Shown: piece after piece, positions 1-64,000 of the stretch
Layout of the letters: every line of letters begins with the position of its first letter
How positions within the stretch are numbered: the first letter of the stretch is position 1
Assembly: GCA_035626775.1 (NCBI GenBank)
Contig: DASPNA010000062.1
Location: forward strand, 3,480 to 67,479
Source: Thermoanaerobaculia bacterium
Lineage (GTDB): Bacteria > Acidobacteriota > Thermoanaerobaculia > Gp7-AA8
Length of the DNA: 64,000 nucleotides
Direction: 5' to 3'
The notes under the pieces: model-generated
The model's input: only the letters and a program-made list of their open reading frames with translations
What the model was told of the DNA's origin: nothing
The model's database searches: none
Made by a program: the position numbers and the translations under genes

Positions 1-1668
1 GACCACGCGCTGCTCGATGCTCACCCTCACCTGCTCGGCCGCGAGCGCGCGCCGCACCGCATCCGAGCTCTCGCCCGCTTCGCGCTCGGCGAGATGTTCG
101 AGGTATGCGCGATACGCCTCGCGCTCGAGCAGCGGAGCAAACGTCGACTGATCGAGACGGCGCGTCGTACCAGCGACGAGACGCGGCTCGTCTCCCGGTT
201 TTACTTTGCCCATGACGAGGACTTCGTCGCCGGGCGCGATGTCGTCGAACTGCGCAGGATAGATCCATTCCGCACCGGGATCCGCGAGACGTACAGACCC
301 GCCGAGCGGCCGACGCAGTTCCTCCGCCGCCTCGGCCGCGCGCGACGCCAGCGCATCCGTGAACGGCACACGCACGATGCGTCCGCGCTTCGCGGTGATG
401 GCCTTCGCCGTCGGCGCGTCTTCGCGGCTGCCAAGAATCAGGGCGTGGACGCGGGTGTTGGCGGGGATGTTCGCGATCGCGTTCTGCAGATCGTGCGCGG
501 CGGTCGTGCCGAGCGTGGCCACGAGGTCGCTGGCGATGACTGCGGTGCGCGACGGATCTTTCTGCGCGCGCGAGGAGAGATCACCAATCACCGCCGCCAG
601 ATCGGTGCCGCCGATGAAGAGGCGGTCGCGGAGCAACTCCCCGACGCGGCGCGAAAGCGAGGAGGCGCTGCCACGCGCGAGCGGCACCACGTCGTTGTCG
701 AACGCGACGAGTTGCACGTCGTCGCTCGCCGGCAACGATGCGAGCAACTCCTCCAGCGCGCGAATCCGATGCGGCGCGCCTTCCGCCGATGATGCCGACG
801 TGTCGACGTAGAACAGCCAACTGCTCGGCGGCGCCTGCTGGTCGGCGCCGGAAACATTCGGACGCAGCGCCGCGAGATAGAAATCACCCGCGCGCAACAG
901 GATCGGCGCGTTCCCTTCGCCGCGCGACGTGAGCACGATGTCGCGATCCGGCGTCCAGTTCTGTTGATCGAAGCTCGTCACCTCGGCACTGCTCGTCGTG
1001 AACTGGCCCGGCGTCGCGGCGTTCGGGATCGGCGTGACGAACGCGCGGAACGTCAACTTGTTGACCTTCGCCAGCCCGCGCAGCGGCAGCGTGTACGTGC
1101 GCGTGCCGTCGCGCAGCGGCAGCAGCGTCGTGTACGACAGGACCAGGCGCACCGGCGCGTTCGCCTCGATCGGGAAGACGCGCGCGGAGAAGCGGTTGCC
1201 CTGGTCCTGCTCGAGCAGCGCCGGGTCGCGCATCTGATGCAGGAATTGCTCGTAAACCTGATTGGCGCGCAGCCGCTCGACGACCTCCCCTTCCATGAGT
1301 TGCCCGTTCACTTCCTTCGCGAAGCGGCTGATGGCCGCGTTCGCGGGAAGGACGCAACTGAAGCGGCCCTCGATGCGCCGCGCCTGCGGATTGCGGAAGC
1401 GCAGCTCGAGCTCGGTCAGCGACAGCATCCCGTGGATGGCCGTGCGCACGGAGAGCTCCTCGAAGATCAGCTCCTGGCCGTCGGGATCCGCGAATGTGAT
1501 CGGAGGCGGCGGCGGCGCGTCCGGCTTCGCGATACGCCGCGCGGGCACGAGCGTCATGGCTGCCGAGTCCGGCTTCTGCTGCGGCGCGGCGCCGAGGAGG
1601 AGGCCGACGATGACGGCGAAGAGGAGGGTGGCGGTGAGCGAGAGCGAGCGAGTGTAAGAGGACGGCAT
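1..1668 (-). CDS. VIT + von Willebrand A domain protein, N-terminal 556 aa (C-terminus lies beyond window start)
   Basis: Manual minus-strand translation from ATG (rc of cat 1666-1668): MPSSYTRSLSLTATLLFAVIVGLLLGAAPQQ (signal/anchor), VIT-like ELSVRTAIHGMLSLTELELRFRNP, vWA MIDAS motifs LFYVDTSAS and GGTDL. Frame open to position 1. Absent from ORF track because no stop falls in the window. Confidence 0.6.
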   Translation of the reverse strand, partial: MPSSYTRSLSLTATLLFAVIVGLLLGAAPQQKPDSAAMTLVPARRIAKPDAPPPPPITFADPDGQELIFEELSVRTAIHGMLSLTELELRFRNPQARRIEGRFSCVLPANAAISRFAKEVNGQLMEGEVVERLRANQVYEQFLHQMRDPALLEQDQGNRFSARVFPIEANAPVRLVLSYTTLLPLRDGTRTYTLPLRGLAKVNKLTFRAFVTPIPNAATPGQFTTSSAEVTSFDQQNWTPDRDIVLTSRGEGNAPILLRAGDFYLAALRPNVSGADQQAPPSSWLFYVDTSASSAEGAPHRIRALEELLASLPASDDVQLVAFDNDVVPLARGSASSLSRRVGELLRDRLFIGGTDLAAVIGDLSSRAQKDPSRTAVIASDLVATLGTTAAHDLQNAIANIPANTRVHALILGSREDAPTAKAITAKRGRIVRVPFTDALASRAAEAAEELRRPLGGSVRLADPGAEWIYPAQFDDIAPGDEVLVMGKVKPGDEPRLVAGTTRRLDQSTFAPLLEREAYRAYLEHLAEREAGESSDAVRRALAAEQVRVSIEQRVV

Positions 1669-1711
1669 GCACGCTTAGACAAGGGCATGGGCGCGGAGGA
1701 AACCAGCATTT

Positions 1712-1773
1712 CTCCGTGCTCTTTGTGCTCTCTGTGGTTTTTTTTCACCACAGAGAGCACAGAGAGCACGGAG
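1712..1773. promoter_or_regulatory. 26-bp-arm imperfect inverted repeat with T8 loop in divergent promoter region between VIT/vWA gene and giant protein 1
   Basis: ctccgtgctctttgtgctctctgtgg-tttttttt-ca-ccacagagagcacagagagcacggag, one mismatch. Each arm contains a direct 9-bp duplication (gtgctct / agagagcac). Confidence 0.45.
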
Positions 1774-1852
1774 GTCGGTGCGCAAAATCACATAGAGGCT
1801 AGCCCTTCGAGGCGATAATCGGCGGTCCATTCGTCCCGAAAGGTCCGTCACC

Positions 1853-4800
1853 ATGCACGCTCGTTCACTGAGAATCCTCGCTCTGCTCCTGTTCTTTGCC
1901 ACGCCGCTTGCCGCCGATACGTTCACGCTCGTCGCCAGCGGCGGCAGTTGGAGCAACAACACGGTCTGGTTGCAGAACGGACTGCCCGCGGTGCGCTATC
2001 CCGGCTCGCTCGCCGGTACGGTCGACATCGTCAATCTGACGGTCCCGCTCTACACGGTCGCGGTGGATGTCGTGTTGAGCGAAGGGGTCGAGCTGCACGC
2101 GAACTGCCCGAGCAACACCAGCACGTGCGTGGTCGACGTCGGCGCCGCCGGCCTGCTGCGAACGTCCGGCGGAATCTCCACGATCACCGATGACGCGCAC
2201 CTGAAGCTGACCGGCGGCACGATCGAGGTTCGCGGCGCGCTCTCCCTCGGAGTCGGTTCGAAGTTCGACTGGAGCTCGGGGACGCTCACCGGCGTCGGCG
2301 CGACCGACATCGCGTACGACAGCGTCGACCCCGCGATTCTCACTCTCGTCAACGGCATCCTCGACGGCCACTCGCTCACCGTGCACGGCAAGGCGATCTA
2401 CACCGGCAGCTTTGGCATCAACAACGGCGGCCAGGTCGACATCACGACGAACGGCATCTTCGACATCCAGACGCTCGGTCCGATCACGACGAACAACCCG
2501 GCCACGTCGAAGATCGTGAACGGCGGCACGTTCGAAAAAACCGGCGGCGCGGGCGGCACGAACATCTCCGTTCCGCTGAACAACAACGGCATCGTGAAGG
2601 CGTGGTTCGGCACGCTGGTGCTGAGCGATGGCTCGCATACCAACGGCACGTTCGACGTCGCCTCGACGCACGGCCTCGAGATCGCCGGCACGTTCAATGG
2701 CACGTGCACGATCCAGGGCGCGGGCACGACCAAGATCGTCGGCACGCCCGTCATCGAGAACGGCGCGACGCTCAACGTCAACGGCGCGCTGTCGATGCTC
2801 GGCGGCTGGCTGCAGGGTCCCGCCGCCGGCACCGGCGTGGCCAATGTCAGCAGCGTGGTCACGTTCGACGGCGGCGCATGGCGGCGCAATCTGACTGTGA
2901 ACATGCTCACCGCATCGACGCTCGATGTCACCGGCGTGGCCAGTGTGGTTCTCGACGATGCCACCGTCGTCGCCGATGCCGGCGCGCTCGTGAAGATCAA
3001 TCCCGGTGTGAGTCTCGCGATCAACACAGGCAGCTCGATCACGAACAACGGCACGCTGCGGCTGACCGGCGACGTGACCGTTACGTCCGACGGCGTGTTC
3101 TCCCCGTTCATCGTCAACAACGCGCTGCTGGAGAAAACGGCCGGCGCGGGGATCGCGCGCATCGCCACGAAGGTCGACAACAACGGCACCGGCACCATCA
3201 GTGTTGCCAGCGGCGAGCTCGCGCTCAACGGCGGCGGGACGAGCAGCGGCACGATCAACATCCCCGCGGCCACGAACCAGCTCGTGTTCGAGAGCAACAC
3301 TTACACGCTCGCAGCGGGATCGTTGTTCAACATCACCGACCTGGGCTGGTTCCGCGTCGACGGCGGGACGTTGTCGCTCAGCGCGCCGCTCACGCTGAAG
3401 TTCGTCCATCTCCGTTCCGGCACACTCCGCGGATCGACGTTGATCATCAACAACGGCCTGAAGTGGAACGGCGGCACGATCCTCGGACCCGGTACCACGC
3501 AGATCGCCAGCACCGCTTCCGTCGACCTCGCGAACCTCACCGGATTCGCACTGCTCGACCAGCGCACCATCGAGAACGATGGTGCGGTCACGTACAACGC
3601 CGGCTTGTTCGGGCTGCGCATGTCCAACGGCGCGATCTGGAACAACCGGAATGGCGCGAGCTTCACCATCACCGGCGACGGCGCGATCGAGAGTCCGTCC
3701 GGCGTCAACGCGTTCAACAACCTCTCGGGCGCTACGGTCGCGAAGAACGGCGGCGCCAGCGGCACGCGCTTCGACGTCATCCTCACCAACGCCGGCACGA
3801 TTTCCTCGAACTCGCCGAACGGCACGATCATCGTCAACAACGGCGGCTCGATGACCGCGGGCTCGCTCGTGGTCAGCAACAGCGCGAACATCCACTTCTT
3901 CAACGGCACGTTCGCGATCAGCGGCGGCGTGATCACCGGCTCACCCGGCGTGGTGACGGTGCTCAACAACGGCCAGTTGAGCATCACGGACAGCGTCGTG
4001 TGCGCGGCGGCGTTCTCCATCTCGAACGGCGGCGTGCTCGACGTCGCACCGCTCAAAGTCTTCGCCATTGATGACTTTTTCTGGAGCGGCGGCTTGATCC
4101 AGGGCGGCGGCCAGGTGCGCGTCGCGGTGAGCGGCCTCGTGACGAATGCGGCGCCGACGACGCTGAGCGGCGGAACGGCGCTGACGATCGACAACACACT
4201 CGACTACGACGCCGACGCCATCAACCACCTCACCATCAACGACACCGCGCAACTCAGCCTCGGCCCAACCGCCGTGATGAGCCTGCGCCTCGACGGCATC
4301 CTCGCGGGTGCGTCGACGGCGACGATCGTCAATCAGGGCACACTGAAAAAGACCGTTGGCACCGGTACGTCGCGCATCGATGTACGCATCAACAGCAGCG
4401 CCGGCGCGGTTGGCGTGACCACGGCCGGATTTCTCCACCTCAAGACAGGCGGCGGCACCGGCAGTCTCGCCGGCACGCTGATCGACACCGGCACCGGCAG
4501 GATCCAGTTCGACGGCGACTATCTGATCGGCGCCGGCTCGTCGTTCATCGGCACGGGCACGGTGCAGATCGTATCGGGGATCGTGTCGATCACGCCGAAC
4601 GTGACCATCGAAAACCTCCTGCTCGATGGCGGCGCACTTTCGGGCAGCGGCGTCGTGGCGATCAACGGCGGCAAATGGACCGGCGGCGACATGGACGGCG
4701 GCGGCACCACGAGCGTCAATGCCGGCAAGACCTTCGAGATCGCCACCGGCACGACCAAGAAACTGCGCCGGTCGCTGATCAACAACGGCACGCTGCTGTT

Positions 4801-7800
4801 CCAGAACCTCCCGGCCGCGTTGACGATGGAGAACGGCGCGACGCTGACCAACAACTCGCTCACCGAGCTGCAGATGAACACCAACTTCTTCTGCACCTGC
4901 ACGCCGTCCACGTCGCGCTTTCACAACACGGCCACGGGCACGCTGCGCCAGTTCAACGCCGCGGGCACGAGCAACTTCCTCACCGTGTTCGACAACGACG
5001 GCGACGTCGACGTCGAGACCGGCATCCTGAACCTGATGAACGGCGGCACGCATACCGGCTCGTTCGGTGTGGACGCCGTGACGTTCCTGCAGTTCAGCGG
5101 ACCGGGCGACACATTCTCATCCGCGTCATCGATCGGCGGCGCAGGCGCAGTCGGGTTCGCCGGCACGAACAGCGTCTTCGCCGGTACGTACACGCTGACC
5201 GGCGCGAATGCGAAGACGATCGTGCAGGGCAACGTCACGTTCAACAGCAACGTGAGCACGCCCGCGCTCGAGCTTCGCTCCGGCACACTCGGCGGCACGG
5301 CGAATGTCGTCATCGCCGGCGGCGGCCCGGTGAGCAGTTGGCAGGGCGGCACGATCCAGGGCAGCGGCGCGCTCACCATCGCATCGGGCGCCGTCGTCGA
5401 CCTCAACACATCGTCGGCCGTAATCCTCGTGAGCGGCCGCACCATCACCAACAACGGCACCATCAACTACACGGCGTCGGTCAATCCGCTCACGCTCGGC
5501 GGCGGCGCCTCGATCGTGAACGCGCTCACGCTCGACGTGCAGACCGACACCGCGATCGCCATCGGCGCCGGCGGCGGCTCGATCACGAACAACGGCACGT
5601 TCACGAAGACCACCGCCACCGGTACCACCAGCATCGCACCCGCCTTCACGAACACGAACCTCGTCGACCTCACCAGCGGCATCGTCGACTTCGGCGGCGG
5701 CTTCACGCAGAGCGCCGGCCTGACGAAGCTCAACGGCGGCAACATGGGCGGTTCGTCCGTCGCGCTCAACGGCGGCACGCTCTCCGGCAACGGCACCATC
5801 ACCGCCGACGTCACCAACGGCGCGACGTTGTCGCCGGGCACGAGTCCGGGCGCGATCACGATCAGCGGCAACTACACGCAGACGAATGCAGGCACGCTCG
5901 CCATCGATCTCGGCGGCACGACACCCGCGACACAGTACGACCAGCTCAACGTCACCGGCACCGCCACGCTCAACGGCACACTCAACGTCGCATTCTTCGG
6001 CGGCTACATCCCGACCGGCGGTGAGACGTACGACGTCCTGAACTTCGCGTCGCGCAGCGGCGACTTTGCGGTGAAGACGCTGCCGGTGTTCCCGGCCGGC
6101 GGCTCCATCGAAGCGAATTACTTCCCGACGAAGCTGCAGCTCGCGGCAGTCGTAACGCAGACCGATCTCGCGGTCTCGCAGACTGATTCCGGTCCCGCGC
6201 TGCACAACGACACCGTGACCTTCACCGTCACCGTCACCAACAACGGTCCTTCCACCGCGGCCGGCGTCACGCTCGTCGATACGCTGTCGAATGCCACATT
6301 CATCTCCGCGACGTCGACGGTCGGCACGTGCAGCGGCACAGGACCGATCAACTGCAACATCGGCGGCCTCGCGCCGACGCAGAGTGCAGTCATCACGATC
6401 ACGGCCACCGCGAACTCGGTCGGCACGATCACCAACAACGCGAGCGTGAGCTCATCGACATTCGATCCGGACAACAGCAACAACAACGCGCCGACCGCCA
6501 GTATCATCGTCTCGCCGAAAGCAGACCTCGGCGTCACGATCACCGACGCAATCGATCCGGCCAATCCGCTGCAGAACGTGCTCTACAGCGTCAACGTCGT
6601 GAACAACGGTCCCGACAGCGCCGCATCGGCATCCATCGCGGTGTCGATCACCAATGGCTCCATCACCAGCGCGTCCGGCGCGCCGTTCACGTGCAGCGGC
6701 ACCGGGGCCAGCGCAACGTGTACGTCCGCCTCGCTCGCACCGGGCAGCTATGTCATCACCGTGGCCGCCCAGGCTCCCGCACAAGGGACGATGACGCTCA
6801 GCGCCACCGCGTCATCGAGCACGACCGATGTGCCGACGACGAACAACACCGCCAGCGAGACCACGACCATCAATTCGTTCGTCGACCTCACCATCACGAA
6901 GAGCGGTCTCACCAACGCCACCGCCGGCAGCGGCATCGTCTACACGATCACCGTGAAGAACACCGGTCCGTCCGACGCCGCGAATGTGGTCGTCGACGAT
7001 CCCACTCCCGCCGGCCTCTCATTCACCGGCAACAGCGGCGCGTGTTTCACGACGTTCCCCTGTTCGCTCGGCACCTTGACCGCGGGCCAGACCAAGGTCA
7101 TCACGTCGCAATGGAACGTGGAACCCGACACGCAGGGCACGGCCATCACGAACGTCGCCACCGTCTCCACGACGACTGCCGACACCGCCCCCGGCAACAA
7201 CACCGCCACCGCGACGACCACCGTTGATTGCACGAACACGACGCCAACGAATCTCCAGCCTGCGAACGGCGCCACGGTTGCTGCCGATGGCACGCTCTCC
7301 TGGAACGGCACGGGCAGTTCGTACACCGTCTTCCTCGGCCCCGCCGGCAGCGGCTGCACCACTCAGTTCGCAACCACCACTTCCACCTCGGTCACGTACT
7401 CCCTCACGCCAGGCACCACGTACGAATGGCGGGTTCGCAGCCACCTCGGCAACTGCGCGGTGCAGACCTCGAGCTGCATCACGTTCACGACCGCGCAGCA
7501 GTGCATCGCGCCGCAGGCTCCACTCGCACGCGTCGTCGCACAGACCACCACCGACAAGACTTACGCGGTCGAGTGGGACCTCGTGCCGGGCGCAACGCGC
7601 TACGAACTCGACGAAGCGACCAACGCCGCATTCACGAATGCGCAGACGTTCCAGGTCACCGGACTCTCGAAGTCCTTCAAGCACGACGTCACCGAACCGA
7701 CGGCGTTCTACTACCGCGTGCGCGCGTTCAACGATTGCGGTGTGGAAGCAGGACCGTATTCGCTCGCCATCCGCGCGGTGATCGTGCCGCTGCCCAGCGG

Positions 7801-9562
7801 CGACGACCCGCAGGACGTCAACGTGCCCGCCGGCTCCACAGAGCTCATCGTGCAAAGCCTCTTCGTCCCCGGCGAGCCGGACCAGACGTTGTTCTTCAAC
7901 GCCACCGCCGATCGTCCGTGGCTCACCGTGCGGCCCGCCAGCGGCGTGCTCACGCCCAACGGCGTCACGCTCGAAGTCACCGCCGATCCGCGCAACCTGC
8001 CGAACGGTACGTTCACCGCAAGCGTCATCGTCACGTTCGACGAGGGCTCTGGCATTCGCACGAACGCGAGCACGAAGAAGACGTTCCCGATGGCCATCAA
8101 CCTCGTCACACCGGTTTCGCCCGTCCCCGATAAAGGCGCCACGTCGCAGTTCGCGATGATCATCCCTACCGTCGGTCACCTCGGCGGCATCAACTCGCAA
8201 TGGCAGTCCGACGTGCGCGTCACGAACGCCGGCTTCCTCCCCGCGCGCTATCGCCTCACGTTCACGCCCGCCGCCGGCACCGCGCACGGCGTGCAGCAGA
8301 CCATCATCACCGTCGACGCCGGCGCGACCACCGCGCTCGATGACATCATCAGCAGTTGGTTCGGCATCGGCGCGCTCGGCGAGAACGCCAGCGGCATGCT
8401 CGAGATCCTGCCGCTCGATGACGCCGCGGTCGCCGCCGCCAGCACCGTCGCGTCGAGCCGCACGTACAACGTCACCGCGAACGGCACGCTCGGGCAGTTC
8501 ATCCCCGCGATCCGCTACGGCGGCTTCATCGGCAAGGCTCTCGAGAACGCGCTGCCGCAGATCCTCAGCCTGCAGCAGATCGCCGAGACCGGCGCGTATC
8601 GGACGAACGTCGGCATCGCCGAAGGCTCGGGTGAAGCCGCGTCGGTGCTGATGCGCTTCTTCGACGGCGGCGGCGCGAAGCTGCTCGAGCTGCCGCTGGA
8701 ACTGGCGGGCGGCGAACAGCGGCAGATGAACGCGATCCTGGCGCAGCACGGTTTCTCCGTCGCCGACGGCCGCGTCGAAGTGGAAGTCCTCGGCGGCACC
8801 GGCAAGGTGACTGCTTACGCGTCGGTGGTCGACAACCTCACCAACGATCCACTCCTGGTCAGCGGCACGCTGCTCGCGCAGGACGGCACGACGCGCTGGG
8901 TGCTGCCCGGCGCGGCGAGCCTCGACACGGCCATCGCGCATTGGCGCACCGACATGCGCGTCTTCAACTACGGCGCCGCGCCGCAGCCTGCGACGCTCAC
9001 GTTCTTCCCCGCCGCCGGCGGTGCGCAGGCCAGCACGGAAGTGTTGCTCGAGCCGGGCGAAGTGCTGACGCTCGACAACATCGTGAAGTCGACGTTCGGA
9101 CGCGACAACGCGGGCGGCGTCGTGCACCTCGACACCGCGACGAATGCGAACCTCATCGTCACCGGCCGCACGTACAACGAGACCGCAGCCGGCACTTACG
9201 GCCAGTTCATCCCGGCCGTCACGAGCGCCGAAGCAACGGGAATCGGCGGGCGCACGCTGCACATCCTGCAGGTCGAGGACTCCGTGCGCTATCGCACCAA
9301 CCTCGGCCTCGCGGAAGTGACAGGGCAGCCGGTGACGGTGGAAGTGCAGGTGTGGCTGCCGGACTCGAAGGTGACGCCGACGGTGGAGGTCCCGCTGGCC
9401 GCAAACGAGTTCCGCCAGTTCGGCCTCCGCGACCTCGGCCTCGGCAGCGTCTACAACGCGCGCGTCACGGTGCGCGTGATCGAAGGGACGGGTCGCGTCA
9501 CGGCTTACGGTTCGGTGATCGATGAGCTGACGCAGGATCCGACGTATGTGCCCGCGCAGTAA
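1853..9562 (+). CDS. Giant secreted protein 1 (2569 aa): signal peptide, PATR/autotransporter-passenger-like beta-helix repeats, DUF11 repeats, FN3-like domains, shared C-terminal tandem module
   Basis: Long ORF with signal peptide MHARSLRILALLLFFATPLAADT. Roughly 25-35 aa G/N/T-rich repeats with xKTGxG...NNG...GTL pattern through about aa 1400. DUF11 signature TVTFTVTVTNNGPSTAAGVTLVDTL. FN3-like YELDEA/W motifs. C-terminal 480 aa homologous to ends of the other two giants. Ends DPTYVPAQ. Confidence 0.85.
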   Translation: MHARSLRILALLLFFATPLAADTFTLVASGGSWSNNTVWLQNGLPAVRYPGSLAGTVDIVNLTVPLYTVAVDVVLSEGVELHANCPSNTSTCVVDVGAAGLLRTSGGISTITDDAHLKLTGGTIEVRGALSLGVGSKFDWSSGTLTGVGATDIAYDSVDPAILTLVNGILDGHSLTVHGKAIYTGSFGINNGGQVDITTNGIFDIQTLGPITTNNPATSKIVNGGTFEKTGGAGGTNISVPLNNNGIVKAWFGTLVLSDGSHTNGTFDVASTHGLEIAGTFNGTCTIQGAGTTKIVGTPVIENGATLNVNGALSMLGGWLQGPAAGTGVANVSSVVTFDGGAWRRNLTVNMLTASTLDVTGVASVVLDDATVVADAGALVKINPGVSLAINTGSSITNNGTLRLTGDVTVTSDGVFSPFIVNNALLEKTAGAGIARIATKVDNNGTGTISVASGELALNGGGTSSGTINIPAATNQLVFESNTYTLAAGSLFNITDLGWFRVDGGTLSLSAPLTLKFVHLRSGTLRGSTLIINNGLKWNGGTILGPGTTQIASTASVDLANLTGFALLDQRTIENDGAVTYNAGLFGLRMSNGAIWNNRNGASFTITGDGAIESPSGVNAFNNLSGATVAKNGGASGTRFDVILTNAGTISSNSPNGTIIVNNGGSMTAGSLVVSNSANIHFFNGTFAISGGVITGSPGVVTVLNNGQLSITDSVVCAAAFSISNGGVLDVAPLKVFAIDDFFWSGGLIQGGGQVRVAVSGLVTNAAPTTLSGGTALTIDNTLDYDADAINHLTINDTAQLSLGPTAVMSLRLDGILAGASTATIVNQGTLKKTVGTGTSRIDVRINSSAGAVGVTTAGFLHLKTGGGTGSLAGTLIDTGTGRIQFDGDYLIGAGSSFIGTGTVQIVSGIVSITPNVTIENLLLDGGALSGSGVVAINGGKWTGGDMDGGGTTSVNAGKTFEIATGTTKKLRRSLINNGTLLFQNLPAALTMENGATLTNNSLTELQMNTNFFCTCTPSTSRFHNTATGTLRQFNAAGTSNFLTVFDNDGDVDVETGILNLMNGGTHTGSFGVDAVTFLQFSGPGDTFSSASSIGGAGAVGFAGTNSVFAGTYTLTGANAKTIVQGNVTFNSNVSTPALELRSGTLGGTANVVIAGGGPVSSWQGGTIQGSGALTIASGAVVDLNTSSAVILVSGRTITNNGTINYTASVNPLTLGGGASIVNALTLDVQTDTAIAIGAGGGSITNNGTFTKTTATGTTSIAPAFTNTNLVDLTSGIVDFGGGFTQSAGLTKLNGGNMGGSSVALNGGTLSGNGTITADVTNGATLSPGTSPGAITISGNYTQTNAGTLAIDLGGTTPATQYDQLNVTGTATLNGTLNVAFFGGYIPTGGETYDVLNFASRSGDFAVKTLPVFPAGGSIEANYFPTKLQLAAVVTQTDLAVSQTDSGPALHNDTVTFTVTVTNNGPSTAAGVTLVDTLSNATFISATSTVGTCSGTGPINCNIGGLAPTQSAVITITATANSVGTITNNASVSSSTFDPDNSNNNAPTASIIVSPKADLGVTITDAIDPANPLQNVLYSVNVVNNGPDSAASASIAVSITNGSITSASGAPFTCSGTGASATCTSASLAPGSYVITVAAQAPAQGTMTLSATASSSTTDVPTTNNTASETTTINSFVDLTITKSGLTNATAGSGIVYTITVKNTGPSDAANVVVDDPTPAGLSFTGNSGACFTTFPCSLGTLTAGQTKVITSQWNVEPDTQGTAITNVATVSTTTADTAPGNNTATATTTVDCTNTTPTNLQPANGATVAADGTLSWNGTGSSYTVFLGPAGSGCTTQFATTTSTSVTYSLTPGTTYEWRVRSHLGNCAVQTSSCITFTTAQQCIAPQAPLARVVAQTTTDKTYAVEWDLVPGATRYELDEATNAAFTNAQTFQVTGLSKSFKHDVTEPTAFYYRVRAFNDCGVEAGPYSLAIRAVIVPLPSGDDPQDVNVPAGSTELIVQSLFVPGEPDQTLFFNATADRPWLTVRPASGVLTPNGVTLEVTADPRNLPNGTFTASVIVTFDEGSGIRTNASTKKTFPMAINLVTPVSPVPDKGATSQFAMIIPTVGHLGGINSQWQSDVRVTNAGFLPARYRLTFTPAAGTAHGVQQTIITVDAGATTALDDIISSWFGIGALGENASGMLEILPLDDAAVAAASTVASSRTYNVTANGTLGQFIPAIRYGGFIGKALENALPQILSLQQIAETGAYRTNVGIAEGSGEAASVLMRFFDGGGAKLLELPLELAGGEQRQMNAILAQHGFSVADGRVEVEVLGGTGKVTAYASVVDNLTNDPLLVSGTLLAQDGTTRWVLPGAASLDTAIAHWRTDMRVFNYGAAPQPATLTFFPAAGGAQASTEVLLEPGEVLTLDNIVKSTFGRDNAGGVVHLDTATNANLIVTGRTYNETAAGTYGQFIPAVTSAEATGIGGRTLHILQVEDSVRYRTNLGLAEVTGQPVTVEVQVWLPDSKVTPTVEVPLAANEFRQFGLRDLGLGSVYNARVTVRVIEGTGRVTAYGSVIDELTQDPTYVPAQ

Positions 9563-9626
9563 TCTGGAGCGACGGGCTCTCAGCCCGTCGAAAAGCAGGC
9601 GGGCTGCGAGCCCGCCTCTCCAGATG
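9563..9626. repeat. REP-like nested palindromic element, family 4 (copy 1 of 2)
   Basis: tctggagcgacgggctctcagcccgtcgaaaagcaggcgggctgcgagcccgcctctccagatgg. Near-identical copy at 44657-44713. Immediately after stop of giant gene 1. Confidence 0.6.
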
Positions 9627-9815
9627 GCCTCACGTGATCTCTCTCACGGCGGTTGAGCTCGCGAAGCCCTACATTCTTCGCGGGTTCCTGCTCACAGTCG
9701 GATTGAAACGTTTATCATCGTTCGATCACTAACTGACTGCTGATCGTTTGCGCCGGTGGCCGCTTCCACCGTACGCGCGCGTGTGTATGTGAACGTCCAA
9801 CGGGAGAGCTCTGCG

Positions 9816-12800
9816 ATGTCCGGTGTTGCTGGCTGTCGGCGGTTCTTGTTATGTGCAGTGATGTTCCTGGCTGGTGCCGCCTCCGGGCAGAGCGTCGATC
9901 TTCGCGTCACCAACCTCTTCGACAGCATCGATCCGATCACCCTCGGCACCGGCGACGTGGCCTACTCGGCCACGATCTTCAACGGCAGCGCTACCGCGGG
10001 CACGAATCCAGTCGTCACGTTCACGCTCCCCGCGGCCTCGACGTTCGTCTCCGCGAGCGCGAACCTGAGCGGCACCTGCAACGCGCCGAGCGGCGGCACG
10101 CTCACCTGCACCTGGGCCGGCAGTTTCGCCGCCAGCAACACGCGCACGGCAACCATCACCGTCACCCCGACTGCCGGCGGCAGCATGAGCGTTACCGCGA
10201 GCGTCACCGGGGATCAACCCGACCCGACGCCGTCCAACAACTCGCTCACTGAATCGACCACGGTCAACGCGCAGATCGATCTCAAGATCAGCAGCCTCTT
10301 CGACAGCATCGATCCCATCACGCTCGGCACCGGCAACGTCACCTACACCGCGCAGATGTTCAACGAGAGCACCTCGAAGGCCACGAATCCCTTCGTGACC
10401 ATCACGCTCCCGGCATCATCCACGTTCGTTTCCGCGACCGCGAACCTGAGCGGCACCTGCACCGCGCCGAGCGGCGGCGTGCTCACGTGCAACTGGACCG
10501 GCGACTTTCCCGCGAGCAACACCCGCACTGCCACGGTCACCGTCACTCCCACCGCGGGCGGCACGATGACGCTGACGGCAACCGCCGGCGCCGATCAATC
10601 CGATCCCGATCCGGCGGACAACACGGCGTCGCACAACACGGCCGTCAACGCGCAGATCGACCTCAAAGTCAGCAGCCTGTTCGACAGCATCGACCCGGTC
10701 ACGCTGGGCACCGGCGACGTTACCTACACCGCGCAGATCTTCAACGAGAGCAGCTCGAAGGCCACGAATCCGTTCGTGACCGTCACGCTCCCGGCGTCAT
10801 CGACCTTCGTCTCCGCAAGCGCAAATCTCAGCGGTACGTGCGGCGCGCCGAGCGGCGGCGTCCTCACGTGCAACTGGACCGGCGACTTCCCCGCGAGCAA
10901 CACCCGCACCGCCAACATCACCGTCAGTCCGACCGCGGGCGGCACGATGACGTTGTCGGTCACTGCCGGCGCCGATCAATCCGATCCCGATCCAGCGGAC
11001 AACACCGCGAGCCATAACACCACCGTCAACGCGCAGATCGATCTGAAGGTGAGCAGTCTCTTCGACAGCATCGATCCCGTCACCCTCGGCACCGGCGACG
11101 TCACCTACACCGCCACGGTCTTCAACGAGAGCAGTTCCAAGGCCACGAATCCGTTCGTGACCTTCACGCTCCCCGCGTCATCGACCTTTGTCTCCGCATC
11201 CGCGAACCTCAGCGGCACCTGCGGTGCGCCCAGCGGCGGGGTCCTCACGTGCAACTGGACCGGCGACCTGCCCGCGAGCAACACGCGCACCGCCACCGTC
11301 ACCGTCACACCCACAGCGGGCGGCACGATGACGCTGACGGCAACGGCCGGCGCCGATCAGTCCGATCCCGACCCAGGGGACAACACCGCGAGCCACAACA
11401 CCACCGTCAACGCGCAGATCGATCTGCGCGTCAGCAGCCTGTTCGACAGCATCGACCCGATCACGCTCGGCACCGGCAACGTCACCTACACCGCGCAGAT
11501 TTTCAACGCCGGGACCTCGAAGGCGACCAACACGTTCGTCACCATCACGCTCCCCGCGTCGTCGACGTTCGTGTCGGCGAGCGCAAACGTCAGCGGCACG
11601 TGCACCGCGCCGAGCGGTGGCGTGCTGACGTGCAATTGGGCCGGCGATCTCGCCGCGTCCAACACGCGCACCGCCACCATCACCGTCACCCCCACGGCCG
11701 GCGGCACGATCACGCTCACCGCGGTCGCGGGCGGCGATCAACCCGATCCGAACAACGCCGACAACACCGTCTCGCACAACACCACCGTCAACGATCAGAT
11801 CGATCTGCGCGTGAGCAGCCTCTTCGACAGCATCGACCCGATCACGCTCGGCACCGGCAACGTCACCTACACCGCGCAGATCTTCAACGCCAGTTCGTCG
11901 AAGGCCACGAACGCGTTCGTGACCATCACGCTGCCCCCGTCATCGACGTTCGTCTCTGCGAGTGCGAACGTCAGCGGCACGTGCACCGCGCCGAGCGGTG
12001 GTGTGCTCACCTGCAACTGGGCCGGCGATCTCGCCGCGTCCAACACGCGCACCGCCTCCATTACCATCACGCCCACCGCTGGCGGCACGATGACGTTGAC
12101 CGCGGTCGCCGGCGGCGATCAGCCCGATCCCAACACCGCAGACAATACGGTTTCGCACAACACCGCCGTCAACGATCAGATCGATCTGCGCGTCAGCAGT
12201 CTCTTCGACAGCATCGACCCGGTCACGCTCGGCACCGGCAACGTCACTTACACCGCGCAGATCTTCAACGCCAGTACGTCGAAGGCGACCAATGCGTTCG
12301 TCACCTTCACCCTCCCCGCTTCGTCGACGTTCGTGAGCTCGACCGCGAACGTCGGCGGCACCTGCACCGCGCCGAGCGGCGGCGTGCTCACGTGCACCTG
12401 GGCCGGCGATCTCGCTGCGTCCAATACCCGCACGGCCACGATCTCCGTCACTCCCACCGTTGGCGGCACCATGACCCTCACCGCGGTCGCCGGCGGCGAT
12501 CAGCCCGATCCCAACACCGCCGACAACACGGCCTCGCACAACACGACCGTGAACGCGCAGATCGACCTGCGCATCAGCAGTCTCTTCGACAGCATCGACC
12601 CCATCACCCTCGGCACCGGCAACGTCACCTACACCGCGCAGGTCTTCAACGCCAGCTCGTCGAAAGCGACCAACGCATTCGTCACCTTCACGCTCCCCGC
12701 TTCGTCGACGTTCGTCAGCTCGACCGCGAATGTCGGCGGCACCTGCACGGCGCCGAGCGGCGGCGTGATGACGTGCACCTGGGCCGGCGATCTCGCCGCG

Positions 12801-15800
12801 TCGAACACCCGCACGGCTACCGTCACCGTTACTCCGACCGGCGGCGGCACGATGACGTTGACCACCACCGCGGGCGGCGATCAGCCCGATCCGAACACCT
12901 CCGACAACACCGCGTCGCAGAGCACCACCGTCAACGCCACGCTCGACCTGCAGCTCTCGATCAGCGACAGCCCCGATCCGCGCATCGTCGGCGCCGGGAA
13001 CGTCACCTACACATTCAACCTCCTCAACGCCGGCTCATCGAAAGTTACCAATCCCGTGTTGACGTTCACCATGGCGCCGTCGACCACGTTCGTCTCCGGG
13101 ACCGCGAGCAGCGGCGGAACGTGCGGACATTCGGCCGGCACCGTCACCTGCAACTGGACGGGCGACTTCAACGCGTCGACCGGTCGCACCGCGACCGTCA
13201 TCGTCACGCCGACCGTAGTCGGACAGATCAGCGCCACCGGCACCGTCAATGCCGATCAAGGCGACCCCGCGCCCGCGAACAACACCGAGACCGAGACCAC
13301 GAACATCTATCCGGCCACGGCGCCGACGATCACCGGCTTCACGCCGATCAGCGGACCGGTCGGCACCGTCGTCACGATCAGCGGCTCGAGCTTCTTCTCG
13401 ACTTCGTCGGTCTCATTCACCGGCGCCGGTGCGACGTTCACCGTTGTGAACGACACCACGATCACCACCACCGTCCCCGTCGGCGCGGCGACCGGCAAGA
13501 TCACCGTGCTGAACACGATCGGCTCGACGCTGAGCGCGGCCAACTTCACGGTCACGCCCGCTCCCGATCTCACCATCAGCAAGACCGCGTCCGCCGCGAC
13601 GGTGCCCGTCAGCTCGCCGTACAACTACACGCTCGCGGTCAACAACGGCGGCGCCGGCAGCGCGAATGACGTGACGGTCACCGACACGCTCCCGCTGGGC
13701 GTCACGCTCACGACCGCCGCCGGCACCGGCTGGACCTGCAGCGGCACGACCACGGTAACGTGCACGATGGGCGCGCTCGCACCGGGCGCGGCGCCGTCGA
13801 TCACGTTGAACGTGACCGCGCCTGCGACCGGCACGACCGTCAACAACATCGCCAACGTCAGCACGACCACGCCCGAGACGAGCACCGGCAACAACTCCGG
13901 CAGCGTCGCAGTCGGCATCGTCGGCTGCCCGACCACACCGGTCGTCACCGCACCCGCCACCGTGTGCGCCAACTCCACCAATCACACCGCGTCGACGCCG
14001 CTCGTTCCCGGCGGCACGTACGCGTGGTCGATCACGAACGGCACGATCACCTCGTCGACCACCAGCAACATCATCACGTTCGACGCAAACTCGAGCGGAC
14101 AGGTGCAGCTCGACGTCGCTGTGTTCGTGAGCTCCTGCCCGTCGGCGTTGAACACCGCGTTCGTGAACATCTCCGTGCCCACCGCCACGATCACGCCGAG
14201 CGGCCCCACTACATTCTGCAGCGGCGGCGGCGTGATGCTCACGGCCAACGCCGGTTCTTCCTACCTCTGGTCCACTGGCGCGACCACGCAGTCGATCAAC
14301 GTCAATACCGCCGGCAGCTACACGGTCGCGGTGACAAATGCAGACGGCTGCACCACGACGTCCGCAGCGACGAACGTGAGCGTGCTGCCGCCGCCGACGG
14401 CCACGATCACGCCGAGCGGTCCAACCACCTTCTGCGATGGCGGCAGCGTCACGCTGAGCGCGCCCGCGGGCATGACCAACTATTCCTGGTCGAACGGCGC
14501 CACGTCGCAGTCGATCAACGTCACCGACAGCGGCACGTTCACCGTCACGATCACCAACCCCAGCGGCTGCAGCGCCACGTCCGCGCCCGTGAGCGTCACC
14601 GAGCTCGCGCCGCTGGTGGCCACCATCACGCCGAGCGGCCCCACCACCTTCTGCAGCGGTGGCAGCGTCACGCTCGACGCCGGCGCCGGCTTCACGTCGT
14701 ATCTCTGGTCGAACGGCGCCACGTCGCAGTCGATCAACGTCGCCGCGTCCGGCACGTTCACCGTCACCGTCACCGACGCCAACACCTGCAGCGCCACCTC
14801 GGCGCCGACTGTCGTCACGATGAATCCGAATCCGACCGTGACGGTCAGCGGCCCCTCGACTGCGTGCGGCAGCGCCGTGCTCGACGCCGGTCCCGGATTC
14901 GCGACGTACAACTGGTCCAACGGCGCGACCACGCAGACGACCACGGTCACGACCACCGGCGGCTACTTCGTCACTGTCACCGACGCCAACGGCTGCTCCG
15001 CGACCTCGTCGCCGAAGAGCGTCACCATCAACTCCGCGCCCGGCGTCAACATCGCCGGCCCGCTCAGTGCGTGCGACAGCGCGAACCTCGACGCCGGCGC
15101 CGGCTTCGTCTCGTACCTCTGGAACACCGGCGCAATCTCGCAGTCGATCAACGTCACCACCAGCGGCGTCTACACCGTCACCGTGACCGACGCGAACGGC
15201 TGCACCGGCACCGACACGCACACCATCACCATCGATGCGACGCCGGCCGCGACGATCACGCCGAGCGGACCGACCACGTTCTGCGCGGGCGGCAGCGTCA
15301 CGCTCACCTCCAGTCCGGCCGCGTCGTACTTGTGGTCGAACGGCGCCACGACGCAGTCGATCGTCGTCACCGCATCCGAAACGTTCACCGTCACCACGTC
15401 GAACGGCGCGTGCAGCGCGACGTCGGCTCCGACCGTCGTCACCGTTTCGCCTGGAGCAACCGTCGACATCACCGGTCCCGCGGCGACGTGCGCGGGCGCC
15501 GCGGTCACGCTCGATGCGGGCGCGAACTTCGCGTCGTATCTCTGGAGCACCGGCGCGACGACGCAGACCATCACCGTCACGCCGTCGACGCTTACGACCT
15601 ACACCGTCAACGTCACCAACGCCAGCGGCTGCAGCGCAAGCGACACGCACACCGTGAACGTCACCGCGAATCCGGCCGCCACCATCAACGCGCCCGCAAC
15701 CGTCTGCAGTCTCGCCACGAATGCCACCGCCTCGGTCGCACCGCAAACGGGCGCGACGTACGCGTGGACGATCGCGAACGGCACCATCACCTCCGCGAAC

Positions 15801-18800
15801 AACACGCCGTCGATCACCTTCACCGCCGGCGCCAGCGGCTCCGTCACCCTCGACGTCACCGTCACGAACGGATCGTGCGTCAGCACCGGCTCGTCCGTCA
15901 TCCCGATCGGCGCGCTCACCGTCAACATCACCGGCCCCGCCGATAGCTGCCCCGGCGACCCGTTCACGCTCAGCGTGCCCGCGGCATTCGCGAGCTATCT
16001 CTGGTCGAACGGCGCAACCACGCCGTCGATGACCGCCGCCGCACCCGGCACGTACAGCGTCACCGTGACCGACGCAACCGGCTGCACCGCGTCGGCGTCG
16101 CACACCGTGGCACCGCTCACCGCGCCGCTCGCGACGATCAGCGCGCCAGCTTCGGCGCCCGCCGATAGCGCCGGCCACATCGCAAGCGTGCCGCTGTTCG
16201 CGGGTGCGGCCACGTACGCGTGGTCGATCGCGAACGGCACGATCACCGGCGGCCAGGGCACGACCGTGATCACGTTCCAGACCGGCAGCAGCGGCACGAC
16301 GACGCTCGGAGTCGTGATCGTGGGCAACGGTTGCTCGTCGAGCGACAACGTTGCTGTCGCAATCACGGAAGCCGGTCCGGGCTCCGCCGATCTGTCCATC
16401 TCGAAGACCGCGCCGTCATCGGTGCAGGCCGGCGCGCCGTTCGCGTACACGCTGGTGGTGACCAACAACGGCCCCGACACGGCCGGCGACGTCACGATCG
16501 AAGACGTCCTGCCCGCCGGCGTCACGCTTTCCTCCATGAACGACAGCGTCTTCACGTGCATCCCCAGCGGCCTGCCGATCCACTGCACCGGCGGGCTCGC
16601 CGCCGGCTCGTCACGCATGATCACCTTCAACGTGCTCGCGCCGCCGACCACCGGCACGATCACGAACACCGCCACCATCGCCGGCGGTCCCGGCGATGAG
16701 AACGACGCGAACAACACGTCGTCCGCATCGACGAACATCGTCGCTGCGCCGCCAAGCTGCTCGACCGTGCCTCCGTCGCTCATCGCACCGGCGAACAACG
16801 CCACCGTCCCGTCGCCGGTGACGTTCACCTGGAACCCGGTCAGCGGCGCGACCGAATACGAGCTCTGGATCGAGTCGTCGCTGGCGGGCACCACCAACGC
16901 GACGTCGCTCACACTTCCGCTGCCGAGCGGTGCCGCCACGTGGCACGTCGTAGCGCGACTCGCGGAGAGCTGCACGCCGCTCGTTTCCGCGGAGCGCACG
17001 CTGTTCGTCGCCACCTCGAGCACATGCGACAACGGCCGCCCGCAACTCCTCGCGCCGACCGCGGGCTCGACGCAGACGTCGCCGGTCTCGTTCCAGTGGA
17101 CCTCCGTCGCGAACGCGATCGGCTATCGCCTCTGGATCGAATCGAACGGTACCGCCGCGCAGGACGTCGGCACCACTACCGGCACCACGCTGACCGGCAA
17201 CATCGAGCCGGGCTCCGCGATCGCGTATGTCGACGCGCTGTTCAGCGGCTGCGGTCCGACGCGCTCCGATGCGATCCCGTTCAACGTGCCAGCACCCGAT
17301 CCGTGCGCCGCGCGCGCGACTGCCACACCGATCTCGCCGAACAACGCGATCCTCAGCTCGTCGCTCGTCACGTTCCAGTGGCATGCGGCCGCCGGCAGCG
17401 CTGGCTATCGCGTATGGGCCGCGATCGACGGCGCCGCGCCGGTTGTCATCGGCACGACCGAAGGCACTTCGCTGCAGGCGTTCATCGAGGACGGCGACGT
17501 GCTCTGGTTCGTCGAGTCGCTGTACGAAGGTTGCCCGTCCACGGAATCGCAACGCTTCCACTTCACCATCCCACCGGCACAGCAATGCGGCACGAGCCCG
17601 CTGCCGAATCTCGCGCAGCCGGTCAACGACTCGACCACGCAGGATGGTGAGATCGACTTCCGCTGGACAAACGTCCCGAACGCGATCGCGTACGAGCTGT
17701 GGCTCGGCTTCGCGGACGCCGCTCCCGCACTCGTCACCACGACCAGCGCGACCGAGCACACACACATCGTGGCGCCCGGCACGTACGACTGGTTCGTGCG
17801 CGCGATCATGAATCGCTGCCCGTCGCGCGATTCACAGACGCGCACGTTCACGTTCACCCCGCCGCCCGCCTGCACCGCGAATCAGCGTCCGACAGCAATC
17901 GAGCCGCTGCCCGGCGCGACGCATACGCCGGCAGTGGCGTTCTCATGGGGCGCCGTCCCGAACGCGACGCATTACGAGCTCTTCATCGACGGCGCCGCCG
18001 TCACGAACACCAGCACTACGCAAGCGACGCGGACGCTGCTCACCGGACCGCACCGCTGGTTCGTGCGCGCGCACTTTGCGAACTGCGCACCGCTCGATTC
18101 CGCCGCGCAGCCGATCAACGTCGTGCAGCCGCCGCAAGCGTGTGCGCCATTGCGCGCGCCCGCGATCTCCGCGCCCGGACAGATCTCCAGCGGCGTCGAA
18201 CTGCGCGTGCAATGGTCGCCGTCGCCCGGTGCGACTGCGTATCAGGTGCAGTTCGCGTCGACGAGCGATTTCCTGGACGCTGAAGTGATCGTCACGAACG
18301 CAACGCAGCACTCGCTGCTGCGCGTGAACGACGGCACGACGCCACTCTCGATCTTCGCGCGCGTGCGCGCCATCGACGCGCGTTGCAAGCCGACGCCATC
18401 GGTCTCGCCGTTCGGGCCAACGTCCGTCCTGCACATCCTGCCGGCATCGGCCGAAGCATCCGTGCCGCTGACGAACAATGACGTGGCGACCTTCACCGTG
18501 CCGATCGGCGCCGAGTTCGCCGGCCAGTCGTTCACCGCGACGGTCAAAGAAACGTGGCTCACCGTCACGCCGTCGTCCGGCATCGTCCCCGCCGGCGGCA
18601 CCACGCTCACCGCCCAGGCGAACACCAGCGTCCTCGGCGTCGGCACGCACCTCGGCGCCGTCTTCCTGACGTTCGAAAGCGCGGGCAGCATTCGCACGAA
18701 CGCCACCACGCTCAAAGTGCCGACGATCTCGATCAGCAAAGTCACGCCGGTCACGCCGTCGCCGAAGTCGACGCCGCCGCCCGACGCGCTGATCATCCCC

Positions 18801-20225
18801 GCGGTCGCGCACGCGAGCGGCATCAACTCGCAGTTCCAGTCCGACGTGCGCGTGACGAACAGCTCCGCGGAGCTGCTGCAGTATCAACTCACGTTCACGC
18901 CGACCGGCACCGACGGCCTCGCCTCCGCGCGGCAGACGACGTTCTCGATCGATCCCGGCCGCACCATCGCGCTCGACGACATCCTGCGCACGATGTTCGG
19001 CACCGGCGGCGACAGCGTCACCGGCACGCTCGAAGTGCGGCCCATGACCGAAAACGACTCGACGACGACGTCGGATTCTTCGCTCTTCGGCGGAGCGCTC
19101 GCGGATCTCGTCACCTTCGCGTCGTCGCGCACGTTCAACGTCACCTCGAACGGCACGTTCGGCCAATACATCCCGGCCGTGCCGTACGCGAATTTCGTCG
19201 GCATGAGTCCGACGGTGCTGTCGCTCCAGCAGATCGCACAATCCGATCGCTACCGCACCAACCTCGGCATCGTCGAAGCCTCCGGCAGTCCGGCCGAGCT
19301 GCTCGTCAAAGTATTCGGCAGCGACGGCCAGTTCCTCAAGGAGTTCCCGGTCAACCTCGCGGGCGGTGAGCACACACAGCTCAACGGCTTCATCTCCACG
19401 CAGGGCATCGGCACGTTGAGCGACGGCCGCGTCGAGATCTCCGTGATCGGCGGCACGGGCAAGGTCACGGCGTACGCGTCGGTGCTCGACAACGCCACGA
19501 ACGATCCGCTGCTCGTCACGCCGGTCGCGCTGAACGATGCGGGCGACACCAAGTGGGTCGTGCCCGGCGTCGCCGATCTCAACAACGGCTTCGCGAACTG
19601 GCAGACCGACATGCGCCTCTTCAACGCCGGCTCGACCGACGTCGACGCGCTGCTCACGTTCCACTCGCAGGGCGGCGGCACGCCGAAGACACAGTCTGTG
19701 ACCATTCCCGCGGGCCAGGTGCGGCAGTTCGACAAAGCGCTGGCCAGCGTCTTCGGCTCGGCCGGCGATGGCGGCGCGATTCACATCTCCACGCCGAGCG
19801 CCACCCGCCTCGTCGCCACGGCGCGCACGTACAACGAGACCAGCGGCGGCACGTATGGCCAGTTCATCTCCGGCATCACGCCGAACGAAGCGACCGGTAC
19901 CGACTCGCGCCCGCTGCAGATCCTGCAGGTCGAGGAGTCGAACCGCTTCCGCTCGAACATCGGCCTCGCCGAAGTCACCGGCAAACCGGTGACGCTCGAG
20001 CTGTCGATCATTCCGCCGGACGGGAAGTTCATCGCCGTGACCGAGGTCGAGTTGCAGGCGAACGAGTTCCGCCAGATCAATTCGCTGCTGAGGACTGTCG
20101 GCCTCGCCGACACGTTCAACGCGCGAGTGAGCGTGCGCGCGATCGAAGGCGAAGGCCGCGTGACCGCGTACGCGAGCGTCATCGACATGCTCACCAACGA
20201 CCCGACCTACGTGCCGGCGCAGTAA
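9816..20225 (+). CDS. Giant secreted protein 2 (about 3470 aa): signal peptide, 9 tandem DUF11 repeats, IPT/TIG, Cys-containing Ig-like repeats, about 10 FN3-like domains, shared C-terminal tandem module
   Basis: ORF 9756..20225. Preferred start at Met21 (9816: MSGVAGCRRFLLCAVMFLAGAASGQ signal peptide, GGGAGA RBS upstream). IPT motif PTITGFTPISGPVGTVVTISGSSF. Repeats YLWSNGATTQSINV...C...C. FN3-like units with EYELWIESS / GYRLWIES / HYELFIDGA. Ends DPTYVPAQ. Confidence 0.85.
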   Translation: MSGVAGCRRFLLCAVMFLAGAASGQSVDLRVTNLFDSIDPITLGTGDVAYSATIFNGSATAGTNPVVTFTLPAASTFVSASANLSGTCNAPSGGTLTCTWAGSFAASNTRTATITVTPTAGGSMSVTASVTGDQPDPTPSNNSLTESTTVNAQIDLKISSLFDSIDPITLGTGNVTYTAQMFNESTSKATNPFVTITLPASSTFVSATANLSGTCTAPSGGVLTCNWTGDFPASNTRTATVTVTPTAGGTMTLTATAGADQSDPDPADNTASHNTAVNAQIDLKVSSLFDSIDPVTLGTGDVTYTAQIFNESSSKATNPFVTVTLPASSTFVSASANLSGTCGAPSGGVLTCNWTGDFPASNTRTANITVSPTAGGTMTLSVTAGADQSDPDPADNTASHNTTVNAQIDLKVSSLFDSIDPVTLGTGDVTYTATVFNESSSKATNPFVTFTLPASSTFVSASANLSGTCGAPSGGVLTCNWTGDLPASNTRTATVTVTPTAGGTMTLTATAGADQSDPDPGDNTASHNTTVNAQIDLRVSSLFDSIDPITLGTGNVTYTAQIFNAGTSKATNTFVTITLPASSTFVSASANVSGTCTAPSGGVLTCNWAGDLAASNTRTATITVTPTAGGTITLTAVAGGDQPDPNNADNTVSHNTTVNDQIDLRVSSLFDSIDPITLGTGNVTYTAQIFNASSSKATNAFVTITLPPSSTFVSASANVSGTCTAPSGGVLTCNWAGDLAASNTRTASITITPTAGGTMTLTAVAGGDQPDPNTADNTVSHNTAVNDQIDLRVSSLFDSIDPVTLGTGNVTYTAQIFNASTSKATNAFVTFTLPASSTFVSSTANVGGTCTAPSGGVLTCTWAGDLAASNTRTATISVTPTVGGTMTLTAVAGGDQPDPNTADNTASHNTTVNAQIDLRISSLFDSIDPITLGTGNVTYTAQVFNASSSKATNAFVTFTLPASSTFVSSTANVGGTCTAPSGGVMTCTWAGDLAASNTRTATVTVTPTGGGTMTLTTTAGGDQPDPNTSDNTASQSTTVNATLDLQLSISDSPDPRIVGAGNVTYTFNLLNAGSSKVTNPVLTFTMAPSTTFVSGTASSGGTCGHSAGTVTCNWTGDFNASTGRTATVIVTPTVVGQISATGTVNADQGDPAPANNTETETTNIYPATAPTITGFTPISGPVGTVVTISGSSFFSTSSVSFTGAGATFTVVNDTTITTTVPVGAATGKITVLNTIGSTLSAANFTVTPAPDLTISKTASAATVPVSSPYNYTLAVNNGGAGSANDVTVTDTLPLGVTLTTAAGTGWTCSGTTTVTCTMGALAPGAAPSITLNVTAPATGTTVNNIANVSTTTPETSTGNNSGSVAVGIVGCPTTPVVTAPATVCANSTNHTASTPLVPGGTYAWSITNGTITSSTTSNIITFDANSSGQVQLDVAVFVSSCPSALNTAFVNISVPTATITPSGPTTFCSGGGVMLTANAGSSYLWSTGATTQSINVNTAGSYTVAVTNADGCTTTSAATNVSVLPPPTATITPSGPTTFCDGGSVTLSAPAGMTNYSWSNGATSQSINVTDSGTFTVTITNPSGCSATSAPVSVTELAPLVATITPSGPTTFCSGGSVTLDAGAGFTSYLWSNGATSQSINVAASGTFTVTVTDANTCSATSAPTVVTMNPNPTVTVSGPSTACGSAVLDAGPGFATYNWSNGATTQTTTVTTTGGYFVTVTDANGCSATSSPKSVTINSAPGVNIAGPLSACDSANLDAGAGFVSYLWNTGAISQSINVTTSGVYTVTVTDANGCTGTDTHTITIDATPAATITPSGPTTFCAGGSVTLTSSPAASYLWSNGATTQSIVVTASETFTVTTSNGACSATSAPTVVTVSPGATVDITGPAATCAGAAVTLDAGANFASYLWSTGATTQTITVTPSTLTTYTVNVTNASGCSASDTHTVNVTANPAATINAPATVCSLATNATASVAPQTGATYAWTIANGTITSANNTPSITFTAGASGSVTLDVTVTNGSCVSTGSSVIPIGALTVNITGPADSCPGDPFTLSVPAAFASYLWSNGATTPSMTAAAPGTYSVTVTDATGCTASASHTVAPLTAPLATISAPASAPADSAGHIASVPLFAGAATYAWSIANGTITGGQGTTVITFQTGSSGTTTLGVVIVGNGCSSSDNVAVAITEAGPGSADLSISKTAPSSVQAGAPFAYTLVVTNNGPDTAGDVTIEDVLPAGVTLSSMNDSVFTCIPSGLPIHCTGGLAAGSSRMITFNVLAPPTTGTITNTATIAGGPGDENDANNTSSASTNIVAAPPSCSTVPPSLIAPANNATVPSPVTFTWNPVSGATEYELWIESSLAGTTNATSLTLPLPSGAATWHVVARLAESCTPLVSAERTLFVATSSTCDNGRPQLLAPTAGSTQTSPVSFQWTSVANAIGYRLWIESNGTAAQDVGTTTGTTLTGNIEPGSAIAYVDALFSGCGPTRSDAIPFNVPAPDPCAARATATPISPNNAILSSSLVTFQWHAAAGSAGYRVWAAIDGAAPVVIGTTEGTSLQAFIEDGDVLWFVESLYEGCPSTESQRFHFTIPPAQQCGTSPLPNLAQPVNDSTTQDGEIDFRWTNVPNAIAYELWLGFADAAPALVTTTSATEHTHIVAPGTYDWFVRAIMNRCPSRDSQTRTFTFTPPPACTANQRPTAIEPLPGATHTPAVAFSWGAVPNATHYELFIDGAAVTNTSTTQATRTLLTGPHRWFVRAHFANCAPLDSAAQPINVVQPPQACAPLRAPAISAPGQISSGVELRVQWSPSPGATAYQVQFASTSDFLDAEVIVTNATQHSLLRVNDGTTPLSIFARVRAIDARCKPTPSVSPFGPTSVLHILPASAEASVPLTNNDVATFTVPIGAEFAGQSFTATVKETWLTVTPSSGIVPAGGTTLTAQANTSVLGVGTHLGAVFLTFESAGSIRTNATTLKVPTISISKVTPVTPSPKSTPPPDALIIPAVAHASGINSQFQSDVRVTNSSAELLQYQLTFTPTGTDGLASARQTTFSIDPGRTIALDDILRTMFGTGGDSVTGTLEVRPMTENDSTTTSDSSLFGGALADLVTFASSRTFNVTSNGTFGQYIPAVPYANFVGMSPTVLSLQQIAQSDRYRTNLGIVEASGSPAELLVKVFGSDGQFLKEFPVNLAGGEHTQLNGFISTQGIGTLSDGRVEISVIGGTGKVTAYASVLDNATNDPLLVTPVALNDAGDTKWVVPGVADLNNGFANWQTDMRLFNAGSTDVDALLTFHSQGGGTPKTQSVTIPAGQVRQFDKALASVFGSAGDGGAIHISTPSATRLVATARTYNETSGGTYGQFISGITPNEATGTDSRPLQILQVEESNRFRSNIGLAEVTGKPVTLELSIIPPDGKFIAVTEVELQANEFRQINSLLRTVGLADTFNARVSVRAIEGEGRVTAYASVIDMLTNDPTYVPAQ
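9894..13320 (+). repeat. Tandem array of 9 x 381-bp (127-aa) DUF11-type repeats inside giant gene 2; 8 near-identical copies and 1 divergent
   Basis: Protein units IDL[KR][VI]SSLFDSIDP[IV]TLGTG[DN]VTYTAQIFN...NTASHNTTVNAQ repeat head to tail. Antisense shadow ORFs recur at exactly 381-bp spacing (10343, 10724, 11105, 11486, 11867, 12248, 12629). Confidence 0.9.
14180..16100 (+). repeat. Array of about 8-9 tandem 78-82-aa Ig-like repeats with conserved Cys pair and Y[LN]WS[NT]GA[TI][ST]QSI motif inside giant gene 2
   Basis: Repeated ATITPSGPTTFC.GGSVTL.A..G...YLWSNGATSQSINV...GT[FY]TVTVTDANGCSATSAP..VT read directly from ORF translation. Confidence 0.65.
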
Positions 20226-20230
20226 GTCTA

Positions 20231-20262
20231 TGGAGTGCGGCGGCGCAAGCCGCCGCACTCCA
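20231..20262. terminator. Perfect 14-bp-stem hairpin between convergent genes (REP-like family 3 core); likely bidirectional terminator
   Basis: tggagtgcggcggc-gcaa-gccgccgcactcca lies between stop of giant gene 2 (20225) and stop of minus-strand gene (20265). Confidence 0.6.
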
Positions 20263-20264
20263 AG

Positions 20265-22490
20265 TTACTTCATCAGGTTGAGCAGCTCGTCGAGATGCAC
20301 GGCCTTGATCTTCACGTTCGTCAACAAACTGTCCGTGAACACCGGCGTCGCGTAGCCGTGAGCTACGCGCGCCTGCGACAGCGCAGCGCGAAGCTCGTAA
20401 ACGTCCTGCGCCAACACGAATCCGGTCAACGTGCCGGTGAACGAATACGGCGAAAGATTCGCGGCCGCGCGCAGTGCATTCACGCGCGTTCGCAGCCGCG
20501 TAAAGTCGGCCGCGAGAACGGGCATCCCCGCCGTGATCGTCGACGATTCGTGACTCGTCGTCGTCGCCAGATCGATCGCGCTGTACGGCGAGTAATTCGG
20601 CGCTCCGTCGGCGGCGCGCACTCTATAAACGTACGTCGTTTCCGGCGTACGCTCAGTATCTTCGAATGATGGAGCGAATGCCGAACCGGCCACGCTCCAG
20701 GTTCCGTCGGGCGCGCGGCGCGAGATTTCGTACTGCGTCGCGCCTTCAACGGCGCTCCAGGACATTGCGACCGACGTCGTGCTCGTGGCGGTAGCGACGA
20801 ACTGTTGCGGCGTCGTGAGCTCGTACGTGAACTGCTTCGGCGCCGTCATCGGATCTTGGCCCGGCACCGACACCACGACATTCACCAATCCGCTCGCGTG
20901 CAGCGGCGACACCGCAGTCATCTGTGTCGGACTGACGACGGTGCTGCTGGCGGTGATTCCATCGAACGTCACCGTCGCGCCAGGCACGAATCCGCTGCCG
21001 TAGATGGTCACGTTCGTGCCGCCCGCCGGAATGCCGCTGAGCGGCGTCATCGACGTGATGCGATCCGCTTCGCTCAACTCGTACACGTCGCCGAGGCCAT
21101 TGCTGCTGTAGAAGAGGTACGTCTTGCCGCCCTGCTCGACGATGCGCAAATCGAGCAGAAACTGGGCGAATAGGCCCGCTTGCGCATAGCCGCTGGGCGC
21201 GAAGTAGTAGTACTTCTGGAAAAATCCGCCGGTGTCGAGCAACTGCGGCACGCCGGCGGCGATCTTCAGCAGCCGAAGGTCCGTCGCCTGAGTTGCGTTT
21301 GCCGGACTTGCCGTGCGGCCGCCAACCGCGATGTAGCCCGCGCCGGCATGCATCACTCGCGGCGAGAATGCCGAGCCATACACGTCATACGTCGTCGTCG
21401 TATAGCCGCTCTCCGAGGGCGTCAGCTTCCACAGCAGGTTCGTCGTGCTGGCGATCGTTGATTCCGTGAACCACAGGTTGCCGTCATCGTCGAACGAGAG
21501 GCCGTTGAAGAACTTTCCGGACGTTGGAGCCACGGTGGCCAGCGGCGCCGCATCCGCGATCAGGTCGGCAACGGTATAGATCCGGATCTCGCCCTGCAAC
21601 GTTTGCAATGCGATGCGGCCGCTGGTCTCGTACTTCGACCACCGCATGAACACCTTGCTGTTGCCGGTGCGGGTTGCGACATGCGCCGGAGTGGCAGGCG
21701 TGGTGACGTCGTATAGCTTCGATTGCGAGCTCATGTCGGACGTGAAGACGTAATACGAGTCGCCGTTTCGCAGCGATACCAGCAATCGTTCCTGAACGTT
21801 CGTGTTCGGTACATGGACGACCGACGGCAACTGCGCGCCGGTCGCATCACCCTGGTCGGAGATGATTCCCCAGCCGAAGTCAAAGGTGGCGAGGTAGAGA
21901 TAGCCGCGATCGTCGACGTCGATATCACCCACGACTGAATTGCTGTCGTGGAGGGGCGTGTCCCAACCCGAACCAGTCGACTGCGCGTGAAAGTAACGGT
22001 CGGGCTTCGCGAGCTTCTCGAATGGGTTCCGGCCGCCGTAAATCGATCCCGTCGGAATCGTGTTCACGGGAATCATCGCCTCTTTCAGCTTGGTGCTGAA
22101 GAATGTATCCAGCGTGAACGCGCCGACCATCGAACCGAGTTGGAGGTAGATCCGGTTCCGCGACGCAGGCGCGACGCGCACGATCCCTGTGCGAACGGTA
22201 ATCATGCCCCGCGAATCGGTCTGCGTGTTCGACGAATCCACATACCGTCCCGCGTGCAGCGCGATCGGCGTTTCATACGGAAGCGTCGGCTTGTCCGCGT
22301 TCGGCTCGCCGGCGCCGTTGTTCCCCGGACAGCCCGTGCAGATCACCGGCGGATCGGGCACCGCGCCCGGCATCGGATGGTTTTGCGCCGCCGCGGAAAA
22401 TGCGCACGCGAGCAGCACGGACACAACGGCAGACTTCGGCAACCAGTGCATGGGGACCTTGAGAGCGGATTTGGACTGCCTGCGATTCAC
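20265..22490 (-). CDS. Secreted 741-aa protein: N-terminal beta-propeller-like region, IPT/TIG domain, FN3 domain, C-terminal helical region
   Basis: Signal-like N-terminus (alternative start at MHWLPKSAVVSVLLACAFSAAAQ). IPT motif PLSGIPAGGTNVTIYGSGFVPGATVTFDG. FN3 motif SWSAVEGATQYEISRR...TTYVYRVRA. Propeller-like YY/WG-rich N-terminal region. Confidence 0.7.
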   Translation of the reverse strand: MNRRQSKSALKVPMHWLPKSAVVSVLLACAFSAAAQNHPMPGAVPDPPVICTGCPGNNGAGEPNADKPTLPYETPIALHAGRYVDSSNTQTDSRGMITVRTGIVRVAPASRNRIYLQLGSMVGAFTLDTFFSTKLKEAMIPVNTIPTGSIYGGRNPFEKLAKPDRYFHAQSTGSGWDTPLHDSNSVVGDIDVDDRGYLYLATFDFGWGIISDQGDATGAQLPSVVHVPNTNVQERLLVSLRNGDSYYVFTSDMSSQSKLYDVTTPATPAHVATRTGNSKVFMRWSKYETSGRIALQTLQGEIRIYTVADLIADAAPLATVAPTSGKFFNGLSFDDDGNLWFTESTIASTTNLLWKLTPSESGYTTTTYDVYGSAFSPRVMHAGAGYIAVGGRTASPANATQATDLRLLKIAAGVPQLLDTGGFFQKYYYFAPSGYAQAGLFAQFLLDLRIVEQGGKTYLFYSSNGLGDVYELSEADRITSMTPLSGIPAGGTNVTIYGSGFVPGATVTFDGITASSTVVSPTQMTAVSPLHASGLVNVVVSVPGQDPMTAPKQFTYELTTPQQFVATATSTTSVAMSWSAVEGATQYEISRRAPDGTWSVAGSAFAPSFEDTERTPETTYVYRVRAADGAPNYSPYSAIDLATTTSHESSTITAGMPVLAADFTRLRTRVNALRAAANLSPYSFTGTLTGFVLAQDVYELRAALSQARVAHGYATPVFTDSLLTNVKIKAVHLDELLNLMK

Positions 22491-22523
22491 GCCTGCAAGG
22501 CGCGCAAACGCAACCGAATTCCT

Positions 22524-22580
22524 TTGGAGTGCGGCGCAAAGCCGCCGCTTTGAAGCGGCAGCTTTGCTGCCGCACTCCGG
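22524..22580. repeat. REP-like palindromic element, family 3 (GGAGTGCGGC...GCCGCACTCC)
   Basis: tttggagtgcggcgcaaagccgccgctttgaagcggcagctttgctgccgcactccggag. Sits downstream of the regulator gene and upstream of the 741-aa gene. Confidence 0.55.
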
Positions 22581-22582
22581 AG

Positions 22583-22942
22583 TTACGCGCCCCGCGCGGC
22601 CTTGATCAGCGCTTCCATGTGCTGGAGGTATTTCTCCAGGGCGCGCCGTCCCGAAGCGGTCAGCGAGTACTCGGTCTTCGGAATCCGCCCCTCGAACGAC
22701 TTCTTACAGGCCAGATATCCGGCTTCTTCGAGCTTCCTTGTGTGCACGCTCACATTGCCGTCGGTGGTCTTGAGGATAGCCTTCATCTCGTTGAAGGTGA
22801 CCGAGGGGTTGACGGCGAGCGCGCTCACGATCGCCAGCCGCGTTTTTTCGTGGATCAGTCTGTCGAAGTCGGGGATTTTCGTCTCGACGACCGGCTCGCG
22901 GCGCGGCATCGGAGCTTCGGATTTTCTTGCTGCCCTGGCCAT
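22583..22942 (-). CDS. Winged-helix transcriptional regulator (HTH_34/ArsR-PadR-like wHTH)
   Basis: HEKTRLAIVSALAVNPSVTFNEMKAILKTTDGNVSVHTRKLEEAGYLACKKSFEGRIPKTEYSLTASGRRALEKYLQHM matches the winged-helix pattern L..H.kkLEeAGY....k...gr.p.T.Y.LT..Gr. Lies 19 bp downstream of the membrane-protein gene (operon). Confidence 0.65.
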   Translation of the reverse strand: MARAARKSEAPMPRREPVVETKIPDFDRLIHEKTRLAIVSALAVNPSVTFNEMKAILKTTDGNVSVHTRKLEEAGYLACKKSFEGRIPKTEYSLTASGRRALEKYLQHMEALIKAARGA

Positions 22943-22961
22943 CGTTCAAAATCCTCCTGTG

Positions 22962-23555
22962 TCAGCCGCCATGATTTCTTGCGATCGTCCAGCCGAACAC
23001 GATGTGCAGGCCGCCGAAGCCGGCGCCGAGCAGCGCGTTGGCGACCGGAAACGGGACCAAACATGCCGCGATGCCGAGGAGCATGAAGCAAACGCCCATG
23101 ACCGGGACGACCGGGATCGAGTACGCGCCGCTGCTGATGAACGACGCGCCGTAGAGCAGCAGCCACGTCGCCGGCAACGCCGTCAGCATGCCGCTTTTCG
23201 CGAGAAAGAACGTCAGCACTGCGGCCGCGACGATCGGCGCGAAGTAGCTGATGAAGAACCGCCGCGCCGGCGTTCCGCGGAACGACACATTCGACCGCGA
23301 AGCCTTGATGTACATCGTCGCGCCGGCGATGAGCGCCGCGAGGATCGCCTCCGCGAGCCAGATCAGCAGCCACTGCCGCGAGAGGCCCGCGCGTCCCGCG
23401 AGCACCGACGCGACCAGCGCCGTGACCCCCACACCCACGCCGCCCCATCCGGGGATCGACGTGAACGCGCTGGCGCGCTCCATCGCCTCGCGGATGTAGC
23501 GGAGGTTATTGAGGGCGTGATCGCGGATCGGGGCGGGCTCGGTCATCGGCCACAT
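22962..23555 (-). CDS. Small polytopic membrane protein (197 aa, about 5-6 TM helices), co-operonic with wHTH regulator
   Basis: C-terminal part of ORF 22962..25322 from MWPMTEP. Hydrophobic segments GWGGVGVGVTALVASVLAG, WLLIWLAEAILAALIAGATMYI, FFISYFAPIVAAAVLTFFLA, WLLLYGASFISSGAYSIPVVPVMGVCFMLLGIAACLV. The upstream 590 codons of the ORF are Arg-rich shadow of giant gene 3. Confidence 0.6.
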   Translation of the reverse strand: MWPMTEPAPIRDHALNNLRYIREAMERASAFTSIPGWGGVGVGVTALVASVLAGRAGLSRQWLLIWLAEAILAALIAGATMYIKASRSNVSFRGTPARRFFISYFAPIVAAAVLTFFLAKSGMLTALPATWLLLYGASFISSGAYSIPVVPVMGVCFMLLGIAACLVPFPVANALLGAGFGGLHIVFGWTIARNHGG

Positions 23556-23627
23556 GGTAACGCAAAGCGCTTTGTTCGGGACATCGCGTACAATAACTGT
23601 CCCAGGTTCGTCGGGTCCGGAGGATTC
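23556..23627. promoter_or_regulatory. 72-bp divergent promoter/operator region between membrane-protein/regulator operon and giant gene 3
   Basis: Perfect 12-bp palindrome CAAAGCGCTTTG (23563-23574). Second inverted repeat GGGACA-N14-TGTCCC (23578-23603) enclosing TACAAT (23589-23594). Confidence 0.45.
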
Positions 23628-26600
23628 ATGCGTCACGTAGTGTCTCTTGCAGTGGTGTTGTGTCTGGCCGTCGGGTCGATTTCCGCGGCCACATTCGAGA
23701 CCGTCACGGATGCCGCTCTCGTCGAGCGCTCCGAACTGGTCGTGGCCGGACGCGTGCTCGATGCCGCTTCGAGGCAGCTCGAGAACGGCTCGATCGTCAC
23801 CGACTACCGCCTCGCGGTCGACGACGTGCTGAAGGGCGCAGGCGCCGCTTCGATCGTCACGATCACGGAGTTCGGCGGCACGGCCGCGAGCGGCCTGATG
23901 CTGATCATCCCCGGCTCCGCGCGCTACACGCCCGGCAGCCGCGTGGTCGCATTCCTGAACGCGCGCAACGACGGCACGTACTTCACGTCGCACATGGCTC
24001 TCGGCCACTTCAAGTTCGAAGCGCGCCGCGACTTCGAGGTGCTGACGCGCGATGCGGATGGCGTCGAGCTCGAGAACGAAGCGCAGGCGCTGCGTCCGCG
24101 CACGGCCGCCGCGTTCGTGCGGTACGTTCGCGACGCGGCGAGCGGCATCGCGGTCGAGGCCTACGCGCCGAGCGTCGAGCCGGTAGGCGCAGATGACCCG
24201 CGCAAGACGCCGAAAGTCGACGCCGGTGCGGATTACGCGCTGAAGAACGGTTCTACGCCGCTCCGCTGGGAAGGCTGCGAAGCAGACTGCGTCATCGGTT
24301 ACTTCTGGAGCGGCGATCAAGGCGGCGTCGTCAACGACGCGGGCAGCATCGAAGCGGCGATGGACGCCTGGAACAGCCATGGCGACTCGTTCGTCAACCT
24401 CGGCCTCGGCGGTACGTCGTTGGCCACGAACCTCACCGTCTTCGATAACGAGAACACGATTCTCATCAACAACACCTCGTCGCCAGACTTCGGCCTCTGC
24501 AACGGCACGATCGCGTGCGGCGGTGTCTGGGGCAACACCAGCACGACGCACGTCTTCAAAGGCACCACCTATCTCTCCGTGCTCAACGGCGACATGCTCG
24601 TGCGCCCCGGCACCTACTCGAGCACGCAGTTCGAATCGATCGTCGCGCACGAGCTCGGACACACGCTCAGCCTGCGTCACTCGAACAGCGGAACCCCGTC
24701 CAGCACCAATGCGCTGATGAATTCCTCGCCGCCGCTCAGCGGCGCCGTGTTGCGCCAGTGGGACATGGACGCGATGGCGGAGCTCTACGGCGAAGGCCTC
24801 GCGTGCGCTCCGCCGACGAACCTCATCACCACCGGCGCCGGCACGATTTTCAGCGGCCAGACCAGAACGCTGACCGTCAGCGCCAGCGGCACCGCTCCGT
24901 TCAGCTATCAGTGGTATCGCGGCAACTCCGGCGACGACGACAATCCGGTCGGCACGAACTCCAGCCAGTTCACCACGCCGCCGCTCACCGAGACCACCTC
25001 GTATTGGGTGAAAGTCAGCGGCTGCACACCCGCGGTCAGCGCGAACAGCAACACGGTCACCGTCACCGTCGACGAGTGCCCGGAGCCGGGCATCACCTCG
25101 CAGCCGCAGAACAAGAACATCGCCACCAACACCTCCACGACGCTCAGCGTCGCGGCCCAGGGCGGCGCGCCGTTCAGCTATCAGTGGTACCGCGGCGAAC
25201 AGGGCGACATCACCAACCCCGTCGGCACCAACTCCCCGAACTTCAACACCGGCAACCTGACGCAGACGACCTCGTACTGGGTAAAAGTCACGAACGTGTG
25301 CGGCCTGCACGCGATCAGCCAAACTGCCACGGTCACCATCCAGGCGTGCCCGCGGCCGGCATTCACGACGCAGCCGCTCAGCCAGAACATCGCGTCGAAC
25401 ACCACCGCCACGCTGACCGTCGCGACGACGAGCAACACCACCGTTGCCTATCAGTGGTTCCGCGGACTCGTTGGCGATACGTCGAATCCGGTCGGCATCA
25501 ACTCGACGAGCTTCACCACGCCGGCGCTCACGCAGACCACGTCGTACTGGGTGCGCGCGACGAACAACTGCGGCCCGACCAATAGCGCACAGGCCACGAT
25601 CACCGTCGGTCCCACGTGCAATACGCTTTCGATCGCCTCCATCCCCTCCACCGTCAACGCCACCCTCGGTGACGGCCTCACGATCAACGTCACCCCCTTC
25701 GGCACCGCGCCGTTCACGTATCAGTGGTTCGCCGGCGAATCGGCGGACGATGCGAATCCGGTCGCGGGCGCCACGAGCTCATCGCTGCCGCTGGCGCCGT
25801 TCACCGCCACCGGCACGTTCCGCTACTGGGTTCGCGTCGGCGACGCCTGCGGCAACACGCTGAACAGCCCGACCGTCGTCATCAACGTGGCATGCGGATC
25901 GCCGACCACGCCGATCATCTCGGCGCCGTCGATCTCGCACTTCAGCGCCGGCTATGACGTGCAGTGGCTCGCGAACCTCGCACAGACGTCGAACTTCGAG
26001 CTGCAGGAAGCGCGCGACGCCGCGTTCACCGTCGGTGTGAAGACGTTCCTCGTCGACGAGTTGAGCGAGCACATCGATCCGCATCTCGAGATCACGACCG
26101 ACACGCGCTTCTACTATCGCGTCCGCGGCATCGGCAACTGCACGCAGCAGCCGACACCGTATTCGAAGACCACCAGCACCGTCATCACCGCGCCCGAGCC
26201 GGCGAACAGCAGCGAGTTCTCGATCAGCGTGCCGCAGAGCACGACACAGACGTTCACGCAGCCGTACCTCGTGCCCGGCTTCGGGGAGATCGCGACCGCG
26301 GGCGACACCTTCTCGATCGTCACCGACGCGGCGTGGCTGACCGTCTTCCCGGCGTCCGGCGCGCTGTCCGCGGGCGGCACGACCGTGCAGTTCACGATCA
26401 ATCCGTCGCTCCTCGAGATCGGCTCGACCACCGGCTCCATCGTCGTGACGCGCACGCAGGGCACCGCGGCACGAGGCGGCATCGTCACGAACGCGACCAG
26501 CAAATTGACGCTGCCGATTACGATCAGCAAAGTCACGCCGGTCACGCCTTCACCGCGCGACGGAAATGCGCCGCTCGGCACGCTCGTCGTTCCCGCCATC

Positions 26601-28049
26601 GCGCATGCGGCCGGCATCGGCACGCGCTTCCAGTCGGACGTCCGCATCGTCAACGCGTCGGGTGAGCCGGTCTCCTACGAGCTGTCGTTCACGCCGTCGC
26701 TCACGAACGGCACCGAGACCGGCAAGCAGTTGCCGCTGACGATTGACGCGAACGGCACGGTTGGCCTCGACGACGTCGTGAAGGCATGGTTCGGCGCCGG
26801 TCTGCTCAACGAAGGCGGACTGGGCACGCTCGAGATCCGGCCGCTCGACGGCGCGAATCCACAGGCCACGTTCGCCTCCAGCCGCACGTACGCGATCGAC
26901 ACCACCAGCATCACCGCGAATGCCGACTGCACCATCCTCCGCTGCACGCTCGGGCAGTTCATCCCGGCGCTCGGACTCGAGAAGTTCGTCAGCAACATCG
27001 GCAGCGATCCGCTCGCCACGATCAGCATGCAGCAGCTCTCGAACAGCCTCGACTCGAGCGGCTTCCGCACGAACCTCGGCTTCGTCGAAGGCTCGGGCAA
27101 CGCCGCGAAGATGCTGCTCACGCTGCGCGACGGCGCGAACAACATCCTCCGGCAGGTCGAGCGCGACATCGCGCCGTACGGCCACGAGCAGACTTCGCTT
27201 TCCGCGGTGTTCGGCGCGCAGGCGCTGAGCGACGGCCGCGTCGAAGTGCAGGTCATCTCGCCGGGCGGCAAGGTCTCCGCGTACGCGTCCGTCGTCGACA
27301 ACTCCACGAGCGATCCGCTGCTCGTCTTCCCGGTGCAGGCCGCGCGCATCTCGGCGCAGCATTACGTGCTGCCGGGCGTGGCCGAGCTCAACAACGGTCC
27401 GTCGTCGAACTTCCACACCGACATCCGCGTCTACAACGCCGGCGCCACGGCGGTGACCGCGACCCTGAACTACTTCCCGCAGGCCGGCGACAGCACGCCC
27501 CGTCCGCCGACGGTGGAATTGCTGATGCAGCCGGGCGAAGTCAAGGCGATCAACAACATCCTGCCGGAGCTGTGGCAGCTCAGCGGCACCGGCGGCGCGC
27601 TCGCGATCGATGCACCGAGCGCGGCTTCGCTCGTCGTCACCGGACGTACGTACAGCCGCGACAGCGACGGCGGCACCTACGGCCAGTTCATCCCCGGCGT
27701 CACCGCCGCCGACGGCGTCGGCGTCGGCGAGCGCGCCCTCGAAGTGCTGCAGCTCGAGCAGTCGGATCAGTACCGCACCAACCTCGGTCTCGTCGAGGTC
27801 ACGGGCAATCCCGTCAACGTCGAGATCGTCGCTCAGACCGCCGGCAAGATCACCGCGCGTACGGAGTTGGGGTTGAGCGGCAACGAGTTCCGCCAGCTCG
27901 GCCTCATCTTCAGGCAGCTCGGCTTCACCGATGCGGCGTACACAGGCCGCGTGAGCGTGAAGGTCCTCAGCGGCAACGGCAGGATCGCCGCGTACGGCTC
28001 GGTCGTCGACAACAAGACCATCGATCCGACGTACGTGCCCGCGCAGTAG
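23628..28049 (+). CDS. Giant secreted protein 3 (1473 aa): signal peptide, metzincin-like zinc protease domain, 5 Ig-like repeats, FN3-like domain, shared C-terminal tandem module
   Basis: Start ATG 23628 in frame with ORF 22602..28049 (MRHVVSLAVVLCLAVGSISAATFE). HELGHTLSLRHS plus NALMNSS Met-turn-like motif. Five repeats ...APFSYQWYRG..GD..NPVG.NS..F.T..LT.TTSYWV.V.N.CG. Ends DPTYVPAQ. Confidence 0.85.
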   Translation: MRHVVSLAVVLCLAVGSISAATFETVTDAALVERSELVVAGRVLDAASRQLENGSIVTDYRLAVDDVLKGAGAASIVTITEFGGTAASGLMLIIPGSARYTPGSRVVAFLNARNDGTYFTSHMALGHFKFEARRDFEVLTRDADGVELENEAQALRPRTAAAFVRYVRDAASGIAVEAYAPSVEPVGADDPRKTPKVDAGADYALKNGSTPLRWEGCEADCVIGYFWSGDQGGVVNDAGSIEAAMDAWNSHGDSFVNLGLGGTSLATNLTVFDNENTILINNTSSPDFGLCNGTIACGGVWGNTSTTHVFKGTTYLSVLNGDMLVRPGTYSSTQFESIVAHELGHTLSLRHSNSGTPSSTNALMNSSPPLSGAVLRQWDMDAMAELYGEGLACAPPTNLITTGAGTIFSGQTRTLTVSASGTAPFSYQWYRGNSGDDDNPVGTNSSQFTTPPLTETTSYWVKVSGCTPAVSANSNTVTVTVDECPEPGITSQPQNKNIATNTSTTLSVAAQGGAPFSYQWYRGEQGDITNPVGTNSPNFNTGNLTQTTSYWVKVTNVCGLHAISQTATVTIQACPRPAFTTQPLSQNIASNTTATLTVATTSNTTVAYQWFRGLVGDTSNPVGINSTSFTTPALTQTTSYWVRATNNCGPTNSAQATITVGPTCNTLSIASIPSTVNATLGDGLTINVTPFGTAPFTYQWFAGESADDANPVAGATSSSLPLAPFTATGTFRYWVRVGDACGNTLNSPTVVINVACGSPTTPIISAPSISHFSAGYDVQWLANLAQTSNFELQEARDAAFTVGVKTFLVDELSEHIDPHLEITTDTRFYYRVRGIGNCTQQPTPYSKTTSTVITAPEPANSSEFSISVPQSTTQTFTQPYLVPGFGEIATAGDTFSIVTDAAWLTVFPASGALSAGGTTVQFTINPSLLEIGSTTGSIVVTRTQGTAARGGIVTNATSKLTLPITISKVTPVTPSPRDGNAPLGTLVVPAIAHAAGIGTRFQSDVRIVNASGEPVSYELSFTPSLTNGTETGKQLPLTIDANGTVGLDDVVKAWFGAGLLNEGGLGTLEIRPLDGANPQATFASSRTYAIDTTSITANADCTILRCTLGQFIPALGLEKFVSNIGSDPLATISMQQLSNSLDSSGFRTNLGFVEGSGNAAKMLLTLRDGANNILRQVERDIAPYGHEQTSLSAVFGAQALSDGRVEVQVISPGGKVSAYASVVDNSTSDPLLVFPVQAARISAQHYVLPGVAELNNGPSSNFHTDIRVYNAGATAVTATLNYFPQAGDSTPRPPTVELLMQPGEVKAINNILPELWQLSGTGGALAIDAPSAASLVVTGRTYSRDSDGGTYGQFIPGVTAADGVGVGERALEVLQLEQSDQYRTNLGLVEVTGNPVNVEIVAQTAGKITARTELGLSGNEFRQLGLIFRQLGFTDAAYTGRVSVKVLSGNGRIAAYGSVVDNKTIDPTYVPAQ

Positions 28050-28051
28050 AC

Positions 28052-28140
28052 AGTTCCCCGGAGTACCTCGGGTTCCTCGGAGGGGTTTTAACCCCCCGAG
28101 GAACCCCGAGGAACCGAGGAACCCGAGGAACCAGCGGCCG
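28052..28140. repeat. REP-like hairpin with arms made of tandem CCTCGG(A/G)(G/T)TAC-type 10-bp units, family 1; between convergent genes
   Basis: ccggagtacctcgggttcctcggagggg-tttta-accccccgaggaaccccgaggaaccgaggaacccgaggaacc followed by (GCNGCC)n. Overlaps the 3' end of the pgl ORF. Confidence 0.6.
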
Positions 28141-28780
28141 CGGCCGCAGCCGCAGCGGCAGCCGCGTCCACGAACCACCACGAATCCAATCCACTCGTCG
28201 CAACGGCGACCGGATGCTGTACACCCTCCCGCACTTCGCGAATCACCTTCGCTTTTCCCGCACCCGTCGCTAACACGAGTCGCTGTTTGGCCGCGCGAAG
28301 CACCGGCATGGTCAGCGTCACGCGCCACTGATCGAGTCGCGGAACGAACACTTCACTCGCGATGCGATCGTGTACGTCGAGCACCGGCGTCCCGGGAAAG
28401 AGCGACGCGGTGTGACCGTCGTCGCCGCATCCGAGCAGAACGAGATCGAGGTCGCCCGGCCACTCTTGCTCGAACGCACGCGCCGTCGCGGCGGGATCAT
28501 TCAGCTCCGTCTTGAATCGCAGCCATCGCTCCGGCACGCCACGCGCGAACAATGTTCGCTCGATCATCGCGGCGTTCGATTGGGGATCGTCCATCGGCAC
28601 GTAGCGCTCGTCGACGAGCACCCACGTCACATCGCTCGGCAGCGACTTCGACAAAATCTCGTACAGCCGCGTCGGCGTGGAACCGCCCGTCACGCCGATC
28701 GTTTTCGCGTTCGATTGCAGGATGGTTCGCGCCGCCGCCTGCGCGAGCGATTCCGCGTCATCGAAGACGCGCAGATTCAC
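28088..28780 (-). CDS. pgl: 6-phosphogluconolactonase
   Basis: GVTGGSTPTRLYEIL, LVDERYVP, LVLLGCGDDGHTASLFPG motifs. GTG start. C-terminal 27 aa (VDAAAAAAAAAAAGSSGSSVPRGSSGG) are encoded by the family-1 repeat element. Confidence 0.8.
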   Translation of the reverse strand: MNLRVFDDAESLAQAAARTILQSNAKTIGVTGGSTPTRLYEILSKSLPSDVTWVLVDERYVPMDDPQSNAAMIERTLFARGVPERWLRFKTELNDPAATARAFEQEWPGDLDLVLLGCGDDGHTASLFPGTPVLDVHDRIASEVFVPRLDQWRVTLTMPVLRAAKQRLVLATGAGKAKVIREVREGVQHPVAVATSGLDSWWFVDAAAAAAAAAAAGSSGSSVPRGSSGG

Positions 28781-29766
28781 GCGGCCAGTCTCCGCGCGAT
28801 CTTCAGCGTCTTCAGATACACGCGATCCGCTTCCGGACGTTTCAGCAGGCGCACGATGAGGTCTTCACTCTCGCGCGCGAGCGAGCGCGTGATGCAGTCG
28901 ACCGACGTTTCGATGCCGTCCGAGCTGGCGATGACGACACCGCGTTCGCGATCGTGGCGGATGCTCGCGACAGAATCGTCGAAATGAATCTCGATCGATC
29001 CGATGCCCGCCTCATGCCCATCTTGTGCGAGCTCGAACGCGATCTCCGTCCCGCTCTGCGCCGTCAACCACGCTGCGTACAACAGCCCCTCTGCATTCGC
29101 GCCGAATGACGCATCGCCGCCGCTGATCACGCGCAGCTTGCGGATGTTGCGCATGCGTTCACGCATCGACGGCGGATCGAACAACGCGGCCGTCGCGGCA
29201 CGCCACTCCTCGACGCGTGCCCAGTTCAGGTCCGCGGGTGCGGTCGTGGTCTGCTCGCCGATGCGCGAGACGAGCTCGAGGTCAGCCGCGCCGTTGAAGT
29301 GCGACGAGTCGACGATCAGTCGATCGGCCGGATCGAGCAGCGTCTCGACATAGCCATGCTGTTCGTTCGGCAGATCGCCGAGCCACCACACCGCGACCGG
29401 CATGTCCGGCAGCAGCAGCGCACTGACCAGCGGCGGGATGTGATGCACGCGCTCCCCCGCCGCGACGATGACCACTTCTTCCGAGCACACCTGCTTGCCG
29501 CCGCCGATGACGTGGCAGTTCGCGGAGATCCATGACGCGATGTCGGCGGCGCCGGCGGGATCCGCCCGAACGACGATCGTGCGCTGTGGCACGCGAGCAC
29601 TGGCGCGCGCGAGCACTTCCGTCGCGCGCGCATGTTCATCCGGCGTCCACGTGTGCGCGACGACGTTCCACAACGCGGCGCGCGTGACCGCGCGTTCGTC
29701 TTCATTCTTTTCGGCGCGCCACAGCTCCGCGAGCTGGCGCTCGATTGCGGTTACATCGACCCGCAC
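28777..29766 (-). CDS. opcA: Glucose-6-phosphate dehydrogenase assembly protein OpcA-like
   Basis: Located between zwf and pgl. ORF extends to 29844, but that stretch overlaps the zwf stop and is encoded by a REP element. GTG at 29766 (VRVDVTAIERQLAELWRAE) is the preferred start. Start is uncertain. Confidence 0.65.
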   Translation of the reverse strand: MRVDVTAIERQLAELWRAEKNEDERAVTRAALWNVVAHTWTPDEHARATEVLARASARVPQRTIVVRADPAGAADIASWISANCHVIGGGKQVCSEEVVIVAAGERVHHIPPLVSALLLPDMPVAVWWLGDLPNEQHGYVETLLDPADRLIVDSSHFNGAADLELVSRIGEQTTTAPADLNWARVEEWRAATAALFDPPSMRERMRNIRKLRVISGGDASFGANAEGLLYAAWLTAQSGTEIAFELAQDGHEAGIGSIEIHFDDSVASIRHDRERGVVIASSDGIETSVDCITRSLARESEDLIVRLLKRPEADRVYLKTLKIARRLAA

Positions 29767-29769
29767 ATC

Positions 29770-29822
29770 CGCCTTCTCCCCTCCCTGAGGGGAGAAGGTG
29801 CCGAAGGCGGATGAGGGGTGAG
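29770..29822. repeat. REP-like element family 2 (CCTTCTCCCCTC-N-GAGGGGAGAAGG hairpin + CCGAAGGCGGATGAGGGG tail)
   Basis: gccttctcccctccctgaggggagaaggtgccgaaggcggatgaggggtgagc. Other copies at 36316-36405, 43055-43140, 49250-49305. Confidence 0.6.
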
Positions 29823-29828
29823 CGCCAG

Positions 29829-31346
29829 TCACGGTCTCCGCCATTTGCGTCCGTCTTTCTCGAGCATCTCATCCGCCGCTTCCGCGCCCCACGCACCCGC
29901 GGGATGGAAATGCAGCGGCGCCTCGTTCGCGGCCCACTGCTTCAGCAGCGGATCGAGCCACGCCCACGCGGTCTCGATCTCATCGCGGCGCGCGAACAGC
30001 GTCGCGTCGCCCAGCATCGTCTCCAGCAACAACCGTTCGTACGCCTCGGGTGGCTCCGCGCCGAACGACGTTGCGTAGCGAAACTCCATCGTCACCGGCG
30101 CGGTGCGCACCGTCGGTCCGGGCAGCTTCGATTCGAACTTCAGCGAGATCCCTTCGTCCGGCTGGATGCGGATCGCCAGGACATTCGCGTGCATCTTCAT
30201 GCCGAGGCGGCTGAAGAGCGGATGCGGGGCGGCGCGGAAATGGATGGAGATGTCGGTCACGCGCTTCGGCAGCCGCTTTCCCGCGCGCAGATAAAACGGG
30301 ACGTCGGCCCAGCGCCAGTTGTCGATGAAGATCTTCAGCGCCGCGTACGTCTCCGTCATCGACTCCGGATTCACCTTCTCTTCGGTGCGATACGCGGGCA
30401 CGGGCTCGCCGAGGACAGAGCCTTCTTTGTATTGCGCGCGGACCGCATTGCCGGACGAGAGTGGCCGGAGTGCGCGAAGCACCTTCACCTTCTCGTCGCG
30501 CACCGCATCCGCTTCGAAGGCCACCGGCGGCTCCATCGCCACGAGTGACACGAGCTGGAGCATGTGGTTCTGGATGATGTCGCGCGTGATGCCGGCGCCG
30601 TCGAAGTAGTTGCCGCGTTTCTCGACGCCGATCGATTCCGCGACCGTGAGCTGCACGTGATCGATGTACTGGCGGTTCCAGAACGGCTCGAAGATGCCGT
30701 TCGCGAACCGCAGCACGAGCAGGTTCTGCACCGTCTCCTTGCCGAGGTAGTGATCGATGCGGAAGACCTGTCGCTCGCGGAACGTGTGCACGGCGACGCG
30801 GTTCAGCTCGCGCGCGGATTCGAGGTCGTGGCCGAACGGCTTCTCCACGATCACGCGCGTGTACGGACCGCGGCCCTCGGGATCGTTGACCATCCCTTTC
30901 GATCCGAGCGTCTCCGAGATCGCGGCGAAGAAATCAGGCGGGACGGCGAGGTAATAGATGCGCCGTCCGCCGGTGCCGCGCGTGCGATCGAACTCCGCCA
31001 TCCGTTCCTTGAGCCGGTCGTAGCAGGAGAGGTCGCCGAACTCGCCCTGCACGTAGAACAGCCCCTTCGCGAAGTTCTCCCAGACCGCATCGTCGACAGG
31101 TCGCGTGCGCGCGTGTTGATTGCACGCTTCCTTCATCGACGCGCGGAACTGCTCGTCGCTGATCGCCGCGCGCGCGAAGCCGATGATCGTCTGTCCGCTC
31201 GGCAACAGCCCGTCGTGCGCGAGCGAGTACAGACCGGGAATCAACTTGCGCTGCGTGAGATCGCCGGAGGCGCCAAAGATGACGAGACATGACGGCTCCG
31301 GCACGCGCTCCTGCTCGAGCCCTTCCCGCAGCGGGTTCGGTTGCAT
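29829..31346 (-). CDS. zwf: Glucose-6-phosphate 1-dehydrogenase
   Basis: VIFGASGDLTQRKLIPGLY (NADP-binding), RIDHYLGKE and EKPFGHD motifs; 505 aa. Confidence 0.95.
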   Translation of the reverse strand: MQPNPLREGLEQERVPEPSCLVIFGASGDLTQRKLIPGLYSLAHDGLLPSGQTIIGFARAAISDEQFRASMKEACNQHARTRPVDDAVWENFAKGLFYVQGEFGDLSCYDRLKERMAEFDRTRGTGGRRIYYLAVPPDFFAAISETLGSKGMVNDPEGRGPYTRVIVEKPFGHDLESARELNRVAVHTFRERQVFRIDHYLGKETVQNLLVLRFANGIFEPFWNRQYIDHVQLTVAESIGVEKRGNYFDGAGITRDIIQNHMLQLVSLVAMEPPVAFEADAVRDEKVKVLRALRPLSSGNAVRAQYKEGSVLGEPVPAYRTEEKVNPESMTETYAALKIFIDNWRWADVPFYLRAGKRLPKRVTDISIHFRAAPHPLFSRLGMKMHANVLAIRIQPDEGISLKFESKLPGPTVRTAPVTMEFRYATSFGAEPPEAYERLLLETMLGDATLFARRDEIETAWAWLDPLLKQWAANEAPLHFHPAGAWGAEAADEMLEKDGRKWRRP

Positions 31347-31360
31347 GGGGCAAGTCTAGT

Positions 31361-31563
31361 GCCTCGGAGTACCTCGGAGTACCTCGGAGTACCTCGGAGT
31401 TCCTCGGGTTCCTCGGAGTTCCTCGGGTTCCTCGGAGTTCCTCGGGTTCCTCGGAGTACCTCGGGTTCGTAGAGTTGTAGAGGAGCTTCGCAATGGGTGT
31501 CCTCTACGACTCTACGACTCTAAGACTCCCTCCGAGGTACTCCGAGGAACTCCGAGGTACTTC
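31361..31563. repeat. Large family-1 palindromic element in divergent zwf/thiolase intergenic region: (CCTCGGAGTA)4 (CCTCGGGTT/CCTCGGAGTT)n ... central unique segment ... inverted CTCCGAGGTA units
   Basis: gcctcggagtacctcggagtacctcggagtacctcggagttcctcgggttcctcggagttcctcgggtt...gtagagttgtagaggagcttcgcaatgggtgtcctctacgactctacgactc...ctccgaggtactccgaggaactccgaggtac. Confidence 0.6.
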
Positions 31564-32880
31564 GTGTGCGGTATGCTCCGCCCCATGACGTGGCAATACT
31601 CACCGCGCGTAGCCGTCGTCGCCGGACTGCGCACTCCTTTCGCGAAATCGGGCACGCATTACGGGCATCTCTCCGCGCTCGACCTCGGCAAAATCGTGGT
31701 CACGGAGCTCGTGCAGCGCTCGGGCATCGATCCGAATGAAGTGCAGGAGCTCGTCTTCGGCAACGTCATCCCCTCCGTCAAAGCGCCGAACATCGCGCGC
31801 GAGATCGTCCTCGGCACCGGCCTGCCGCGCCGCATCCCCGCGTACAGCGTCAGCAAGGCGTGCGCGTCCGCGAACCAGTCGATCACGGCCGCGTCCGACA
31901 TGATCGCGCGCGGCTACGCCGACACGGTCATCGCCGGCGGCGCGGAATCGCTGTCCGACGTGCCGATTCTCTTCTCGAAAAAATTCGCCGACGCGCTCGT
32001 CTCCGCGAGCAAACAGAAATCGCTCGGCGGCAAGCTCGGATCGTTCTCGAAGATTCGTCCGAAAGACCTCGCCCCCGACGCGCCCGCGATCGCCGAGTCG
32101 TCGACAGGGCTCACGATGGGCGAATCGGCCGAGAAGATGGCCAAGGCCAACGGCATCACGCGCGAAGAGCAGGACCGCTTCGCGCTGCAGAGCCATCATC
32201 GCGCAGCGGAAGCGACGGCGAATGGGCGGTTCAAGGACGAGGTGATGCAGGTTGTCGTGCCGCCGTCGTTCGACAACATCGTCGACCAGGACAATCTCAT
32301 CCGCGGCGACACGACGCTCGACGCGCTTTCGAAACTGCGTCCGGTGTTCGACCGCAAGTACGGCACGATCACCGCGGGCAACGCCTCACCGCTGACCGAT
32401 GGCGCGGCGGCGGTGCTGCTGATGTCGGAGGAAAAAGCGAAGGCACTCGGCATCAAGCCGCTCGGCTTCATCAAGAGCTACGCGTATGCCGCGACCGATC
32501 CGTTCGATCAGTTGTTGCAGGGCCCCGTGTTCGCGCTACCGGTTGCGCTCGAGCGTGCGAAGGTGAAGCTCGAAGAGATCAAGATCATCGAGATGCACGA
32601 GGCATTTGCCGCGCAGGTCTTGTCCAACATCCAATGGATCGGCTCGAAGAAGATCGCGCAGGAAAAGCTCGGACGCAGCGAGCCGGTGGGCCAGATCGAT
32701 CCGGAAAAGATCAACCGTACCGGCGGCTCCATCGCCCTCGGCCATCCGTTCGGCGCAACCGGCGCGCGCATCGTCACGACCGTGTGCAACGAACTGCAGC
32801 GCACCGGCGAACAGTACGGCCTCGTGACCGTGTGCGCGGCGGGCGGCATCGGCGTGGCCATGGTGTTGGAGCGCGAGTAG
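31564..32880 (+). CDS. Acetyl-CoA C-acetyltransferase / 3-ketoacyl-CoA thiolase
   Basis: Thiolase active-site region SVSKACASANQSITAASDMI. C-terminal GGSIALGHPFGATGARI and VCAAGGIGVAMVLE. The true start may be ATG 31573 or 31585. Confidence 0.9.
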   Translation: MCGMLRPMTWQYSPRVAVVAGLRTPFAKSGTHYGHLSALDLGKIVVTELVQRSGIDPNEVQELVFGNVIPSVKAPNIAREIVLGTGLPRRIPAYSVSKACASANQSITAASDMIARGYADTVIAGGAESLSDVPILFSKKFADALVSASKQKSLGGKLGSFSKIRPKDLAPDAPAIAESSTGLTMGESAEKMAKANGITREEQDRFALQSHHRAAEATANGRFKDEVMQVVVPPSFDNIVDQDNLIRGDTTLDALSKLRPVFDRKYGTITAGNASPLTDGAAAVLLMSEEKAKALGIKPLGFIKSYAYAATDPFDQLLQGPVFALPVALERAKVKLEEIKIIEMHEAFAAQVLSNIQWIGSKKIAQEKLGRSEPVGQIDPEKINRTGGSIALGHPFGATGARIVTTVCNELQRTGEQYGLVTVCAAGGIGVAMVLERE

Positions 32881-34982
32881 TGGCGCAGCTGGTCCGCGCC
32901 GTGTGCCCCCACGATTGCCCCGACACGTGCGCCATGCTCGTCACCGTCGAAGACGGACGCGCCATCCGCATGGCCGGTGATCCCGATCATCCCGTCACGC
33001 AGGGCTTCCTTTGCACGAAGGTGGCGAAGTATCTCGAGCGCACGTATCACGATGGACGTCTGCTCTATCCGCAGATCCGCACCGGCGCGAAAGGCGAAGG
33101 GAAATTCCGGCGCGCGACGTGGGATGAAGCGCTCGACGTCATCGCCACCAATCTGCGGCGCGTCATCGACACGCACGGACCGCAGGCGATCCTTCCCTAC
33201 TCGTACGCCGGAACCATGGGGTTGATCCAGGGCGAGTCGATGGACCGCCGGTTCTTTCATCGCATCGGCGCGTCGCTGCTCGATCGCACCATCTGCGCGA
33301 GCGCGGGCGTCGAAGCGCTGAATGCGACCTACGGCACGCGTATGGCGCCCGATCCGGAAGACGTCGTGAACGCGAAACTGATCGTGCTGTGGGGCACGAA
33401 CACGCTAACGTCGAACCCGCACCTCTGGCCGTTCATCCGCAAGGCGAAGGCGAACGGTGCGACCACGGTCTGCATCGATCCATTGCGCACGCGCACGGCT
33501 GTCGCGTGCGACGAGCACATCGCCATCCGTCCCGGTACCGACGCGGCGCTCGCGCTGTCGATGATGCACGTGCTCTTCCGCGACAACCTCGCAGACCGCG
33601 GCTACCTGAGCGAGATGACGATCGGTTGGGAAGAGTTGCGCGAGCGCGTGCTGAACGAATATGCGCCGTCACGCGTCGCGGAGATCTGCCGCATTCCTGC
33701 CGAGACGATCGAACATCTCGCGCGGCGCTACGGCACCACGCGGCCGGCGTTCATCCGTCTCAACTACGGGCTGCAGCGCCACGCAGGCGGCGGTTCCGCC
33801 GTGCGCGCGATCTCGATCCTTCCCGCGGTGACCGGCGCATGGGACGACGTCGGCGGCGGGGCGATGCTCTCGACCTCCGGCACGTTCTCCGCGCTCGACA
33901 CGACCACGCTGCAACGCACCGATCTCATCCCACCCAACACCCGCACCATCAACATGACTCGACTCGGCGAAGCGCTTACGCGCATCGACAATCCGCGCGT
34001 CATGGCGATGATCAACTACAACTCCAATCCCGCGACGATCGCGCCGGATCGCGAGAACGTGCTCGCCGGCCTGCGCCGCGAAGATCTCTTCACGGTCGTG
34101 CTCGAGCACTTTCAGACCGACACCGCCGACTACGCCGACGTGCTCCTGCCAGCGACGACGCAGCTCGAGCATGAAGACGTGCACCGCGCTTACGGCCACA
34201 CGTTCACGATGTTCAACGCGCGCGCGATCGAGCCGCTCGGCGAAGCGCTGCCGAACACCGAGATCTTCCGCCGCATCGCCGCGCGGATGAATCTCGACTT
34301 TCCCGAGCTGCAGGAAAGCGACGAGACGATGATGCGGCAGGTGCTGGCGAAGATGCCGTTCACGCTCGAGGAGCTGCGCGAGCGTTCGTGGATCCGCCTC
34401 GACATCGCCTCGCCGCATCTTCCCTATCGTCGCGGCTCGCGCGTGCCGACACCGAGCGGCCGGATCGACATCGACTCGGCACGCGCCGCGGCGTCCGGAG
34501 TCGATCGCATCCCCGAGTACGTACCGCCATACGAATCGGAAGAGCGCGATCCCGAGCTCGTGCGCCGTTATCCGCTCGCGCTACTCTCGCCCCCCGCGCA
34601 TTCGTTCCTCAACTCGACGTTCGTGAACGTCGCATCGCTGCGCCGCGCGGCCGGCAAGCCGACGCTGGAGATCCACGCGGACGACGCACGCGCCCGCGGC
34701 ATCGAGTCGGGCGTGAAGGTCTCGATCTTCAACGATCGCGGCGCGTTCACCGCGGAAGCGGTCATCACCGATCGCGTGCGTCCCGGCGTCGTGTCCGCGC
34801 CGTCCGTGTGGTGGGGCAAGCTCACAGATGACAAGAACAACGCGAACCACACCACGTCGCAGGCGCTGACCGACCTGGGCAATGGCGCCACGTTCTACGA
34901 CAACCAGGTCGATGTGCGCCTATGGAGTGCGGCAGCAGAGCTGCCGCTTGAAAAGCGGTGGCTGCGCCACCGCACTCCATAG
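32880..34982 (+). CDS. Molybdopterin (MGD) oxidoreductase, BisC/formate-dehydrogenase-like family
   Basis: Start GTG 32880 overlaps thiolase stop (TAGTG). N-terminal 4Fe-4S motif CPHDCPDTCAM. Molybdopterin-oxidoreductase and C-terminal molybdopterin dinucleotide-binding-like regions. Last about 20 codons run through REP family-3 element. Confidence 0.85.
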   Translation: MAQLVRAVCPHDCPDTCAMLVTVEDGRAIRMAGDPDHPVTQGFLCTKVAKYLERTYHDGRLLYPQIRTGAKGEGKFRRATWDEALDVIATNLRRVIDTHGPQAILPYSYAGTMGLIQGESMDRRFFHRIGASLLDRTICASAGVEALNATYGTRMAPDPEDVVNAKLIVLWGTNTLTSNPHLWPFIRKAKANGATTVCIDPLRTRTAVACDEHIAIRPGTDAALALSMMHVLFRDNLADRGYLSEMTIGWEELRERVLNEYAPSRVAEICRIPAETIEHLARRYGTTRPAFIRLNYGLQRHAGGGSAVRAISILPAVTGAWDDVGGGAMLSTSGTFSALDTTTLQRTDLIPPNTRTINMTRLGEALTRIDNPRVMAMINYNSNPATIAPDRENVLAGLRREDLFTVVLEHFQTDTADYADVLLPATTQLEHEDVHRAYGHTFTMFNARAIEPLGEALPNTEIFRRIAARMNLDFPELQESDETMMRQVLAKMPFTLEELRERSWIRLDIASPHLPYRRGSRVPTPSGRIDIDSARAAASGVDRIPEYVPPYESEERDPELVRRYPLALLSPPAHSFLNSTFVNVASLRRAAGKPTLEIHADDARARGIESGVKVSIFNDRGAFTAEAVITDRVRPGVVSAPSVWWGKLTDDKNNANHTTSQALTDLGNGATFYDNQVDVRLWSAAAELPLEKRWLRHRTP
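34921..34982. repeat. REP-like element family 3
   Basis: tatggagtgcggcagcagagctgccgcttgaaaagcggtggctgcgccaccgcactccatag. Confidence 0.55.
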
Positions 34983-35008
34983 GACGCTGCGCTACACTGC
35001 GCGCGCGC

Positions 35009-35794
35009 ATGCTCTACGCGATCTCCGCCCTCTTCGTCATCGTGGTCTGGCTCGCGATCGTGCTCCTCAACGAGCGCTACGGCCTCCTGAGCTGCGACCG
35101 CTTTCCGTCGACCGGCGCGAAGTGGTTCGCGTACGTCTGGCTGCTGCTCTTCATGGTGGGGCTGGCGCTGCTCGTGACGCAGTCCGCGCTCAGGCCGACG
35201 ACCACGAAAGAGCTCGCGAACATGCCGTTCTACGCGCTGTTCTCGATGCACGCGATCCTGGTCGTGTTCCTCATCGGCTGGTGGGCTGCGACGGGATTTC
35301 CAAGCCTTCGCGAGTTCGTCAACATCCGCCACGAGCGACCGGCGGAAGTCGTCGCCATCGGAGTCTCGGTCGGCGTCGGCGGCTGGATCTTCACGCTCGC
35401 GTTGGCGATGCTCATCGGTTTGCTATTGCAGGCCACCGGCTTGATGGATGAAGCGCCGGATCCGCCGGCCATGATCGGCTGGATGGCCGCGCTGGCCGGC
35501 TGGAAGAAGGCGCTGATCATCCTTTCGGCGATGACCGTCGAAGAGGCGTTCTTCCGCTCGTTCCTGCAGAAGCGCGTCGGTCTGATCGCGTCGACGATCC
35601 TCTTCTCGCTTGCGCACTTCACGTACGGCAATCCGTTGATGCTGATCGGCGTGACCATCGTCTCGCTCGTCATCGGAATCACGTTCTATCGCACCAAGAA
35701 CGTCATCCCCGGCGTCATCGCGCACGGCGTCTTCGACGCGATTCAGCTCTTCGTCATCGTTCCGTTCGTCGTGAAGATGATGGGCATGGGCTAG
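35009..35794 (+). CDS. CPBP family intramembrane glutamic endopeptidase (CAAX protease/Abi family)
   Basis: Polytopic membrane protein. EEAFFRSFLQKR and FSLAHFTYGNP motifs (EExxxR ... FxxxH). Start chosen after the REP element. Confidence 0.8.
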   Translation: MLYAISALFVIVVWLAIVLLNERYGLLSCDRFPSTGAKWFAYVWLLLFMVGLALLVTQSALRPTTTKELANMPFYALFSMHAILVVFLIGWWAATGFPSLREFVNIRHERPAEVVAIGVSVGVGGWIFTLALAMLIGLLLQATGLMDEAPDPPAMIGWMAALAGWKKALIILSAMTVEEAFFRSFLQKRVGLIASTILFSLAHFTYGNPLMLIGVTIVSLVIGITFYRTKNVIPGVIAHGVFDAIQLFVIVPFVVKMMGMG

Positions 35795-35796
35795 CG

Positions 35797-36312
35797 ATGA
35801 GCTCCTACGCGGACGCTCTCAGTGCGCTGAGGTCGGGCGGCAACGTCGCCCGCGATGACGTGCGCAAATGGATCGATTCCGGCGACCTGCTGACGTGGAG
35901 CGTCGTGTACGCGCTCGCGGAGACCGGATGGGCGCGCATTCAGCCGGAGATCCCGGGCGACGAGCACACTGATTTCATGCGCCGCTACTTGTTGCGTTGC
36001 ATCGAAGAGAACCCGCCGTCCGGTGATTATCTGCACGGCGGATACGAAGCAGCCTGGGAGCTCGCGGCCACGCTGAAACACTGGCGCCTCCTCGGCGGCC
36101 GCATCGCCGCCACCGTCCGCGGCGTGGCGCTCGATCTCGAAAAGATTTACCGCCGCGGCGAACCGGCCACGCAGAACCGCATCCTGTGCGGCGTGATGGA
36201 GCACGCGTTCGAAGATCCCGCCATCCGGCCGTACTTCGTCGACTGGGAACGGGATCCCGACCTGCGCGACGCGTACAAGCTGGCGCTCGAATGGGGCGCG
36301 GCGCACGAGTAG
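35797..36312 (+). CDS. Hypothetical protein (171 aa), 2 bp downstream of CPBP protease gene
   Basis: Sequence is not Arg-skewed and is tightly linked to the upstream gene. No recognisable motif. Confidence 0.45.
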   Translation: MSSYADALSALRSGGNVARDDVRKWIDSGDLLTWSVVYALAETGWARIQPEIPGDEHTDFMRRYLLRCIEENPPSGDYLHGGYEAAWELAATLKHWRLLGGRIAATVRGVALDLEKIYRRGEPATQNRILCGVMEHAFEDPAIRPYFVDWERDPDLRDAYKLALEWGAAHE

Positions 36313-36315
36313 GCG

Positions 36316-36405
36316 TGTACCGCCCGCAAGCGGGGCGAGGGTTACCCTTGTAGCCTTCTCCCCTCGGCGAGGGGAGAAGGTGCCCGAAGGGCGGATGAGG
36401 AGTGC
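36316..36405. repeat. REP-like element family 2, long form with two hairpins
   Basis: gtaccgcccgcaagcggggcgagggttacccttgtagccttctcccctcggcgaggggagaaggtgcccgaagggcggatgaggagtg. Sits between convergent genes. Confidence 0.6.
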
Positions 36406-36407
36406 GT

Positions 36408-37727
36408 TTACTGCTCGCTGACGACCACGCCGTCGCCTTCGAAGCGGATCTTGAATCCGGCCACGCCCTCCTGCAGGATCATGACATTCTCGAGTGACGC
36501 ATCATCGACGACCGTCGGGATCACATTGCCCGTCCACGCCACAAGCGCGTTCGAGGAGATGGAGAGCGGATACTCGCGCGTCACGCGCAGCGTGAGCGGC
36601 TCGATCGACGTCGAGATCGCCAGCGAGCCTTTGCCGAAGATCTTCACGACGTCGATCTTGCGCTGGTACGACGCGTCGTAGATCGGCTCGACGCGATATG
36701 TGAGCGAGTCTTCGAGCGCGAGCAGGTTGCTCCCTTCGATGTAGATGAACTCGTCGTTGAGATCGAGCAGGAAGGTCTTGCGGCCTTTCTCGTAGACGAA
36801 GATCTTCCCCTGCCCCACCGCCTTCACCAGCGTTTGCGCGGTGGTGCCCAGGAGGCCGGATTCGGCGACGAACTTGAGGTTGCCGGAGTAGCTCGAGACC
36901 GTACCGCGCTTGCAATGAACCGAGCGCGCGAAGTTGATCTCGAGGAAGCCGTTCTCGTGCAGCGCGAACGTCCTCGATGCGCCTTCGATCTTGCGTCCGA
37001 CGTCGATGCGTTTCGCTTCGACATGCTGCGGATCGTCGACGGCATCCTGCAGTTTGCGCGCTGCAGTCACGGCTGCGACGGAGATCGGCGCCGTGACATC
37101 GGGCGGCGGCGTTGGTATGCGCGCCACCGGTTGCGGCGGAGGCGCGGGCGCTGCACCGGGCATCGTCCGCGTTGGTATCGCATCCGGCTTCACGGCCGGG
37201 ATCTTCTGCGTGATGTGTGGCGGCGCGGGCGCAGGAACCGGCGCGGGCGGACGCATCTCCAGCTCGACTTCGCGCACCAGTTTGTCCGCGCCCGCGAAAC
37301 GCAGATGCTCGATCGCCAGTCCGAACTTTTTCTTCTGGCGGTACAACAGGCCGAGGTAAAGGTGCGACTTGGCGTAGTTCGGACGCAGCTCGACAGCGCG
37401 CAGGAGGTAGTGCTCGGCTTCGTCCTGTTTGCCCTGCTTGAAGAGGATCAGGCCGAGGTTCGAATGGAGGATGAAGACGTTCGGGTTCTCCGCGATGAGT
37501 CTGCGATAGATGACTTCCGCCTCGGGGAACGCGTTCGTTTTGAAGTAGACCAGGCCGAGGAGATTGAGGACGTCGGCGTCGTCGGGGCGGAGACGTTGCG
37601 CGGCCTCGAGCTCGCGCCGTGCCTCCGCATACCGCCCTTCCTGAAACGCCTCCCGTCCTCGGTTGTAATGCAGCAGGAAGACGCCCTGATCGAAAGGCGG
37701 CGCAACAGCCGGATCACGCTCGGGCAT
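36408..37727 (-). CDS. TPR-repeat protein with Pro-rich linker and C-terminal AIM24-like domain
   Basis: N-terminal TPR units (AEARRELEAAQRLRPDDADVLNLLGLVYF, AVELRPNYAKSHLYLGLLY). PAPVPAPAPP linker. C-terminal region with GKIFVYEKGRK ... AISTSIEPLT ... GFKIRFEGDGVVV typical of AIM24/TIGR00266. Confidence 0.65.
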   Translation of the reverse strand: MPERDPAVAPPFDQGVFLLHYNRGREAFQEGRYAEARRELEAAQRLRPDDADVLNLLGLVYFKTNAFPEAEVIYRRLIAENPNVFILHSNLGLILFKQGKQDEAEHYLLRAVELRPNYAKSHLYLGLLYRQKKKFGLAIEHLRFAGADKLVREVELEMRPPAPVPAPAPPHITQKIPAVKPDAIPTRTMPGAAPAPPPQPVARIPTPPPDVTAPISVAAVTAARKLQDAVDDPQHVEAKRIDVGRKIEGASRTFALHENGFLEINFARSVHCKRGTVSSYSGNLKFVAESGLLGTTAQTLVKAVGQGKIFVYEKGRKTFLLDLNDEFIYIEGSNLLALEDSLTYRVEPIYDASYQRKIDVVKIFGKGSLAISTSIEPLTLRVTREYPLSISSNALVAWTGNVIPTVVDDASLENVMILQEGVAGFKIRFEGDGVVVSEQ

Positions 37728-37757
37728 GCGGCGAAATTGTACTCGACCGAGCGGAGA

Positions 37758-37848
37758 CGGTACCTCGGGTTCCTCGGAGGGAAGCCGCGAAGAACTCCGA
37801 ACCCCTCCGAGGTACTCCGAGGTACCCGAGGTACTCCGAGGTACTACT
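37758..37848. repeat. Family-1 palindromic element with tandem decamer arms
   Basis: ggtacctcgggttcctcggaggg-aagccgcgaagaactccgaac-ccctccgaggtactccgaggtacccgaggtactccgaggtac. Confidence 0.6.
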
Positions 37849-37851
37849 TCT

Positions 37852-38523
37852 TCAGTGCGACCCGAGATATTTGGCGCCGGGGATCAGCGCCGCGGCCATC
37901 GGCTGCACCACGCCCGTGCCGAATCCGCCGCGTAACTTCTTTCCGCCGCGACGTCCCGCGAACGAGACCGCGCCGCCGAACGGACGGCCGTGATAGACCG
38001 TCAGCGCGCGCTTCACGTATGTGCCGGTCTCCTCGTACGGCGGGATGCCGCCGTATTTGAGGACTGCATTCTCGCCCGCGTTATAGCCGGCGAGGACGCG
38101 CGTGAGGTCATCGTTGAAGAGGCGCTGCAGGTACGCGAGGTAGCGCACGCCGCCATGGATGTTCTGCTCGGGATCGTGGATCTTCGTCACGCCGAAACGC
38201 TTCGCGGTGGCCGGCATCAGTTGCATCAAACCGCGCGCGCCCTTGTGCGAGACGCAGTTCGGATTGAAATCGGATTCGACCTGGATCACGGCGCGCACGA
38301 GCGTCGGATCGACGGCGTATTTCGCCGCGTAGTGTTCGATGATCGGGTCGTACTTCGACGGACGATCGTGGCGTTTGGCGAGCCAGTTCAGATCTCCGCC
38401 GCCCCCGCCGCGGCCGGCGTTGTAGATCACCTTCTTGCCGTTGCGCTGTACCGCGATGCGAACGTCCGCGTTGGCGTTCGCCGCCGCGATCAGCACACCC
38501 AGCACGAGACTCAGGGACCGCAT
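37852..38523 (-). CDS. Lytic transglycosylase (SLT domain), secreted
   Basis: VIQVESDFNPNCVSHKGARGLMQLMPATA (catalytic ES + GLMQ motif) and AGYNAGENAV. Signal peptide present. Confidence 0.85.
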   Translation of the reverse strand: MRSLSLVLGVLIAAANANADVRIAVQRNGKKVIYNAGRGGGGGDLNWLAKRHDRPSKYDPIIEHYAAKYAVDPTLVRAVIQVESDFNPNCVSHKGARGLMQLMPATAKRFGVTKIHDPEQNIHGGVRYLAYLQRLFNDDLTRVLAGYNAGENAVLKYGGIPPYEETGTYVKRALTVYHGRPFGGAVSFAGRRGGKKLRGGFGTGVVQPMAAALIPGAKYLGSH

Positions 38524-38555
38524 CGGCCAGGATTTTACAGCATAGACTTCGGAAC

Positions 38556-38873
38556 ATGTCCTTCAAGCCGGTGCAAGCGGAAGTCGACGCGTGGATCTCG
38601 CAGTTCGAGGAAGGCTACTTCGCGCCGCTGCCGATGCTCGCGCGCCTCACTGAGGAAGTAGGCGAGCTCGCGCGCGTGCTGATGCATCAGTACGGAGGGA
38701 AGAAGCCGAAGACCGGCGAGGATGCGGGCGACGTAGGAGACGAGATCGCGGACGCGATGTTCGTGCTGGTGTGCCTCGCGAACTCGCTGAACATCGATCT
38801 CGATGAGAAGTTCGGGGCGATGATGGAGAAGTATCGGACGCGCGACGCGGAGAGGTGGAGCAGGAAGACTTAG
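38556..38873 (+). CDS. MazG-like nucleotide pyrophosphohydrolase
   Basis: LTEEVGELARVL ... EIADAMFVLVCLAN pattern (EExxE...DxxD) of the MazG domain. Confidence 0.75.
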   Translation: MSFKPVQAEVDAWISQFEEGYFAPLPMLARLTEEVGELARVLMHQYGGKKPKTGEDAGDVGDEIADAMFVLVCLANSLNIDLDEKFGAMMEKYRTRDAERWSRKT

Positions 38874-38975
38874 TCTCAGAGTCTCAGAGTCTCAGAGGGT
38901 ATCCTTCAGGCGCTGCTGGTGAGGCCGACCCTCTGAGACTCTGAGACTCTGAGACTCTGAGACTCTGAGACTCTG
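38871..38975. repeat. Palindromic element with (AGTCTCAG)3 left arm and (CTGAGACT)5 right arm around a 38-nt loop; between convergent genes
   Basis: tagtctcagagtctcagagtctcagaggg...ccctctgagactctgagactctgagactctgagactctgagactctg. Confidence 0.65.
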
Positions 38976-38990
38976 CTTCCGCGTCCCCCT

Positions 38991-39497
38991 TTACCGATTA
39001 CACATCGCGTACGCCTCGCGGAATGTCGGGTTCTCGATCAGCGCGCGGTTCACTTCGAAATAGCTGCGTACGACGTCATTGGTCTGCAGCAGGCGCCGGC
39101 GCAGATCGATGGCGATCTCGCGCCAGAACTTGGCGGCTGCCGCGGGGTTGTTGCGCAGGAACGCCGCGAGGTCATTCATCGAGATCGACACGATCTGCAC
39201 GTCCGTCACTGCTCTCAATGACGCAGACGCGACGCCGTCCTCAATGATCGACAGCTCGCCGAATGTCTGGCCGTCGCCGAGGTCACAGAGCGGCACTTCG
39301 TGATCGTGCACGCGGCGCCACACGCGGATCCTTCCGCTGCGCACGATGTGCAGCGCGCGGTTCGCATTTCCTTCCTCGAGAATCACGTCGCCGGGCGCAA
39401 AGTGCGATGCATGCAAGAGCCTGCGAACATGGTCGAGCTCGTCCGGCTCGAACTCCACGAAAAGCGTGACTTTCTTAAGAAAATCGTCGTTCTCCAC
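38991..39497 (-). CDS. Cyclic-nucleotide-binding domain protein (CAP-effector-like)
   Basis: FGELSIIEDGVASASLRAVTDV matches the cNMP-binding FGE(L/M)ALxxxxxRsAtvxA signature. 168 aa. Confidence 0.7.
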   Translation of the reverse strand: MENDDFLKKVTLFVEFEPDELDHVRRLLHASHFAPGDVILEEGNANRALHIVRSGRIRVWRRVHDHEVPLCDLGDGQTFGELSIIEDGVASASLRAVTDVQIVSISMNDLAAFLRNNPAAAAKFWREIAIDLRRRLLQTNDVVRSYFEVNRALIENPTFREAYAMCNR

Positions 39498-39621
39498 AAT
39501 CCGCTCTCCGTTTTTACGCTATCATTCCTGCATCCAAAAACATCGGTTGTATTCACCGCGAGGCCGGAGAGGGTACCGCGGCAGGGTTGCCTGTTCAAAG
39601 GACGGAGTCCTGGAGGAAGTC

Positions 39622-39993
39622 ATGGACGGATTGTTGCGGTCGCTCATCAAGACAGTGCGTCGCCGCCTTCGCGCGGATGAAGAAGTCACGGTGGAAGCCG
39701 TGACCAAAGAGCTCGGCTACACGCGACAGTACATCTCCGGCCGATTCCATCGCATTACAGGCCGCCTCCTCAGCCAGTTCCTCAAGGAGAAGCGACTTGA
39801 AAAAGCAGCGCGTCTGCTCAAAGCCGGCAACGTCCGCGTTTCGCAGGTGGCGCGCCGCTGCGGCTTCGACTCTGAAAATTACTTCCGCCAGCAGTTCCGC
39901 ATCCGCTATGGCATGTCGCCGCGCCAGTTCCGCGCAAACGGCACGCTGCGCGCGGCGCCGCGGCGTCCCGTCGTCGAGATGGCCACCGCGTAA
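39622..39993 (+). CDS. AraC-family HTH transcriptional regulator (HTH domain only, 123 aa)
   Basis: Internal ATG of ORF 39346..39993. GYTRQYISGRFHRITGRLLSQFLKEKRLEKAARLL ... VSQVARRCGFDSENYFRQQFRIRYGMSPRQFR matches the AraC HTH_18 pattern. Confidence 0.65.
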   Translation: MDGLLRSLIKTVRRRLRADEEVTVEAVTKELGYTRQYISGRFHRITGRLLSQFLKEKRLEKAARLLKAGNVRVSQVARRCGFDSENYFRQQFRIRYGMSPRQFRANGTLRAAPRRPVVEMATA

Positions 39994-39998
39994 CGCGA

Positions 39999-40841
39999 TT
40001 ACGCGCGCTCCAGCTCGTCGAACGCGCTCTGCAATTTCTCGGTCACCTCGCCGCGTCTTCCATTACGGATGACGCGGCCGTCGATCTCCGTCACCGGCAT
40101 GACACCCTGGGTCGTGCTGGTGATGAAAGCCTCGTCGAGATCGAACAGCTCCGCCTCCCGGAGCGGTCTTTCATCCACACGAACCTTCGCCCGCAGCGCC
40201 AGTCCAATCACGCGATCGCGCACGACGCCCGGCAGGATGTGCTCGTCCAAGGGATGCGTAATGACCGCGCCGTTCTTGACCGCGAAGAAATTCGAGCTCG
40301 CCCCTTCGCGCACGAATCCGTCCGCCAGCAGCACCGCCTCATCGGCACCCGTGCGCTGCGCCTGTTTCTTCGCCAACGCGTTGCCGAGGAGGTTCACCGA
40401 TTTGACGTGACAACGGCTCCACCGGCAATCCTCGGTCGTAATGACGCGAATCCCGCGATCCTTGCGCGCCGCATCGGGAAACTTGAAGCGCCGCGAGTAC
40501 GCGAGCGCCGTGGGCTCGACCTCATCCGGCCAGAAATGCGCGCGTTCAGCTTCGCCGCGCGAGACCTGGATGTAGACGATGCCGTCGTCGAACGAGGTAC
40601 GCCGTAAGAGCTCACCCATCGCGTCCGCGAAATCCGTTTCGCTCCAGGGACAGCGGATCTCGATCTCGCGCAGTCCCTGCGCCATGCGCCGATAGTGCTC
40701 GAGCAGGAACGCCGGTCGCCTGCCGACGAACTTGAACACCTCGTAGACGGCGTCGCCGAACTGGAATCCGCGGTCTTCGACGCCGAGGACGCGCTCGTCG
40801 GTCGTGGTGAATCGGCCGTTGAAGAGAAGAACGTCTCCCAT
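39999..40841 (-). CDS. Class IV aminotransferase (branched-chain/D-amino-acid aminotransferase or ADC lyase family)
   Basis: Start MGDVLLFNG inside ORF 39999..40928. Motifs DRGFQFGDAVYE and EGASSNFFAVKNGAVITH typical of PLP fold type IV. Confidence 0.8.
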   Translation of the reverse strand: MGDVLLFNGRFTTTDERVLGVEDRGFQFGDAVYEVFKFVGRRPAFLLEHYRRMAQGLREIEIRCPWSETDFADAMGELLRRTSFDDGIVYIQVSRGEAERAHFWPDEVEPTALAYSRRFKFPDAARKDRGIRVITTEDCRWSRCHVKSVNLLGNALAKKQAQRTGADEAVLLADGFVREGASSNFFAVKNGAVITHPLDEHILPGVVRDRVIGLALRAKVRVDERPLREAELFDLDEAFITSTTQGVMPVTEIDGRVIRNGRRGEVTEKLQSAFDELERA

Positions 40842-40932
40842 TGGGCGCGAATGATACGCGCCGCGCCGAAATGCGGGCCGCATCGAAATGCTTGCGGTAG
40901 ACTCCGGCTCAGGAAGGCGTCGGTCCATACAA

Positions 40933-43047
40933 ATGGCTCATCGTTCCGCGCGCTACGCCGCGAAGGTGGTCGCGCTCGCGGGCGTGCTCGCACTGCTGAG
41001 CATCGCCGCACAGAAACTGCAGCCGGGCGGTCACGTCACGCTCGTCTATCCCGCAACCGGCCTCGGCGCCGCGCTGCTCTGGGGATTTGGCGTTCGCTGG
41101 TGGCCGGCGTTCGTGCTCGCGCAGTTCGTCATCAGCCTGCGCGCCACGCATGGCTCGGTGTGGGTCGCGTCGTTCGTCACCGCGACCGAGCTGCTGGTCA
41201 TCCTTCTCTTCTGCGGTGTGGTCCTGCGCTATCGCGTCACTCGCGATCTCGAACGCCTGCGCGATCTCGGCATCTTCCTCGCTGCGGTCGTGCTGACGCC
41301 GGTCGTCGGCGGCGCCGCGACGATGATCGGCGAGTCGATCTTCGAAAAGCCGCCGTTCGAGCGTCTGCTGTCCGACGGCATCTCGTTCTGGCTCTCCGAC
41401 TTCGTCAGCATGCTGATCTTCGTCCCGCTCGTCCTCGGCTGGCGGCGCTGGCCGTTCCCGACGCGCATTCAGTTCCAGCGCTGGCTCGCGCTGGCGGTCT
41501 TGCTGATGACCCTCGGCGCGGTGATCGCGGAGCGCGGACCGGCGTCGAACACGCTCTTCCTCCTCCTGCCGATCGTCGTCTTCACGGCACTCGTGGCGGG
41601 CATTCCGGGCGCATCCGCGGCCGGCGCAATCCTCCTCTTCATTCTCCTCGGCATCGGCGGCATGCACGACATCGCGCGCGCGGACGCGATCATCCGCGTC
41701 GTATTCATCGGCACCGCGACTGCGACCGGCTACATCCTCGCCGTGATCTGGCGCGAGCGCGAACAGGGCGCGCTGCGCCTGTTCCACCTCGCGCATCACG
41801 ACTCGCTGACCGGCATGTACAACCGGCACGAGCTAGAAACGCGATTGCAGAAAGCGGTCACGGCCGGACCGCCGGCATCGCACGCGCTGCTGTATCTCGA
41901 TCTCGATCAGTTCAAGCTCGTCAACGACACGTGCGGCCACATGGCCGGCGACCGCATGCTCCAGGAGCTCGCGCGCGAGCTGCAACGCGCGCTCCCCCGC
42001 GGCACGACCTTCGCGCGCCTGGGCGGCGACGAATTCGCGATCATCCTTCTGCATGCGACCGAAGAGAGCGTTCTGGAAATCAGCGCGGCAATCCATGACG
42101 CGACGGCGCGCTATCGCTTTTCGTACGGCTCGATGAGCTTCGCGGTCGGCGTGAGCATCGGCATTACGTTCTTCCCGGACGAGCGCGGCGACACCGCGGA
42201 TGCCGTGCTCGGACGCGCGGACGTCGCGTGCTACGTCGCCAAAGAGGACGGCCGCCATCGCTCGCACGTCTACATGCCGCGCGATGAAGTCATGCTGAAG
42301 TGGCACTCGTCGATTCACGAGGTGTCGCAGCTCGAAAAGGCGATGGAGCACGGCGGATTCCGGCTCTATCGGCAATCGATCGTCGACCTCGAAGGCGGCA
42401 CGCGAACCAACTTCCACGAAGTGCTGCTGCGCCTTGCCACGCCGAGCAACGAGGGCGTGCGCACGAGCGCCGAGTTCCTTCCCGCGGCACAGCGTTTCGG
42501 CATGATGGATCGGATCGATCGCTGGGTGCTCGAGCACTCGTGCCGCCATCTCGGCGATTCACGCGATCGCGGACTGAAGCTGAGCGTGAACGTCTCCGGC
42601 TCGACGCTGAACGATCCCGCGTTTTACGACCTCGTCGTCGCGGCGCCTGAAAAGTACGGCTTCAATGCGCGACAGCTCTGTCTCGAAGTCACCGAAGGCG
42701 TGATGATCCATCGCCTGCGGCAGGCCGTCGAAGCGATGAAGGGATTGCGCGCGCGCGGGTTCGACCTCGCACTCGATGACTTCGGCGCGGGCGTGGCGAG
42801 CTTCGCGTATCTACAGGAGTTGCCGGTCACGTATGTGAAACTGGACGGCCGCATCGTACGCGGCCTCGGCACCGATCCCGGCAGCGAAGTGATCATCGGC
42901 GCGCTGGTGGGGCTGGCGAAGCTGCGCAACATCGAATGCATCGCGGAATGGGTCGAGAACCAGGCCGCCATCGACATCCTCAAGAGCCTCGGTGTGCGTT
43001 ACGCGCAAGGCTTCTTTCTGGACATGCCCGCGCCGCTGGAGGCGTAG
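40933..43047 (+). CDS. MASE1 sensor - GGDEF - EAL c-di-GMP turnover protein
   Basis: N-terminal polytopic MASE1-like region. GGDEF motif RLGGDEFAII. EAL domain with EALLR-like EVLLRL and DDFGAGVASFAYLQELPVTYVKLD. Confidence 0.85.
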   Translation: MAHRSARYAAKVVALAGVLALLSIAAQKLQPGGHVTLVYPATGLGAALLWGFGVRWWPAFVLAQFVISLRATHGSVWVASFVTATELLVILLFCGVVLRYRVTRDLERLRDLGIFLAAVVLTPVVGGAATMIGESIFEKPPFERLLSDGISFWLSDFVSMLIFVPLVLGWRRWPFPTRIQFQRWLALAVLLMTLGAVIAERGPASNTLFLLLPIVVFTALVAGIPGASAAGAILLFILLGIGGMHDIARADAIIRVVFIGTATATGYILAVIWREREQGALRLFHLAHHDSLTGMYNRHELETRLQKAVTAGPPASHALLYLDLDQFKLVNDTCGHMAGDRMLQELARELQRALPRGTTFARLGGDEFAIILLHATEESVLEISAAIHDATARYRFSYGSMSFAVGVSIGITFFPDERGDTADAVLGRADVACYVAKEDGRHRSHVYMPRDEVMLKWHSSIHEVSQLEKAMEHGGFRLYRQSIVDLEGGTRTNFHEVLLRLATPSNEGVRTSAEFLPAAQRFGMMDRIDRWVLEHSCRHLGDSRDRGLKLSVNVSGSTLNDPAFYDLVVAAPEKYGFNARQLCLEVTEGVMIHRLRQAVEAMKGLRARGFDLALDDFGAGVASFAYLQELPVTYVKLDGRIVRGLGTDPGSEVIIGALVGLAKLRNIECIAEWVENQAAIDILKSLGVRYAQGFFLDMPAPLEA

Positions 43048-43054
43048 GGCATAC

Positions 43055-43140
43055 GACCCCCTCGTCGAGGGGAGAAGGCTACACGAGGTCGTAGCCCTCG
43101 CCCCGCTTGCGGGGAGAGGGTGGCCGAAGGCGGATGAGGG
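43055..43140. repeat. REP-like element family 2, long rearranged form, between convergent genes
   Basis: cgaggggagaaggctacacgaggtcgtagccctcgccccgcttgcggggagagggtggccgaaggcggatgaggggctaca. Confidence 0.6.
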
Positions 43141-43141
43141 G

Positions 43142-44338
43142 CTACACCGCGACCGCTTTCACGATCACGATCGTGCGATCGTCCTCGTCTTCGCGTCCCC
43201 ACTTCGCGACGCGGCGGAGCACTTCCTGGCCGATCTCCTGCGCACTGCGGGCGCGCGTCGCTTTCACGATGCGGATCAGACGATCGGTGCCGAACTCGCG
43301 ATCCTGGCGATCGTGCGCTTCGATGATGCCGTCCGTGTAGAGGCACAACAGATCGCCGGCTTCGAGCTGCACGTAGCCGCGCATGTACGTGGCGTCCGGA
43401 GTCGGACCGAGGACGGGACCGCCGTTGCGCAAAAACTCCGTCTTCCCATTCTTGCGCAGGAGGAACGGCGGATTGTGTCCTGCGTTGCAGTAGATGAGGA
43501 TGCCGCCCGTTTCGAGCTCTCCGTAGAAAAGCGACACGAACTTCGTCGTCAGGCGGCCGCGATGGATGATGTGATTCAGCTTCTCCAGCGTGCGGATGAT
43601 CTTGAAATCGCGGTCCGTGGCCATGCGCAAACCCATGTACACGTCGCGCACGACGAGCGCCGCGGGCAGTCCGTGGCCGGAGCCGTCGGCGATGGCCAGG
43701 CCGAGGATGTTGTCGGAGACGGGAATGTAATCGTAGAAGTCGCCGCTGACGATTTCCGCGGGCACGGTGCGGCCCCAGATGTCATAGCCCGCGTACTGCG
43801 GAATGCGCGATGGCAGGATCGACTGCTGGATGCGCTGTGCTTCGACGATCAGCGACTCGTACCATGTCGCGCGGATGCGCTGGTTGATGACGTAACGGAT
43901 GAGATTCAGCGAGAAGAGGATGTCCTCGCGCCGGTGCGACGACGAGACGTTGAAGGCGATGATGTAATCCTCGTCGCCGACGGAGATCGCGCAGAAGCGA
44001 TGCGCGCCGAGCTTCTCCTCGAGCACAGGATCGAAGCCGGGATCGGTCGGGTCCATGACCACGATCCCGTTCTCCGTGACCAGCTCGATCGGCTTGTAGT
44101 CCTTCGGCACTTCGATGCCGATCGCGCCGTCATGGGACTCGCCGAATCGCGAAACCAGCTCATACGTGTGTTCGCGCGATTCATAAACGCGCCCGCCGGT
44201 GATCCCCAGCTCGACGCGAAAGTTCGTGGCGATCGTCTCCGCGATCTGCGAGACGGTGGCGGTCCGAGAGGCAGAGGTGTCGGTATCGAGCTGCTCGAGC
44301 GTCCGCTCGACCTGGGTGAGAAGGCGTTTGTAATCCAT
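43142..44338 (-). CDS. PP2C-type serine phosphatase (SpoIIE/RsbU family) with N-terminal GAF-like sensor region
   Basis: C-terminal SGDFYDYIP ... LGLAIADGSGHGLPAALV ... LLCLYTDGIIEA motifs of the SpoIIE domain. Confidence 0.8.
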   Translation of the reverse strand: MDYKRLLTQVERTLEQLDTDTSASRTATVSQIAETIATNFRVELGITGGRVYESREHTYELVSRFGESHDGAIGIEVPKDYKPIELVTENGIVVMDPTDPGFDPVLEEKLGAHRFCAISVGDEDYIIAFNVSSSHRREDILFSLNLIRYVINQRIRATWYESLIVEAQRIQQSILPSRIPQYAGYDIWGRTVPAEIVSGDFYDYIPVSDNILGLAIADGSGHGLPAALVVRDVYMGLRMATDRDFKIIRTLEKLNHIIHRGRLTTKFVSLFYGELETGGILIYCNAGHNPPFLLRKNGKTEFLRNGGPVLGPTPDATYMRGYVQLEAGDLLCLYTDGIIEAHDRQDREFGTDRLIRIVKATRARSAQEIGQEVLRRVAKWGREDEDDRTIVIVKAVAV

Positions 44339-44378
44339 GGTTAATCAGTGGATGAGGTGCTGATCTCGGCTGAAACGC

Positions 44379-44645
44379 TCACGCGCCCGCTCGTCGCGGT
44401 CGTAGACCATCGCCTCGAAGGAACGATATTTTACGGACGCGCGGTGCTGGCCGCTGCGGAGGCAATAAATGGTTCACGAGCGCATTCAGGATGTTGAGCC
44501 GCTCGCTCAGCGTGAATCCAGGCCGGGCGAATTCAGCGGGCATGTCGTCAACGGCTTCAGTGCCGAAACGAAGTGCGACTCCATCGACATCGACGGTCTG
44601 CGTTCGGAATGACTTCGGAGACGCCGCCAAGAGATCGATGTACAT
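44379..44645 (-). CDS. Small hypothetical protein (88 aa) upstream of PP2C phosphatase
   Basis: Internal start MYIDLL of ORF 44379..44801. The 5' part of that ORF is a REP element, so only the 3' 88 codons are considered. Weak support. Confidence 0.25.
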   Translation of the reverse strand: MYIDLLAASPKSFRTQTVDVDGVALRFGTEAVDDMPAEFARPGFTLSERLNILNALVNHLLPPQRPAPRVRKISFLRGDGLRPRRAGA

Positions 44646-44656
44646 CGGCGATCCCG

Positions 44657-44713
44657 ATCTGGAGCGACGGGCTCTTTGCCCGTCGACGGGCTGAGAGCCC
44701 GCCGCTCCCGATG
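44657..44713. repeat. REP-like nested palindromic element, family 4 (copy 2)
   Basis: atctggagcgacgggctctttgcccgtcgacgggctgagagcccgccgctcccgatgg. Confidence 0.6.
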
Positions 44714-44803
44714 GAAGGACATCGGCTTCGGGCCAGACATCACGGACAATCATCACTGCAGCATCACGGGCGAACATCGCGAGCAAATCCCCGACTTCCA
44801 TCG

Positions 44804-46936
44804 CTACCGCAACTCTACTCCATCCAACTCATACGGCGCCTTCACGCCCAGCGCGCCGAGCACGGTCGGATACACGTCCGCGATGTAGGGCGCGCGCGTC
44901 GTGGTCAGCTTGCGGTTCGTGAAGAAAATGCCTTTCACGATCTCCGGGTCGACCGAGCAGTGGTCGCCGCTCCATACCGCTTTGTTGTCTTCGAACAGTG
45001 TCTTCGGCACGCCGCCCAGCGAGGTCTGCCAGGAGACGCGGTAGCCGTCGTTGTTCATCACGAAAAGGTCCGGGATCATGTTCGGATCGAACTTTTTGTA
45101 CGCCTCTTCGCGCGTGAGCACGCGGCGCACGGGATGTTCGTTCGTTTCCGGATCGACCATCTGCACGAGCCGCGTCTGCAGCTCTTTCTTGAGCGCGTCG
45201 TACTCGGCGCCCGGCTCGACGATGCCTTTCGCCTCGCGACCTTTCAGGTTTACGTACACCTCGCCGAGACCCATGGCGTAGGCGCGGGTCTTTGACCAGT
45301 CGACGTTCTCCCAGAACTGTCCCTGATCGAACAGCATCTCGACGTTGCGGTCCTTTACCTGCACTCCGGTCTTCAGCGTCATGTAGCCGTTGAGCACGAG
45401 CCAGGTGTTGTAGTGAACGTGCCGGCGGAACGACGCGAAGCCGTGATCCGACGCCACGATCAGCAGCGCGTTCTTCCGCTCGGCCGCTTTCATCGCATCG
45501 CCGACGATCTCGTCCATCAGTTGATACGACTTCAGCAACGCGTCGCCCCAGTCGGCGGCGAGCTTCGCATCGTACGCGGGATGTTTCGGATCGACGATGC
45601 GCCAGAAGACGTGACCGACGCGGTCCGGAAACTCGAAGCACTGCACGATCAGGTCGTCATCGCGCTGCAGCAGCGCGTTGAAAATCTTGCGCGACTGCGT
45701 GACCGTCCACTCCATGTCGTCCCAGAAGATCTTCTCGGTCGCGAAGCCTTCCGAGATCGCCCACGTGTCGATCTGCCAGCCGATGGTCTTGTACGGACCG
45801 TGCTCCTTCGCGAGCTGCGGCGCCCAGTCATCCGGCGCCGAGACATTGAAGCCGGGCGGCAGATGCCGCGGATCGAAGTTGATCGGCGAGAGGTACAGCT
45901 TCACTTCCGGCTGCACCGACAGGAGATGAAACCGGCTGATACCGCGCAGTTTGATGAGCGGGTTGAATGGAAAGACGAAGTCGACCCATCCCGTCCACTC
46001 CCCCGCTTTCAGACGATGTTTGCTGCCGCTCACTTCGATCTCGATCGAATTGCGATCTTCCGCGATCGCGATCGTCATCGGGATCGAGATGTACGGCGGA
46101 TCTCCGAAGAGCTTGTTCGGCGGGCCCTGAATGGTGGTCTGCACGACGCCTTTGTTGTCCTCGAGTTGCACGACCTCGATCGAGAACTCGTTCGCGCCGC
46201 TCCGTTTGAAGTCGAGCTCGGACGTGAAGTAGAACGGTTTGCCGACGCGGCCGGAGATGTCGGGCACGCCAAGGCCGGAAAGCATGTGGCCCCGATGATC
46301 TCCATGGCCAAAATCCGTTGCCGGGAACGTCACCGGCACATGCACGATCGTCGACTTTTTCCCTGCCTGCGACGCTGCCTCCCAGAACGGCGTGCCCTGC
46401 CGGCGATTGATCACGCCGGGTCGTTTCGTCGGGATGTACTTCTGCACGGCGTAGAAGACACCCGCACCGACGCCGAGACCAAAGGCGAAGACGATCAGCG
46501 CGCCGAGACGACGCCGGCGCAAAAGGAAAATCGCGGCGATGACCGCGAACAACAACACGCCCGCCGCCGCGAACGCGACTGCATTGCGCTCGCCGAGGAG
46601 AAACGGCTCCGTCGTTTCATCGAACGCGGCGAAGACGGGAAGGTACGTCTTCGGATCGCGGCGCAGGAAATCGAAAATGCCCGTGCGGCCGGGATCGATG
46701 CCGGTGCTGAAAGTCGACCATGACACCGGCGTCTGCGCAGGGATCGTTGGAGTCAGCGGCCGGAACGTGCCGTCCTGCCGCAGCTTCGCCAGGTTCGGCA
46801 GTTTCCCCTCGTTCATCCAGCGCTCGGTATAGTTCGCATCCACGCCGTCGAAGCCGAGAACGATCACTTTCTGCTGCGCGGCCACGCTCAGCGAGCACGC
46901 CAGCGCGGCGGCAAGGATCAATCGTCTGAGTGACAT
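44804..46936 (-). CDS. Alkaline-phosphatase-superfamily protein (type I phosphodiesterase/nucleotide pyrophosphatase-like) with signal peptide and internal TM segments
   Basis: Start MSLRRLILAAALACSLSVAAQ (internal Met of ORF 44804..47200). VIVLGFDGVDANYTERW, TPVSWSTFSTGIDPGRTGIFDF, ALLIVASDHGF motifs. Hydrophobic stretch AFAAAGVLLFAVIAAIFLL...LIVFAFGLGVGAGVFY. Confidence 0.75.
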   Translation of the reverse strand: MSLRRLILAAALACSLSVAAQQKVIVLGFDGVDANYTERWMNEGKLPNLAKLRQDGTFRPLTPTIPAQTPVSWSTFSTGIDPGRTGIFDFLRRDPKTYLPVFAAFDETTEPFLLGERNAVAFAAAGVLLFAVIAAIFLLRRRRLGALIVFAFGLGVGAGVFYAVQKYIPTKRPGVINRRQGTPFWEAASQAGKKSTIVHVPVTFPATDFGHGDHRGHMLSGLGVPDISGRVGKPFYFTSELDFKRSGANEFSIEVVQLEDNKGVVQTTIQGPPNKLFGDPPYISIPMTIAIAEDRNSIEIEVSGSKHRLKAGEWTGWVDFVFPFNPLIKLRGISRFHLLSVQPEVKLYLSPINFDPRHLPPGFNVSAPDDWAPQLAKEHGPYKTIGWQIDTWAISEGFATEKIFWDDMEWTVTQSRKIFNALLQRDDDLIVQCFEFPDRVGHVFWRIVDPKHPAYDAKLAADWGDALLKSYQLMDEIVGDAMKAAERKNALLIVASDHGFASFRRHVHYNTWLVLNGYMTLKTGVQVKDRNVEMLFDQGQFWENVDWSKTRAYAMGLGEVYVNLKGREAKGIVEPGAEYDALKKELQTRLVQMVDPETNEHPVRRVLTREEAYKKFDPNMIPDLFVMNNDGYRVSWQTSLGGVPKTLFEDNKAVWSGDHCSVDPEIVKGIFFTNRKLTTTRAPYIADVYPTVLGALGVKAPYELDGVELR

Positions 46937-47009
46937 ACGCCGCGCATGATACAAGTGCTGCGTCAGCCGGGCACCCGTCTTGTAAATCGTCCGGCGGAGG
47001 AGTAACGCA

Positions 47010-48569
47010 ATGAAAACTCGCCCGTTGATCGCGGCAGCGATCGCTACCACGCTCGCCCTCGCCGGATGCGGCGGCGGTGAGAGGAAAGACGGAGGCGGTG
47101 GCGGGGGAAGCGCGGACGCGAACCGTCTCATCATCGGTCTCAAGAGCAGCCCCACCAACCTCGATCCGCGCGTCGGCAACGACAACGCCTCGGGACGCAT
47201 TCAGGATCTCTGCTGCGCCGGCCTCATCCGAGTCACGCCCGAGTTCGACTACGCACCCGACATCGCCGCGAGCTGGGAGACGCCAGACGACAAGACCATC
47301 ATCTTCAAGCTCAATCCGAACGCGAAGTTCCAGAATGGGCAACCCGTCACCGCGCAGGACGTGAAGTGGACGTACGACTCGGTGATGAACTCGCCGCTGG
47401 TGACGACGAAGAAATCCGGCTACTCCGCCGTCGCAGCGATCGAGGCACCGGACGCACAGACCGTCATCTTCCGTCTCAAGGAACCGAACGGCGGTCTGTT
47501 CGACAACCTGAACATGGGCATCGTCCCGCAGGGCACCGACACGAACGTCGCAAAGTCGAAACCGATCGGCGCCGGTGCGTACAAGGTCGTGGAGTTCAAG
47601 ACCGATGAGCGCGTCGAGCTCGAAGCGTTCGACCAATACCATGGCGGCGCGCCGAAGATCAAACGCGCTACGGTCCGTATCATCCCCGACAGCACGACGC
47701 TGGTGCTCGAGTTGCGACGCGGCACGATCAATCTCGCCATCAATCAGATCCCGTTCGAGAACGTCGGCGAGTTCGAAAAGAGCGACAAGCAGCAGGTCAT
47801 CAAGAAGCCCGGCTCGGTGTGGCAGTACCTCGCCTTCAATCTGAAAGATCCCATCCTCTCGAAGGTGGAAGTGCGGCGCGCGATCGCGCACGGCATCGAT
47901 CGCGAGAAGATCACCCGCGACCTGTTGCGCGGGCACGGCGTGCCCACCGACAGCATGTTCGGGCAGGGTCACTGGGCGCGCGCAAACAACCTGCCGACGT
48001 ATGCCTACGATCCGGCGCGCGCGAAGCAGCTCCTCGACGCGGCCGGATACAAGGATCCGGACGGCGACGGGCCGCAGCCGCGTTTCACGCTGTCGTTCAA
48101 GACGTCGACGGACACGGAAGCGAATCTGCGCGCGCAGATGATCCAGCAGATGCTGCAACAGGTCGGCATCAAGGTCGAAGTTCAGACCAGCGAGTTCGGG
48201 ACGTTCTTCGAGGACATCGGCAAAGGGAACTTCCAGATGTATTCGCTGAGCCGCAACGGCATCGGCGATCCCGACTTTTTCTACATCATCTTCTTCTCGA
48301 AGAACATACCGCCCGAGGGACAGAATCGCGGGTATTACGCGAACCCGCGCGTCGATCAATTGATCACAGAGGGACGTGCGACGTTCGACCGGGCGAAGCG
48401 CAAGCAGATCTACGGTGAGATCCAACGCATCGTGCAGGAGGACCTGCCGTACATTTCGCTCTACCACCAGATCAATGTCGCGGTGATGGATAAAGGCCTG
48501 CAGGGCTACACGATGTATCCGGCCGGCTTCTGGCTGGGCATCCCGCAGATGAGCTGGCAGCAGCAGTGA
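47010..48569 (+). CDS. ABC transporter substrate-binding lipoprotein, family 5 (peptide/nickel type)
   Basis: Lipobox LALAGCGG. SBP_bac_5 features (LIIGLKSSPTNLDPR, YHQINVAVMDKGLQGY); 519 aa. Confidence 0.85.
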   Translation: MKTRPLIAAAIATTLALAGCGGGERKDGGGGGGSADANRLIIGLKSSPTNLDPRVGNDNASGRIQDLCCAGLIRVTPEFDYAPDIAASWETPDDKTIIFKLNPNAKFQNGQPVTAQDVKWTYDSVMNSPLVTTKKSGYSAVAAIEAPDAQTVIFRLKEPNGGLFDNLNMGIVPQGTDTNVAKSKPIGAGAYKVVEFKTDERVELEAFDQYHGGAPKIKRATVRIIPDSTTLVLELRRGTINLAINQIPFENVGEFEKSDKQQVIKKPGSVWQYLAFNLKDPILSKVEVRRAIAHGIDREKITRDLLRGHGVPTDSMFGQGHWARANNLPTYAYDPARAKQLLDAAGYKDPDGDGPQPRFTLSFKTSTDTEANLRAQMIQQMLQQVGIKVEVQTSEFGTFFEDIGKGNFQMYSLSRNGIGDPDFFYIIFFSKNIPPEGQNRGYYANPRVDQLITEGRATFDRAKRKQIYGEIQRIVQEDLPYISLYHQINVAVMDKGLQGYTMYPAGFWLGIPQMSWQQQ

Positions 48570-49249
48570 TCATCGACTTCTCTGCGGCCATCCTCCGGCT
48601 GGCATTGGCTCTCGCGTTCGGCGCGTTCATCGGCGTCGAACGCGAGCTCCGGCAGAAGCACGCCGGTCTCAAGACGATGGCCCTGGTCGCCCTCGGCGCC
48701 GCGGCCTTCGCGATGATGTCCGACACGTTCGGCACCGACAATCACAATCCCGGACAGATCGCGGCGGCGGTCGTCGGCGGCATCGGCTTCATCGGCGCGG
48801 GGGTGATCATGCATCGCGGTGCGACGGTGCAGGGCGTGACCACCGCCGCGACGTTGTGGGCCTCCGCCAGCGTCGGCGTTGCGCTCGGCCTTGGCCAATA
48901 CGCGCTAGCAGTCGCGCTCACTGCCGGCATCCTGATCGTGCAATTCGTGATGCGGCCGTTCGAAACGAAGATTCTCTATTCGTGGCGCCGCGCCGCGCCG
49001 GGGCGCTTCGAATTGCGCATCGACTGCGACGGCGAAGCGTTGCCCGCGCTGAACACCGTGCTCGCGCGACACGTGGAGCTCGTGCCGCTGCGACGTTCCG
49101 TGCAGCGCGCGCCCGAACATCTGACACTCCGCGCGGTGATGCGCATGCAGACCGGCGTCGACCTGACGAAGATCGAGGAAGAATTGGTTGGCGTGACGGG
49201 AGTGCGGAAGGTGGAGATCCGCCACCTGGGAATCGACGAGATCGAGTGA
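48566..49249 (+). CDS. mgtC: MgtC/SapB family membrane protein
   Basis: GTG start overlapping upstream stop (GTGA). LRLALALAFGAFIGVERE...AGLKTMALVALGAAAFAM...GIGFIGAGVIM is the MgtC N-terminal signature. Confidence 0.8.
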   Translation: MIIDFSAAILRLALALAFGAFIGVERELRQKHAGLKTMALVALGAAAFAMMSDTFGTDNHNPGQIAAAVVGGIGFIGAGVIMHRGATVQGVTTAATLWASASVGVALGLGQYALAVALTAGILIVQFVMRPFETKILYSWRRAAPGRFELRIDCDGEALPALNTVLARHVELVPLRRSVQRAPEHLTLRAVMRMQTGVDLTKIEEELVGVTGVRKVEIRHLGIDEIE

Positions 49250-49305
49250 GCGACCCCTCATCCGCGCTTCGCGCACCTTCTCCCCTCGCGGAGGGGAGAA
49301 GGCTA
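49250..49305. repeat. REP-like element family 2 (inverted orientation) between convergent genes
   Basis: cgacccctcatccgcgcttcgcgcaccttctcccctcgcggaggggagaaggctaca. Confidence 0.6.
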
Positions 49306-49318
49306 CATTAGGGAGCAC

Positions 49319-50335
49319 TCAGTAATCGCCGCAGACCGTTTCCATCAACATCGCGCACACCTGATACGGATCCATGTTCGCGGCCGGACGGCGATCTTCG
49401 AAGTAGCCCTTGCCGGTGTTCGACGTCGCCATCGGGATGCGCACGGACGCGCCGCGATCGCTGATGCCCCAGCGGAACTGATGGATCGGCGCCGTCTCGT
49501 GCAGGCCGGTCAGGCGCTCTTCGTTGTGTGCGCCGTAAACCTTGATGTGCTCGTCGTGGCGCTTCTCGAGCTTGCGCATCGCTTCTTCGATGATCTTGAG
49601 ACCGCCCTCTTCGCGCATCGACTTCGTCGAGAAGTTCGTATGCGCGCCCGCGCCGTTCCAGTCGCCTTTGACCGGCTTCGGATAAAGCGTCGCGCTGATG
49701 CCGAAGTCTTCGCCGAGGCGGTACAGAAGCCAGCGAGCGAGCCAGAGCTCATCGGCGACGTCGAGCGGCCCAAGCGCACCGATCTGGAACTCCCACTGCG
49801 CCGGCATCACCTCGGCATTCGTGCCGTAGATGCTGATGCCCGCGCGCTGACACGCTTCGGCGTGCGCTTCGACGAGCTCGCGGCCGAACACTTCATCGCT
49901 GCCGACGCCGCAGTAGTAACCGCCCTGCGGCGCGGGGAACCCGTGATCGGGCCAGCCCAGCGGACGATTGCCTTCGAAGAGCGTGTACTCCTGCTCGATG
50001 CCGAACCACGCGTCGTGATCCTTGTACTTTTCGGCGATGACGCGCAGTTGCGCGCGTGTGTTGCTCCAATGCACGGAGCCGTCGGGATTGAGCACTTCGC
50101 AGAGCACGAGCACGTCGTTCTCGCGGTGCAATGGATCGGGCACGATCTTCACGGGCCGCAGCAGCAGGTCGCTGAAGTGACCGCTGGCCTGGCTGGTGCT
50201 CGAGCCGTCGAAACCCCACTCCGGGATGTCTTCGACTTTCTTCACGGGCGCGTCGAGAATCTTCGTTTTCGAGCGCAGTTTTGCCGTCGGTCTTTGTCCG
50301 TCGATCCAAATATATTCAGCGGTGATCTTCGCCAA
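49319..50335 (-). CDS. glnII: Glutamine synthetase type II
   Basis: 338 aa. MAKITAEYIWIDG N-terminus, FGIEQEYTLF, KPVKGDWNGAGAHTNFSTK, RIPMATSNTGKGYFEDRRPAANMDPY are typical of eukaryote-like GSII. Confidence 0.9.
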   Translation of the reverse strand: MAKITAEYIWIDGQRPTAKLRSKTKILDAPVKKVEDIPEWGFDGSSTSQASGHFSDLLLRPVKIVPDPLHRENDVLVLCEVLNPDGSVHWSNTRAQLRVIAEKYKDHDAWFGIEQEYTLFEGNRPLGWPDHGFPAPQGGYYCGVGSDEVFGRELVEAHAEACQRAGISIYGTNAEVMPAQWEFQIGALGPLDVADELWLARWLLYRLGEDFGISATLYPKPVKGDWNGAGAHTNFSTKSMREEGGLKIIEEAMRKLEKRHDEHIKVYGAHNEERLTGLHETAPIHQFRWGISDRGASVRIPMATSNTGKGYFEDRRPAANMDPYQVCAMLMETVCGDY

Positions 50336-50393
50336 GATGAGTTACCTCCAGAAGCGGCTTGAGTTGAAGAATCGAGAAGATAGCACGGTCGTG

Positions 50394-51548
50394 CTAAGGC
50401 TGTATCGAGGTTGTCGCGACCAACGATTCATCCCACACCACGACCTGATTTTTGCCCAGTGATTTCGCGCGATACATGGCCATATCGGCACGGCGCAAGA
50501 GCTCGCTGCGCTCGAGATCGAGCGGCACATCACGCTTCGGATCGGGCACGTGTCGCGCGACGCCGATCGACGCCGAGAGCACGCCGCGCAGGTGCAGCGG
50601 CGGCATGCTGAAGCCCCATTCCCGCTCGAGGAATGTCGTGCCCTCGATGGCCTTGCGGATGTCTTCGCAAACGCGCAAACCTTCTTCGATCGATGTGCCG
50701 GGAAGGATCATCACGAATTCGTCGCCGCCGTACCGCGCGACCGTCGCATCTCCGCGCTGCACGATGCGCTTGAGCAGGAAGCCGACCTCGCGCAGCACCT
50801 GGCTGCCCGCGAGATGTCCGTGGCAATCGTTCACGACCTTGAAGCGGTCGAGGTCCATGAACAACAGCACCGCTTCCTTCCCGCTCGTCCTTGCGTCAGT
50901 CAACGTTTCGCTGAGCCGCACGTGGAACCAGCGGTCGTTGTACAGCCCCGTGAGGTCGTCTTTCTTCGCCAGCTCGTGCGCGCGCTTCGCGTCAAGTGCG
51001 TTCTGCAACGTGAAAGACGTGTAGCCCGCGAAGATCTCCAGCAGCGTCATGTCGCGGCGCGTGAAGCTCTTCCCTTCGAGACGATTGATCAGCTCGAGCA
51101 CGCCGCAGACGTGCTTGCCGATGTAGATCGGCACGGCGACGACGGAATGCGTCTTGTGCCCGAGCGCTGTATCGATATTCGCGTAGAAGTATTGGTCCTT
51201 TTCCACGTCGGCGGAAAGGTACGGCGTGCCGGTCTGGTAGACGCGGCCGACGATGCCGTGCTGCGCGGGAAGACGGCGGCCGACGAGATCGCGCGCGGCA
51301 TCGCCGAACGTGGCGATGAACACGAGCTCGTTGTCCTTGCGCGAGGCGAGCTTGCGGAACGGATCGTCGAGCAGGATCGAGCCCGATTCCGAGGGCACGA
51401 ACTCGTATGCCTTCTGCAGGATCTGCCGCAGCACGAGATCGAGATCGACCTCGTTCTTGAGCGACAGCCCCGCTTTCTGCCGCTCGAGGAAGCGCTCCAG
51501 CTGCGGGGTTTCCAGCGAATGGAAGTGGATCATCGGCTCGACGGTCAT
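50394..51548 (-). CDS. GAF-domain diguanylate cyclase (GGDEF)
   Basis: N-terminal GAF-like region. GGDEF domain with RYGGDEFVMIL and upstream LTGLYNDRWF. Confidence 0.85.
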   Translation of the reverse strand: MTVEPMIHFHSLETPQLERFLERQKAGLSLKNEVDLDLVLRQILQKAYEFVPSESGSILLDDPFRKLASRKDNELVFIATFGDAARDLVGRRLPAQHGIVGRVYQTGTPYLSADVEKDQYFYANIDTALGHKTHSVVAVPIYIGKHVCGVLELINRLEGKSFTRRDMTLLEIFAGYTSFTLQNALDAKRAHELAKKDDLTGLYNDRWFHVRLSETLTDARTSGKEAVLLFMDLDRFKVVNDCHGHLAGSQVLREVGFLLKRIVQRGDATVARYGGDEFVMILPGTSIEEGLRVCEDIRKAIEGTTFLEREWGFSMPPLHLRGVLSASIGVARHVPDPKRDVPLDLERSELLRRADMAMYRAKSLGKNQVVVWDESLVATTSIQP

Positions 51549-51552
51549 TTGA

Positions 51553-51906
51553 TTATAGGACCACCGGCTCGTGCTCGGCGCGGACGGCTTCCTGCTCGAA
51601 CGAGATCAGGTCGTACGCCTTGCTGATCGACCGCACGCGCGCGAAGTGCAGTCCGAACTCGTACATGTAGCGCCAGTAGAAACGAAGAAGGCCGAGGCGG
51701 TTGATCTGACGGACGTGTGCGAGCTCGTGGCGGAGGAGGCGCGCGGCCGAGGCAGGCGCGGCTTTCGCGCTGAGGTAGATGCGCCGGCCGAGGGTAATGC
51801 CGACGACGTCGCGCATCAGCAAGGTACGCAGCCACCACGGATAGCCGACCCGCACTTTCGCGTGTGCGTCGGCGACGGCGTCGGCAACGTCGCGCGGCAA
51901 GTTCAT
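51553..51906 (-). CDS. Small DUF4157-like zincin-motif protein (117 aa)
   Basis: C-terminal part of ORF 51553..52599 from MNLPRD. AARLLRHELAHVRQINR (HExxHxxQ) resembles the DUF4157 metallopeptidase-like motif. The rest of the long ORF is shadow of the MBL gene. Confidence 0.45.
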   Translation of the reverse strand: MNLPRDVADAVADAHAKVRVGYPWWLRTLLMRDVVGITLGRRIYLSAKAAPASAARLLRHELAHVRQINRLGLLRFYWRYMYEFGLHFARVRSISKAYDLISFEQEAVRAEHEPVVL

Positions 51907-51918
51907 ATAATCGCCGCC

Positions 51919-52812
51919 ATGCGCACACTGTACCGCTCTCTCGCAGCCACCGTCATGCTCGCGCTGAGCACCTCCGTTTTCGCACAGCGCGACTTCAGCC
52001 AGGTCGAAGTGAAAGCGACGAAAGTCGCCGGCAGCGTGTACATGATCACGGGCGCCGGCGGGAACATCGGCGTGTCGGTCGGCGACGATGGCATCGTGCT
52101 GGTCGACGATCAGTACGCACCGCTCGTGCCGAAGATCGAAGCGGCGCTGAAGGCGATCTCGACGAAGCCGCTGCGCTTCATCATCAACACGCATTACCAC
52201 CCCGATCACACCGGCGGGAACGAGCAACTCGGCAAGTCCGCGCCGATCGTCGCGCAGGAGAACGTACGCAAGCGTCTGAAGGAAGGGACGATGACGATGT
52301 TCGGGCCGATGGCGGCGCAGCCGAAAGGGGCGCTGCCGGTGGTCACGTTCAACGACGCACTCACCATTCATCTCAACGGCGAGGACGTGCGGGCGGTGCA
52401 CTATCCGAATGCGCACACCGACGGCGACTCGGTGATCTGGTTCACGCAGTCGAACGTCGTGCACATGGGCGACAATTTTTTCAACGGGATGTTCCCGGTC
52501 ATCGACATCGACAACGGCGGCGGCGTGCGCGGCATGGCTCGCACGGCGCTCAAAGTCGCGTCGATGATCCCCGCCGACACGAAAGTCATCCCCGGCCACG
52601 GCCCCCTCGGCGACCGCGACTCGCTCCGCAAATTCAGCGAGATGCTGACCGGGACTGCCGATGCGGTTCAGGCGGGCATCACGGCCGGCAAGACGGTGGA
52701 GCAGCTCAAGACCGAGAAGGTGCTCGCGGCCTGGGAAGATCCGTGGGGCAAAGGCTTCATCAAGACCGATCAGTTCGTGGAGCTGCTGTACAAAGATCTG
52801 TCGCGGAAGTGA
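51919..52812 (+). CDS. Secreted metallo-beta-lactamase-fold hydrolase
   Basis: Internal Met of ORF 51571..52812 with signal peptide MRTLYRSLAATVMLALSTSVFAQ. HYHPDHTGG (HxHxDH) motif and downstream H and D ligands. Confidence 0.8.
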   Translation: MRTLYRSLAATVMLALSTSVFAQRDFSQVEVKATKVAGSVYMITGAGGNIGVSVGDDGIVLVDDQYAPLVPKIEAALKAISTKPLRFIINTHYHPDHTGGNEQLGKSAPIVAQENVRKRLKEGTMTMFGPMAAQPKGALPVVTFNDALTIHLNGEDVRAVHYPNAHTDGDSVIWFTQSNVVHMGDNFFNGMFPVIDIDNGGGVRGMARTALKVASMIPADTKVIPGHGPLGDRDSLRKFSEMLTGTADAVQAGITAGKTVEQLKTEKVLAAWEDPWGKGFIKTDQFVELLYKDLSRK

Positions 52813-53274
52813 TCACGATTTCCGTTTGAGCGACAGCGTCAGCTCGAAGCGCGCCACCGGCTCGTCGCCGAGCTTCGACGGCACGGTGGCGATGACCGGC
52901 ACGGTCGCTTCCTGCCGCTCGCCCGTTTCGATGGCGCGGCGCAGCATCTCCTGAATCATCGGGCCCTGCGTATTCGTGAAGTGCACATCGCCTTCCGCGC
53001 GCTTGAGGAACTCCGCTTTCATGTCCTTGAAGACGAAGTTCGCGCGCAGCTTGCGCTCGTTCACGAGCTTGAATGCGATGAGGCCCGCGGCGACGTCGGC
53101 GCCCATGCACAGCGTGCCGAGGTACATCGCGTGAATGTCGCGGCGGCGTGTGCGCCAGTTGAGGGGCACGCGGACGACGCAGCGCTCGTCGGTGAGCTCG
53201 ACGATCTTCGGCGATGCGAGCCAGAGAAAGAAGACGTTCTGCAACGCCCAGAGGCGAACCATCGCGGTAGTCAT
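52813..53274 (-). CDS. Hotdog-fold thioesterase-like protein (DUF4442-like)
   Basis: 153 aa. Not Arg-skewed. Weak similarity pattern to PaaI/DUF4442 hotdog proteins. Confidence 0.5.
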   Translation of the reverse strand: MTTAMVRLWALQNVFFLWLASPKIVELTDERCVVRVPLNWRTRRRDIHAMYLGTLCMGADVAAGLIAFKLVNERKLRANFVFKDMKAEFLKRAEGDVHFTNTQGPMIQEMLRRAIETGERQEATVPVIATVPSKLGDEPVARFELTLSLKRKS

Positions 53275-53290
53275 GATGGCGGAGTCTACT

Positions 53291-54061
53291 TTACGAGGTC
53301 TTGCGGCGCGCGTATGGAACCATCATCCGCTCGTACAGCGCGTCGGGGAGCAACCGGGTGACGCGCATGAGTAGCGACATGCGGCGCGGGAACTCGACGA
53401 CGCGGGCGCCGCGCTCGATGCCGTCCGCGATGATGCGCGCCGCGCGCGGAGCGTCCATGAGGAAGGGCATGTGGAAGCGATTCTTCGCCGTCATCTCGGT
53501 GACGACAAAGCCCGGGTTCACGATCGTGACCCCGACGTCGTACGGCACAAGCTCGATGCGCGCCGCCTCGAGAAATGCCTGCACGGCAGCTTTGCTCGCC
53601 GAATACGGACCGGAGGTCGGCAAACCGCGCAGACCGGCGACGGATGCGATGCCGACGAAGCGCCCGTTCCGCCGCTCGATCATGCCGGGAATGACGGCGT
53701 CGTAGAGGTACATGACGCCGAGCACGTTGACGCGGATGACCTGCTCGGCGTCGGCTAAGTTGAACTTCGACGCATGGTTCGGAATGCTGACGCCTGCATT
53801 CGCGATCGCGACATCGAACCCGCCGCCCAACTCCTGCTCGCCGCGCTGCACAGCGTTTCGAACGGCCGCGGCGTCGAGGACGTCGCACCCCATCGCCACC
53901 GCCCGACCACCCTTCTCGGCGATCTCCCGCGAGAGCGCATCAAGCAATTCAGACCGCCGCGCGAGCAACGCGAGATCGTACCCGCGCCGCGCGAGCTCGC
54001 GCGCGAGCTCGAAGCCGATGCCACTCGAAGCGCCGGTGAGGATCGCGCGTTTGGGGGTCAT
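53291..54061 (-). CDS. Short-chain dehydrogenase/reductase (SDR) family oxidoreductase
   Basis: ILTGASSGIGFELARELARRG (TGxxxGIG), NAG motif (IANAGVS), catalytic YSASKAA. Confidence 0.9.
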   Translation of the reverse strand: MTPKRAILTGASSGIGFELARELARRGYDLALLARRSELLDALSREIAEKGGRAVAMGCDVLDAAAVRNAVQRGEQELGGGFDVAIANAGVSIPNHASKFNLADAEQVIRVNVLGVMYLYDAVIPGMIERRNGRFVGIASVAGLRGLPTSGPYSASKAAVQAFLEAARIELVPYDVGVTIVNPGFVVTEMTAKNRFHMPFLMDAPRAARIIADGIERGARVVEFPRRMSLLMRVTRLLPDALYERMMVPYARRKTS

Positions 54062-54388
54062 GCGCGGAGGATGTTAGCAAGGTGTTGGGGCGGTCAACTG
54101 GTCGAGGAGGATCAGTCGAAACGCATCGAGGCGCGCCGCCGCGTCACAATTGACATCCGCGAACGTGGCAAGGCGATGGCGACCGCCACGCGTTCGCGAC
54201 GATTCACCAGTGCTTCGACATCCATGAGATCGCGCAATTCCGCACGCTCCAGCGGCGCGCAGAGTGTCTCCGCGAGAATCGCACGCGGGGCGCTCCCGCG
54301 AAGACAGGAGTGCCGCCCATGAGATCGGGCGAAGACCTCACGACCGCGCTTTTCATCACATTCAGCTTGCCAATTTCCCATGCGGTGG

Positions 54389-56200
54389 TTATTGCAACTT
54401 CGGCAGTTTCACGCGATCCTCGAACACTTTCGCGAAGAGATCCCCCACCTTCGCCAGCCGCTCCGGCATCGTGCGGATGTTGAATTTCTTGGGATCGAGT
54501 TTCTTCGTGATCTCGCTCCATTGCAGCGGCGCGGAGACCGGGGCGCCGTCGATGGCGCGGGGTGAATACGGCGCGACGACGGTCTTGCCGTAGCCATTCT
54601 GCATGCAGTCGAGATAGAGCCGTCCGCGACGGCCGGCCAGGCTGCGCTCGACGGTCATGCCCGGAACTTTCGCCGAGACCGCGGCGGCGATTGAGCATGC
54701 GAACTCCGCGACCTCTTCATGCGAGTAGCCCGCTTGCAGCGGAATGAGGATGTGGATGCCGCGCTTGCCGGACGTCTTCGGCACGCTCGGCAGTTCGAGG
54801 TTGTCGAGCAGGCGTCGCATCACACCCGCGGCTTCGATGGCCTGTTCGATTCCTTTGCCTTTGGCGGGATCGAGATCGAACAGGATCCAGTCCGGCTCCT
54901 CGAGACTCGCGCCGCGCGACGACCACATGTGCACCGTCAGCACCGACATCTGCGCGAGCCAGCGCAGCGCGTCCACGCTGTCGACGACCAGATGCTTGAC
55001 CGTGCTGCGCTTCACCGTGCGCGTCGGCGTCTCGATGACCGACAACCAATCCGGCGCTTCCTTGCCGAGGTGCTGATGGAACCATGAGGGCTTGTCGATG
55101 CCCTGGTTCCAATGTTCGAGCGCGAGCGGCCGGTCCTCGAGCGCGCGCAGCATCGGCTCGGCCACGGCCTCGTAGTACGCCGCCAGCTCCGCTTTCGTGA
55201 TCTTGTCGCGCGGATAGAGCAGCCGGTCGGGATTCGACAACTTCACCCGTCCCGCCGCCGGCGCTTTCTCCGGCGTCTCGCGCACGACGTCCTTTGCGGT
55301 CGCGCTCTTGTCGTCGCGCAGGCCGAGGAAGGAAGGATGGCGCAGGCGATTGTCGGAGGTCCATTCGGTGAATGAGACTTGCGCGACGAGCCGCGGCTTC
55401 ACCCAATGCGCGGTCTTCACGCGCGGCGCGTCTTTGACGAGCGACTTCGGCACTTCGTCCTTGGCCAGTTCCGCGCGCAGCGTTCCGCGCAGCTTCGCGG
55501 AGAAGCCGGTGCCGACCTTCCCCGCGTAGCGCAGATCCCCTGCGTCGTCGAAATACGCGAGGTGCAACGAGCCGATGTCGCGATCGCTCGCGGTGCTCGG
55601 CTGCCACCCAACGATCACCAGCTCCTGTTGATGAATGGCCTTCACCTTCAGCCATTCCTTGGAGCGCCGGTTCTCGTAGATCGAGCCGCGCCGTTTGGCG
55701 ATGATCCCTTCCCAACCCCCTTCGGCGGCGTGCGCGAGCGCTTCCTCGCCGGTCATGTCGAGGGTCTGGGCGATGAAGATGCCCGCGGGCGGTTTCAGTT
55801 TCTTGAGCAGCTTGCGGCGTTCCTCGTACGGCCGGCGCCGCAGGTCTTCGCCGTCGAGCCAGAGAATGTCGAACAGGATCATCCGCTCCTTGCCGCTTCC
55901 CTGTTGCAGCAGTTGAAAGCGAGGCGCACCTTTTTCGTCGAGCACCACGATCTCGCCGTCGACGACGATCTCTTTCGCCTTCAACTTCTGCAGCGTCGCG
56001 AACGTGCGCGGAAAGCGCGTGGAGAGATCGAGCTCATTGCGGCTGAGCATCGCGATGTCGCCGTCGACGATTGCGGTGACGGCGCGGAAGCCGTCGTATT
56101 TCAGCTCGTACCGCCAGTTCTTCTCATCGTCCGGCGGGCCGTCGGCGAGCGTGGCCAGCATCGGCGGAAAGAGCTTCTTCAGCAGTTGCTTCGGATTCAT
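54389..56200 (-). CDS. ligD: ATP-dependent DNA ligase LigD (ligase + polymerase/primase domains), NHEJ
   Basis: Motif I YELKYDGFRA near N-terminus. EGIIAKR motif. C-terminal LigD Pol-domain-like region (WSSRGASLEEPDWILFDLDP, VAPYSPRA). Confidence 0.9.
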   Translation of the reverse strand: MNPKQLLKKLFPPMLATLADGPPDDEKNWRYELKYDGFRAVTAIVDGDIAMLSRNELDLSTRFPRTFATLQKLKAKEIVVDGEIVVLDEKGAPRFQLLQQGSGKERMILFDILWLDGEDLRRRPYEERRKLLKKLKPPAGIFIAQTLDMTGEEALAHAAEGGWEGIIAKRRGSIYENRRSKEWLKVKAIHQQELVIVGWQPSTASDRDIGSLHLAYFDDAGDLRYAGKVGTGFSAKLRGTLRAELAKDEVPKSLVKDAPRVKTAHWVKPRLVAQVSFTEWTSDNRLRHPSFLGLRDDKSATAKDVVRETPEKAPAAGRVKLSNPDRLLYPRDKITKAELAAYYEAVAEPMLRALEDRPLALEHWNQGIDKPSWFHQHLGKEAPDWLSVIETPTRTVKRSTVKHLVVDSVDALRWLAQMSVLTVHMWSSRGASLEEPDWILFDLDPAKGKGIEQAIEAAGVMRRLLDNLELPSVPKTSGKRGIHILIPLQAGYSHEEVAEFACSIAAAVSAKVPGMTVERSLAGRRGRLYLDCMQNGYGKTVVAPYSPRAIDGAPVSAPLQWSEITKKLDPKKFNIRTMPERLAKVGDLFAKVFEDRVKLPKLQ

Positions 56201-56640
56201 GCAGGAATGCTTTCAGCGCGGATCACGCGGACCTCGTCGAAGCCTTCGTTGAACGTTGGCGGAACGATGCGTTTCGCCGTGACGAAGATCGCGACGTCGG
56301 GAACGCGCGCTTTTCCTTCACGCAGGCGGTTGCGCGCGACCGCGTCCTTCGGTGCGATCTCGAAGTAGCACGCGATCACGCGAGCGCCGTGGCGGCGTCC
56401 CTGCTCGATCAGCGGTGCGCGCACGAGCGGCGTCGGATTGGTGTTGTCCACCACCACCGACCGTCCCGCGGCGAGCGCCTGCTCGATCATCTGCTGTTGC
56501 CGCTCGTCACGATTGCGCGTGCTCTTCATCAGGTCCTTGCTCACATGCACGTGCGTTGCCGCGAAATGGGTCGCGTAGTACGTCGACTTCCCGGCCGCCT
56601 GCATCCCCACCAAGATGATCAGCTCGAGTGGCATCCCCAT
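56197..56640 (-). CDS. P-loop kinase (AAA_33/polynucleotide-kinase/zeta-toxin-like), translationally coupled to ligD
   Basis: Walker A ILVGMQAAGKST. 147 aa. Stop overlaps the ligD start (ATGA). Confidence 0.65.
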   Translation of the reverse strand: MGMPLELIILVGMQAAGKSTYYATHFAATHVHVSKDLMKSTRNRDERQQQMIEQALAAGRSVVVDNTNPTPLVRAPLIEQGRRHGARVIACYFEIAPKDAVARNRLREGKARVPDVAIFVTAKRIVPPTFNEGFDEVRVIRAESIPA

Positions 56641-56728
56641 CGACAGTATCTCGTAACAAAGGACGTGCGCGACCGCATGTTAGGATCGGCCGATCCGCAG
56701 CGAAGCAGTCGACAGTCCCGGGTGATCC

Positions 56729-57556
56729 ATGTTCGAAAGCGTCGCACCAGAAACATTCGTACCACGCAGCCGCAAGATCTTCTACGAGAGCTTGCCTGCC
56801 TCTATCGCCGTGCACGTCGCCGTCGCGGCACTCCTGGTCGTGGCCGGAACGTGGAACGTGACGTTCCCGAATGAATCGCCGCACATGACGACGATGTACA
56901 CGCTGGCACTGCCGCCGTCATTACCACCTCCTCCTCCGGCAGCGGCGGCGGCACCGAAACCGGTCGCCACGCCGAAGCCGGAGCAGCAAGTGGTGGTCAA
57001 GAAAGAGGAAATCGTCGCGCCGACGATCATCCCCGATGAGATCCCCGTCGTCCTGCCCCCGCAGGAAACCAAACCTGTGATCGATCTGGTCCCGGTCGCC
57101 ATCGACGTCAGCGGCATCGTCGGCGGTATCGAAGGCGGCGTTGGCTCCGGCGGAAACGGCAGCGGCGACGGCGCGCCGGGCGGAATGGCCGGCGGTATGC
57201 CGGGCGGCGTCGAAGGCGGCATCCCGCCCGACACGGTGGTCATCAAACGCCATCAGCCGCTGCCGATGTCGATGACGCCCGTCTCGATGGTGTATCCGTT
57301 CTATCCCGAGGAAGCGCGGCAGCGCGGTTGGGAAGACGCGGTGACGGTGCGCTACGTGATCGGCAAGGATGGCCGCGTGAAGACCGTCACGGTGCTCGAA
57401 GCACCGCAACGTCCGGTGTTCGAGAAGACCGTGGTCAAAGCGATCAGCCACTGGCGCTTCCGGCCGCTCGTGAAGAACGGCGTGAAGCATGAAGTGATTC
57501 ACGAGCTGGTCGTGAATTTCCGATTGACGGGAGGCTCATGGCGCTCGGACAGCTGA
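56729..57556 (+). CDS. tonB: TonB-family energy transducer
   Basis: N-terminal TM anchor. Pro-rich PPSLPPPPPAAAAAPKPVATPKPE spacer. C-terminal TonB domain (VTVRYVIGKDGRVKTVTVLEA ... ISHWRFRP). Confidence 0.8.
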   Translation: MFESVAPETFVPRSRKIFYESLPASIAVHVAVAALLVVAGTWNVTFPNESPHMTTMYTLALPPSLPPPPPAAAAAPKPVATPKPEQQVVVKKEEIVAPTIIPDEIPVVLPPQETKPVIDLVPVAIDVSGIVGGIEGGVGSGGNGSGDGAPGGMAGGMPGGVEGGIPPDTVVIKRHQPLPMSMTPVSMVYPFYPEEARQRGWEDAVTVRYVIGKDGRVKTVTVLEAPQRPVFEKTVVKAISHWRFRPLVKNGVKHEVIHELVVNFRLTGGSWRSDS

Positions 57557-57808
57557 AGCAGGAAGCTCTCGCCGTTGCCGACGCCATGAAGGCCGCTGGC
57601 GGCTCGAGCGAAACGATTGCAAACACCGGCGGCGGCTCGCGTCATCGCGGTCTGCCCGAAGATCTGCGTGCGCGTTTCATCGCGGTGCGCGCGGAATTGT
57701 TCGATCGCGGCGTCTATCACCCGGTGCTGGTGCGATTCGATAGCGCGACCGTGCCTCAGGCGCCGACGAGCGAGATCGCGGATGAGCTGGCGACGCTGGC
57801 GGCCGCGC

Positions 57809-58273
57809 TCACGCCAGACGAGCCGTGATTCGCAGGTAGCAGTCCTCGCCGCCGAGGATCTGCACCTGGCCGTTCTGTTCCCACTCCCGGAAGCGCTGTT
57901 GCACGCGTGGGTGCATGAGATGCGCGTCATCGCCGAAGAAGCCGAGGAGCAGCGCGCGCGGGACGTCGGTCGAGCCGGACGCGCGGAAGCGCTCCATGCC
58001 CACGAGCAGCGCGTCGAGCCGATAGTCGATGTCCTGATCGTGAAGCTCCGCCGATGTGTTGGTGACGGCGCCGAGGCCGAGGAATGTCTCGAAAGTCAAG
58101 GCGTGAAAGTCCTTCACTCCACGCGCGAGCATCTCCTCGTCGGTGAGATCGTCGGCGAGCATGAGGCCCGCGATTTCGGTGCCGATGCCGTCGATCTCCC
58201 ATCCGATCCAGCGCTCCTTGCCGAGCAGCTTGATCCGCTGAAGGTAGCGAGCCATCGCGCATTCTTGTAGCAC
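57809..58273 (-). CDS. Hypothetical protein (154 aa)
   Basis: ORF with balanced composition and no recognisable motif. Confidence 0.35.
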   Translation of the reverse strand: MLQECAMARYLQRIKLLGKERWIGWEIDGIGTEIAGLMLADDLTDEEMLARGVKDFHALTFETFLGLGAVTNTSAELHDQDIDYRLDALLVGMERFRASGSTDVPRALLLGFFGDDAHLMHPRVQQRFREWEQNGQVQILGGEDCYLRITARLA

Positions 58274-58303
58274 GATCCTTGCTCTGAGTGGCGGCGTCCG
58301 GGT

Positions 58304-59689
58304 ATGTCCGCCAACGATCCTCTCCGCTTCCCCTATCGCAGCGAACTGCTCCTGCCGGTGATCGGGCTGGAAGCGGAATTCAAGGTGTTCCTCGACGAGA
58401 AGGAAGTGATTCCGGAGCAGCTGTGGCGCACGCCGGCCGCGTTCATCGAGCGGCCGTTGCTCTCGCGCACGTCGAAGTCGTCGCAGTTACCGACTGGCGG
58501 CGCGGTGTACTTTGACGGTGGCGTGCTCGAGGTCGTCACGCCGGTGATCGAGATCGCGCCGCAATGCACGGCGCGCGTCGTGCGCAGTCTTTGGGAGCAA
58601 CTCGGATTCGTCCGCGATCAGCTCGACCGGTGGGAGAAACGCAATGCGCGCCGCGTGCGGCTGCAGGCGTTCAGTTGCCACTTCAACATCTCCTATGAAG
58701 TGCCGCGCGAGGAACGCGGCCGCAATCGGACCATTCAGAAGCTGGCGTTGCTGCTCGCGCATCTCCTCCCTCTCCCCGTCCTCCTCCTCGCCGCGAACCG
58801 CCAATCCTCCGGCCTCGGCGTCCGGCCACGCCGCGATCGCATCGAGATCACGATGGACTTCACACCCGATCCCGGACTGATGGCGGCGGCGACTGCGCTG
58901 ATCGTCGGCATCGTGCGCGATGTCATCGCGTGGCCGTCGTATCGCATCGAGGAGCTGGCCGCGCGCGGCATTCCGATCGTCGCGGGGATCGCCCCGGGCA
59001 GACATGCGACGCGCAAGGGATGGCTGACGCGCGCACGTCATTTGCCGCGCGATCCGTTCGCCACGCCGGTCGACGAGCGCCTGTGGAAGCTGACCGATGG
59101 GCGGATGCTCTCGATGCGCGAAGTCGCGCTCGGAACGGCGATAAAGTTCGCCGACTCGATCCGCAAGTGCTCGGATCCATTCAGCGATCGCGTGCTCTTC
59201 TCGGTGTTGCACGGCGAGACGCCATCGCTGCTCGAGCTCAAGACCCGTCCACGCGCGTATGAAGATGTCGGTCGCGAAGTGCGCTGGGGCACGACGCTGC
59301 CGGAGCTGCACAATTTCGAGAGTGCGATGACGGCCGATGACGGACCGCGGCGTCGCCGCGCGGATCTCGAAACGCTTGCGCCGCCGTGGCGCGGCGAAGG
59401 GAGCGACCGGCGCGAACGCGTCACGCTGCCTGCGCGAATCGAACGGCGCCGCACGACCGAGCGCCGCGCGAGCGCGCCATCCTCGGCGTCGCCGCGCTTG
59501 TCACGATCGCAATATGAGAAGGTGTTCCGCCAGCTGGCCAGCGGCAAGCGGCTGCAAATCGGCCGGGAGTTGCTCACGCCCGTCGGCGTAAAGGGCTGGT
59601 ATCACGCGGTATTTCGCAATGCGCGCGGCGAAGAACGACTGCTCTCGATCGACGACGTACTCGAGCACATGGACCGCTGGCGGGTGTGA
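58304..59689 (+). CDS. Hypothetical protein (461 aa); N-terminus weakly reminiscent of carboxylate-amine ligase (GCS2) family
   Basis: LLLPVIGLEAEFKVF and GGAVYFDGGVLEVVTP. C-terminal third is Arg/Ser-rich low complexity. Confidence 0.45.
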   Translation: MSANDPLRFPYRSELLLPVIGLEAEFKVFLDEKEVIPEQLWRTPAAFIERPLLSRTSKSSQLPTGGAVYFDGGVLEVVTPVIEIAPQCTARVVRSLWEQLGFVRDQLDRWEKRNARRVRLQAFSCHFNISYEVPREERGRNRTIQKLALLLAHLLPLPVLLLAANRQSSGLGVRPRRDRIEITMDFTPDPGLMAAATALIVGIVRDVIAWPSYRIEELAARGIPIVAGIAPGRHATRKGWLTRARHLPRDPFATPVDERLWKLTDGRMLSMREVALGTAIKFADSIRKCSDPFSDRVLFSVLHGETPSLLELKTRPRAYEDVGREVRWGTTLPELHNFESAMTADDGPRRRRADLETLAPPWRGEGSDRRERVTLPARIERRRTTERRASAPSSASPRLSRSQYEKVFRQLASGKRLQIGRELLTPVGVKGWYHAVFRNARGEERLLSIDDVLEHMDRWRV

Positions 59690-59823
59690 CCTGCACACGG
59701 AAGACGACCGGAGGCCGCCCGGTCGTCTTCCGTTGTGGCACGTCATCCGCAAACGCCCCTTGCAGCAGCGCTGGCAGTACAGGAAGCGCGCCGATATTCG
59801 CAAGGCGGTCGGCGCGCTTTTTC

Positions 59824-59876
59824 TTTGGAGTGCGGCAGCAAAAGCTGCCGCTTTCAGCGGCGGCGGCAGCCGCCGC
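59824..59876. repeat. REP-like element family 3
   Basis: tttggagtgcggcagcaaaagctgccgctttcagcggcggcggcagccgccgc. Confidence 0.55.
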
Positions 59877-59956
59877 TCGCGAAAACCTGGAAGAGTCCCG
59901 CCCCGTACATGGTTTAGCCGCAAAACCACGTATTTCCGAGAAAAGGACGCTCTTCC

Positions 59957-61972
59957 ATGCAACGTCTCCTCACCGCCGCAGTGACAACGCTTTTCCTTTG
60001 TCTTCCCGCCTTTGGCGTGGAGACGGTGGCCGGGCTCGATGAGCAGTACTCCGCGCTGAAGGTCGGACCGTCGTCCGCGATGCGTGCGCAGACCTTCGAC
60101 TCGGGTCACATGAAGATCACGCTCAGCGACGGCGCGGCCGCGCCGGTGATGGCCGGATCCGAGGTGATCGGCCTCTACTTCAAGGGCGCGGGCAGCTTCG
60201 AGTACGTTTCGGCGGATCCGGCCGAGGCGGCGGTTGCGGCGACGAACATCCGCAGGGCGACGAAGCTCAAGAGCGAGAAGACCGACAAGGGCCTGGTCAT
60301 CCGCGACAACTTCGACGAAGTGTTTCTGTGGGTCGCCGGACGCGACTTCCCGAAGCCCGCCGGCGGTGGCGGCGCGGCGCTCGAGCAGGCCTTCGCGGCG
60401 CATCGCGAGACCTTCGGACGCGACCGCGACTCCGAAGCGGCGTTTCTCTTCATCCAGCAGAAAATCGACGCGCCGACCACTCCCGTGGTACGGGCGGAAT
60501 TCAAGGGCGGCACGGAGACCATGGTCTATGTCTACGACCCCGTCGTCGCACGTGCCGAAAAGCTCTACAGCTTGCACAAGACCCAGACGACGGTCCGCGA
60601 GTACCAGCAGGCGCTCTGGCCGGTGCTCTTGTCCGAGCAGCTCATCGGACACACGCGCAAGCAGTTCGTCGAGCCGAACTACCTGCTCTTCGATCTGAAC
60701 TACACGCTTGTCGCCTCGGAGAAAAACGACGCGACGCTCGACGTCACCGAAACCATCATCCCGCGCAACCGCGCGCGGCGCGTCTTCCGCTTCTACCAGT
60801 ACGACACGGTCTACGACAACAACAACCGCGCTCGCCGTTACACCGTGCGCTCGGTCAAGGACGAGAGCGGCAAGGACGTGCCGTTCGTCCACCGCCGCAA
60901 CGAGCTGCTGGTTGGGCTGCCGGAGGCGGCGGCGGCGAATACGCCCTTCAAGCTGAAGTTCGACATCGCCGGCGACTTTCTCATTCGTCCCAGCGGCGAC
61001 AGCTACTGGGAGCTCGGCACCGAGCCGTGGTTCCCGCAGCCGGAGCTGAACGGCCAGTACTACACCATCCACTCGACGGTGAAGGTGAAGAAGCCGTACA
61101 TCGCCTTTGCACCGGGCGAGACGGTCCGCCGCGTCGAGGAAGGCGACTACAACGTCGTCGAGAACAAGATCGACAAGCCGGTGCAATTCGCGGTCGTGCT
61201 GGCCGGGCGCTACTTCTACGAGGAAGAGACGCAGAACGGCCTGACGATCCGGGTCGCCTCCTACGCCGGGAAGAATACCCGGGCCATGAAACAGCTCACG
61301 AACCTGGCCTTCAAGATGATCGAGTTCTACGAGCCTTTCCTGGGACCATTCCCTTTCAAGGAATTCAACATCCTCGAGATCAACCAGTTCGGCTATGGGC
61401 AGGCGCCGCCGGCCACGATGTTCATCACCAAGGAAGCGTTCAATCCGATCGGCGCGGAGATGAACCAGATCTTCTCGCAGGGCATCAACCACCGCTTCGC
61501 GCACGAGATCGCGCACCAGTACTGGGGCCACGTGGTGAAGATGGGCTCAGTCGAGGAGCAGTGGGTCACCGAGTCGTTCGCGGAGTACTCGTCGTCGTTC
61601 GTGGTCAAGCAGCTCAAGGGGAAGGCGCAGTACAAGGCGATGGAGAATCGCTGGAAGGCCAACGCGAACGAAGCGAAGGCCGAGTCGTCGATCGCCATGG
61701 CCAACCGTCTGAGCGATCCCGGCAACGACTTCGACGCGTTCATCGATCGCACGCACCTCGTCTACGACAAGGGCGCGTACGTGCTGGCCATGCTGCACAA
61801 GGAGATCGGCGACGACATGTTCCTGTCGTTCCTCCGCAACTATCAGGCGCGTTACGCGTGGAAGTTCGCCACGACGCAGGACATGATCTCGCTGCTCCAG
61901 CAGCTCACGAAGAAGGACTTCACGGAGTTCTTCGAGAAGAACTTCTGGGGCACGGAAATGCCGCAAGGCTAG
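59957..61972 (+). CDS. Secreted M1-family (gluzincin) metallopeptidase-like protein
   Basis: Signal peptide MQRLLTAAVTTLFLCLPAFG. HEIAHQYWGH followed 19 residues later by ESFAEY (HEXXH-X18-E). Confidence 0.8.
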   Translation: MQRLLTAAVTTLFLCLPAFGVETVAGLDEQYSALKVGPSSAMRAQTFDSGHMKITLSDGAAAPVMAGSEVIGLYFKGAGSFEYVSADPAEAAVAATNIRRATKLKSEKTDKGLVIRDNFDEVFLWVAGRDFPKPAGGGGAALEQAFAAHRETFGRDRDSEAAFLFIQQKIDAPTTPVVRAEFKGGTETMVYVYDPVVARAEKLYSLHKTQTTVREYQQALWPVLLSEQLIGHTRKQFVEPNYLLFDLNYTLVASEKNDATLDVTETIIPRNRARRVFRFYQYDTVYDNNNRARRYTVRSVKDESGKDVPFVHRRNELLVGLPEAAAANTPFKLKFDIAGDFLIRPSGDSYWELGTEPWFPQPELNGQYYTIHSTVKVKKPYIAFAPGETVRRVEEGDYNVVENKIDKPVQFAVVLAGRYFYEEETQNGLTIRVASYAGKNTRAMKQLTNLAFKMIEFYEPFLGPFPFKEFNILEINQFGYGQAPPATMFITKEAFNPIGAEMNQIFSQGINHRFAHEIAHQYWGHVVKMGSVEEQWVTESFAEYSSSFVVKQLKGKAQYKAMENRWKANANEAKAESSIAMANRLSDPGNDFDAFIDRTHLVYDKGAYVLAMLHKEIGDDMFLSFLRNYQARYAWKFATTQDMISLLQQLTKKDFTEFFEKNFWGTEMPQG

Positions 61973-61993
61973 CGCGGCTGCGCCGCGCTAGCC
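61969..61993 (+). terminator. Hairpin terminator after M1 peptidase gene
   Basis: ctagcgcggc-tgc-gccgcgctag perfect palindrome overlapping the stop codon. Confidence 0.5.
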
Positions 61994-62304
61994 GTTGGGC
62001 GGTCACCGTCTCGCCTGTCTCGTCTCAGCGAACTTTCGCGACGTTCGCCGTGTCCAATCTCACCGACGCGAATCTCACCAAAGCGAACTTCGCTTCGAAA
62101 CCCCTCCAAATGACGGCAACCCTCGCCGCGGAGAGGCACGGATAGCCACTCGACACCGTATATTACGAAGTCACGCAATTGCCGCTCGGACACCGGCCAG
62201 CATCCCCCTTGGGTTCGTTGCGACGCCAAACGATGTGCGAAGAAAACCCTCCAATTTCTCGTAGAATCTGGATCGAGCGCTATCTGGCGTAGCTAGCTTC
62301 GGCA

Positions 62305-64000
62305 ATGGCCATACACATCCTTAGAGTTGTCGTCGTCTCTCCCGCCGACGTCGGCGCGGAGCGGGACCGCGTCAATGTGGTGGCTGCGGAGATCAACCGG
62401 ACGCTTGGTGACAGGTTCGGAGTCCGCCTCGATGTACTGCGATGGGAAACCGACGTCTATCCGATGTTTCATGTCGAAGGCCCACAGGGACAAATCGATG
62501 ATCTATTGAAGATCGAGGACGCGGATCTCATTATCGGAATCTTCTGGAAACGATTCGGAACTCCCGTGATGGATGCCGATTCAGGAACCGAGCACGAGCT
62601 ACGCAAGGCGTTCGAGGCCTACCGTACCAGGCAGAAACCCGGCGTGATGTTGTACTGCGCAGGGCACCGTACTATCCCGAAACAGAAGCGGAGCTCGAGC
62701 AAGCGGTCAAGGTGACGCGCTTCCGAGACAACCTTTCATCGCAGGCGATCCTCGGGAAGTATGAAGGGCCCCAGGATTTCGAGAACCAACTGCGCGGACA
62801 CCTGACGTCCTGGCTCAATCGACGTTTCCCTGATCGGGTCGAAACCGAGCTCACCTCGGTGGCCATGTTCCAGCCTCCCGTCTTTCACGATCTGATCGTA
62901 CGGCACAGCCATCTCGACCGTCTTCGGGAAGCGCTGCGGACCAAGCCGGTGGTCGCCGCGGAGGGATTATCCGGAACCGGAAAGACCTATCTCGCCTCGG
63001 CCTTCGCTGCCGTTGCGTTGAAGGAGCATCAGTACGCGTACATCTGGTGGCATCCCCCGGAGCCCGAAGAGACACTCGATCGGCTGATGACGTCTTTGGA
63101 AGAGACGGCCGGGCTGGGTCGCGCTTCTTCGGCAGCCCAGTCCCGCATGCTCATGCAACGGCTCGCTGATACCAGCGGATTGCTCATCATCGATGACTTC
63201 GAGCGAGTCGATCAGAACTCATACGCGATGCTGCTTGACGCCGCACGCGGAATTGCTCCGCCCGCACGTCTTCTCCTGCTCAGTAAGACCTTCACGCAAC
63301 CTGATCCGAAGCTCGACGCCGCTCATTTTCTGGTAGGTGGCTTCGACATCGCTGAGCTTCAAACCTACCTCGGCGGTCGCGGCGTGTCCGTTGCCGAGCG
63401 AGCGTTGCAGATGTTGCATGAAAAAACGGACGGCCTGCCGATCGCGGCGTCGATGTTTGCCACGCTGGCCAGTCAGTTCGGCCATGATCCGGAAGAGCTT
63501 CTGCGCGGCTCGATGTCGTGGAAGGACCGTATCCGCTCGTGGTTCGAGAAGATTTCGACGTCGCTGAGCGCCGATTCGCTCAGACTCCTCCGCAGTCTGA
63601 GCGTCAGCGATATTCCGTTCAGTCTTGGGGGCGTGCATGAGGTTGGCCGCAGCTTGCGCCTGGATCGCATCCAGTCTGTGTTCGACGCGCTGCAGATGGC
63701 CTATCTCATCCAACCCTATGCGAGCAACCGATGGCGTTTGCATGCCCTGGTGGCTGCGTTCGCGCGCGAGTCGATGGAGAGGAACGAGATCAAGAACGCG
63801 CATCTGGCCTTTGCTCGTTATTACGAGACTGGTTTCTCGAGACGCTCCGCACCTGTTTTGACGGACTTGGAGTTCAACCACAAAGTCCTTGCAGCTGGTC
63901 ACTACCAGCGGGCCAGCGCCTGGGATCAGTCAGAAAGAATCATAGAAGCGATCGTCAAGCCGGCGAAAGCCCGTGGTGCTTATGAGCTGTTGATCCAGTT
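62305..64000 (+). pseudogene. DUF4062 - STAND P-loop NTPase gene, apparently frameshifted near 62630-62672; runs off window end
   Basis: Frame A 62305..62715 encodes a DUF4062-like domain (RVVVVSPADVGAERDRV ... DADLIIGIFWKRFGTPV ... SGTEHELRKAFEAYRTRQKPGVMLY). Frame A-1 is open from 62502 to the window end. It encodes EAELEQAVKVTRFRDNL..., then Walker A GLSGTGKTYLASAF, Walker B LLIIDDFE and a helical C-terminal region. Confidence 0.6.

Follow-up and report, generated by a model that had tools for sequence, protein, structure and literature searches.

The ASRAH superfamily, which takes in TM1070 (PDB 1nc7), the Anabaena sensory rhodopsin transducer (2ii7) and Pfam ASRT/DUF1362, was described as stand-alone cytoplasmic proteins, Chloroflexi amidase fusions and actinobacterial lipoproteins (De Souza, Iyer, Aravind, Biol Direct 2009, PMC2739507). 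Its hallmarks are a conserved Trp that starts strand 1 and a near-invariant Asn that ends an ungapped strand 2, the latter being the strand that in the TM1070 tetramer lines the ligand cleft, and its secreted members are always dyads or tetrads (PMC2739507). Sugar binding by this fold is a prediction only, and that includes the founding members (PMC2739507).

The proteins considered here place what is modelled as such a fold in a context unlike that of the described ASRAH families, namely the extreme C-terminus of giant Thermoanaerobaculia proteins, after FN3-like and BACON-like domains. Three of them, A, B and C, are encoded in the window, i.e., the whole 64,000-nucleotide stretch of DNA that was analysed (Table 1). 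Members of this class abound in soil and sediment and are almost uncultured, and we know of nothing on how their cell surface is constructed.

For two of the three genes the extent of the open reading frame needs comment. The mechanical ORF of protein B begins upstream of the ATG, at GTG 9756. That of protein C, 22602-28049, runs over two real genes of the minus strand. The protein truly starts at 23628, as in the original prediction, and an independently called gene on ENA contig k141_709987, 1473 aa in length, concurs. The DUF11 arrays and the Ig_7 and Ig_3 labels given to the proteins earlier are recovered by a Pfam scan, DUF11 having an E of 1.6e-47 in A, where TIGR01451 of NCBIfam also matched, and of 2.6e-141 in B. 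The metzincin label of C comes back too, as a weak Pfam match, and the 'PATR beta-helix' label of A is recovered by neither Pfam nor NCBIfam. Sec-like N-terminal signals are seen in all three proteins, and a crude heuristic finds them in at least 87 of 122 long representatives of the family. A, B and C are best explained as very large multidomain proteins that are exported by Sec and are extracellular or on the surface, A and B as DUF11-repeat adhesin-like proteins and C as a metzincin-like protease.

Table 1. The three giant proteins and the parts of their shared C-terminal cassette, in positions of the window
Feature	Position	Strand	Evidence	Remarks
Protein A	1853..9562	+	ORF list, translation, Pfam, NCBIfam	2569 aa; Sec-type signal peptide, ~1400 aa without Pfam match, DUF11 repeats, shared C-terminal cassette
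Protein A FN3-like + BACON-like + Pro-rich linker	7229..8155	+	BLASTP	Start of the homology with B and C
Protein A tetrad	8156-9559	+	HMM, 336 and 320 bits	Ends DPTYVPAQ
Protein A subdomains	a1 8156-8518, b1 8519-8863, a2 8864-9226, b2 9227-9559	+		
Protein B	9816..20225	+	ORF list, translation, Pfam, NCBIfam	3469 aa from ATG 9816; signal peptide, at least 11 DUF11 repeats, shared cassette
Protein B FN3-like + BACON-like part	17871..18788	+	BLASTP	
Protein B tetrad	18789-20222	+		Sequence used for AlphaFold2 model
Protein B subdomains	a1 18789-19187, b1 19188-19520, a2 19521-19883, b2 19884-20222	+		
Protein C	23628..28049	+	Pfam, gene call	1473 aa; signal peptide, metzincin-like HExxH region, Ig_3/Ig_7 repeats, shared cassette
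Protein C FN3-like + BACON-like part	25770..26582	+	BLASTP, alignment	
Protein C tetrad	26583-28046	+	HMM, 290 and 315 bits	
Protein C subdomains	a1 26583-26978, b1 26979-27329, a2 27330-27707, b2 27708-28046	+		

That the three proteins share a C-terminal region had been read from their translations, and the homology is real: the last ~480 aa align over their full length at 46-53% pairwise identity, and all three proteins end in DPTYVPAQ followed by a stop. The homology does cover the ~480 aa that had been claimed for it, but it reaches to ~730-780 aa from the C-terminus at 39-43% identity (BLASTP), and two of the starts that had been assigned to the shared region, 8095 and 26510, are each out of frame by one base. 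The tandem duplication noticed within it stood up, there being two copies of ~235 aa per module, with copy 1 and copy 2 of protein B 30% identical (BLASTP E 2e-36). An HMM built from the six copies, as originally proposed, scores 290-343 bits per copy, and no further copies beyond these six were detected with it in a six-frame translation of the window. The motifs that had been picked out (SDVRVxN, SSRTYN..GT.GQFIPA, YRTNLG..E and GKVTAYASV.DN.T.DP) are seen in the alignments. There is a further level of repetition, each copy consisting of a pair of subdomains, ~115 aa each, that are homologous to one another (hhalign probability 93-96%, E 5e-8 to 8e-9), and in the predicted structure the module is a tetrad, a1-b1-a2-b2, of eight-stranded beta-sandwiches, ~470 aa in all.

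The AlphaFold2 model of the protein B tetrad has a pLDDT of 92.4 and a pTM of 0.91, values that point to rigid packing of the four sandwiches. They have the eight strands and the topology of TM1070, which Foldseek matches with probability 1.0 and a TM-score, normalised to TM1070, of 0.74-0.76, and the subdomains are best explained as ASRAH-fold (TM1070/ASRT-like) sandwiches as modelled. At the level of sequence profiles there was no Pfam ASRT match at E up to 1, and hmmsearch of PDB sequences at E up to 10 with three module profiles (tandem module, single copy and b-subdomain) gave chance matches only, with neither 1nc7 nor 2ii7 found, so that the predicted tie of the module to ASRAH is a structural one only. 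Like the secreted ASRAH members, the module has four homologous subdomains per protein, a tetrad made from two dyads. Features of the a-type subdomains that may be ASRAH-like are an aromatic residue opening strand 1 and a gap-free strand 2 of nine residues closed by an invariant Asn. With positions equated by sequence pattern, a2 has K/R-W-V-V-P-G and then W-x-[ST]-D-x-R-x-x-N, where D270 is invariant and N275 near-invariant, and a1 has Ile or Leu at the Trp position and an invariant N20. The b-type subdomains would differ from ASRAH in that Glu replaces the hallmark Asn, E159 being invariant in b1 and E391 near-invariant in b2. Conservation is strongest of all in the motifs [WF]Q[ST]D[VM]R[VL]xN (a-type) and [YF]R[TS]N[LI]G[LI]xE (b-type), whose D, N and E include invariant residues and which lie on the segment that, by sequence pattern, we equate with strand 2 of TM1070; a strand 2 with family-specific conserved residues would then be common to module and ASRAH.

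Could the module nevertheless belong to a family already named? No Pfam-A or NCBIfam model reaches threshold on it, in keeping with the original failure to assign it. The nearest approach is DUF5719 (PF18986), with 19.5 bits (E 5.7e-4, protein C) and 16.5 bits for sequences of the window and a gathering threshold of 26.2 that is not reached. The match is to the a-type half, at profile positions ~100-250, in five of 28 single copies (best E 4.4e-5), and a precomputed PF18986 match is present in 14 of the 120 homologues listed. DUF5719 is an actinobacterial family to which Pfam assigns no function, and it differs from the module in taxa and architecture; it may be the actinobacterial ASRAH-dyad lipoprotein family. 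The literature on DUF5719, ASRAH, Thermoanaerobaculia secretion and Acidobacteriota T9SS yielded nothing on this module.

The exact terminus had been taken as a hint of a surface-attachment or secretion module. Among homologues the last residue is Q in 86 of 89, and 47 of the 89 end in exactly DPTYVPAQ. In the model the C-terminal sequence, ...SVIDxxTxDPTYVPAQ, forms a beta-strand (pLDDT above 90), DPTYVPAQ being the eighth strand of the last sandwich, b2, and no separate signal; its homologous counterparts in other subdomains are DPLLVTPV and GTYGQFIPA. Since the fold itself would in this way account for the conservation, a sorting-signal explanation of it is unneeded, a separate terminal sorting peptide being ruled out on the same ground.

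Just upstream of the tetrad there is a conserved Pro-rich linker, and a domain lying there is matched by BACON models (PF19190 / PF13004) in B at 27.9 bits, the gathering threshold being 25. BACON_2 stays below the 25-bit cutoff in A (22.9 bits) and C (20.7 bits), and fn3 in protein A is slightly under its own at 22.1 bits. The full cassette of ~730 aa is best explained as an FN3-like domain, a BACON-like domain and the tetrad. It can also occur by itself: P0085, of 746 aa, is a signal peptide plus cassette.

Far from being confined to the three neighbours, a restriction that would have told against the original prediction, the module is carried by 8,327 clusters at 50% identity, in proteins of up to 5,870 aa. 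Two copies are at the C-terminus in all of the best 150 of the 8,327 clusters. Gathering related loci with the tandem-module alignment gave 79 loci (1.27 Mb), and exactly two a-b copies are present in 101 of their 102 proteins, in strictly C-terminal position. The idea of one module recurring on unrelated N-terminal architectures was thus borne out, always C-terminal and with diverse passengers, those seen being mostly adhesin-like repeats and a protease, with GH85_C-like segments in some family members. There are several paralogues per genome, and between orthologues no part is as well conserved as the tetrad (61-79% identity vs 41-67% for the passengers). The named matches listed come only from Thermoanaerobaculia or Acidobacteriota MAGs, and are soil or sediment metagenome bins throughout. 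Clustering of the neighbours of module genes in the 79 loci revealed no outer-membrane or secretion components, just lineage synteny (a wHTH regulator with a small membrane protein, pgl-opcA-zwf, and thiolase), and two proteins that are cassette-only, or nearly so, have gene contexts unlike each other. What else the window encodes is housekeeping functions, c-di-GMP enzymes and LigD, with no machinery among them.

What, then, does the cassette do? That it is a glycan-binding anchoring or targeting unit seems to us to have an even chance of being right; glycan binding, the identity of the ligand and an anchoring role are what we infer. The tetrad would be a lectin-like pseudo-tetramer that, as predicted, binds glycan non-covalently, the likeliest ligand being a polymer from the envelope or matrix of the producing cell itself (LPS O-chain, capsule or EPS, with peptidoglycan less likely), and the cassette would keep passenger domains of diverse kinds on the cell surface or within the matrix, as do SLH and other cell-wall-binding modules. 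An ASRAH fold with its predicted sugar binding speaks for glycan binding, as do the highly conserved motifs on the segment equated with strand 2, and for a glycan anchor we also count the adjacent BACON-like domain, the repeated sub-threshold DUF5719 matches, and the combination of a strictly C-terminal two-copy module with diverse passengers, Sec-like signals and a tetrad that is the best conserved part; cassette-only proteins would fit a self-sufficient binding unit. To be set against a glycan anchor are a strict C-terminal placement that is commoner in sorting domains than in lectin modules, the lack in this proposal of any route by which the giant proteins would cross the outer membrane, and, in the neighbour loci examined, the finding of no glycan-synthesis genes linked to module genes. 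The first of these points is also the start of the case for a T9SS-CTD-like role, in which cassette or tetrad would be the recognition and attachment domain of a lineage-specific outer-membrane sorting pathway, its machinery, encoded elsewhere, recognising the domain, possibly cleaving it, and coupling the passenger to the surface. Cargo proteins in their thousands whose passengers are unrelated, several paralogues to a genome, exact termination, Ig_7 in protein C, the conserved Pro-rich linker, a module better conserved than the rest of orthologues, and genes that are dispersed and lack linked machinery, the usual pattern for T9SS or PEP-CTERM cargo, would all suit it. We nevertheless think it unlikely, as ~470 aa (~730 aa for the cassette) is far above any known sorting domain, T9SS CTD similarity is absent in HMM and fold, the fold family suggests ligand binding and its last strand accounts for the terminus, the 1.27 Mb of related loci hold no candidate machinery, and cassette-only proteins would be signals without cargo. 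A related reading, with the whole FN3-BACON-ASRAH-tetrad cassette as the cargo tag of an Acidobacteriota-specific system for sorting and attaching surface proteins, where dedicated outer-membrane machinery from elsewhere in the genome would recognise the tag and perhaps process it, we regard as decidedly improbable.

If glycan is bound, need it be the cell's own? The tetrad might instead bind environmental polysaccharide, for instance that of plants, fungi or microbes in soil, and so direct enzymes and adhesins to food particles or surfaces, as a CBM would, and the adjoining BACON-like domain, the soil or sediment source of the named matches listed and the GH85_C-like segments of some members are in line with that. 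The passengers seen are, however, mostly not glycoside hydrolases, substrate-targeting CBMs vary in number and position where this architecture is invariant over thousands of proteins, and the high conservation among paralogues suggests one constant ligand, all of which makes such targeting rather improbable. Poorest are the prospects of a role with no glycan ligand at all, whether in protein-protein assembly, with the giant proteins oligomerised into fibres or a lattice, or in folding, as a nucleus at the C-terminus. TM1070 forms tetramers with the same fold, the four sandwiches are rigidly packed in the model (pTM 0.91) and cassette-only proteins occur; with four sandwiches in one chain, though, the tetramer interface is probably satisfied intramolecularly, conserved polar D, R, N, E, Q, S, T and Y are on the strand equated with the cleft-lining one of TM1070, and nothing specific points to oligomers, so that we hold it to be very unlikely.

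The cassette marks a very large set of the biggest proteins of Thermoanaerobaculia, for whose module Pfam and NCBIfam have no model, and so offers an annotation handle for thousands of 'hypothetical' giant proteins. It would also give the poorly studied ASRAH fold a fourth context, larger by far than the others. To our knowledge, no surface anchoring of such a kind has been described in this diderm phylum, and a glycan anchor is a directly testable hypothesis for it. Were the tetrad a sorting tag rather than a lectin, a new secretion signal would be defined, and were the whole cassette a cargo tag, T9SS CTDs and exosortase or sortase signals would be joined by C-terminal sorting domains of a new class.

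Comparison with the described systems for sorting and anchoring was part of the original prediction, which had set aside PEP-CTERM and LPXTG signals, a beta-barrel and the T9SS CTD; profile searches and the AlphaFold2 model agree. There is no hydrophobic helix, basic tail or NCBIfam sorting-signal match of the PEP-CTERM or LPXTG type; an autotransporter or OMP beta-barrel domain is at odds with a model of four soluble sandwiches and with a terminal residue that in 86 of 89 homologues is Gln, not aromatic; and a T1SS signal is ruled out by the N-terminal Sec signal peptides. With T9SS CTDs the module shares its beta-sandwich make-up and its place at the very end of many large secreted proteins of diverse kinds, and the Ig_7 ('CHU_C associated') repeats of protein C are of a kind that elsewhere precedes a T9SS type B CTD (CHU_C, PF13585). 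A T9SS CTD is, however, one sandwich of ~80-100 aa as against four in ~470 aa, and there was no match to its HMMs (TIGR04183/PF18962, TIGR04131/PF13585) or its fold; we know of no T9SS in Acidobacteriota. Of the two analogies originally drawn, to SLH triplets and to the T9SS CTD, the modelled fold favours attachment by glycan binding, the SLH side, over a secretion signal. SLH domains have a helical fold unrelated to that of the module, and their ligand and function are demonstrated, whereas for the module we infer them. What the two have in common is that of a repeated module at one end of many unrelated secreted proteins per genome, and the role proposed for the module would be that of SLH, non-covalent anchoring to an envelope glycan.

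The original prediction that the three giant proteins of the window (G+C ~65%) share a C-terminal module made of two tandem copies is borne out. Proteins A, B and C are 46-53% identical across the whole of their last ~480 aa, each protein terminates in DPTYVPAQ-stop, the two copies in protein B share 30% identity across 243 columns (BLASTP, E 2e-36), and a six-copy HMM run on the six-frame translation of the window gives 290-343 bits on every copy and matches nothing further there. Together these results place the module far beyond chance. Of the module starts proposed, translation puts 18723 in frame, and 8095 and 26510 out of frame. The start of protein C at 23628 stands, since the longer ORF would run over two genuine genes on the minus strand, and an independent gene prediction (ENA ERZ27252492, contig k141_709987, 70.6 kb) yields the same product, of 1473 aa. 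A 'PATR beta-helix' label for protein A was not reproduced with the Pfam or NCBIfam libraries, in which its residues 1-~1400 (window 1853-6000) have no match. All three proteins begin with a predicted Sec-type signal peptide. Further long ORFs with high third-position G+C, on both strands between 1865 and 28328, were rejected as genes; they lie opposite the giant genes or in another frame, and are shadow ORFs such as G+C-rich coding sequence commonly produces.

Giant-protein genes, domain regions and neighbouring features of the window
Feature	Position	Strand	Remarks
VIT-domain protein	1-1668	-	cut at left window end; directly upstream of protein A, divergent
Protein A, long ORF	1853-9562	+	high third-position G+C
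Protein B, long ORF	9756/9816-20225	+	high third-position G+C
Protein C, long ORF	22602/23628-28049	+	high third-position G+C
Cysteine-flanked FN3-like regions	7229-7500, 17871-18150, 25770-25900		conserved cysteines
Shadow ORFs (examples)	7019-9262, 13413-16178, 17943-20258	-	antisense, not genes
TIG + FN3 protein	20265-22490	-	signal peptide, 741 aa; between proteins B and C
Winged-helix regulator	22583-22942	-	HTH_34, E 1e-26
Polytopic membrane protein	22965-23540	-	
MASE1-GGDEF-EAL protein	40888-43047	+	c-di-GMP turnover
SpoIIE-type phosphatase	43142-44338	-	
GAF-GGDEF protein	50394-51548	-	c-di-GMP turnover
LigD-type ATP-dependent DNA ligase + primase-polymerase domain	54389-56200	-	non-homologous end-joining

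How far does the shared region extend? The ~480 aa first proposed fall short, as homology of the three proteins reaches 730-780 aa from the C-terminus (BLASTP, 39-43% identity). The additional ~270-300 aa comprise an FN3-like domain, a BACON-like domain (BACON_2 score 27.9 bits in B, over the cutoff of 25; 22.9 in A, 20.7 in C) and a Pro-rich linker of pattern ...VTPVxPxxK..., the whole with the module being termed the cassette, and what lies upstream of it the passenger. In 139 of 144 family representatives this FN3/BACON region immediately precedes the module. Conserved cysteines flank the FN3-like domain (C...P before, YYRVRA..C after), a pattern suggestive of a disulfide and, by extension, of a location outside the cytoplasm. 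Profile-profile comparison resolves each ~235-aa copy into a pair of homologous halves, with a probability of 95.8% (E 8e-9) in local alignment and of 93% (E 4.6e-8) in global alignment over 110 columns. Four such subdomains, of ~111-133 aa each, therefore make up the module, a tetrad in the order a1-b1-a2-b2. In that alignment the b2 end, ...TNDPTYVPAQ, matches ...TNDPLLVTPV of b1 and ...GGTYGQFIPAV of the a subdomains.

AlphaFold2, run on an 89-sequence alignment, models the tetrad of protein B (474 aa) confidently as all-beta (mean pLDDT 92.4, pTM 0.91), the high pTM indicating that the four modelled sandwiches pack as a single rigid body. Its sole disordered part is a Ser/Thr-rich loop of a1 (residues 88-95, pLDDT <50) without counterpart in a2. 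The loop (window 19020-19100), between strands 6 and 7 and of varying length among homologues, might serve as a flexible lid or as a site of glycosylation. In the model b2 closes with the strand ...PTYVPA; the terminus that all three proteins share is therefore, as modelled, strand 8 of the last of the four sandwiches, with the end of the ORF coinciding with that of the fold. Foldseek against the PDB matched the tetrad to TM1070 (1nc7; probability 1.0, TM 0.74-0.76 normalised to TM1070); ASRT (2ii7) was not listed and nothing matched across the whole module, nor was a T9SS C-terminal domain among the top matches of b2 alone.

A word-indexed search gave 381 homologues covering the full tetrad, those named all being 'hypothetical protein' of Thermoanaerobaculia or Acidobacteriota metagenome bins. 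Run exhaustively against 1.84 billion cluster representatives, the HMM found 8,327 proteins at E <=1e-3 and 2,301 at E <=1e-30; the best 150 of the 8,327, of up to 5,870 aa, have two matched stretches each (three in 3 of them), reaching the C-terminus or stopping <=3 residues short of it. GTDB species representatives hold at least 557 confirmed matches. The 79 best loci are spread over 60 genomes, every one a Thermoanaerobaculia or Acidobacteriota MAG. Among the loci sampled, as many as four module genes were seen in a single genome, and the module, always terminal, has exactly two copies in 101 of the 102 module proteins of these loci. A C-terminal Gln is found in 86 of 89 aligned homologues and the exact DPTYVPAQ end in 47. 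One homologue, P0037 (locus L024, contig CAVTGG010000010.1), instead runs on into ~130 aa of unrelated sequence with a PF08818 match, which is probably due to a frameshift or to a fusion made in assembly or gene calling. Between orthologues the tetrad is the most conserved (61-79% identity), then FN3/BACON (54-76%) and the passenger (41-67%).

Clustering of neighbours across the 79 loci brought out no secretion or outer-membrane components, and those that recur, namely an HTH_34 regulator with a ~190-aa membrane protein, pgl-opcA-zwf and thiolase, reflect lineage synteny only. The regulator/membrane protein pair adjoins module genes in 27 of the 79 loci; here it is divergent from protein C and fills the gap separating that gene from the TIG protein. 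Its position may be mere synteny, or the regulator may be dedicated to these surface proteins; the membrane protein of the pair belongs to no Pfam family. The TIG/FN3 protein has no tetrad, and Pfam matches nothing in its first ~470 aa. The remaining window has housekeeping genes, LigD and c-di-GMP enzymes, two of whose genes are 13-22 kb downstream of the giant-protein genes. Large adhesins are often under c-di-GMP control.

What might the cassette do? Passengers range over DUF11 arrays, Ig_7/Ig_3, a metzincin-like region, GH85_C-like segments or nothing recognisable. The best-supported reading, to which we give an even chance, is that the cassette would be a C-terminal, lectin-like glycan binder, its ligand most plausibly a polymer of the producer's own envelope or matrix, by which these diverse passengers would be kept at the cell surface. 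The module itself, how it is duplicated, its fold, position, abundance and conservation are shown by the data, and the binding of a glycan, which glycan it is, and the anchoring are inferred. That it is instead the cargo tag of a novel sorting system, as the strictly terminal tetrad and dispersed module genes would allow, has a minority chance and is rather unlikely given the module's size and fold family, the structural explanation of the conserved terminus, and the existence of proteins with signal peptide and cassette only (P0085, 746 aa), whose genes have contexts unrelated to each other. A shade less probable again is a carbohydrate-binding module for environmental polysaccharide, while a role in assembly or folding appears distinctly improbable.

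There is no Pfam-A or NCBIfam model for the module, and no description of it was found in the literature. Its HMMER profiles did not reach 1nc7, 2ii7 or Pfam ASRT, the only echo at sequence level being a recurrent sub-threshold match to Pfam DUF5719, which may be the actinobacterial ASRAH-dyad family. The module's 9-residue motifs, equated with strand 2 by sequence pattern, are better conserved than anything else in the family, with D15, N20 and D270 invariant and N275 nearly so in a subdomains, and N154 and E159 invariant in b subdomains. The ASRAH superfamily, defined from ASRT and TM1070 (De Souza, Iyer and Aravind, Biol Direct 2009; PMC2739507), has an eight-stranded sandwich fold, with a conserved Trp starting strand 1 and a near-invariant Asn closing the ungapped strand 2, which lines a cleft to which the dimer interface within the TM1070 tetramer contributes. 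The module has four sandwiches, and by sequence pattern its a2 would fit, with [KR]-W-V-V-P-G and, 23 residues on, the Asn closing W-Q-T-D-M-R-L-F-N; its b subdomains, however, have Glu in place of the hallmark Asn. Sugar binding by ASRAH is itself a prediction from gene context, and for extracellular versions its authors suggest association with peptidoglycan or capsule/gum glycans (PMC2739507). Since the building block, as modelled, belongs to ASRAH by structure, and secreted members 'always occur either as dyads ... or as tetrads' (PMC2739507), the module is counted as a variant and not as a new kind, what is new being a very large, lineage-specific fourth ASRAH context.

Follow-up and report, generated by a model that had tools for sequence, protein, structure and literature searches.

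We analysed a 64,000-nucleotide stretch of a Thermoanaerobaculia metagenome-assembled genome (MAG), hereafter the window, and focused on a giant forward-strand gene (9816..20225, +) that, from the ORF list and its translation, encodes a secreted multi-domain protein of 3469 aa. The reading frame is open from a GTG at 9756, the ATG at 9816 is the likely start codon, and the repeat array described below is contained in the ORF with either start (9756/9816-20225). The exact product was also called on ENA contig k141_709987, and the NCBI record HYC60120.1 carries the label "Thermoanaerobaculia bacterium"; an exact-sequence look-up of the NCBI start-codon variant (P0122) returned no match. An N-terminal Sec signal peptide is predicted from the sequence (MSGVAGCRRFLLCAVMFLAGAASGQ; 9816..9890, +), with an Arg-Arg n-region, a hydrophobic core and small residues ahead of a Gln.

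The array is followed by several other modules. A canonical DUF11/CLIPPER domain (13560..13922, +), identified by profile alignment to PDB 9IFR, retains the isopeptide triad (Lys in ISKT, Asp in VTDTLP, Asn in NNIA), as does a second one at 16383..16742 (+; ISKT / IEDVLP / TNTA). Between them lies a separate array of 207-219-bp units (14173..16140, +), which encode Cys-containing modules of about 70 aa (motif TITPSGPTTFC...YLWSNGATTQSI) and are 61-87% identical. The protein ends in a module of about 700 aa (18123..20222, +) that has no Pfam family match. By tblastn, two neighbouring giant genes, at 7496-9559 and 25890-28046, terminate in the same kind of module (44% and 39% identity). Searches of the giant protein against Pfam and NCBIfam detected no RTX/type-1 secretion signal, retention module or known sorting domain, and no known anchor or adhesive domain. 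Protein homologue searches listed matches of up to 838 aa for a 480-aa query and of up to 221 aa for a 127-aa query, and neither a giant orthologue nor the query protein itself was among the matches listed. Orthologues were found via DNA-level locus searches and a 90% cluster look-up.

Directly after the signal peptide, the array consists of nine in-frame 381-bp units of 127 aa each (W1 to W9; 9894-13322, with unit starts at 9894+381n). The first-pass annotation had described nine head-to-tail 381-bp DUF11 repeats in this gene, which was borne out by Tandem Repeats Finder (period 381, 8.0 copies, 9895-12937, score 3544), by the in-frame units and by Pfam (9/9). Its antisense "shadow" ORFs at every 381 bp from 10343 to 12629 were likewise found exactly so: seven ORFs of 73-79 aa (10343..12868, -) have ends at exact 381-bp intervals (10343, 10724, 11105, 11486, 11867, 12248 and 12629), and they merely mirror the repeat and are not genes. 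The two edge copies are divergent, as had been stated. W1 (9894..10274, +) shares 72-75% nucleotide and 66-69% amino acid identity with units 2-8, and W9 (12942..13322, +) shares 61-64% nucleotide identity with the other units, has two one-codon deletions and a tail longer by two codons, and was recognised by a protein HMM (score 173 compared to 213-219 for the other units) and also by Pfam. The description of eight near-identical, near-perfect copies that recombine readily did not hold, since only the seven core units (2-8) are similar, at 77-90% DNA and 75-93% protein identity, and dS between the closest of them is about 0.38-0.40. The core comprises subgroup A (W2-W4, 3 x 381 bp; 10275..11417, +; mutual nucleotide identity 87-88%) and subgroup B (W5-W8, 4 x 381 bp; 11418..12941, +; 83-90%), with 77-83% identity between subgroups and 81-93% protein identity between neighbours. 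Core pairs differ at 40-87 nucleotides per 381 bp, mainly at third codon positions. Perfect identity between any two units extends over at most 59 nt. This tract, with its left copy in W5 (11442..11500, +) and its right copy in W6 (11823..11881, +), is also the longest exact direct repeat found anywhere in the gene, and the next longest matches between units are 41-42 nt.

Each array unit is a DUF11/CLIPPER Ig-like beta-sandwich domain. All nine scored above the Pfam DUF11 (PF01345) gathering score (lowest E=8.5e-17; for unit 5, 60.3 bits where 24.6 are required), and the whole giant protein matched DUF11 in 11 stretches (467 bits, E=1.7e-142) and TIGR01451 ("B_ant_repeat") with 177 bits. The AlphaFold model of unit 5 is all-beta with eight strands (pLDDT 89.4, pTM 0.82), and Foldseek aligned it to the CLIPPER structure 9IFR (E=2.4e-5, TM 0.71/0.73, rmsd 3.4 A), a fold match that alone is not specific because integrin-alpha Ig-like domains score similarly. 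A PDB sequence search with the array profile returned only CARDB-like 2KL6/3IDU (E about 0.2-0.3); a single canonical DUF11 domain retrieved 9IFR at E=0.12, and a four-sequence canonical profile retrieved it at E=0.036 with the triad aligned.

The isopeptide triad and its role have been described, together with DUF11 domains that have no triad (PMC12617251). To locate the triad positions (K715/D748/N806 of 9IFR; Lys in strand 1, Asp before the LP motif, Asn in a late strand), the array units were aligned profile-to-profile with the canonical DUF11 domains found elsewhere in the protein, and those with 9IFR. None of the nine units has the triad, and Ser7, Ile/Val/Phe43 and Leu100 occupy the three sites instead, which places the units in the isopeptide-less DUF11 subset mentioned in that study. 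Across related loci, K, D or N occurred at the three sites in 0/153 units, and C62, C72 and W74 (a Cys-x9-Cys pair and a Trp) were invariant in 153/153. The C62-C72 pair may form a disulfide, and disulfide-stapled DUF11 domains are reported to be common in Acidobacteriota (PMC12617251).

We compared divergence among the units with that of the nearest orthologue (locus L002), which has seven units and whose contig stops within the counterpart of the 14173..16140 array. Neighbouring core units showed dS of 0.38-0.47 within subgroups and 0.72 across the W4/W5 boundary, with dN/dS of 0.10-0.21; their divergence is thus concentrated at synonymous sites and reflects purifying selection. Fourfold-site difference was 0.28-0.31 between close units, 0.44 in the orthologous flank between the window and L002, and 0.56 at saturation. 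The fourfold-site divergence of the closest units is about half that of the flank. Relative ages are rough because the gene is GC-rich (GC3 about 91%) and saturation at its synonymous positions has reached about half. Neighbour-joining bootstraps were 100% for W2-4, 98% for W5-8, 87% for W2-8 and 100% for T2-6 of L002, and W9 paired with T7, the last, orthologous unit of L002 (70% nucleotide identity). A diversity-generating retroelement was also considered (a survey of these elements mentions DUF11) but seems unlikely, as the units differ mostly by synonymous changes at third codon positions, which are not adenine-targeted.

The ladder pattern, in which neighbours are closest, two subgroups are distinct and edge units are old, fits stepwise duplication or unequal crossing-over. 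We conclude with fairly high confidence that the array is a set of nine triad-less DUF11/CLIPPER units that arose by stepwise duplication, then drifted synonymously and now change in number rarely. On this history, once the lineage had separated from its nearest known relative, tandem duplication or unequal crossing-over would have multiplied the 381-bp unit step by step, and the copies would then have diverged mainly synonymously under purifying selection. Since perfect identity between units now spans no more than 59 nt, gain or loss of a unit should be possible but infrequent.

Every copy number given here, those of relatives included, derives from short-read metagenome assemblies, in which repeats may be under-counted. 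One related clade had 13 units in 5/5 loci and another had 6 units in 9/9 loci, with loci within these clades diverged by 7-27% in DNA. Copy number is therefore stable within clades and differs between them, i.e., it changes slowly, which argues against the hypervariable length proposed in the first-pass annotation. The more modest expectation that copy number may differ was supported among relatives (9 units here, 7 in L002, 6 or 13 in the more distant clades). In the clade with 13 units, all of them or all but one (12-13) retain position-specific orthology at 88-93% identity, so those units evolve independently; in the 6-unit clade, with loci 87-94% identical, the best match was in the same position for just 2-6 of 6 units.

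These comparisons bear on ongoing gene conversion, in which concerted evolution in progress would keep the internal units alike. Internal units group by genome (77-91% nucleotide identity within compared to 71-77% between genomes) and edge units escape this grouping and are older, as would be expected if the internal copies had been expanded or homogenised, which supports the first-pass proposal of internal homogenisation in part; the blurred orthology of the 6-unit clade and a candidate 41-nt tract between W6 and W7 (pairwise p=0.004) point the same way. However, a Sawyer-type permutation test found no conversion tract that was significant once corrected for all pairs (best global p=0.06), the closest units still differ at 28% of fourfold sites, the 13-unit clade keeps its positional orthology, and a tree ladder that follows physical order fits stepwise duplication. 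We consider ongoing conversion improbable. The genome-wise clustering, with two genomes compared, can reflect independent expansions or old concerted evolution.

A second MEGAHIT assembly of the same strain (locus L029) matched the window with zero mismatches over 27,495 bp, and the sole difference was a clean 381-bp deletion of one unit whose junction falls in the 59-nt tract common to units 5 and 6. The protein records accordingly contain nine units (P0121) or eight (P0123), are otherwise the same over the 27.5 kb and both stem from short-read MEGAHIT assemblies; public lengths for the locus are 3469/3454 aa (9-unit) and 3342 aa (8-unit). The deficit in L029 represents either a real allele from unequal recombination or an assembly collapse. 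The converse, that the 9-unit version is an artefact in which a strain variant of unit 6 was placed in tandem, was rejected, as units 5 and 6 differ at 40 sites within one exact period, the surrounding 27 kb is identical, and the W5-to-W6 junction sequence must exist in reads.

An assembly collapse would mean that nine units are fixed and that, at low coverage, the de Bruijn graph collapsed at the 59-nt tract in a round of low k (k<=59), the unit-5 loop was pruned and the resulting chimeric contig persisted into the later rounds. The junction lies in the one tract whose shared length reaches 57-59 nt, which matches k values of MEGAHIT, whose default k list includes 59. The settings given for SMAG, "--k-min 27 --k-step 10", yield a k of 57 (PMC10640626). 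The 8-unit contig is also shorter (42.9 vs 70.7 kb) and starts inside gene 1, suggesting lower coverage, and the near-consecutive contig numbers (709987, 710316) hint at related read sets. In addition, 6 of 23 related metagenome contigs terminate inside such arrays, which indicates that assemblers struggle with them; together with L029, this agrees with the hazard for copy number or assembly raised in the first-pass annotation, which was partly right in its interpretation. On the other hand, unitig assemblers normally break at such nodes and do not skip loops, and elsewhere in the array, where units share tracts of 30-42 nt, the two assemblies agree completely. An orphan protein fragment with unit 5, the sign of a collapsed loop, had no match above 60% identity in the protein collection; this absence speaks for a real allele and against collapse, but weakly, because short contigs are often discarded. 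We give collapse close to an even chance.

The same contig can be read as evidence of active length variation of the kind described for Periscope Proteins, with frequent unequal recombination, cells or strains that differ, and the 8-unit contig as a real allele. Two mismatch-free assemblies differ over 27.5 kb by exactly one in-frame unit. The two most similar units carry the junction within their longest identical tract, where homologous recombination or replication slippage would act. Judging from the way MEGAHIT works, a contig of the final k=141 round also requires k-mers that span the junction, and these normally derive from reads. The published screen for such proteins asks for repeats that are >50 aa long with protein identity of roughly 80% or higher, and for differing lengths within sets of proteins that share at least 90% identity (PMC8201768), and the present protein falls within this operational screen: its units are 127 aa and neighbours 81-93% identical, with the most distant pairs (75%) borderline. 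The Periscope model, however, has high, near-100% DNA identity between repeats driving frequent intragenic recombination (PMC8201768), and here that identity is 77-90%, only one tract exceeds 42 nt, and dS is about 0.4 even in the closest units. Copy number is also unchanged over the 5 and 9 diverged loci of the two related clades, and the single variant was seen in short-read assemblies, against which the Periscope study cautions for length variants (PMC8201768). Frequent variation of this kind is thus unlikely. The narrower proposal, that the 8-unit contig is a real allele whose length changed by unequal recombination at the 59-nt identity island, stands somewhat short of even chances.

If the 8-unit allele is real, Periscope-type length variation would extend to free-living Acidobacteriota, and arrays with synonymously well-drifted units would still be able to gain or lose units. 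The length of the giant gene in this MAG and in its public protein records should be treated as uncertain by at least one unit. Under the favoured history of duplication followed by drift, the locus would illustrate clearly how arrays of tandem domains in giant surface proteins age: they expand by duplication and then drift synonymously while the protein is held, and this drift would remove the long identical tracts that recombination needs, thereby stabilising copy number.

Among known systems, Periscope Proteins (SasG, Rib, Sgo_0707, Esp and CdrA; Whelan et al. 2021, PMC8201768) resemble the present case in that neighbouring units are 81-93% identical in protein, against the usual rule that neighbours diverge, and in the one-unit length difference between otherwise identical proteins, seen here in short-read assemblies only. 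They differ from it in unit DNA identity (77-90% here, with one perfect tract >42 nt and dS of at least 0.38), in the stable copy number of related clades, in that no anchor or ligand-binding head was detected in the giant protein by Pfam or NCBIfam, and in their hosts, which are host-associated pathogens, whereas the present host is an uncultured soil acidobacterium. Like the Gram-negative giant fibrillar adhesins (LapA/RTX-type), the protein is very long, secreted and built mostly of tandem Ig-like modules of several types; unlike them, it has a predicted N-terminal Sec signal peptide and ends in the uncharacterised module of about 700 aa common to two neighbouring giant genes. By analogy with fibrillar adhesins, the domains may form a beads-on-a-string extension or stalk, although "stalk" may be the wrong word because the array directly follows the signal peptide and does not lie between an anchor and a ligand-binding head. 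The closest likeness in domain type is to DUF11/CLIPPER (PF01345; 9IFR; Costa et al. 2025, PMC12617251), with which the units agree in Pfam score, Ig-like fold and TM of about 0.7, and also in setting, since tandem copies within long secreted proteins that carry signal peptides are typical of the family (PMC12617251). Compared to canonical CLIPPER, the array units have no triad, while two other DUF11 domains of the same protein retain it, and compared to a typical DUF11 protein, the array lies at the extreme N-terminus and not mid-protein. The array is an ordinary new case that will not surprise a specialist, and it adds a well-sampled CLIPPER group of 153 units from about 20 loci in which the triad is replaced by hydrophobic residues and the Cys pair is kept.

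Tandem Repeats Finder (TRF) revealed a single strong array in the window, with a period of 381, 8.0 copies between 9895 and 12937, 84% matches and a score of 3544, and gapless repeat finding returned eight copies with a start-to-start spacing of exactly 381. The protein motif xDL[RKQ] occurred nine times, once per 127 residues, which places the unit starts at 9894 + 381n and the end of the array at 13322. The ninth unit was too diverged for detection by TRF; its full-length alignment shows two deletions of one codon each and a slightly extended tail, and an HMM built from the units detected it at 173 bits, compared with 213–219 bits for units 2–8. All nine units individually matched Pfam DUF11, while the whole protein matched DUF11 in 11 stretches (E = 1.7e-142) and also matched TIGR01451. 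The coordinates, period, family and unit count proposed in the first-pass annotation were thus confirmed by TRF, motif spacing and the per-unit Pfam matches. The antisense ORFs it had described as shadows of the repeat were likewise all present, seven in number, with ends at 10343, 10724, 11105, 11486, 11867, 12248 and 12629, and they are indeed such shadows.

The array is contained in a 10.4-kb ORF (9756–20225), giant gene 2, and directly follows the predicted signal peptide; the gene call on the source contig starts at the ATG at 9816 and yields 3469 aa. NCBI HYC60120.1, from a Thermoanaerobaculia MAG, is the same protein with a later Met as its start. It begins at an internal Met (MFLAGAAS...), 15 residues downstream (window 9816–9860), so that the predicted signal peptide is cut. 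It is a genuine tandem domain array with clear limits; its family is known, and the giant secreted protein that carries it, from a soil acidobacterium, is a typical one.

DUF11 has recently been renamed CLIPPER, a CnaA-like Ig domain that often occurs in tandem in fibrillar-adhesin stalks (PMC12617251). The solved example, PDB 9IFR, carries a Lys715–Asn806 isopeptide bond with Asp748 as catalyst; these residues are absent from some DUF11 domains, and disulfides are common among Acidobacteriota DUF11 (PMC12617251). The AlphaFold model of unit 5 was confident and all-beta (pLDDT 89.4, pTM 0.82), and Foldseek matched it to 9IFR (E = 2.4e-5, TM 0.71/0.73) as well as to integrin-alpha Ig-like domains and TTHA1873. 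Two further DUF11 domains lie outside the array in the same protein (13560–13922 and 16383–16742). When the canonical DUF11 profile was compared with 9IFR, the Lys (ISKT), the Asp (xxDxLP) and the Asn were all in register. In a profile-profile alignment of the array units with the canonical domains (96.5% probability), the Asp site was occupied by Ile, Val or Phe and the Asn site by Leu, and a Ser stood in the expected Lys position on the first strand. The three triad sites were free of Lys, Asp and Asn in all 153 related units (about 20 loci), and Cys62, Cys72 and Trp74 were invariant. The absence of the triad from the array and from these relatives indicates that the array is made of isopeptide-less DUF11, and its units are probably stabilised by a disulfide. 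The array is a member of DUF11/CLIPPER, within the subset lacking the isopeptide, and no new domain.

Among themselves, units 2–8 shared 77–90% nucleotide and 75–93% amino acid identity, and formed two subgroups (units 2–4 and units 5–8). Unit 1 was 72–75% (nucleotide) and 66–69% (amino acid) identical to units 2–8, and unit 9 was 61–64% and 46–53% identical to the other units. Pairs within units 2–8 differed at 40–87 of 381 positions, mainly third codon positions. The longest perfect match anywhere in the gene was 59 nt, between 11442–11500 (unit 5) and 11823–11881 (unit 6), and the next-longest were 41–42 nt. The units had been called near-identical; at the DNA level this did not hold, and the earlier description stands in outline, not in degree of DNA identity.

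The sole close orthologue among species-representative genomes was found on a 4169-bp contig (L002) of another Thermoanaerobaculia MAG. There the gene starts with a signal peptide followed by seven units (one divergent, five similar and one divergent), the five similar ones being 82–91% identical in nucleotides; the contig breaks off within the gene's second repeat array. The downstream unique region was 74% (nucleotide) and 71% (amino acid) identical to that of the window. Internal units were more alike within a genome than between genomes (71–77%), and neighbour-joining placed them in genome-specific clades (window units 2–8, 87% bootstrap; L002 units 2–6, 100%). The tree was a ladder following physical order, with the final units of both arrays paired as orthologues. 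Arrays of this unit type at a greater distance (45–51% amino acid identity) were recovered by a metagenome scan. By HMM count, one clade had 13 units in five loci and another had 6 in nine. The 13-unit arrays (L007, L008, L012, L017 and L006) comprise two sub-arrays, units 2–5 and units 8–12, that are 76–90% identical internally and 59–72% identical to each other; divergent units 6–7 lie between them, and this arrangement suggests two separate expansions.

Neighbouring units inside each subgroup had a dS of 0.38–0.47 and a dN/dS of 0.10–0.16, compared with 0.72 and 0.21 at the boundary between units 4 and 5 (Nei-Gojobori). The closest units differed at 0.28–0.31 of fourfold sites, versus 0.44 for the orthologous flank between the window genome and L002 (saturation at this composition, 0.56), which dates the youngest duplications or homogenisations to roughly half the age of the species split. 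On this measure of divergence, such events in the array are not recent. In a Sawyer-type permutation test, no conversion tract survived correction across all pairs, the best candidate being 41 nt between units 6 and 7 (global p = 0.06). In the 13-unit clade, four loci at 88–93% identity retained position-specific orthology in 12–13 of 13 units, and a fifth locus at 78% identity likewise had 13. All loci of the 6-unit clade had six units, eight of them at 87–98% identity and one at 73%. Copy number varied between deep branches (6, 7, 9 and 13) and was constant inside each, which argues against a hypervariable locus, as the array had been supposed to be. Homologous recombination drops steeply with sequence divergence and requires tens of identical bases. 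Slow change in copy number fits this need, since the array has one 59-nt tract and a few of about 40 nt. The evolution of the array is slow.

One case of length variation was documented. The third member of the protein's 90%-identity cluster has 3342 aa, exactly 127 aa fewer, and equals the window protein minus unit 5. The window lies within MEGAHIT contig k141_709987 (70,654 bp, ENA ERZ27252492), and the shorter protein is encoded on a separate MEGAHIT contig, k141_710316 (42,868 bp, ENA ERZ27257325). Base-by-base comparison over 27,495 bp revealed zero mismatches flanking a clean 381-bp deletion, and the sole interval fitting both alignments was the 59-nt tract common to units 5 and 6, the gene's longest stretch of identity. 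Such a deletion would be the expected product of unequal homologous recombination or replication slippage. Collapse of the repeat by a de Bruijn assembler, at a k of 59 or less, could likewise occur at this junction. The default k list of MEGAHIT includes 59, the length of the junction tract. The SMAG pipeline settings include k = 57 (PMC10640626), below the tract length, although these may not be the settings of the two assemblies.

We consider a real 8-unit allele and an assembly artefact about equally probable. Final k = 141 contigs normally require junction-spanning k-mers from reads, and a unitig assembler would be expected to break at a shared node and not to skip the loop, both of which favour an allele; the absence of an orphan unit-5 fragment from the protein collection is weak evidence in the same direction. 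In favour of an artefact, lower coverage is suggested by the smaller length of the 8-unit contig and by its start inside gene 1, MEGAHIT carries low-k contigs forward, the numbers of both contigs (709987 and 710316) are suspiciously close, and related arrays often break assemblies. Contigs ended inside the array in 6 of 23 metagenome contigs (L010, L013, L020, L022, L025 and L026). Position 1 of the 8-unit contig corresponds to window 2350, inside giant gene 1 (1853–9562), so this assembly broke within the neighbouring giant gene too. The predicted copy-number and assembly hazard is borne out by the 8- and 9-unit contigs as a single case, not as a general property. For public records, the length of giant gene 2 should be treated as uncertain.

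Giant gene 2 carries a second tandem array (14173–16140), of about 8–10 units of 207–219 bp, 61–87% identical, encoding ~70-aa modules (TITPSGPTTFCxGGSVTL...YLWSNGATTQSI...C). At 16750–18100 (about aa 2330–2790 of the 3489-aa ORF), a ~95-aa module with paired Cys and the motif V.F.W..V.GA..Y.LW is repeated about six times; it had no Pfam family match. A C-terminal module of ~700 aa, with weak internal duplication and no Pfam or NCBIfam match, was common to giant gene 2 (18123–20222) and the two neighbouring giant genes (7496–9559 and 25890–28046; 44% and 39% identity to the gene 2 module, respectively). In both gene 1 and gene 2 the module terminates in ...DPTYVPAQ*. We speculate that it is a shared anchoring, sorting or functional part of the gene cluster.

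Short intergenic arrays with a 9–10-bp unit were also observed at 31358–31468 and 31530–31561. Between the divergent genes for G6PD (−) and an ORF at 31564 (+), the unit TACCTCGGAG/TTCCTCGGRG is repeated about 11 times and, ~60 nt away, its reverse complement CTCCGAGGTA occurs in 3 copies, the two arrays facing each other. The same unit family is also intergenic at 28094–28132 and 37805–37845, and these arrays could be regulator-binding-site arrays or hairpin-forming elements. A second inverted pair with a different unit lies at 38872–38897 and 38931–38975, where three copies of AGTCTCAG face 5.6 copies of CTCTGAGA (reverse complement, offset) with ~33 nt between them.

The interpretation in the first-pass annotation amounts to the label of a Periscope Protein (PMC8201768). 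The screen for these proteins sought repeats of >50 aa with at least 80% protein identity, together with differences in length between proteins sharing 90% identity or more (PMC8201768). The window protein falls narrowly within the repeat threshold, and formally within that for length variation, on short-read evidence only. With Pfam and NCBIfam, no anchor and no projected functional domain could be identified in it. The Periscope model invokes high DNA identity as the cause of frequent recombination, whereas the array in the window is built from units without such identity.

Follow-up and report, generated by a model that had tools for sequence, protein, structure and literature searches.

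Structure and gene context of the hairpins

The window analysed here, the whole stretch of 64,000 nucleotides from a Thermoanaerobaculia bacterium, carries three hairpins of a family that we term the decamer family, the arms of which are inverted tandem arrays of a short unit. The hairpins and the features next to them are as follows.

28052-28132: decamer-family hairpin copy 1, with ~3 units, the loop GGGGTTTTAACCCC, and ~4 units
28137-28165: GCGGCY hexamer array beside copy 1, encoding the poly-Ala tail of pgl
31353-31358, minus strand: putative -10-like box TAGACT, 6 nt upstream of the zwf ATG, proposed from sequence comparison and kept in relatives
31358-31564: decamer-family hairpin copy 2, with ~11 units in the left arm and 3 in the right arm
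31467-31528: hairpin nested in the middle of copy 2, built of another unit, the 8-mer GAGTCGTA/CTCTACGA
31572-31577, plus strand: putative -10-like box TATGCT, upstream of the thiolase ATG, proposed from sequence comparison and kept in relatives
37745-37848: decamer-family hairpin copy 3, with arrays at 37759-37845 of ~2 + 4 units plus a degenerate unit

All three hairpins had been reported in the initial annotation, which placed them essentially correctly and also described their gene context, with copy 2 between divergent genes and the other two 3' of genes, as we find it. Copy 1 is located between the convergent Ig-repeat gene and pgl; the pgl ORF runs through its right arm and has its TAA stop within the loop, and the adjoining GCGGCY array lies where the relative L108 has the left arm of a hairpin with an 8-mer unit (GTTGGCGG). 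Copy 2 separates the divergent zwf and thiolase genes and fills the space between the two -10-like boxes, TAGACT forming the left edge of this spacer and TATGCT the right edge. Its long arm has a 19-nt higher-order period, and its nested unit GAGTCGTA is similar to AGTCGCAA, found at the equivalent site in the relative L111. Copy 3 lies downstream of the SLT gene and upstream of the TPR/AIM24 gene, between the SLT stop codon and the -10 box of the TPR gene; compared with the empty site of the relative L115, the inserted block corresponds to ~37745-37844.

The unit pattern (A/G)GT(T/A)CCTCGG is present in the arms of all three hairpins. The unit consists of a conserved core, T(T/A)CCTCGG, and a spacer of 0-3 nt, and thus measures 8-11 nt, so that the inverted-repeat arrays described initially are real but their strict 10-bp unit is not. 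Likewise, the arms are tandem arrays as claimed, with 2-11 rather than 3-9 units in the window copies. Shuffled sequences are expected to contain 1.25 +/- 1.03 copies of the motif CCTCGGRKTH, whereas the window has 20, a number reached in none of 100 shuffles. Folded as RNA, copies 1 and 3 have energies of -52 to -58 kcal/mol (z -4.3 to -5.1) and copy 2 of -131 kcal/mol (z -9.1), and no shuffled sequence folded as stably as copies 1-3.

Dispersal and consensus of the decamer family

The three sites are genuine copies of a dispersed hairpin repeat family of soil Thermoanaerobaculia. The family was found at more than 105 loci, overwhelmingly in ~10 Thermoanaerobaculia/Acidobacteriota MAG species, where many loci are pairs of plus and minus arrays 10-70 nt apart, and in 57 distinct copies on contigs of the window's own metagenome and one sibling sample; nearly all copies are intergenic. 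The repeat family proposed in the initial annotation as REP-like thus has many further members, and the alternative of a one-off local duplication fails on the more than 100 further loci. A comparison with Rfam 15 gave no match at the gathering score, only sub-threshold matches to eukaryotic miRNA-precursor hairpin models.

Elements are 60-200 nt long and end in (ACG)AGTA-CCTCGG ... CCGAGG-TACT(CGT), or in GGTT/AACC. Among the host copies, the innermost unit is of the TT type in 61%, the second of the TA type in 71%, and the outermost of the TA type in 72%, and the inner stem AGGGG../..CCCCT recurs. Arrays of other species have TT units throughout, indicating that unit variants are genome-specific. 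Across ~10 species the 8-nt core is conserved and the spacers vary freely, the loops differ in every copy, and the arms range from 2 to 19 units, with expansion of single arms. The spacers of facing units in the two arms did not match above chance, and this lack of fine-scale arm complementarity argues against strong selection on the stem.

Other unit families with the same build

The window contains two more hairpins constructed in this way.

1711-1773: hairpin of the 9-mer TCTCTGTGC, with ~3 + 3 units and a T8 loop, in a divergent intergenic region
38872-38975: hairpin of the 8-mer AGTCTCAG in the gap separating the convergent MazG and cNMP-binding genes, with 3 + 5.6 units

The latter is flanked on the left by a sequence (GGACGCGGAAGC) that repeats, in inverted orientation, the MazG 3' end retained in L115, indicating that the palindrome has extended into flanking sequence. 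At least 37 unit families (units of 7-11 nt), the decamer family among them, have the tandem-arm hairpin build, and many unit sequences were met only once. The number of units per arm has its mode at 4 at every unit length (62 of 104 decamer arms and 46 of 92 arms of other families). Since the unit AGT(T/A)CCTCGG has no regular G3 tract, nor do most other units (GAATGAA, AACGATG, AGTCTCAG), a G-quadruplex requirement cannot explain the 4-unit mode of at least 37 non-G-rich families in Thermoanaerobaculia.

Presence, absence, and turnover at intergenic sites

The relative L115, ~91% identical to the window in the flanking genes, carries neither copy 3 nor the AGTCTCAG hairpin, and its SLT-TPR spacer consists of TGA-CA-GAGTACAAT alone. 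At the site between the Ig gene and a 197-aa gene, a decamer element is present only in L113 and absent in six relatives, and new hairpins at the zwf-opcA junction are found only in L110 and L111. A tandem-arm hairpin occupies the thl-zwf site in all six relatives with sequence there; both this site and the pgl-Ig site have some hairpin in every relative, the sequence family differing, and one intergenic site holds five different unit families across six relatives. Elements are nested within one another in both orders (window copy 2, L108, L110, L113, and L179), and a whole GTTGTCR-family element, loop included, is common to the pgl-Ig site of L110 and the thl-zwf site of L113, which are different loci in different species. 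Two comparisons of filled and empty sites (SLT-TPR, window versus L115; Ig/197-aa, L113 versus the six relatives) revealed no junction direct repeat that would mark a target-site duplication, and the empty sites match the unit over only 5-6 nt, GAGTA(C). In the zwf-syntenic loci, which were not selected for repeats, we estimate ~1 element per 6-7 kb, which would correspond to several hundred per genome. The copy-specific loops, the dozens of like-built families, and the gain and loss between close relatives had been overlooked in the initial annotation.

Gene-end placement, length stability, and alternative explanations

Elements lie a median of 3.5 nt from the stop codon versus 31.5 nt from the next start. 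Flanking genes are tandem, divergent, and convergent in 42, 16, and 8 cases in the MAG set (background 267, 73, and 62) and in 26, 6, and 15 cases in the host set (background 191, 66, and 69); the orientation classes thus match the background in the MAGs, and a 3'-end preference is not consistent. The terminator function suggested initially gains little from these data, as no T-tract follows the stems of the window copies, no terminator-like site coincides with any of them, and divergent promoter regions hold elements at approximately the background rate. It is possible, although we consider it rather unlikely, that a lineage without U-tract terminators relies on whichever strong hairpins are available to terminate transcripts, stabilise 3' ends, or insulate promoters from one another, the repeat families merely supplying hairpins that selection retains at particular junctions. 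Such punctuation would agree with the start of the elements just past stop codons, with their very stable folds, and with the hairpins kept at pgl-Ig and thl-zwf in every relative despite differing families. It would also agree with the six convergent junctions in the window that measure at least 38 nt, all of which consist of a strong hairpin repeat (four families), and with canonical terminator-like sites being no commoner than in shuffles (7 vs 6.4; 19 vs 13.8 +/- 3.6). However, divergent promoter regions are not depleted of elements in the MAG set and are mildly depleted in the host set, copy 2 separates two promoters, a position in which termination would serve no purpose, L115 at ~91% identity has nothing in place of two hairpins, and fine-scale arm complementarity is not maintained. 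Site persistence may also have a neutral explanation, namely that a compact genome tolerates insertions only within older elements.

The hairpins had further been proposed as contingency or regulatory loci, in which frequent arm slippage would alter promoter spacing or terminator strength and so switch neighbouring genes. The span of 2 to 19 units among copies, the expansion of single arms, and the position of copy 2 directly beside the -10-like boxes of zwf and thiolase are in line with this proposal. Nevertheless, at the level of assembly consensus sequences, all four hairpins covered by L001, L002, and L114, assemblies with 0-5 SNPs relative to the window, are free of indels, and at least 12 orthologous loci, including a 16-unit arm, are 100% identical between two sibling metagenomes. 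Arm length changes between copies and species but not between the three or four near-clonal assemblies, and copies of such stability do not look like fast-switching loci. The neighbours, moreover, are housekeeping or metabolic genes rather than surface or restriction-modification genes, other copies follow stop codons, and one element type occupies every kind of junction; phase variation is accordingly judged highly improbable. Somewhat less improbable, but still poorly compatible with the data, is an array of binding sites, in which the core T(T/A)CCTCGG, ~4 per orientation, would serve as the target of a protein that binds DNA or RNA (nucleoid-associated, recombinase-like, or regulatory) and the hairpin would be secondary. 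The core kept across ~10 species, with spacer lengths that vary and are uncorrelated between arms, and the mode of 4 units irrespective of unit length would suit such recognition, but at least 37 other like-built unit sequences in the same genomes would need many proteins or a structure-specific one, a spacing that varies from 8 to 11 nt disrupts the helical phasing that would be expected if duplex binding were cooperative, and no candidate protein was identified. Finally, the hairpins could have been made in place, with no movement, by slippage and template switching (quasipalindrome correction) from a seed terminator. The flank GGACGCGGAAGC of the AGTCTCAG hairpin, an inverted MazG 3' end of the L115 type, and the many unit sequences of single occurrence point in this direction, whereas one unit with a structured consensus at more than 100 unrelated loci, an entire element with its loop common to unrelated loci, and arms not corrected against each other point away from it. 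Local origin as the sole mechanism is contradicted by the dispersal data, and we give it very little credence; local slippage or template switching may contribute to arm growth.

Proposed origin and spread

The decamer hairpin repeat family is probably mobile. We favour, with some reserve, its interpretation as a non-autonomous foldback, REPIN- or MITE-like repeat, tolerated just past stop codons and having incidental RNA-hairpin effects. This reading is based on the dispersal of the family, the structured host consensus, presence and absence between relatives, and the sharing of an element, loop and all, between loci, as well as on nesting, background-like orientation, abutment on stop codons, ORFs entering elements, and length stability. 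The element would be a long imperfect palindrome with ~4 T(T/A)CCTCGG units per arm, the short inner stem AGGGG../..CCCCT, and a copy-specific loop. New copies would arise as whole elements copied from master copies within the genome and would last only where they are harmless; in the compact, largely leaderless host genome, such places would be the short gaps separating a stop from the following promoter, and the interiors of older elements. The arms would gain and lose units by slippage or unequal exchange, each arm independently and slowly, with changes visible between species and not between near-clonal assemblies, and the loops would be remodelled fastest. A transcribed element would form a hairpin of -50 to -130 kcal/mol from ~3 nt past the stop, which would be expected to stop 3' exonucleases, or to make RNA polymerase pause in the absence of a U-tract, and might hinder terminating ribosomes. 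We regard these RNA-hairpin effects as incidental or secondarily exploited, rather than as the reason for the existence of the family.

Several observations fit a non-autonomous mobile repeat less well. Simple copy-and-paste does not predict decamer loops that are all different unless fast loop remodelling is added, the constant occupation of thl-zwf together with the hairpins at 6 of 6 convergent junctions could reflect selection for a hairpin there, the conserved core with free spacers would also fit a recognised motif, and the four-unit mode at every unit length is unexplained. In a weak test, a tblastn search of ~1.6 Mb of related loci from partly sampled genomes with two queries of approximate sequence, IS608 TnpA and E. 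coli RAYT, yielded only matches with E > 0.4, and no inverted-array pair around a transposase-sized ORF was seen in the loci examined, which belong to partial genomes. As a bolder and only tentative proposal, which we think will more probably fail than hold, the elements may form a distinct prokaryotic class of foldback mobile elements without a conventional transposase, spreading by a hairpin- or replication-based process, with ~4-unit arms whatever the unit length and dozens of families, and acting from ~3 nt past stops as the main U-tract-independent punctuation (terminator or insulator) of Thermoanaerobaculia.

Gene ends are remodelled by the elements, which provide stop codons and C-terminal tails and come between operon genes that overlap; turnover occurs at fixed intergenic sites, and in practice the elements break short-read assemblies. 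If they do terminate or insulate, they would constitute a lineage-specific transcript punctuation in a leaderless, U-tract-poor genome.

Comparison with known repeats and terminators

Hairpin-only ('I-shaped') intrinsic terminators of high-GC bacteria were reportedly described by Unniraman et al. in 2001 and Mitra et al. in 2009. The elements resemble them as stable GC-rich hairpins without a U-tract directly 3' of genes, but such terminators are gene-specific, whereas ours are a dispersed repeat that also lies between divergent promoters and in 5' regions. For REPs located 15 nt or less from a stop codon, Liang, Rudd, and Deutscher are said to have found in 2015 that translation of the upstream gene is lowered. 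With REP, BIME, and REPIN sequences the elements share extragenic location, high copy number, hairpin formation, genome-specific variants, and a frequent position directly past stops (PMC3116915, PMC3733652). A REPIN is an inverted doublet in which the arms are conserved and the spacer is less so (Bertels and Rainey, 2011, PMC3116915; Di Nocera et al., 2013, PMC3733652). In contrast to REPs, which are single palindromes of 20-40 nt with a GTAG or CGTC foot and are linked to RAYTs, the present elements have tandem-array arms, no fixed GTAG/CGTC head, and dozens of unit families side by side in one genome. They are similar to MITEs in their terminal inverted repeats, which here are the whole arms, but the target-site duplication of MITEs is missing at the two filled and empty sites compared. 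Drosophila FB is a Foldback-type transposon with internally repetitive inverted repeats. Inverted arms of tandem subrepeats are also present in the Foldback-type transposons Galileo (PMC3573991) and Tetris (PMC4079207). The likeness is architectural only and concerns subrepeat arms of unequal length, a variable or absent middle, and many non-autonomous copies; Foldback elements are kilobase-scale and eukaryotic, with known transposases and target duplications.

The tandem-array-arm build is unusual and barely described, earlier reports being sporadic and confined to Xanthomonas heptamers and one algal mitochondrion. In the mitochondrion of Lobosphaera incisa, one arm of the LIMP and HyLIMP palindromes repeats a short motif (AACCA; 10 nt in HyLIMP) and the next holds the complement of this array, and LIMP has an invariant 7-nt loop and 19 copies in this organellar genome (Tourasse et al., 2015, PMC4524435). 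These, too, are dispersed intergenic palindromes of variable stem length, whereas the elements described here have hypervariable loops, probably hundreds of copies, a bacterial host, and many unit families. The closest published analogue is the GGGAATC heptamer of Xanthomonas, which forms dispersed intergenic arrays with a mode of four units, most of them in convergent plus/minus pairs (70-75 pairs among ~185 arrays) capable of forming stem-loops (Rehm et al., 2015, PMC4692102). Those arrays lie on average 28 nt from the upstream ORF and much farther from the downstream ORF, vary in length by species while the repeat type is kept, and were interpreted as G-quadruplex motifs (PMC4692102). Dispersed intergenic pairs of inverted short-unit arrays with a mode of ~4 are common to both systems; Xanthomonas, however, belongs to another phylum, and its G-tract unit is able to form a G-quadruplex (four G3+ tracts), whereas the unit studied here is 8-11 nt long and not based on G-tracts, and nesting, stop-codon overlap, and site turnover, not reported for Xanthomonas, are present here. 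An uncultured soil class now adds dozens of like-built unit families, and the extension of the four-unit rule to their non-G-rich units of 7-11 nt casts doubt on the G-quadruplex explanation and suggests a shared mechanism of generation or recognition.

Structure and gene context of the three hairpins

The three hairpins of the window are a real feature, and the sites called in the initial annotation are all present in the sequence with the contents described there. Their 10-bp unit, one form of which is AGTTCCTCGG, is in fact 8-11 nt long and was better described as a conserved core, T(T/A)CCTCGG, to which a spacer of 0-3 nt is added (none, G, GG, AG...). The motif CCTCGGRKTH was found 20 times in the window versus 1.25 +/- 1.03 times in shuffled sequences. 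RNA folds of copies 1 and 3 reached -52 to -58 kcal/mol (z -4.3 to -5.1) and that of copy 2 reached -131 kcal/mol (z -9.1). The long arm of copy 2 has a higher-order period of 19 nt, composed of a 10-nt and a 9-nt unit. The gene order was taken from Pfam annotation and public gene calls; the JGI contig Ga0196978_1000139 carries DNA identical to the window.

Hairpins, genes and -10-like boxes in the window
1711-1773: hairpin of like build from another unit, 9-mer TCTCTGTGC
~23630-23645: -10-like box TACCAT upstream of a 197-aa gene
Ends at 28049, + strand: Ig-repeat protein, followed by copy 1
28052-28132: copy 1, ~3 units, loop GGGGTTTTAACCCC, ~4 complementary units
Between copies 1 and 2, all - strand: pgl, opcA, zwf
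31353-31358, - strand: -10-like box TAGACT of zwf
31358-31564: copy 2, ~11 units left and 3 right
31467-31528: hairpin nested in the centre of copy 2, different 8-mer, GAGTCGTA/CTCTACGA
31572-31577, + strand: -10-like box TATGCT of the thiolase gene
After copy 2, all + strand: thiolase, molybdopterin oxidoreductase, Rce1-like protein, 171-aa ORF, in this order
After the 171-aa ORF and before copy 3, - strand: TPR/AIM24
37736-37741, - strand: -10-like box TACAAT of the TPR gene
37759-37845: arrays of copy 3, ~2 + 4 units
After copy 3: SLT (- strand), then MazG (+ strand)
38872-38975: hairpin of like build from another unit, 8-mer AGTCTCAG, between MazG (+ strand) and a cNMP-binding protein (- strand)

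The pgl ORF (- strand) runs through a GCGGCY hexamer array into the right arm of copy 1 and on to a TAA in the loop, so that the tail AAAAAAAAAAAGSSGSSVPRGSSGG* after the conserved WWFVD motif is encoded by the hexamer array and the decamer arm (28088-28170). In the orthologues of two relatives, read by eye, the element-derived tails are different (ELAVGS* in L108 and RSAAAGAAAL* in L109). The -10-like boxes precede several ATGs at a distance of 6-9 nt, with conservation among relatives, and no Shine-Dalgarno-like spacing is visible between the boxes and the starts, which suggests from sequence that leaderless mRNAs are common in the host organism.

Two other repeat families were observed at gene junctions. 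A separate REP-like family, GGAGTGCGGCGG...CCGCCGCACTCC, occurs at convergent and tandem junctions, and in relatives it sits at the same junctions as tandem-arm hairpins in the window; its copy at 34919-34983 overlaps the ORF for molybdopterin oxidoreductase in the final ~21 codons. A third family, CCTTCTCCCCTC..GAGGGGAGAAGG with CCTCATCCGCC..TTCGG, fills three convergent junctions. The giant ORF at 9858-20225 contains eight tandem 381-bp units (9895-12937) and two 219-bp units (14399-14806), which are probably repeated Ig-like domains.

Copies of the other hairpin families
20236-20262, 22530-22578, 34919-34983: GGAGTGCGGCGG...CCGCCGCACTCC family, window
L109 8840-8880, L110 3620-3790, L111 7690-7860: GGAGTGCGGCGG...CCGCCGCACTCC family, relatives
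36313-36407, 43048-43141, 49250-49318: CCTTCTCCCCTC..GAGGGGAGAAGG family, window
~29787-29826: CCTTCTCCCCTC..GAGGGGAGAAGG family, partial copy inside the 5' end of opcA

Searches for known signals returned no match. An Rfam scan of 27-40 kb of the window gave spurious sub-threshold miRNA-hairpin matches and no family. A scan for canonical promoters and terminators found none at the elements, with counts at shuffle level, as were terminator-like sites in 32 kb, and none of the copies has a T-tract after the stem. The GTAG head of RAYT-associated REPs is absent from the elements, and no RAYT or IS200-type transposase was matched in a weak search.

Dispersal and consensus of the decamer family

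A scan that used a single genome per species and required three units in a row revealed more than 105 loci among the matches listed, most of them in about ten Thermoanaerobaculia/Acidobacteriota MAG species, with + and - arrays 10-70 nt apart at many of the listed loci. The REP-like character proposed in the initial annotation is thus borne out by a dispersed multi-copy family in species genomes and host contigs. In Streptomyces and other actinobacteria, the 24-nt matches show a period of 9 nt and have no relation to this family. Viral contigs contained no copies; their 19 matches were all unrelated 9-nt-period arrays without hairpin pairs, mostly of coding type.

About 45 complete hairpins were parsed from the species genomes, most commonly with 4 + 4 units. 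Their ends read ..(A/G)GTT-CCTCGG ... CCGAGG-AAC(T/C).., and every centre is different. The TA-variant unit, the typical form in the window, was matched at 115 loci when JGI metagenome contigs were scanned; ~45 of these loci belong to two samples, the metagenome of the window itself and a sibling, and comprise 57 distinct elements. The consensus of this host population is (ACG)AGTA-CCTCGG-(A)GTA-CCTCGG-AGTT-CCTCGG-AGGGGAT left of the loop and ATCCCCT-CCGAGG-AAC(T)-CCGAGG-TAC(T)-CCGAGG-TACT(CGT) right of it. In host arms the innermost unit is of TT-type in 61%, and TA-type units take the second position in 71% and the outermost position in 72%; AGGGG is a recurrent inner stem, and the loops (9 to 114 nt) are mutually unrelated. 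Since units are position-specific and variants genome-specific, the sequences argue that copies derive from master copies rather than from a separate origin at each site.

In a loop-versus-loop BLAST of 130 elements, decamer loops were unrelated except in orthologous or paralogous cases. For two elements with a common loop at one locus (L107), transposition was ruled out, and tandem gene duplication is the explanation instead. Genes between closely spaced elements are ordinary, with no transposase among them. An exact 20-mer from the flank of copy 2 (31343-31362) had no match in the metagenome_contigs collection, though other Ga0196978 contigs are present there; this absence is weak evidence because the window's own contig is apparently not in the collection.

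A wider class of tandem-arm hairpins

Tandem Repeats Finder (TRF) combined with a reverse-complement test identified, in the same MAGs and the window, at least 37 other unit sequences of 7-11 nt with the same architecture, such as GAATGAA, CAGGGCG, AACGATG, AGTCTCA(A/G), CGTTGCC, AATAGGAC, GTGGACGT, GTTGTCR, and GCTCGCAG; several non-decamer units were found at more than one locus. The mode is four units per arm whatever the unit length (median copies 4.1-4.3 for 7- to 10-mers and 3.5 for the few 11-mer arms), and arms measure 30-42 bp across unit families. Density was estimated at ~1 element per 6-7 kb in loci not chosen for repeats. A tandem-arm hairpin of a related 9-mer, GGGTTCCTC / GAACCTGAG, was observed in a Vicinamibacterales MAG (L008 4780-4939), and the architecture may extend past Thermoanaerobaculia to another acidobacterial class.

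Orthologous sites in relatives

Orthologues of zwf with 84-92% amino-acid identity were traced to syntenic contigs, and the intergenic sequence was read directly. The thiolase-zwf spacer contained a tandem-arm hairpin in all six relatives with sequence there, built from five different units.

Hairpins at two orthologous spacers
Thiolase-zwf, window: decamer hairpin with nested AGTCGTAG hairpin
Thiolase-zwf, L109 and L110: GCTCGCAG
Thiolase-zwf, L111: AGTCGCAA
Thiolase-zwf, L112: GGCAGAGG
Thiolase-zwf, L113: nested GTTGCTG/GTTGTCR
pgl-Ig, window: decamer hairpin
pgl-Ig, L108: decamer hairpin nested inside GTTGGCGG hairpin
pgl-Ig, L110: GTTGTCGG
pgl-Ig, L112: GTGGACGT
pgl-Ig, L109 and L111: unrelated REP-like hairpin

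The GTTGTCR elements of L110 (pgl-Ig) and L113 (thiolase-zwf) have their arms and 19 nt of their loops in common, and therefore a whole element was copied between loci. The zwf and opcA genes overlap by 16 nt in five genomes (the window, at 29829-29844, and four relatives). Directly after the zwf stop, L110 (5389-5491) and L111 (5896-6019) carry hairpins of GTTGAGCT and GTGGACGT units that separate zwf from opcA, which starts there at a new downstream ATG. In one relative only, a decamer element (L113 18540-18665) separates the 197-aa gene's start codon from its -10-like box, and would give an otherwise leaderless mRNA a hairpin leader of ~125 nt.

A closer relative with ~91% nucleotide identity (L115) is without copy 3 and without the AGTCTCAG hairpin. 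Its SLT-TPR spacer reads TGA-CA-GAGTACAAT..ATG, versus a 100-nt insertion in the window, and the empty site contains GAGTAC, a match to the unit. No target duplication was seen at this site or at the second filled/empty site (n=2, junctions read by eye). On its left side the AGTCTCAG hairpin is flanked by a copy, in inverted orientation, of the 3' end that MazG retains in L115, and therefore palindromes can grow into neighbouring sequence. Preferred insertion into loops is not claimed, because the frequency of nesting (~8 of ~190) is near the loops' share of non-coding DNA. Several metagenome contigs (L108, 1-105; L112, 1-163; and P0002) break off at the thiolase-zwf repeat, 70-160 nt upstream of zwf; tandem-arm elements break short-read assemblies.

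Length stability and independence of the arms

Among near-clonal assemblies, L002 is identical to the window, and L001 and L114 differ from it by 2 and 5 SNPs, all outside the elements; at the level of assembly consensus, no gaps were found across four hairpins in any of the three. At least twelve loci of 1.5-12 kb, one with a 16-unit arm, are 100% identical between two sibling metagenomes, a comparison likewise made at consensus level between possibly related samples. The suggestion in the initial annotation that the arrays are contingency loci is not supported, as the copy-number comparison it called for gave no difference in length among near-clonal assemblies at consensus level.

The spacer identity of facing units in the same element was compared with that expected from different elements, and was 0.236 versus 0.241 in host contigs and 0.271 versus 0.255 in MAGs. 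Spacer matching is not above chance, and therefore the arms evolve separately, by gain and loss of units; between arms, the 8-nt core alone is conserved. Such independence argues against strong selection for a perfect stem and against arm-to-arm correction, and quasipalindrome correction as a homogenising force was accordingly dropped. Conservation of the core alone leaves room for some factor that recognises it.

Position relative to genes and origin of the elements

Genes were called with a codon log-odds caller that reproduced the public JGI calls. When the orientation of flanking genes was compared with that of all adjacent gene pairs, including 66 classifiable elements in species-genome (MAG) loci, a preference for 3' ends was not consistent between the MAG and host sets.

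Orientation of flanking genes (tandem, divergent, convergent)
Elements, MAG loci: 42, 16, 8
All adjacent gene pairs, MAG loci: 267, 73, 62
Decamer copies, host contigs: 26, 6, 15
All adjacent gene pairs, host contigs: 191, 66, 69

The elements abut stop codons: the distance to the upstream stop has a median of 3.5 nt (-2 to +12 nt in 48 of 56), and that to the next start codon a median of 31.5 nt. The stop codon is often provided by the element terminus (T-AGTA, T-GAGTA), which is probably why TAG stops are in excess beside elements (30/60 vs 91/367; odds ratio 3.0, P = 1.6e-4).

A non-autonomous foldback-type repeat family, REPIN/MITE-like in behaviour, is the best-supported reading of the dispersal, structured consensus, presence/absence between relatives, nesting, stop-codon abutment, and near-clonal length stability. 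Elements would be copied within genomes and would be tolerated right after stop codons or within older elements; their arms would gain or lose units slowly and their loops would be remodelled fast. The chief alternative is selection of hairpins for transcript punctuation. In the window, each of the six convergent junctions that measure at least 38 nt is filled by a hairpin repeat, and the thiolase-zwf and pgl-Ig sites are always occupied by some hairpin, as punctuation would predict. Such persistence may also be explained neutrally, if, in a leaderless genome, hardly any sites are tolerant apart from the few bases that separate a stop codon from the following promoter. The tandem-arm elements could still act on RNA, through 3'-end protection or through pausing or termination independent of a U-tract. 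They might also interfere with terminating ribosomes, by analogy with REPs of E. coli that lie no more than 15 nt from a stop codon, for which Liang et al. 2015 reportedly found reduced translation of the upstream gene.

Comparison with known systems

Each of the REP/RAYT, MITE, contingency-locus, and intrinsic-terminator classes has at least one defining feature that these elements lack. The decamer family and the wider class appear to be undescribed for Acidobacteriota in the literature searched, although elements of this kind are known. The four-unit rule, core-only conservation, hypervariable loops, stop-codon abutment, and persistence of sites with turnover of families are puzzling, and their combination makes this a good system for studying how tandem-arm repeats are generated. 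Among the published analogues found, the GGGAATC heptamer arrays of Xanthomonas come closest; they are intergenic, mostly in inverted pairs, with a four-unit mode and an upstream ORF at 28 nt on average (PMC4692102). The authors attributed the four-unit preference to G-quadruplex formation; the mode is shared here, but by non-G-rich units of 7-11 nt, and therefore that explanation does not fit. The architecture is also held in common with the LIMP palindromes of an algal mitochondrion (PMC4524435) and with eukaryotic Foldback-type transposons, whose inverted repeats are internally repetitive (PMC3573991, PMC4079207).
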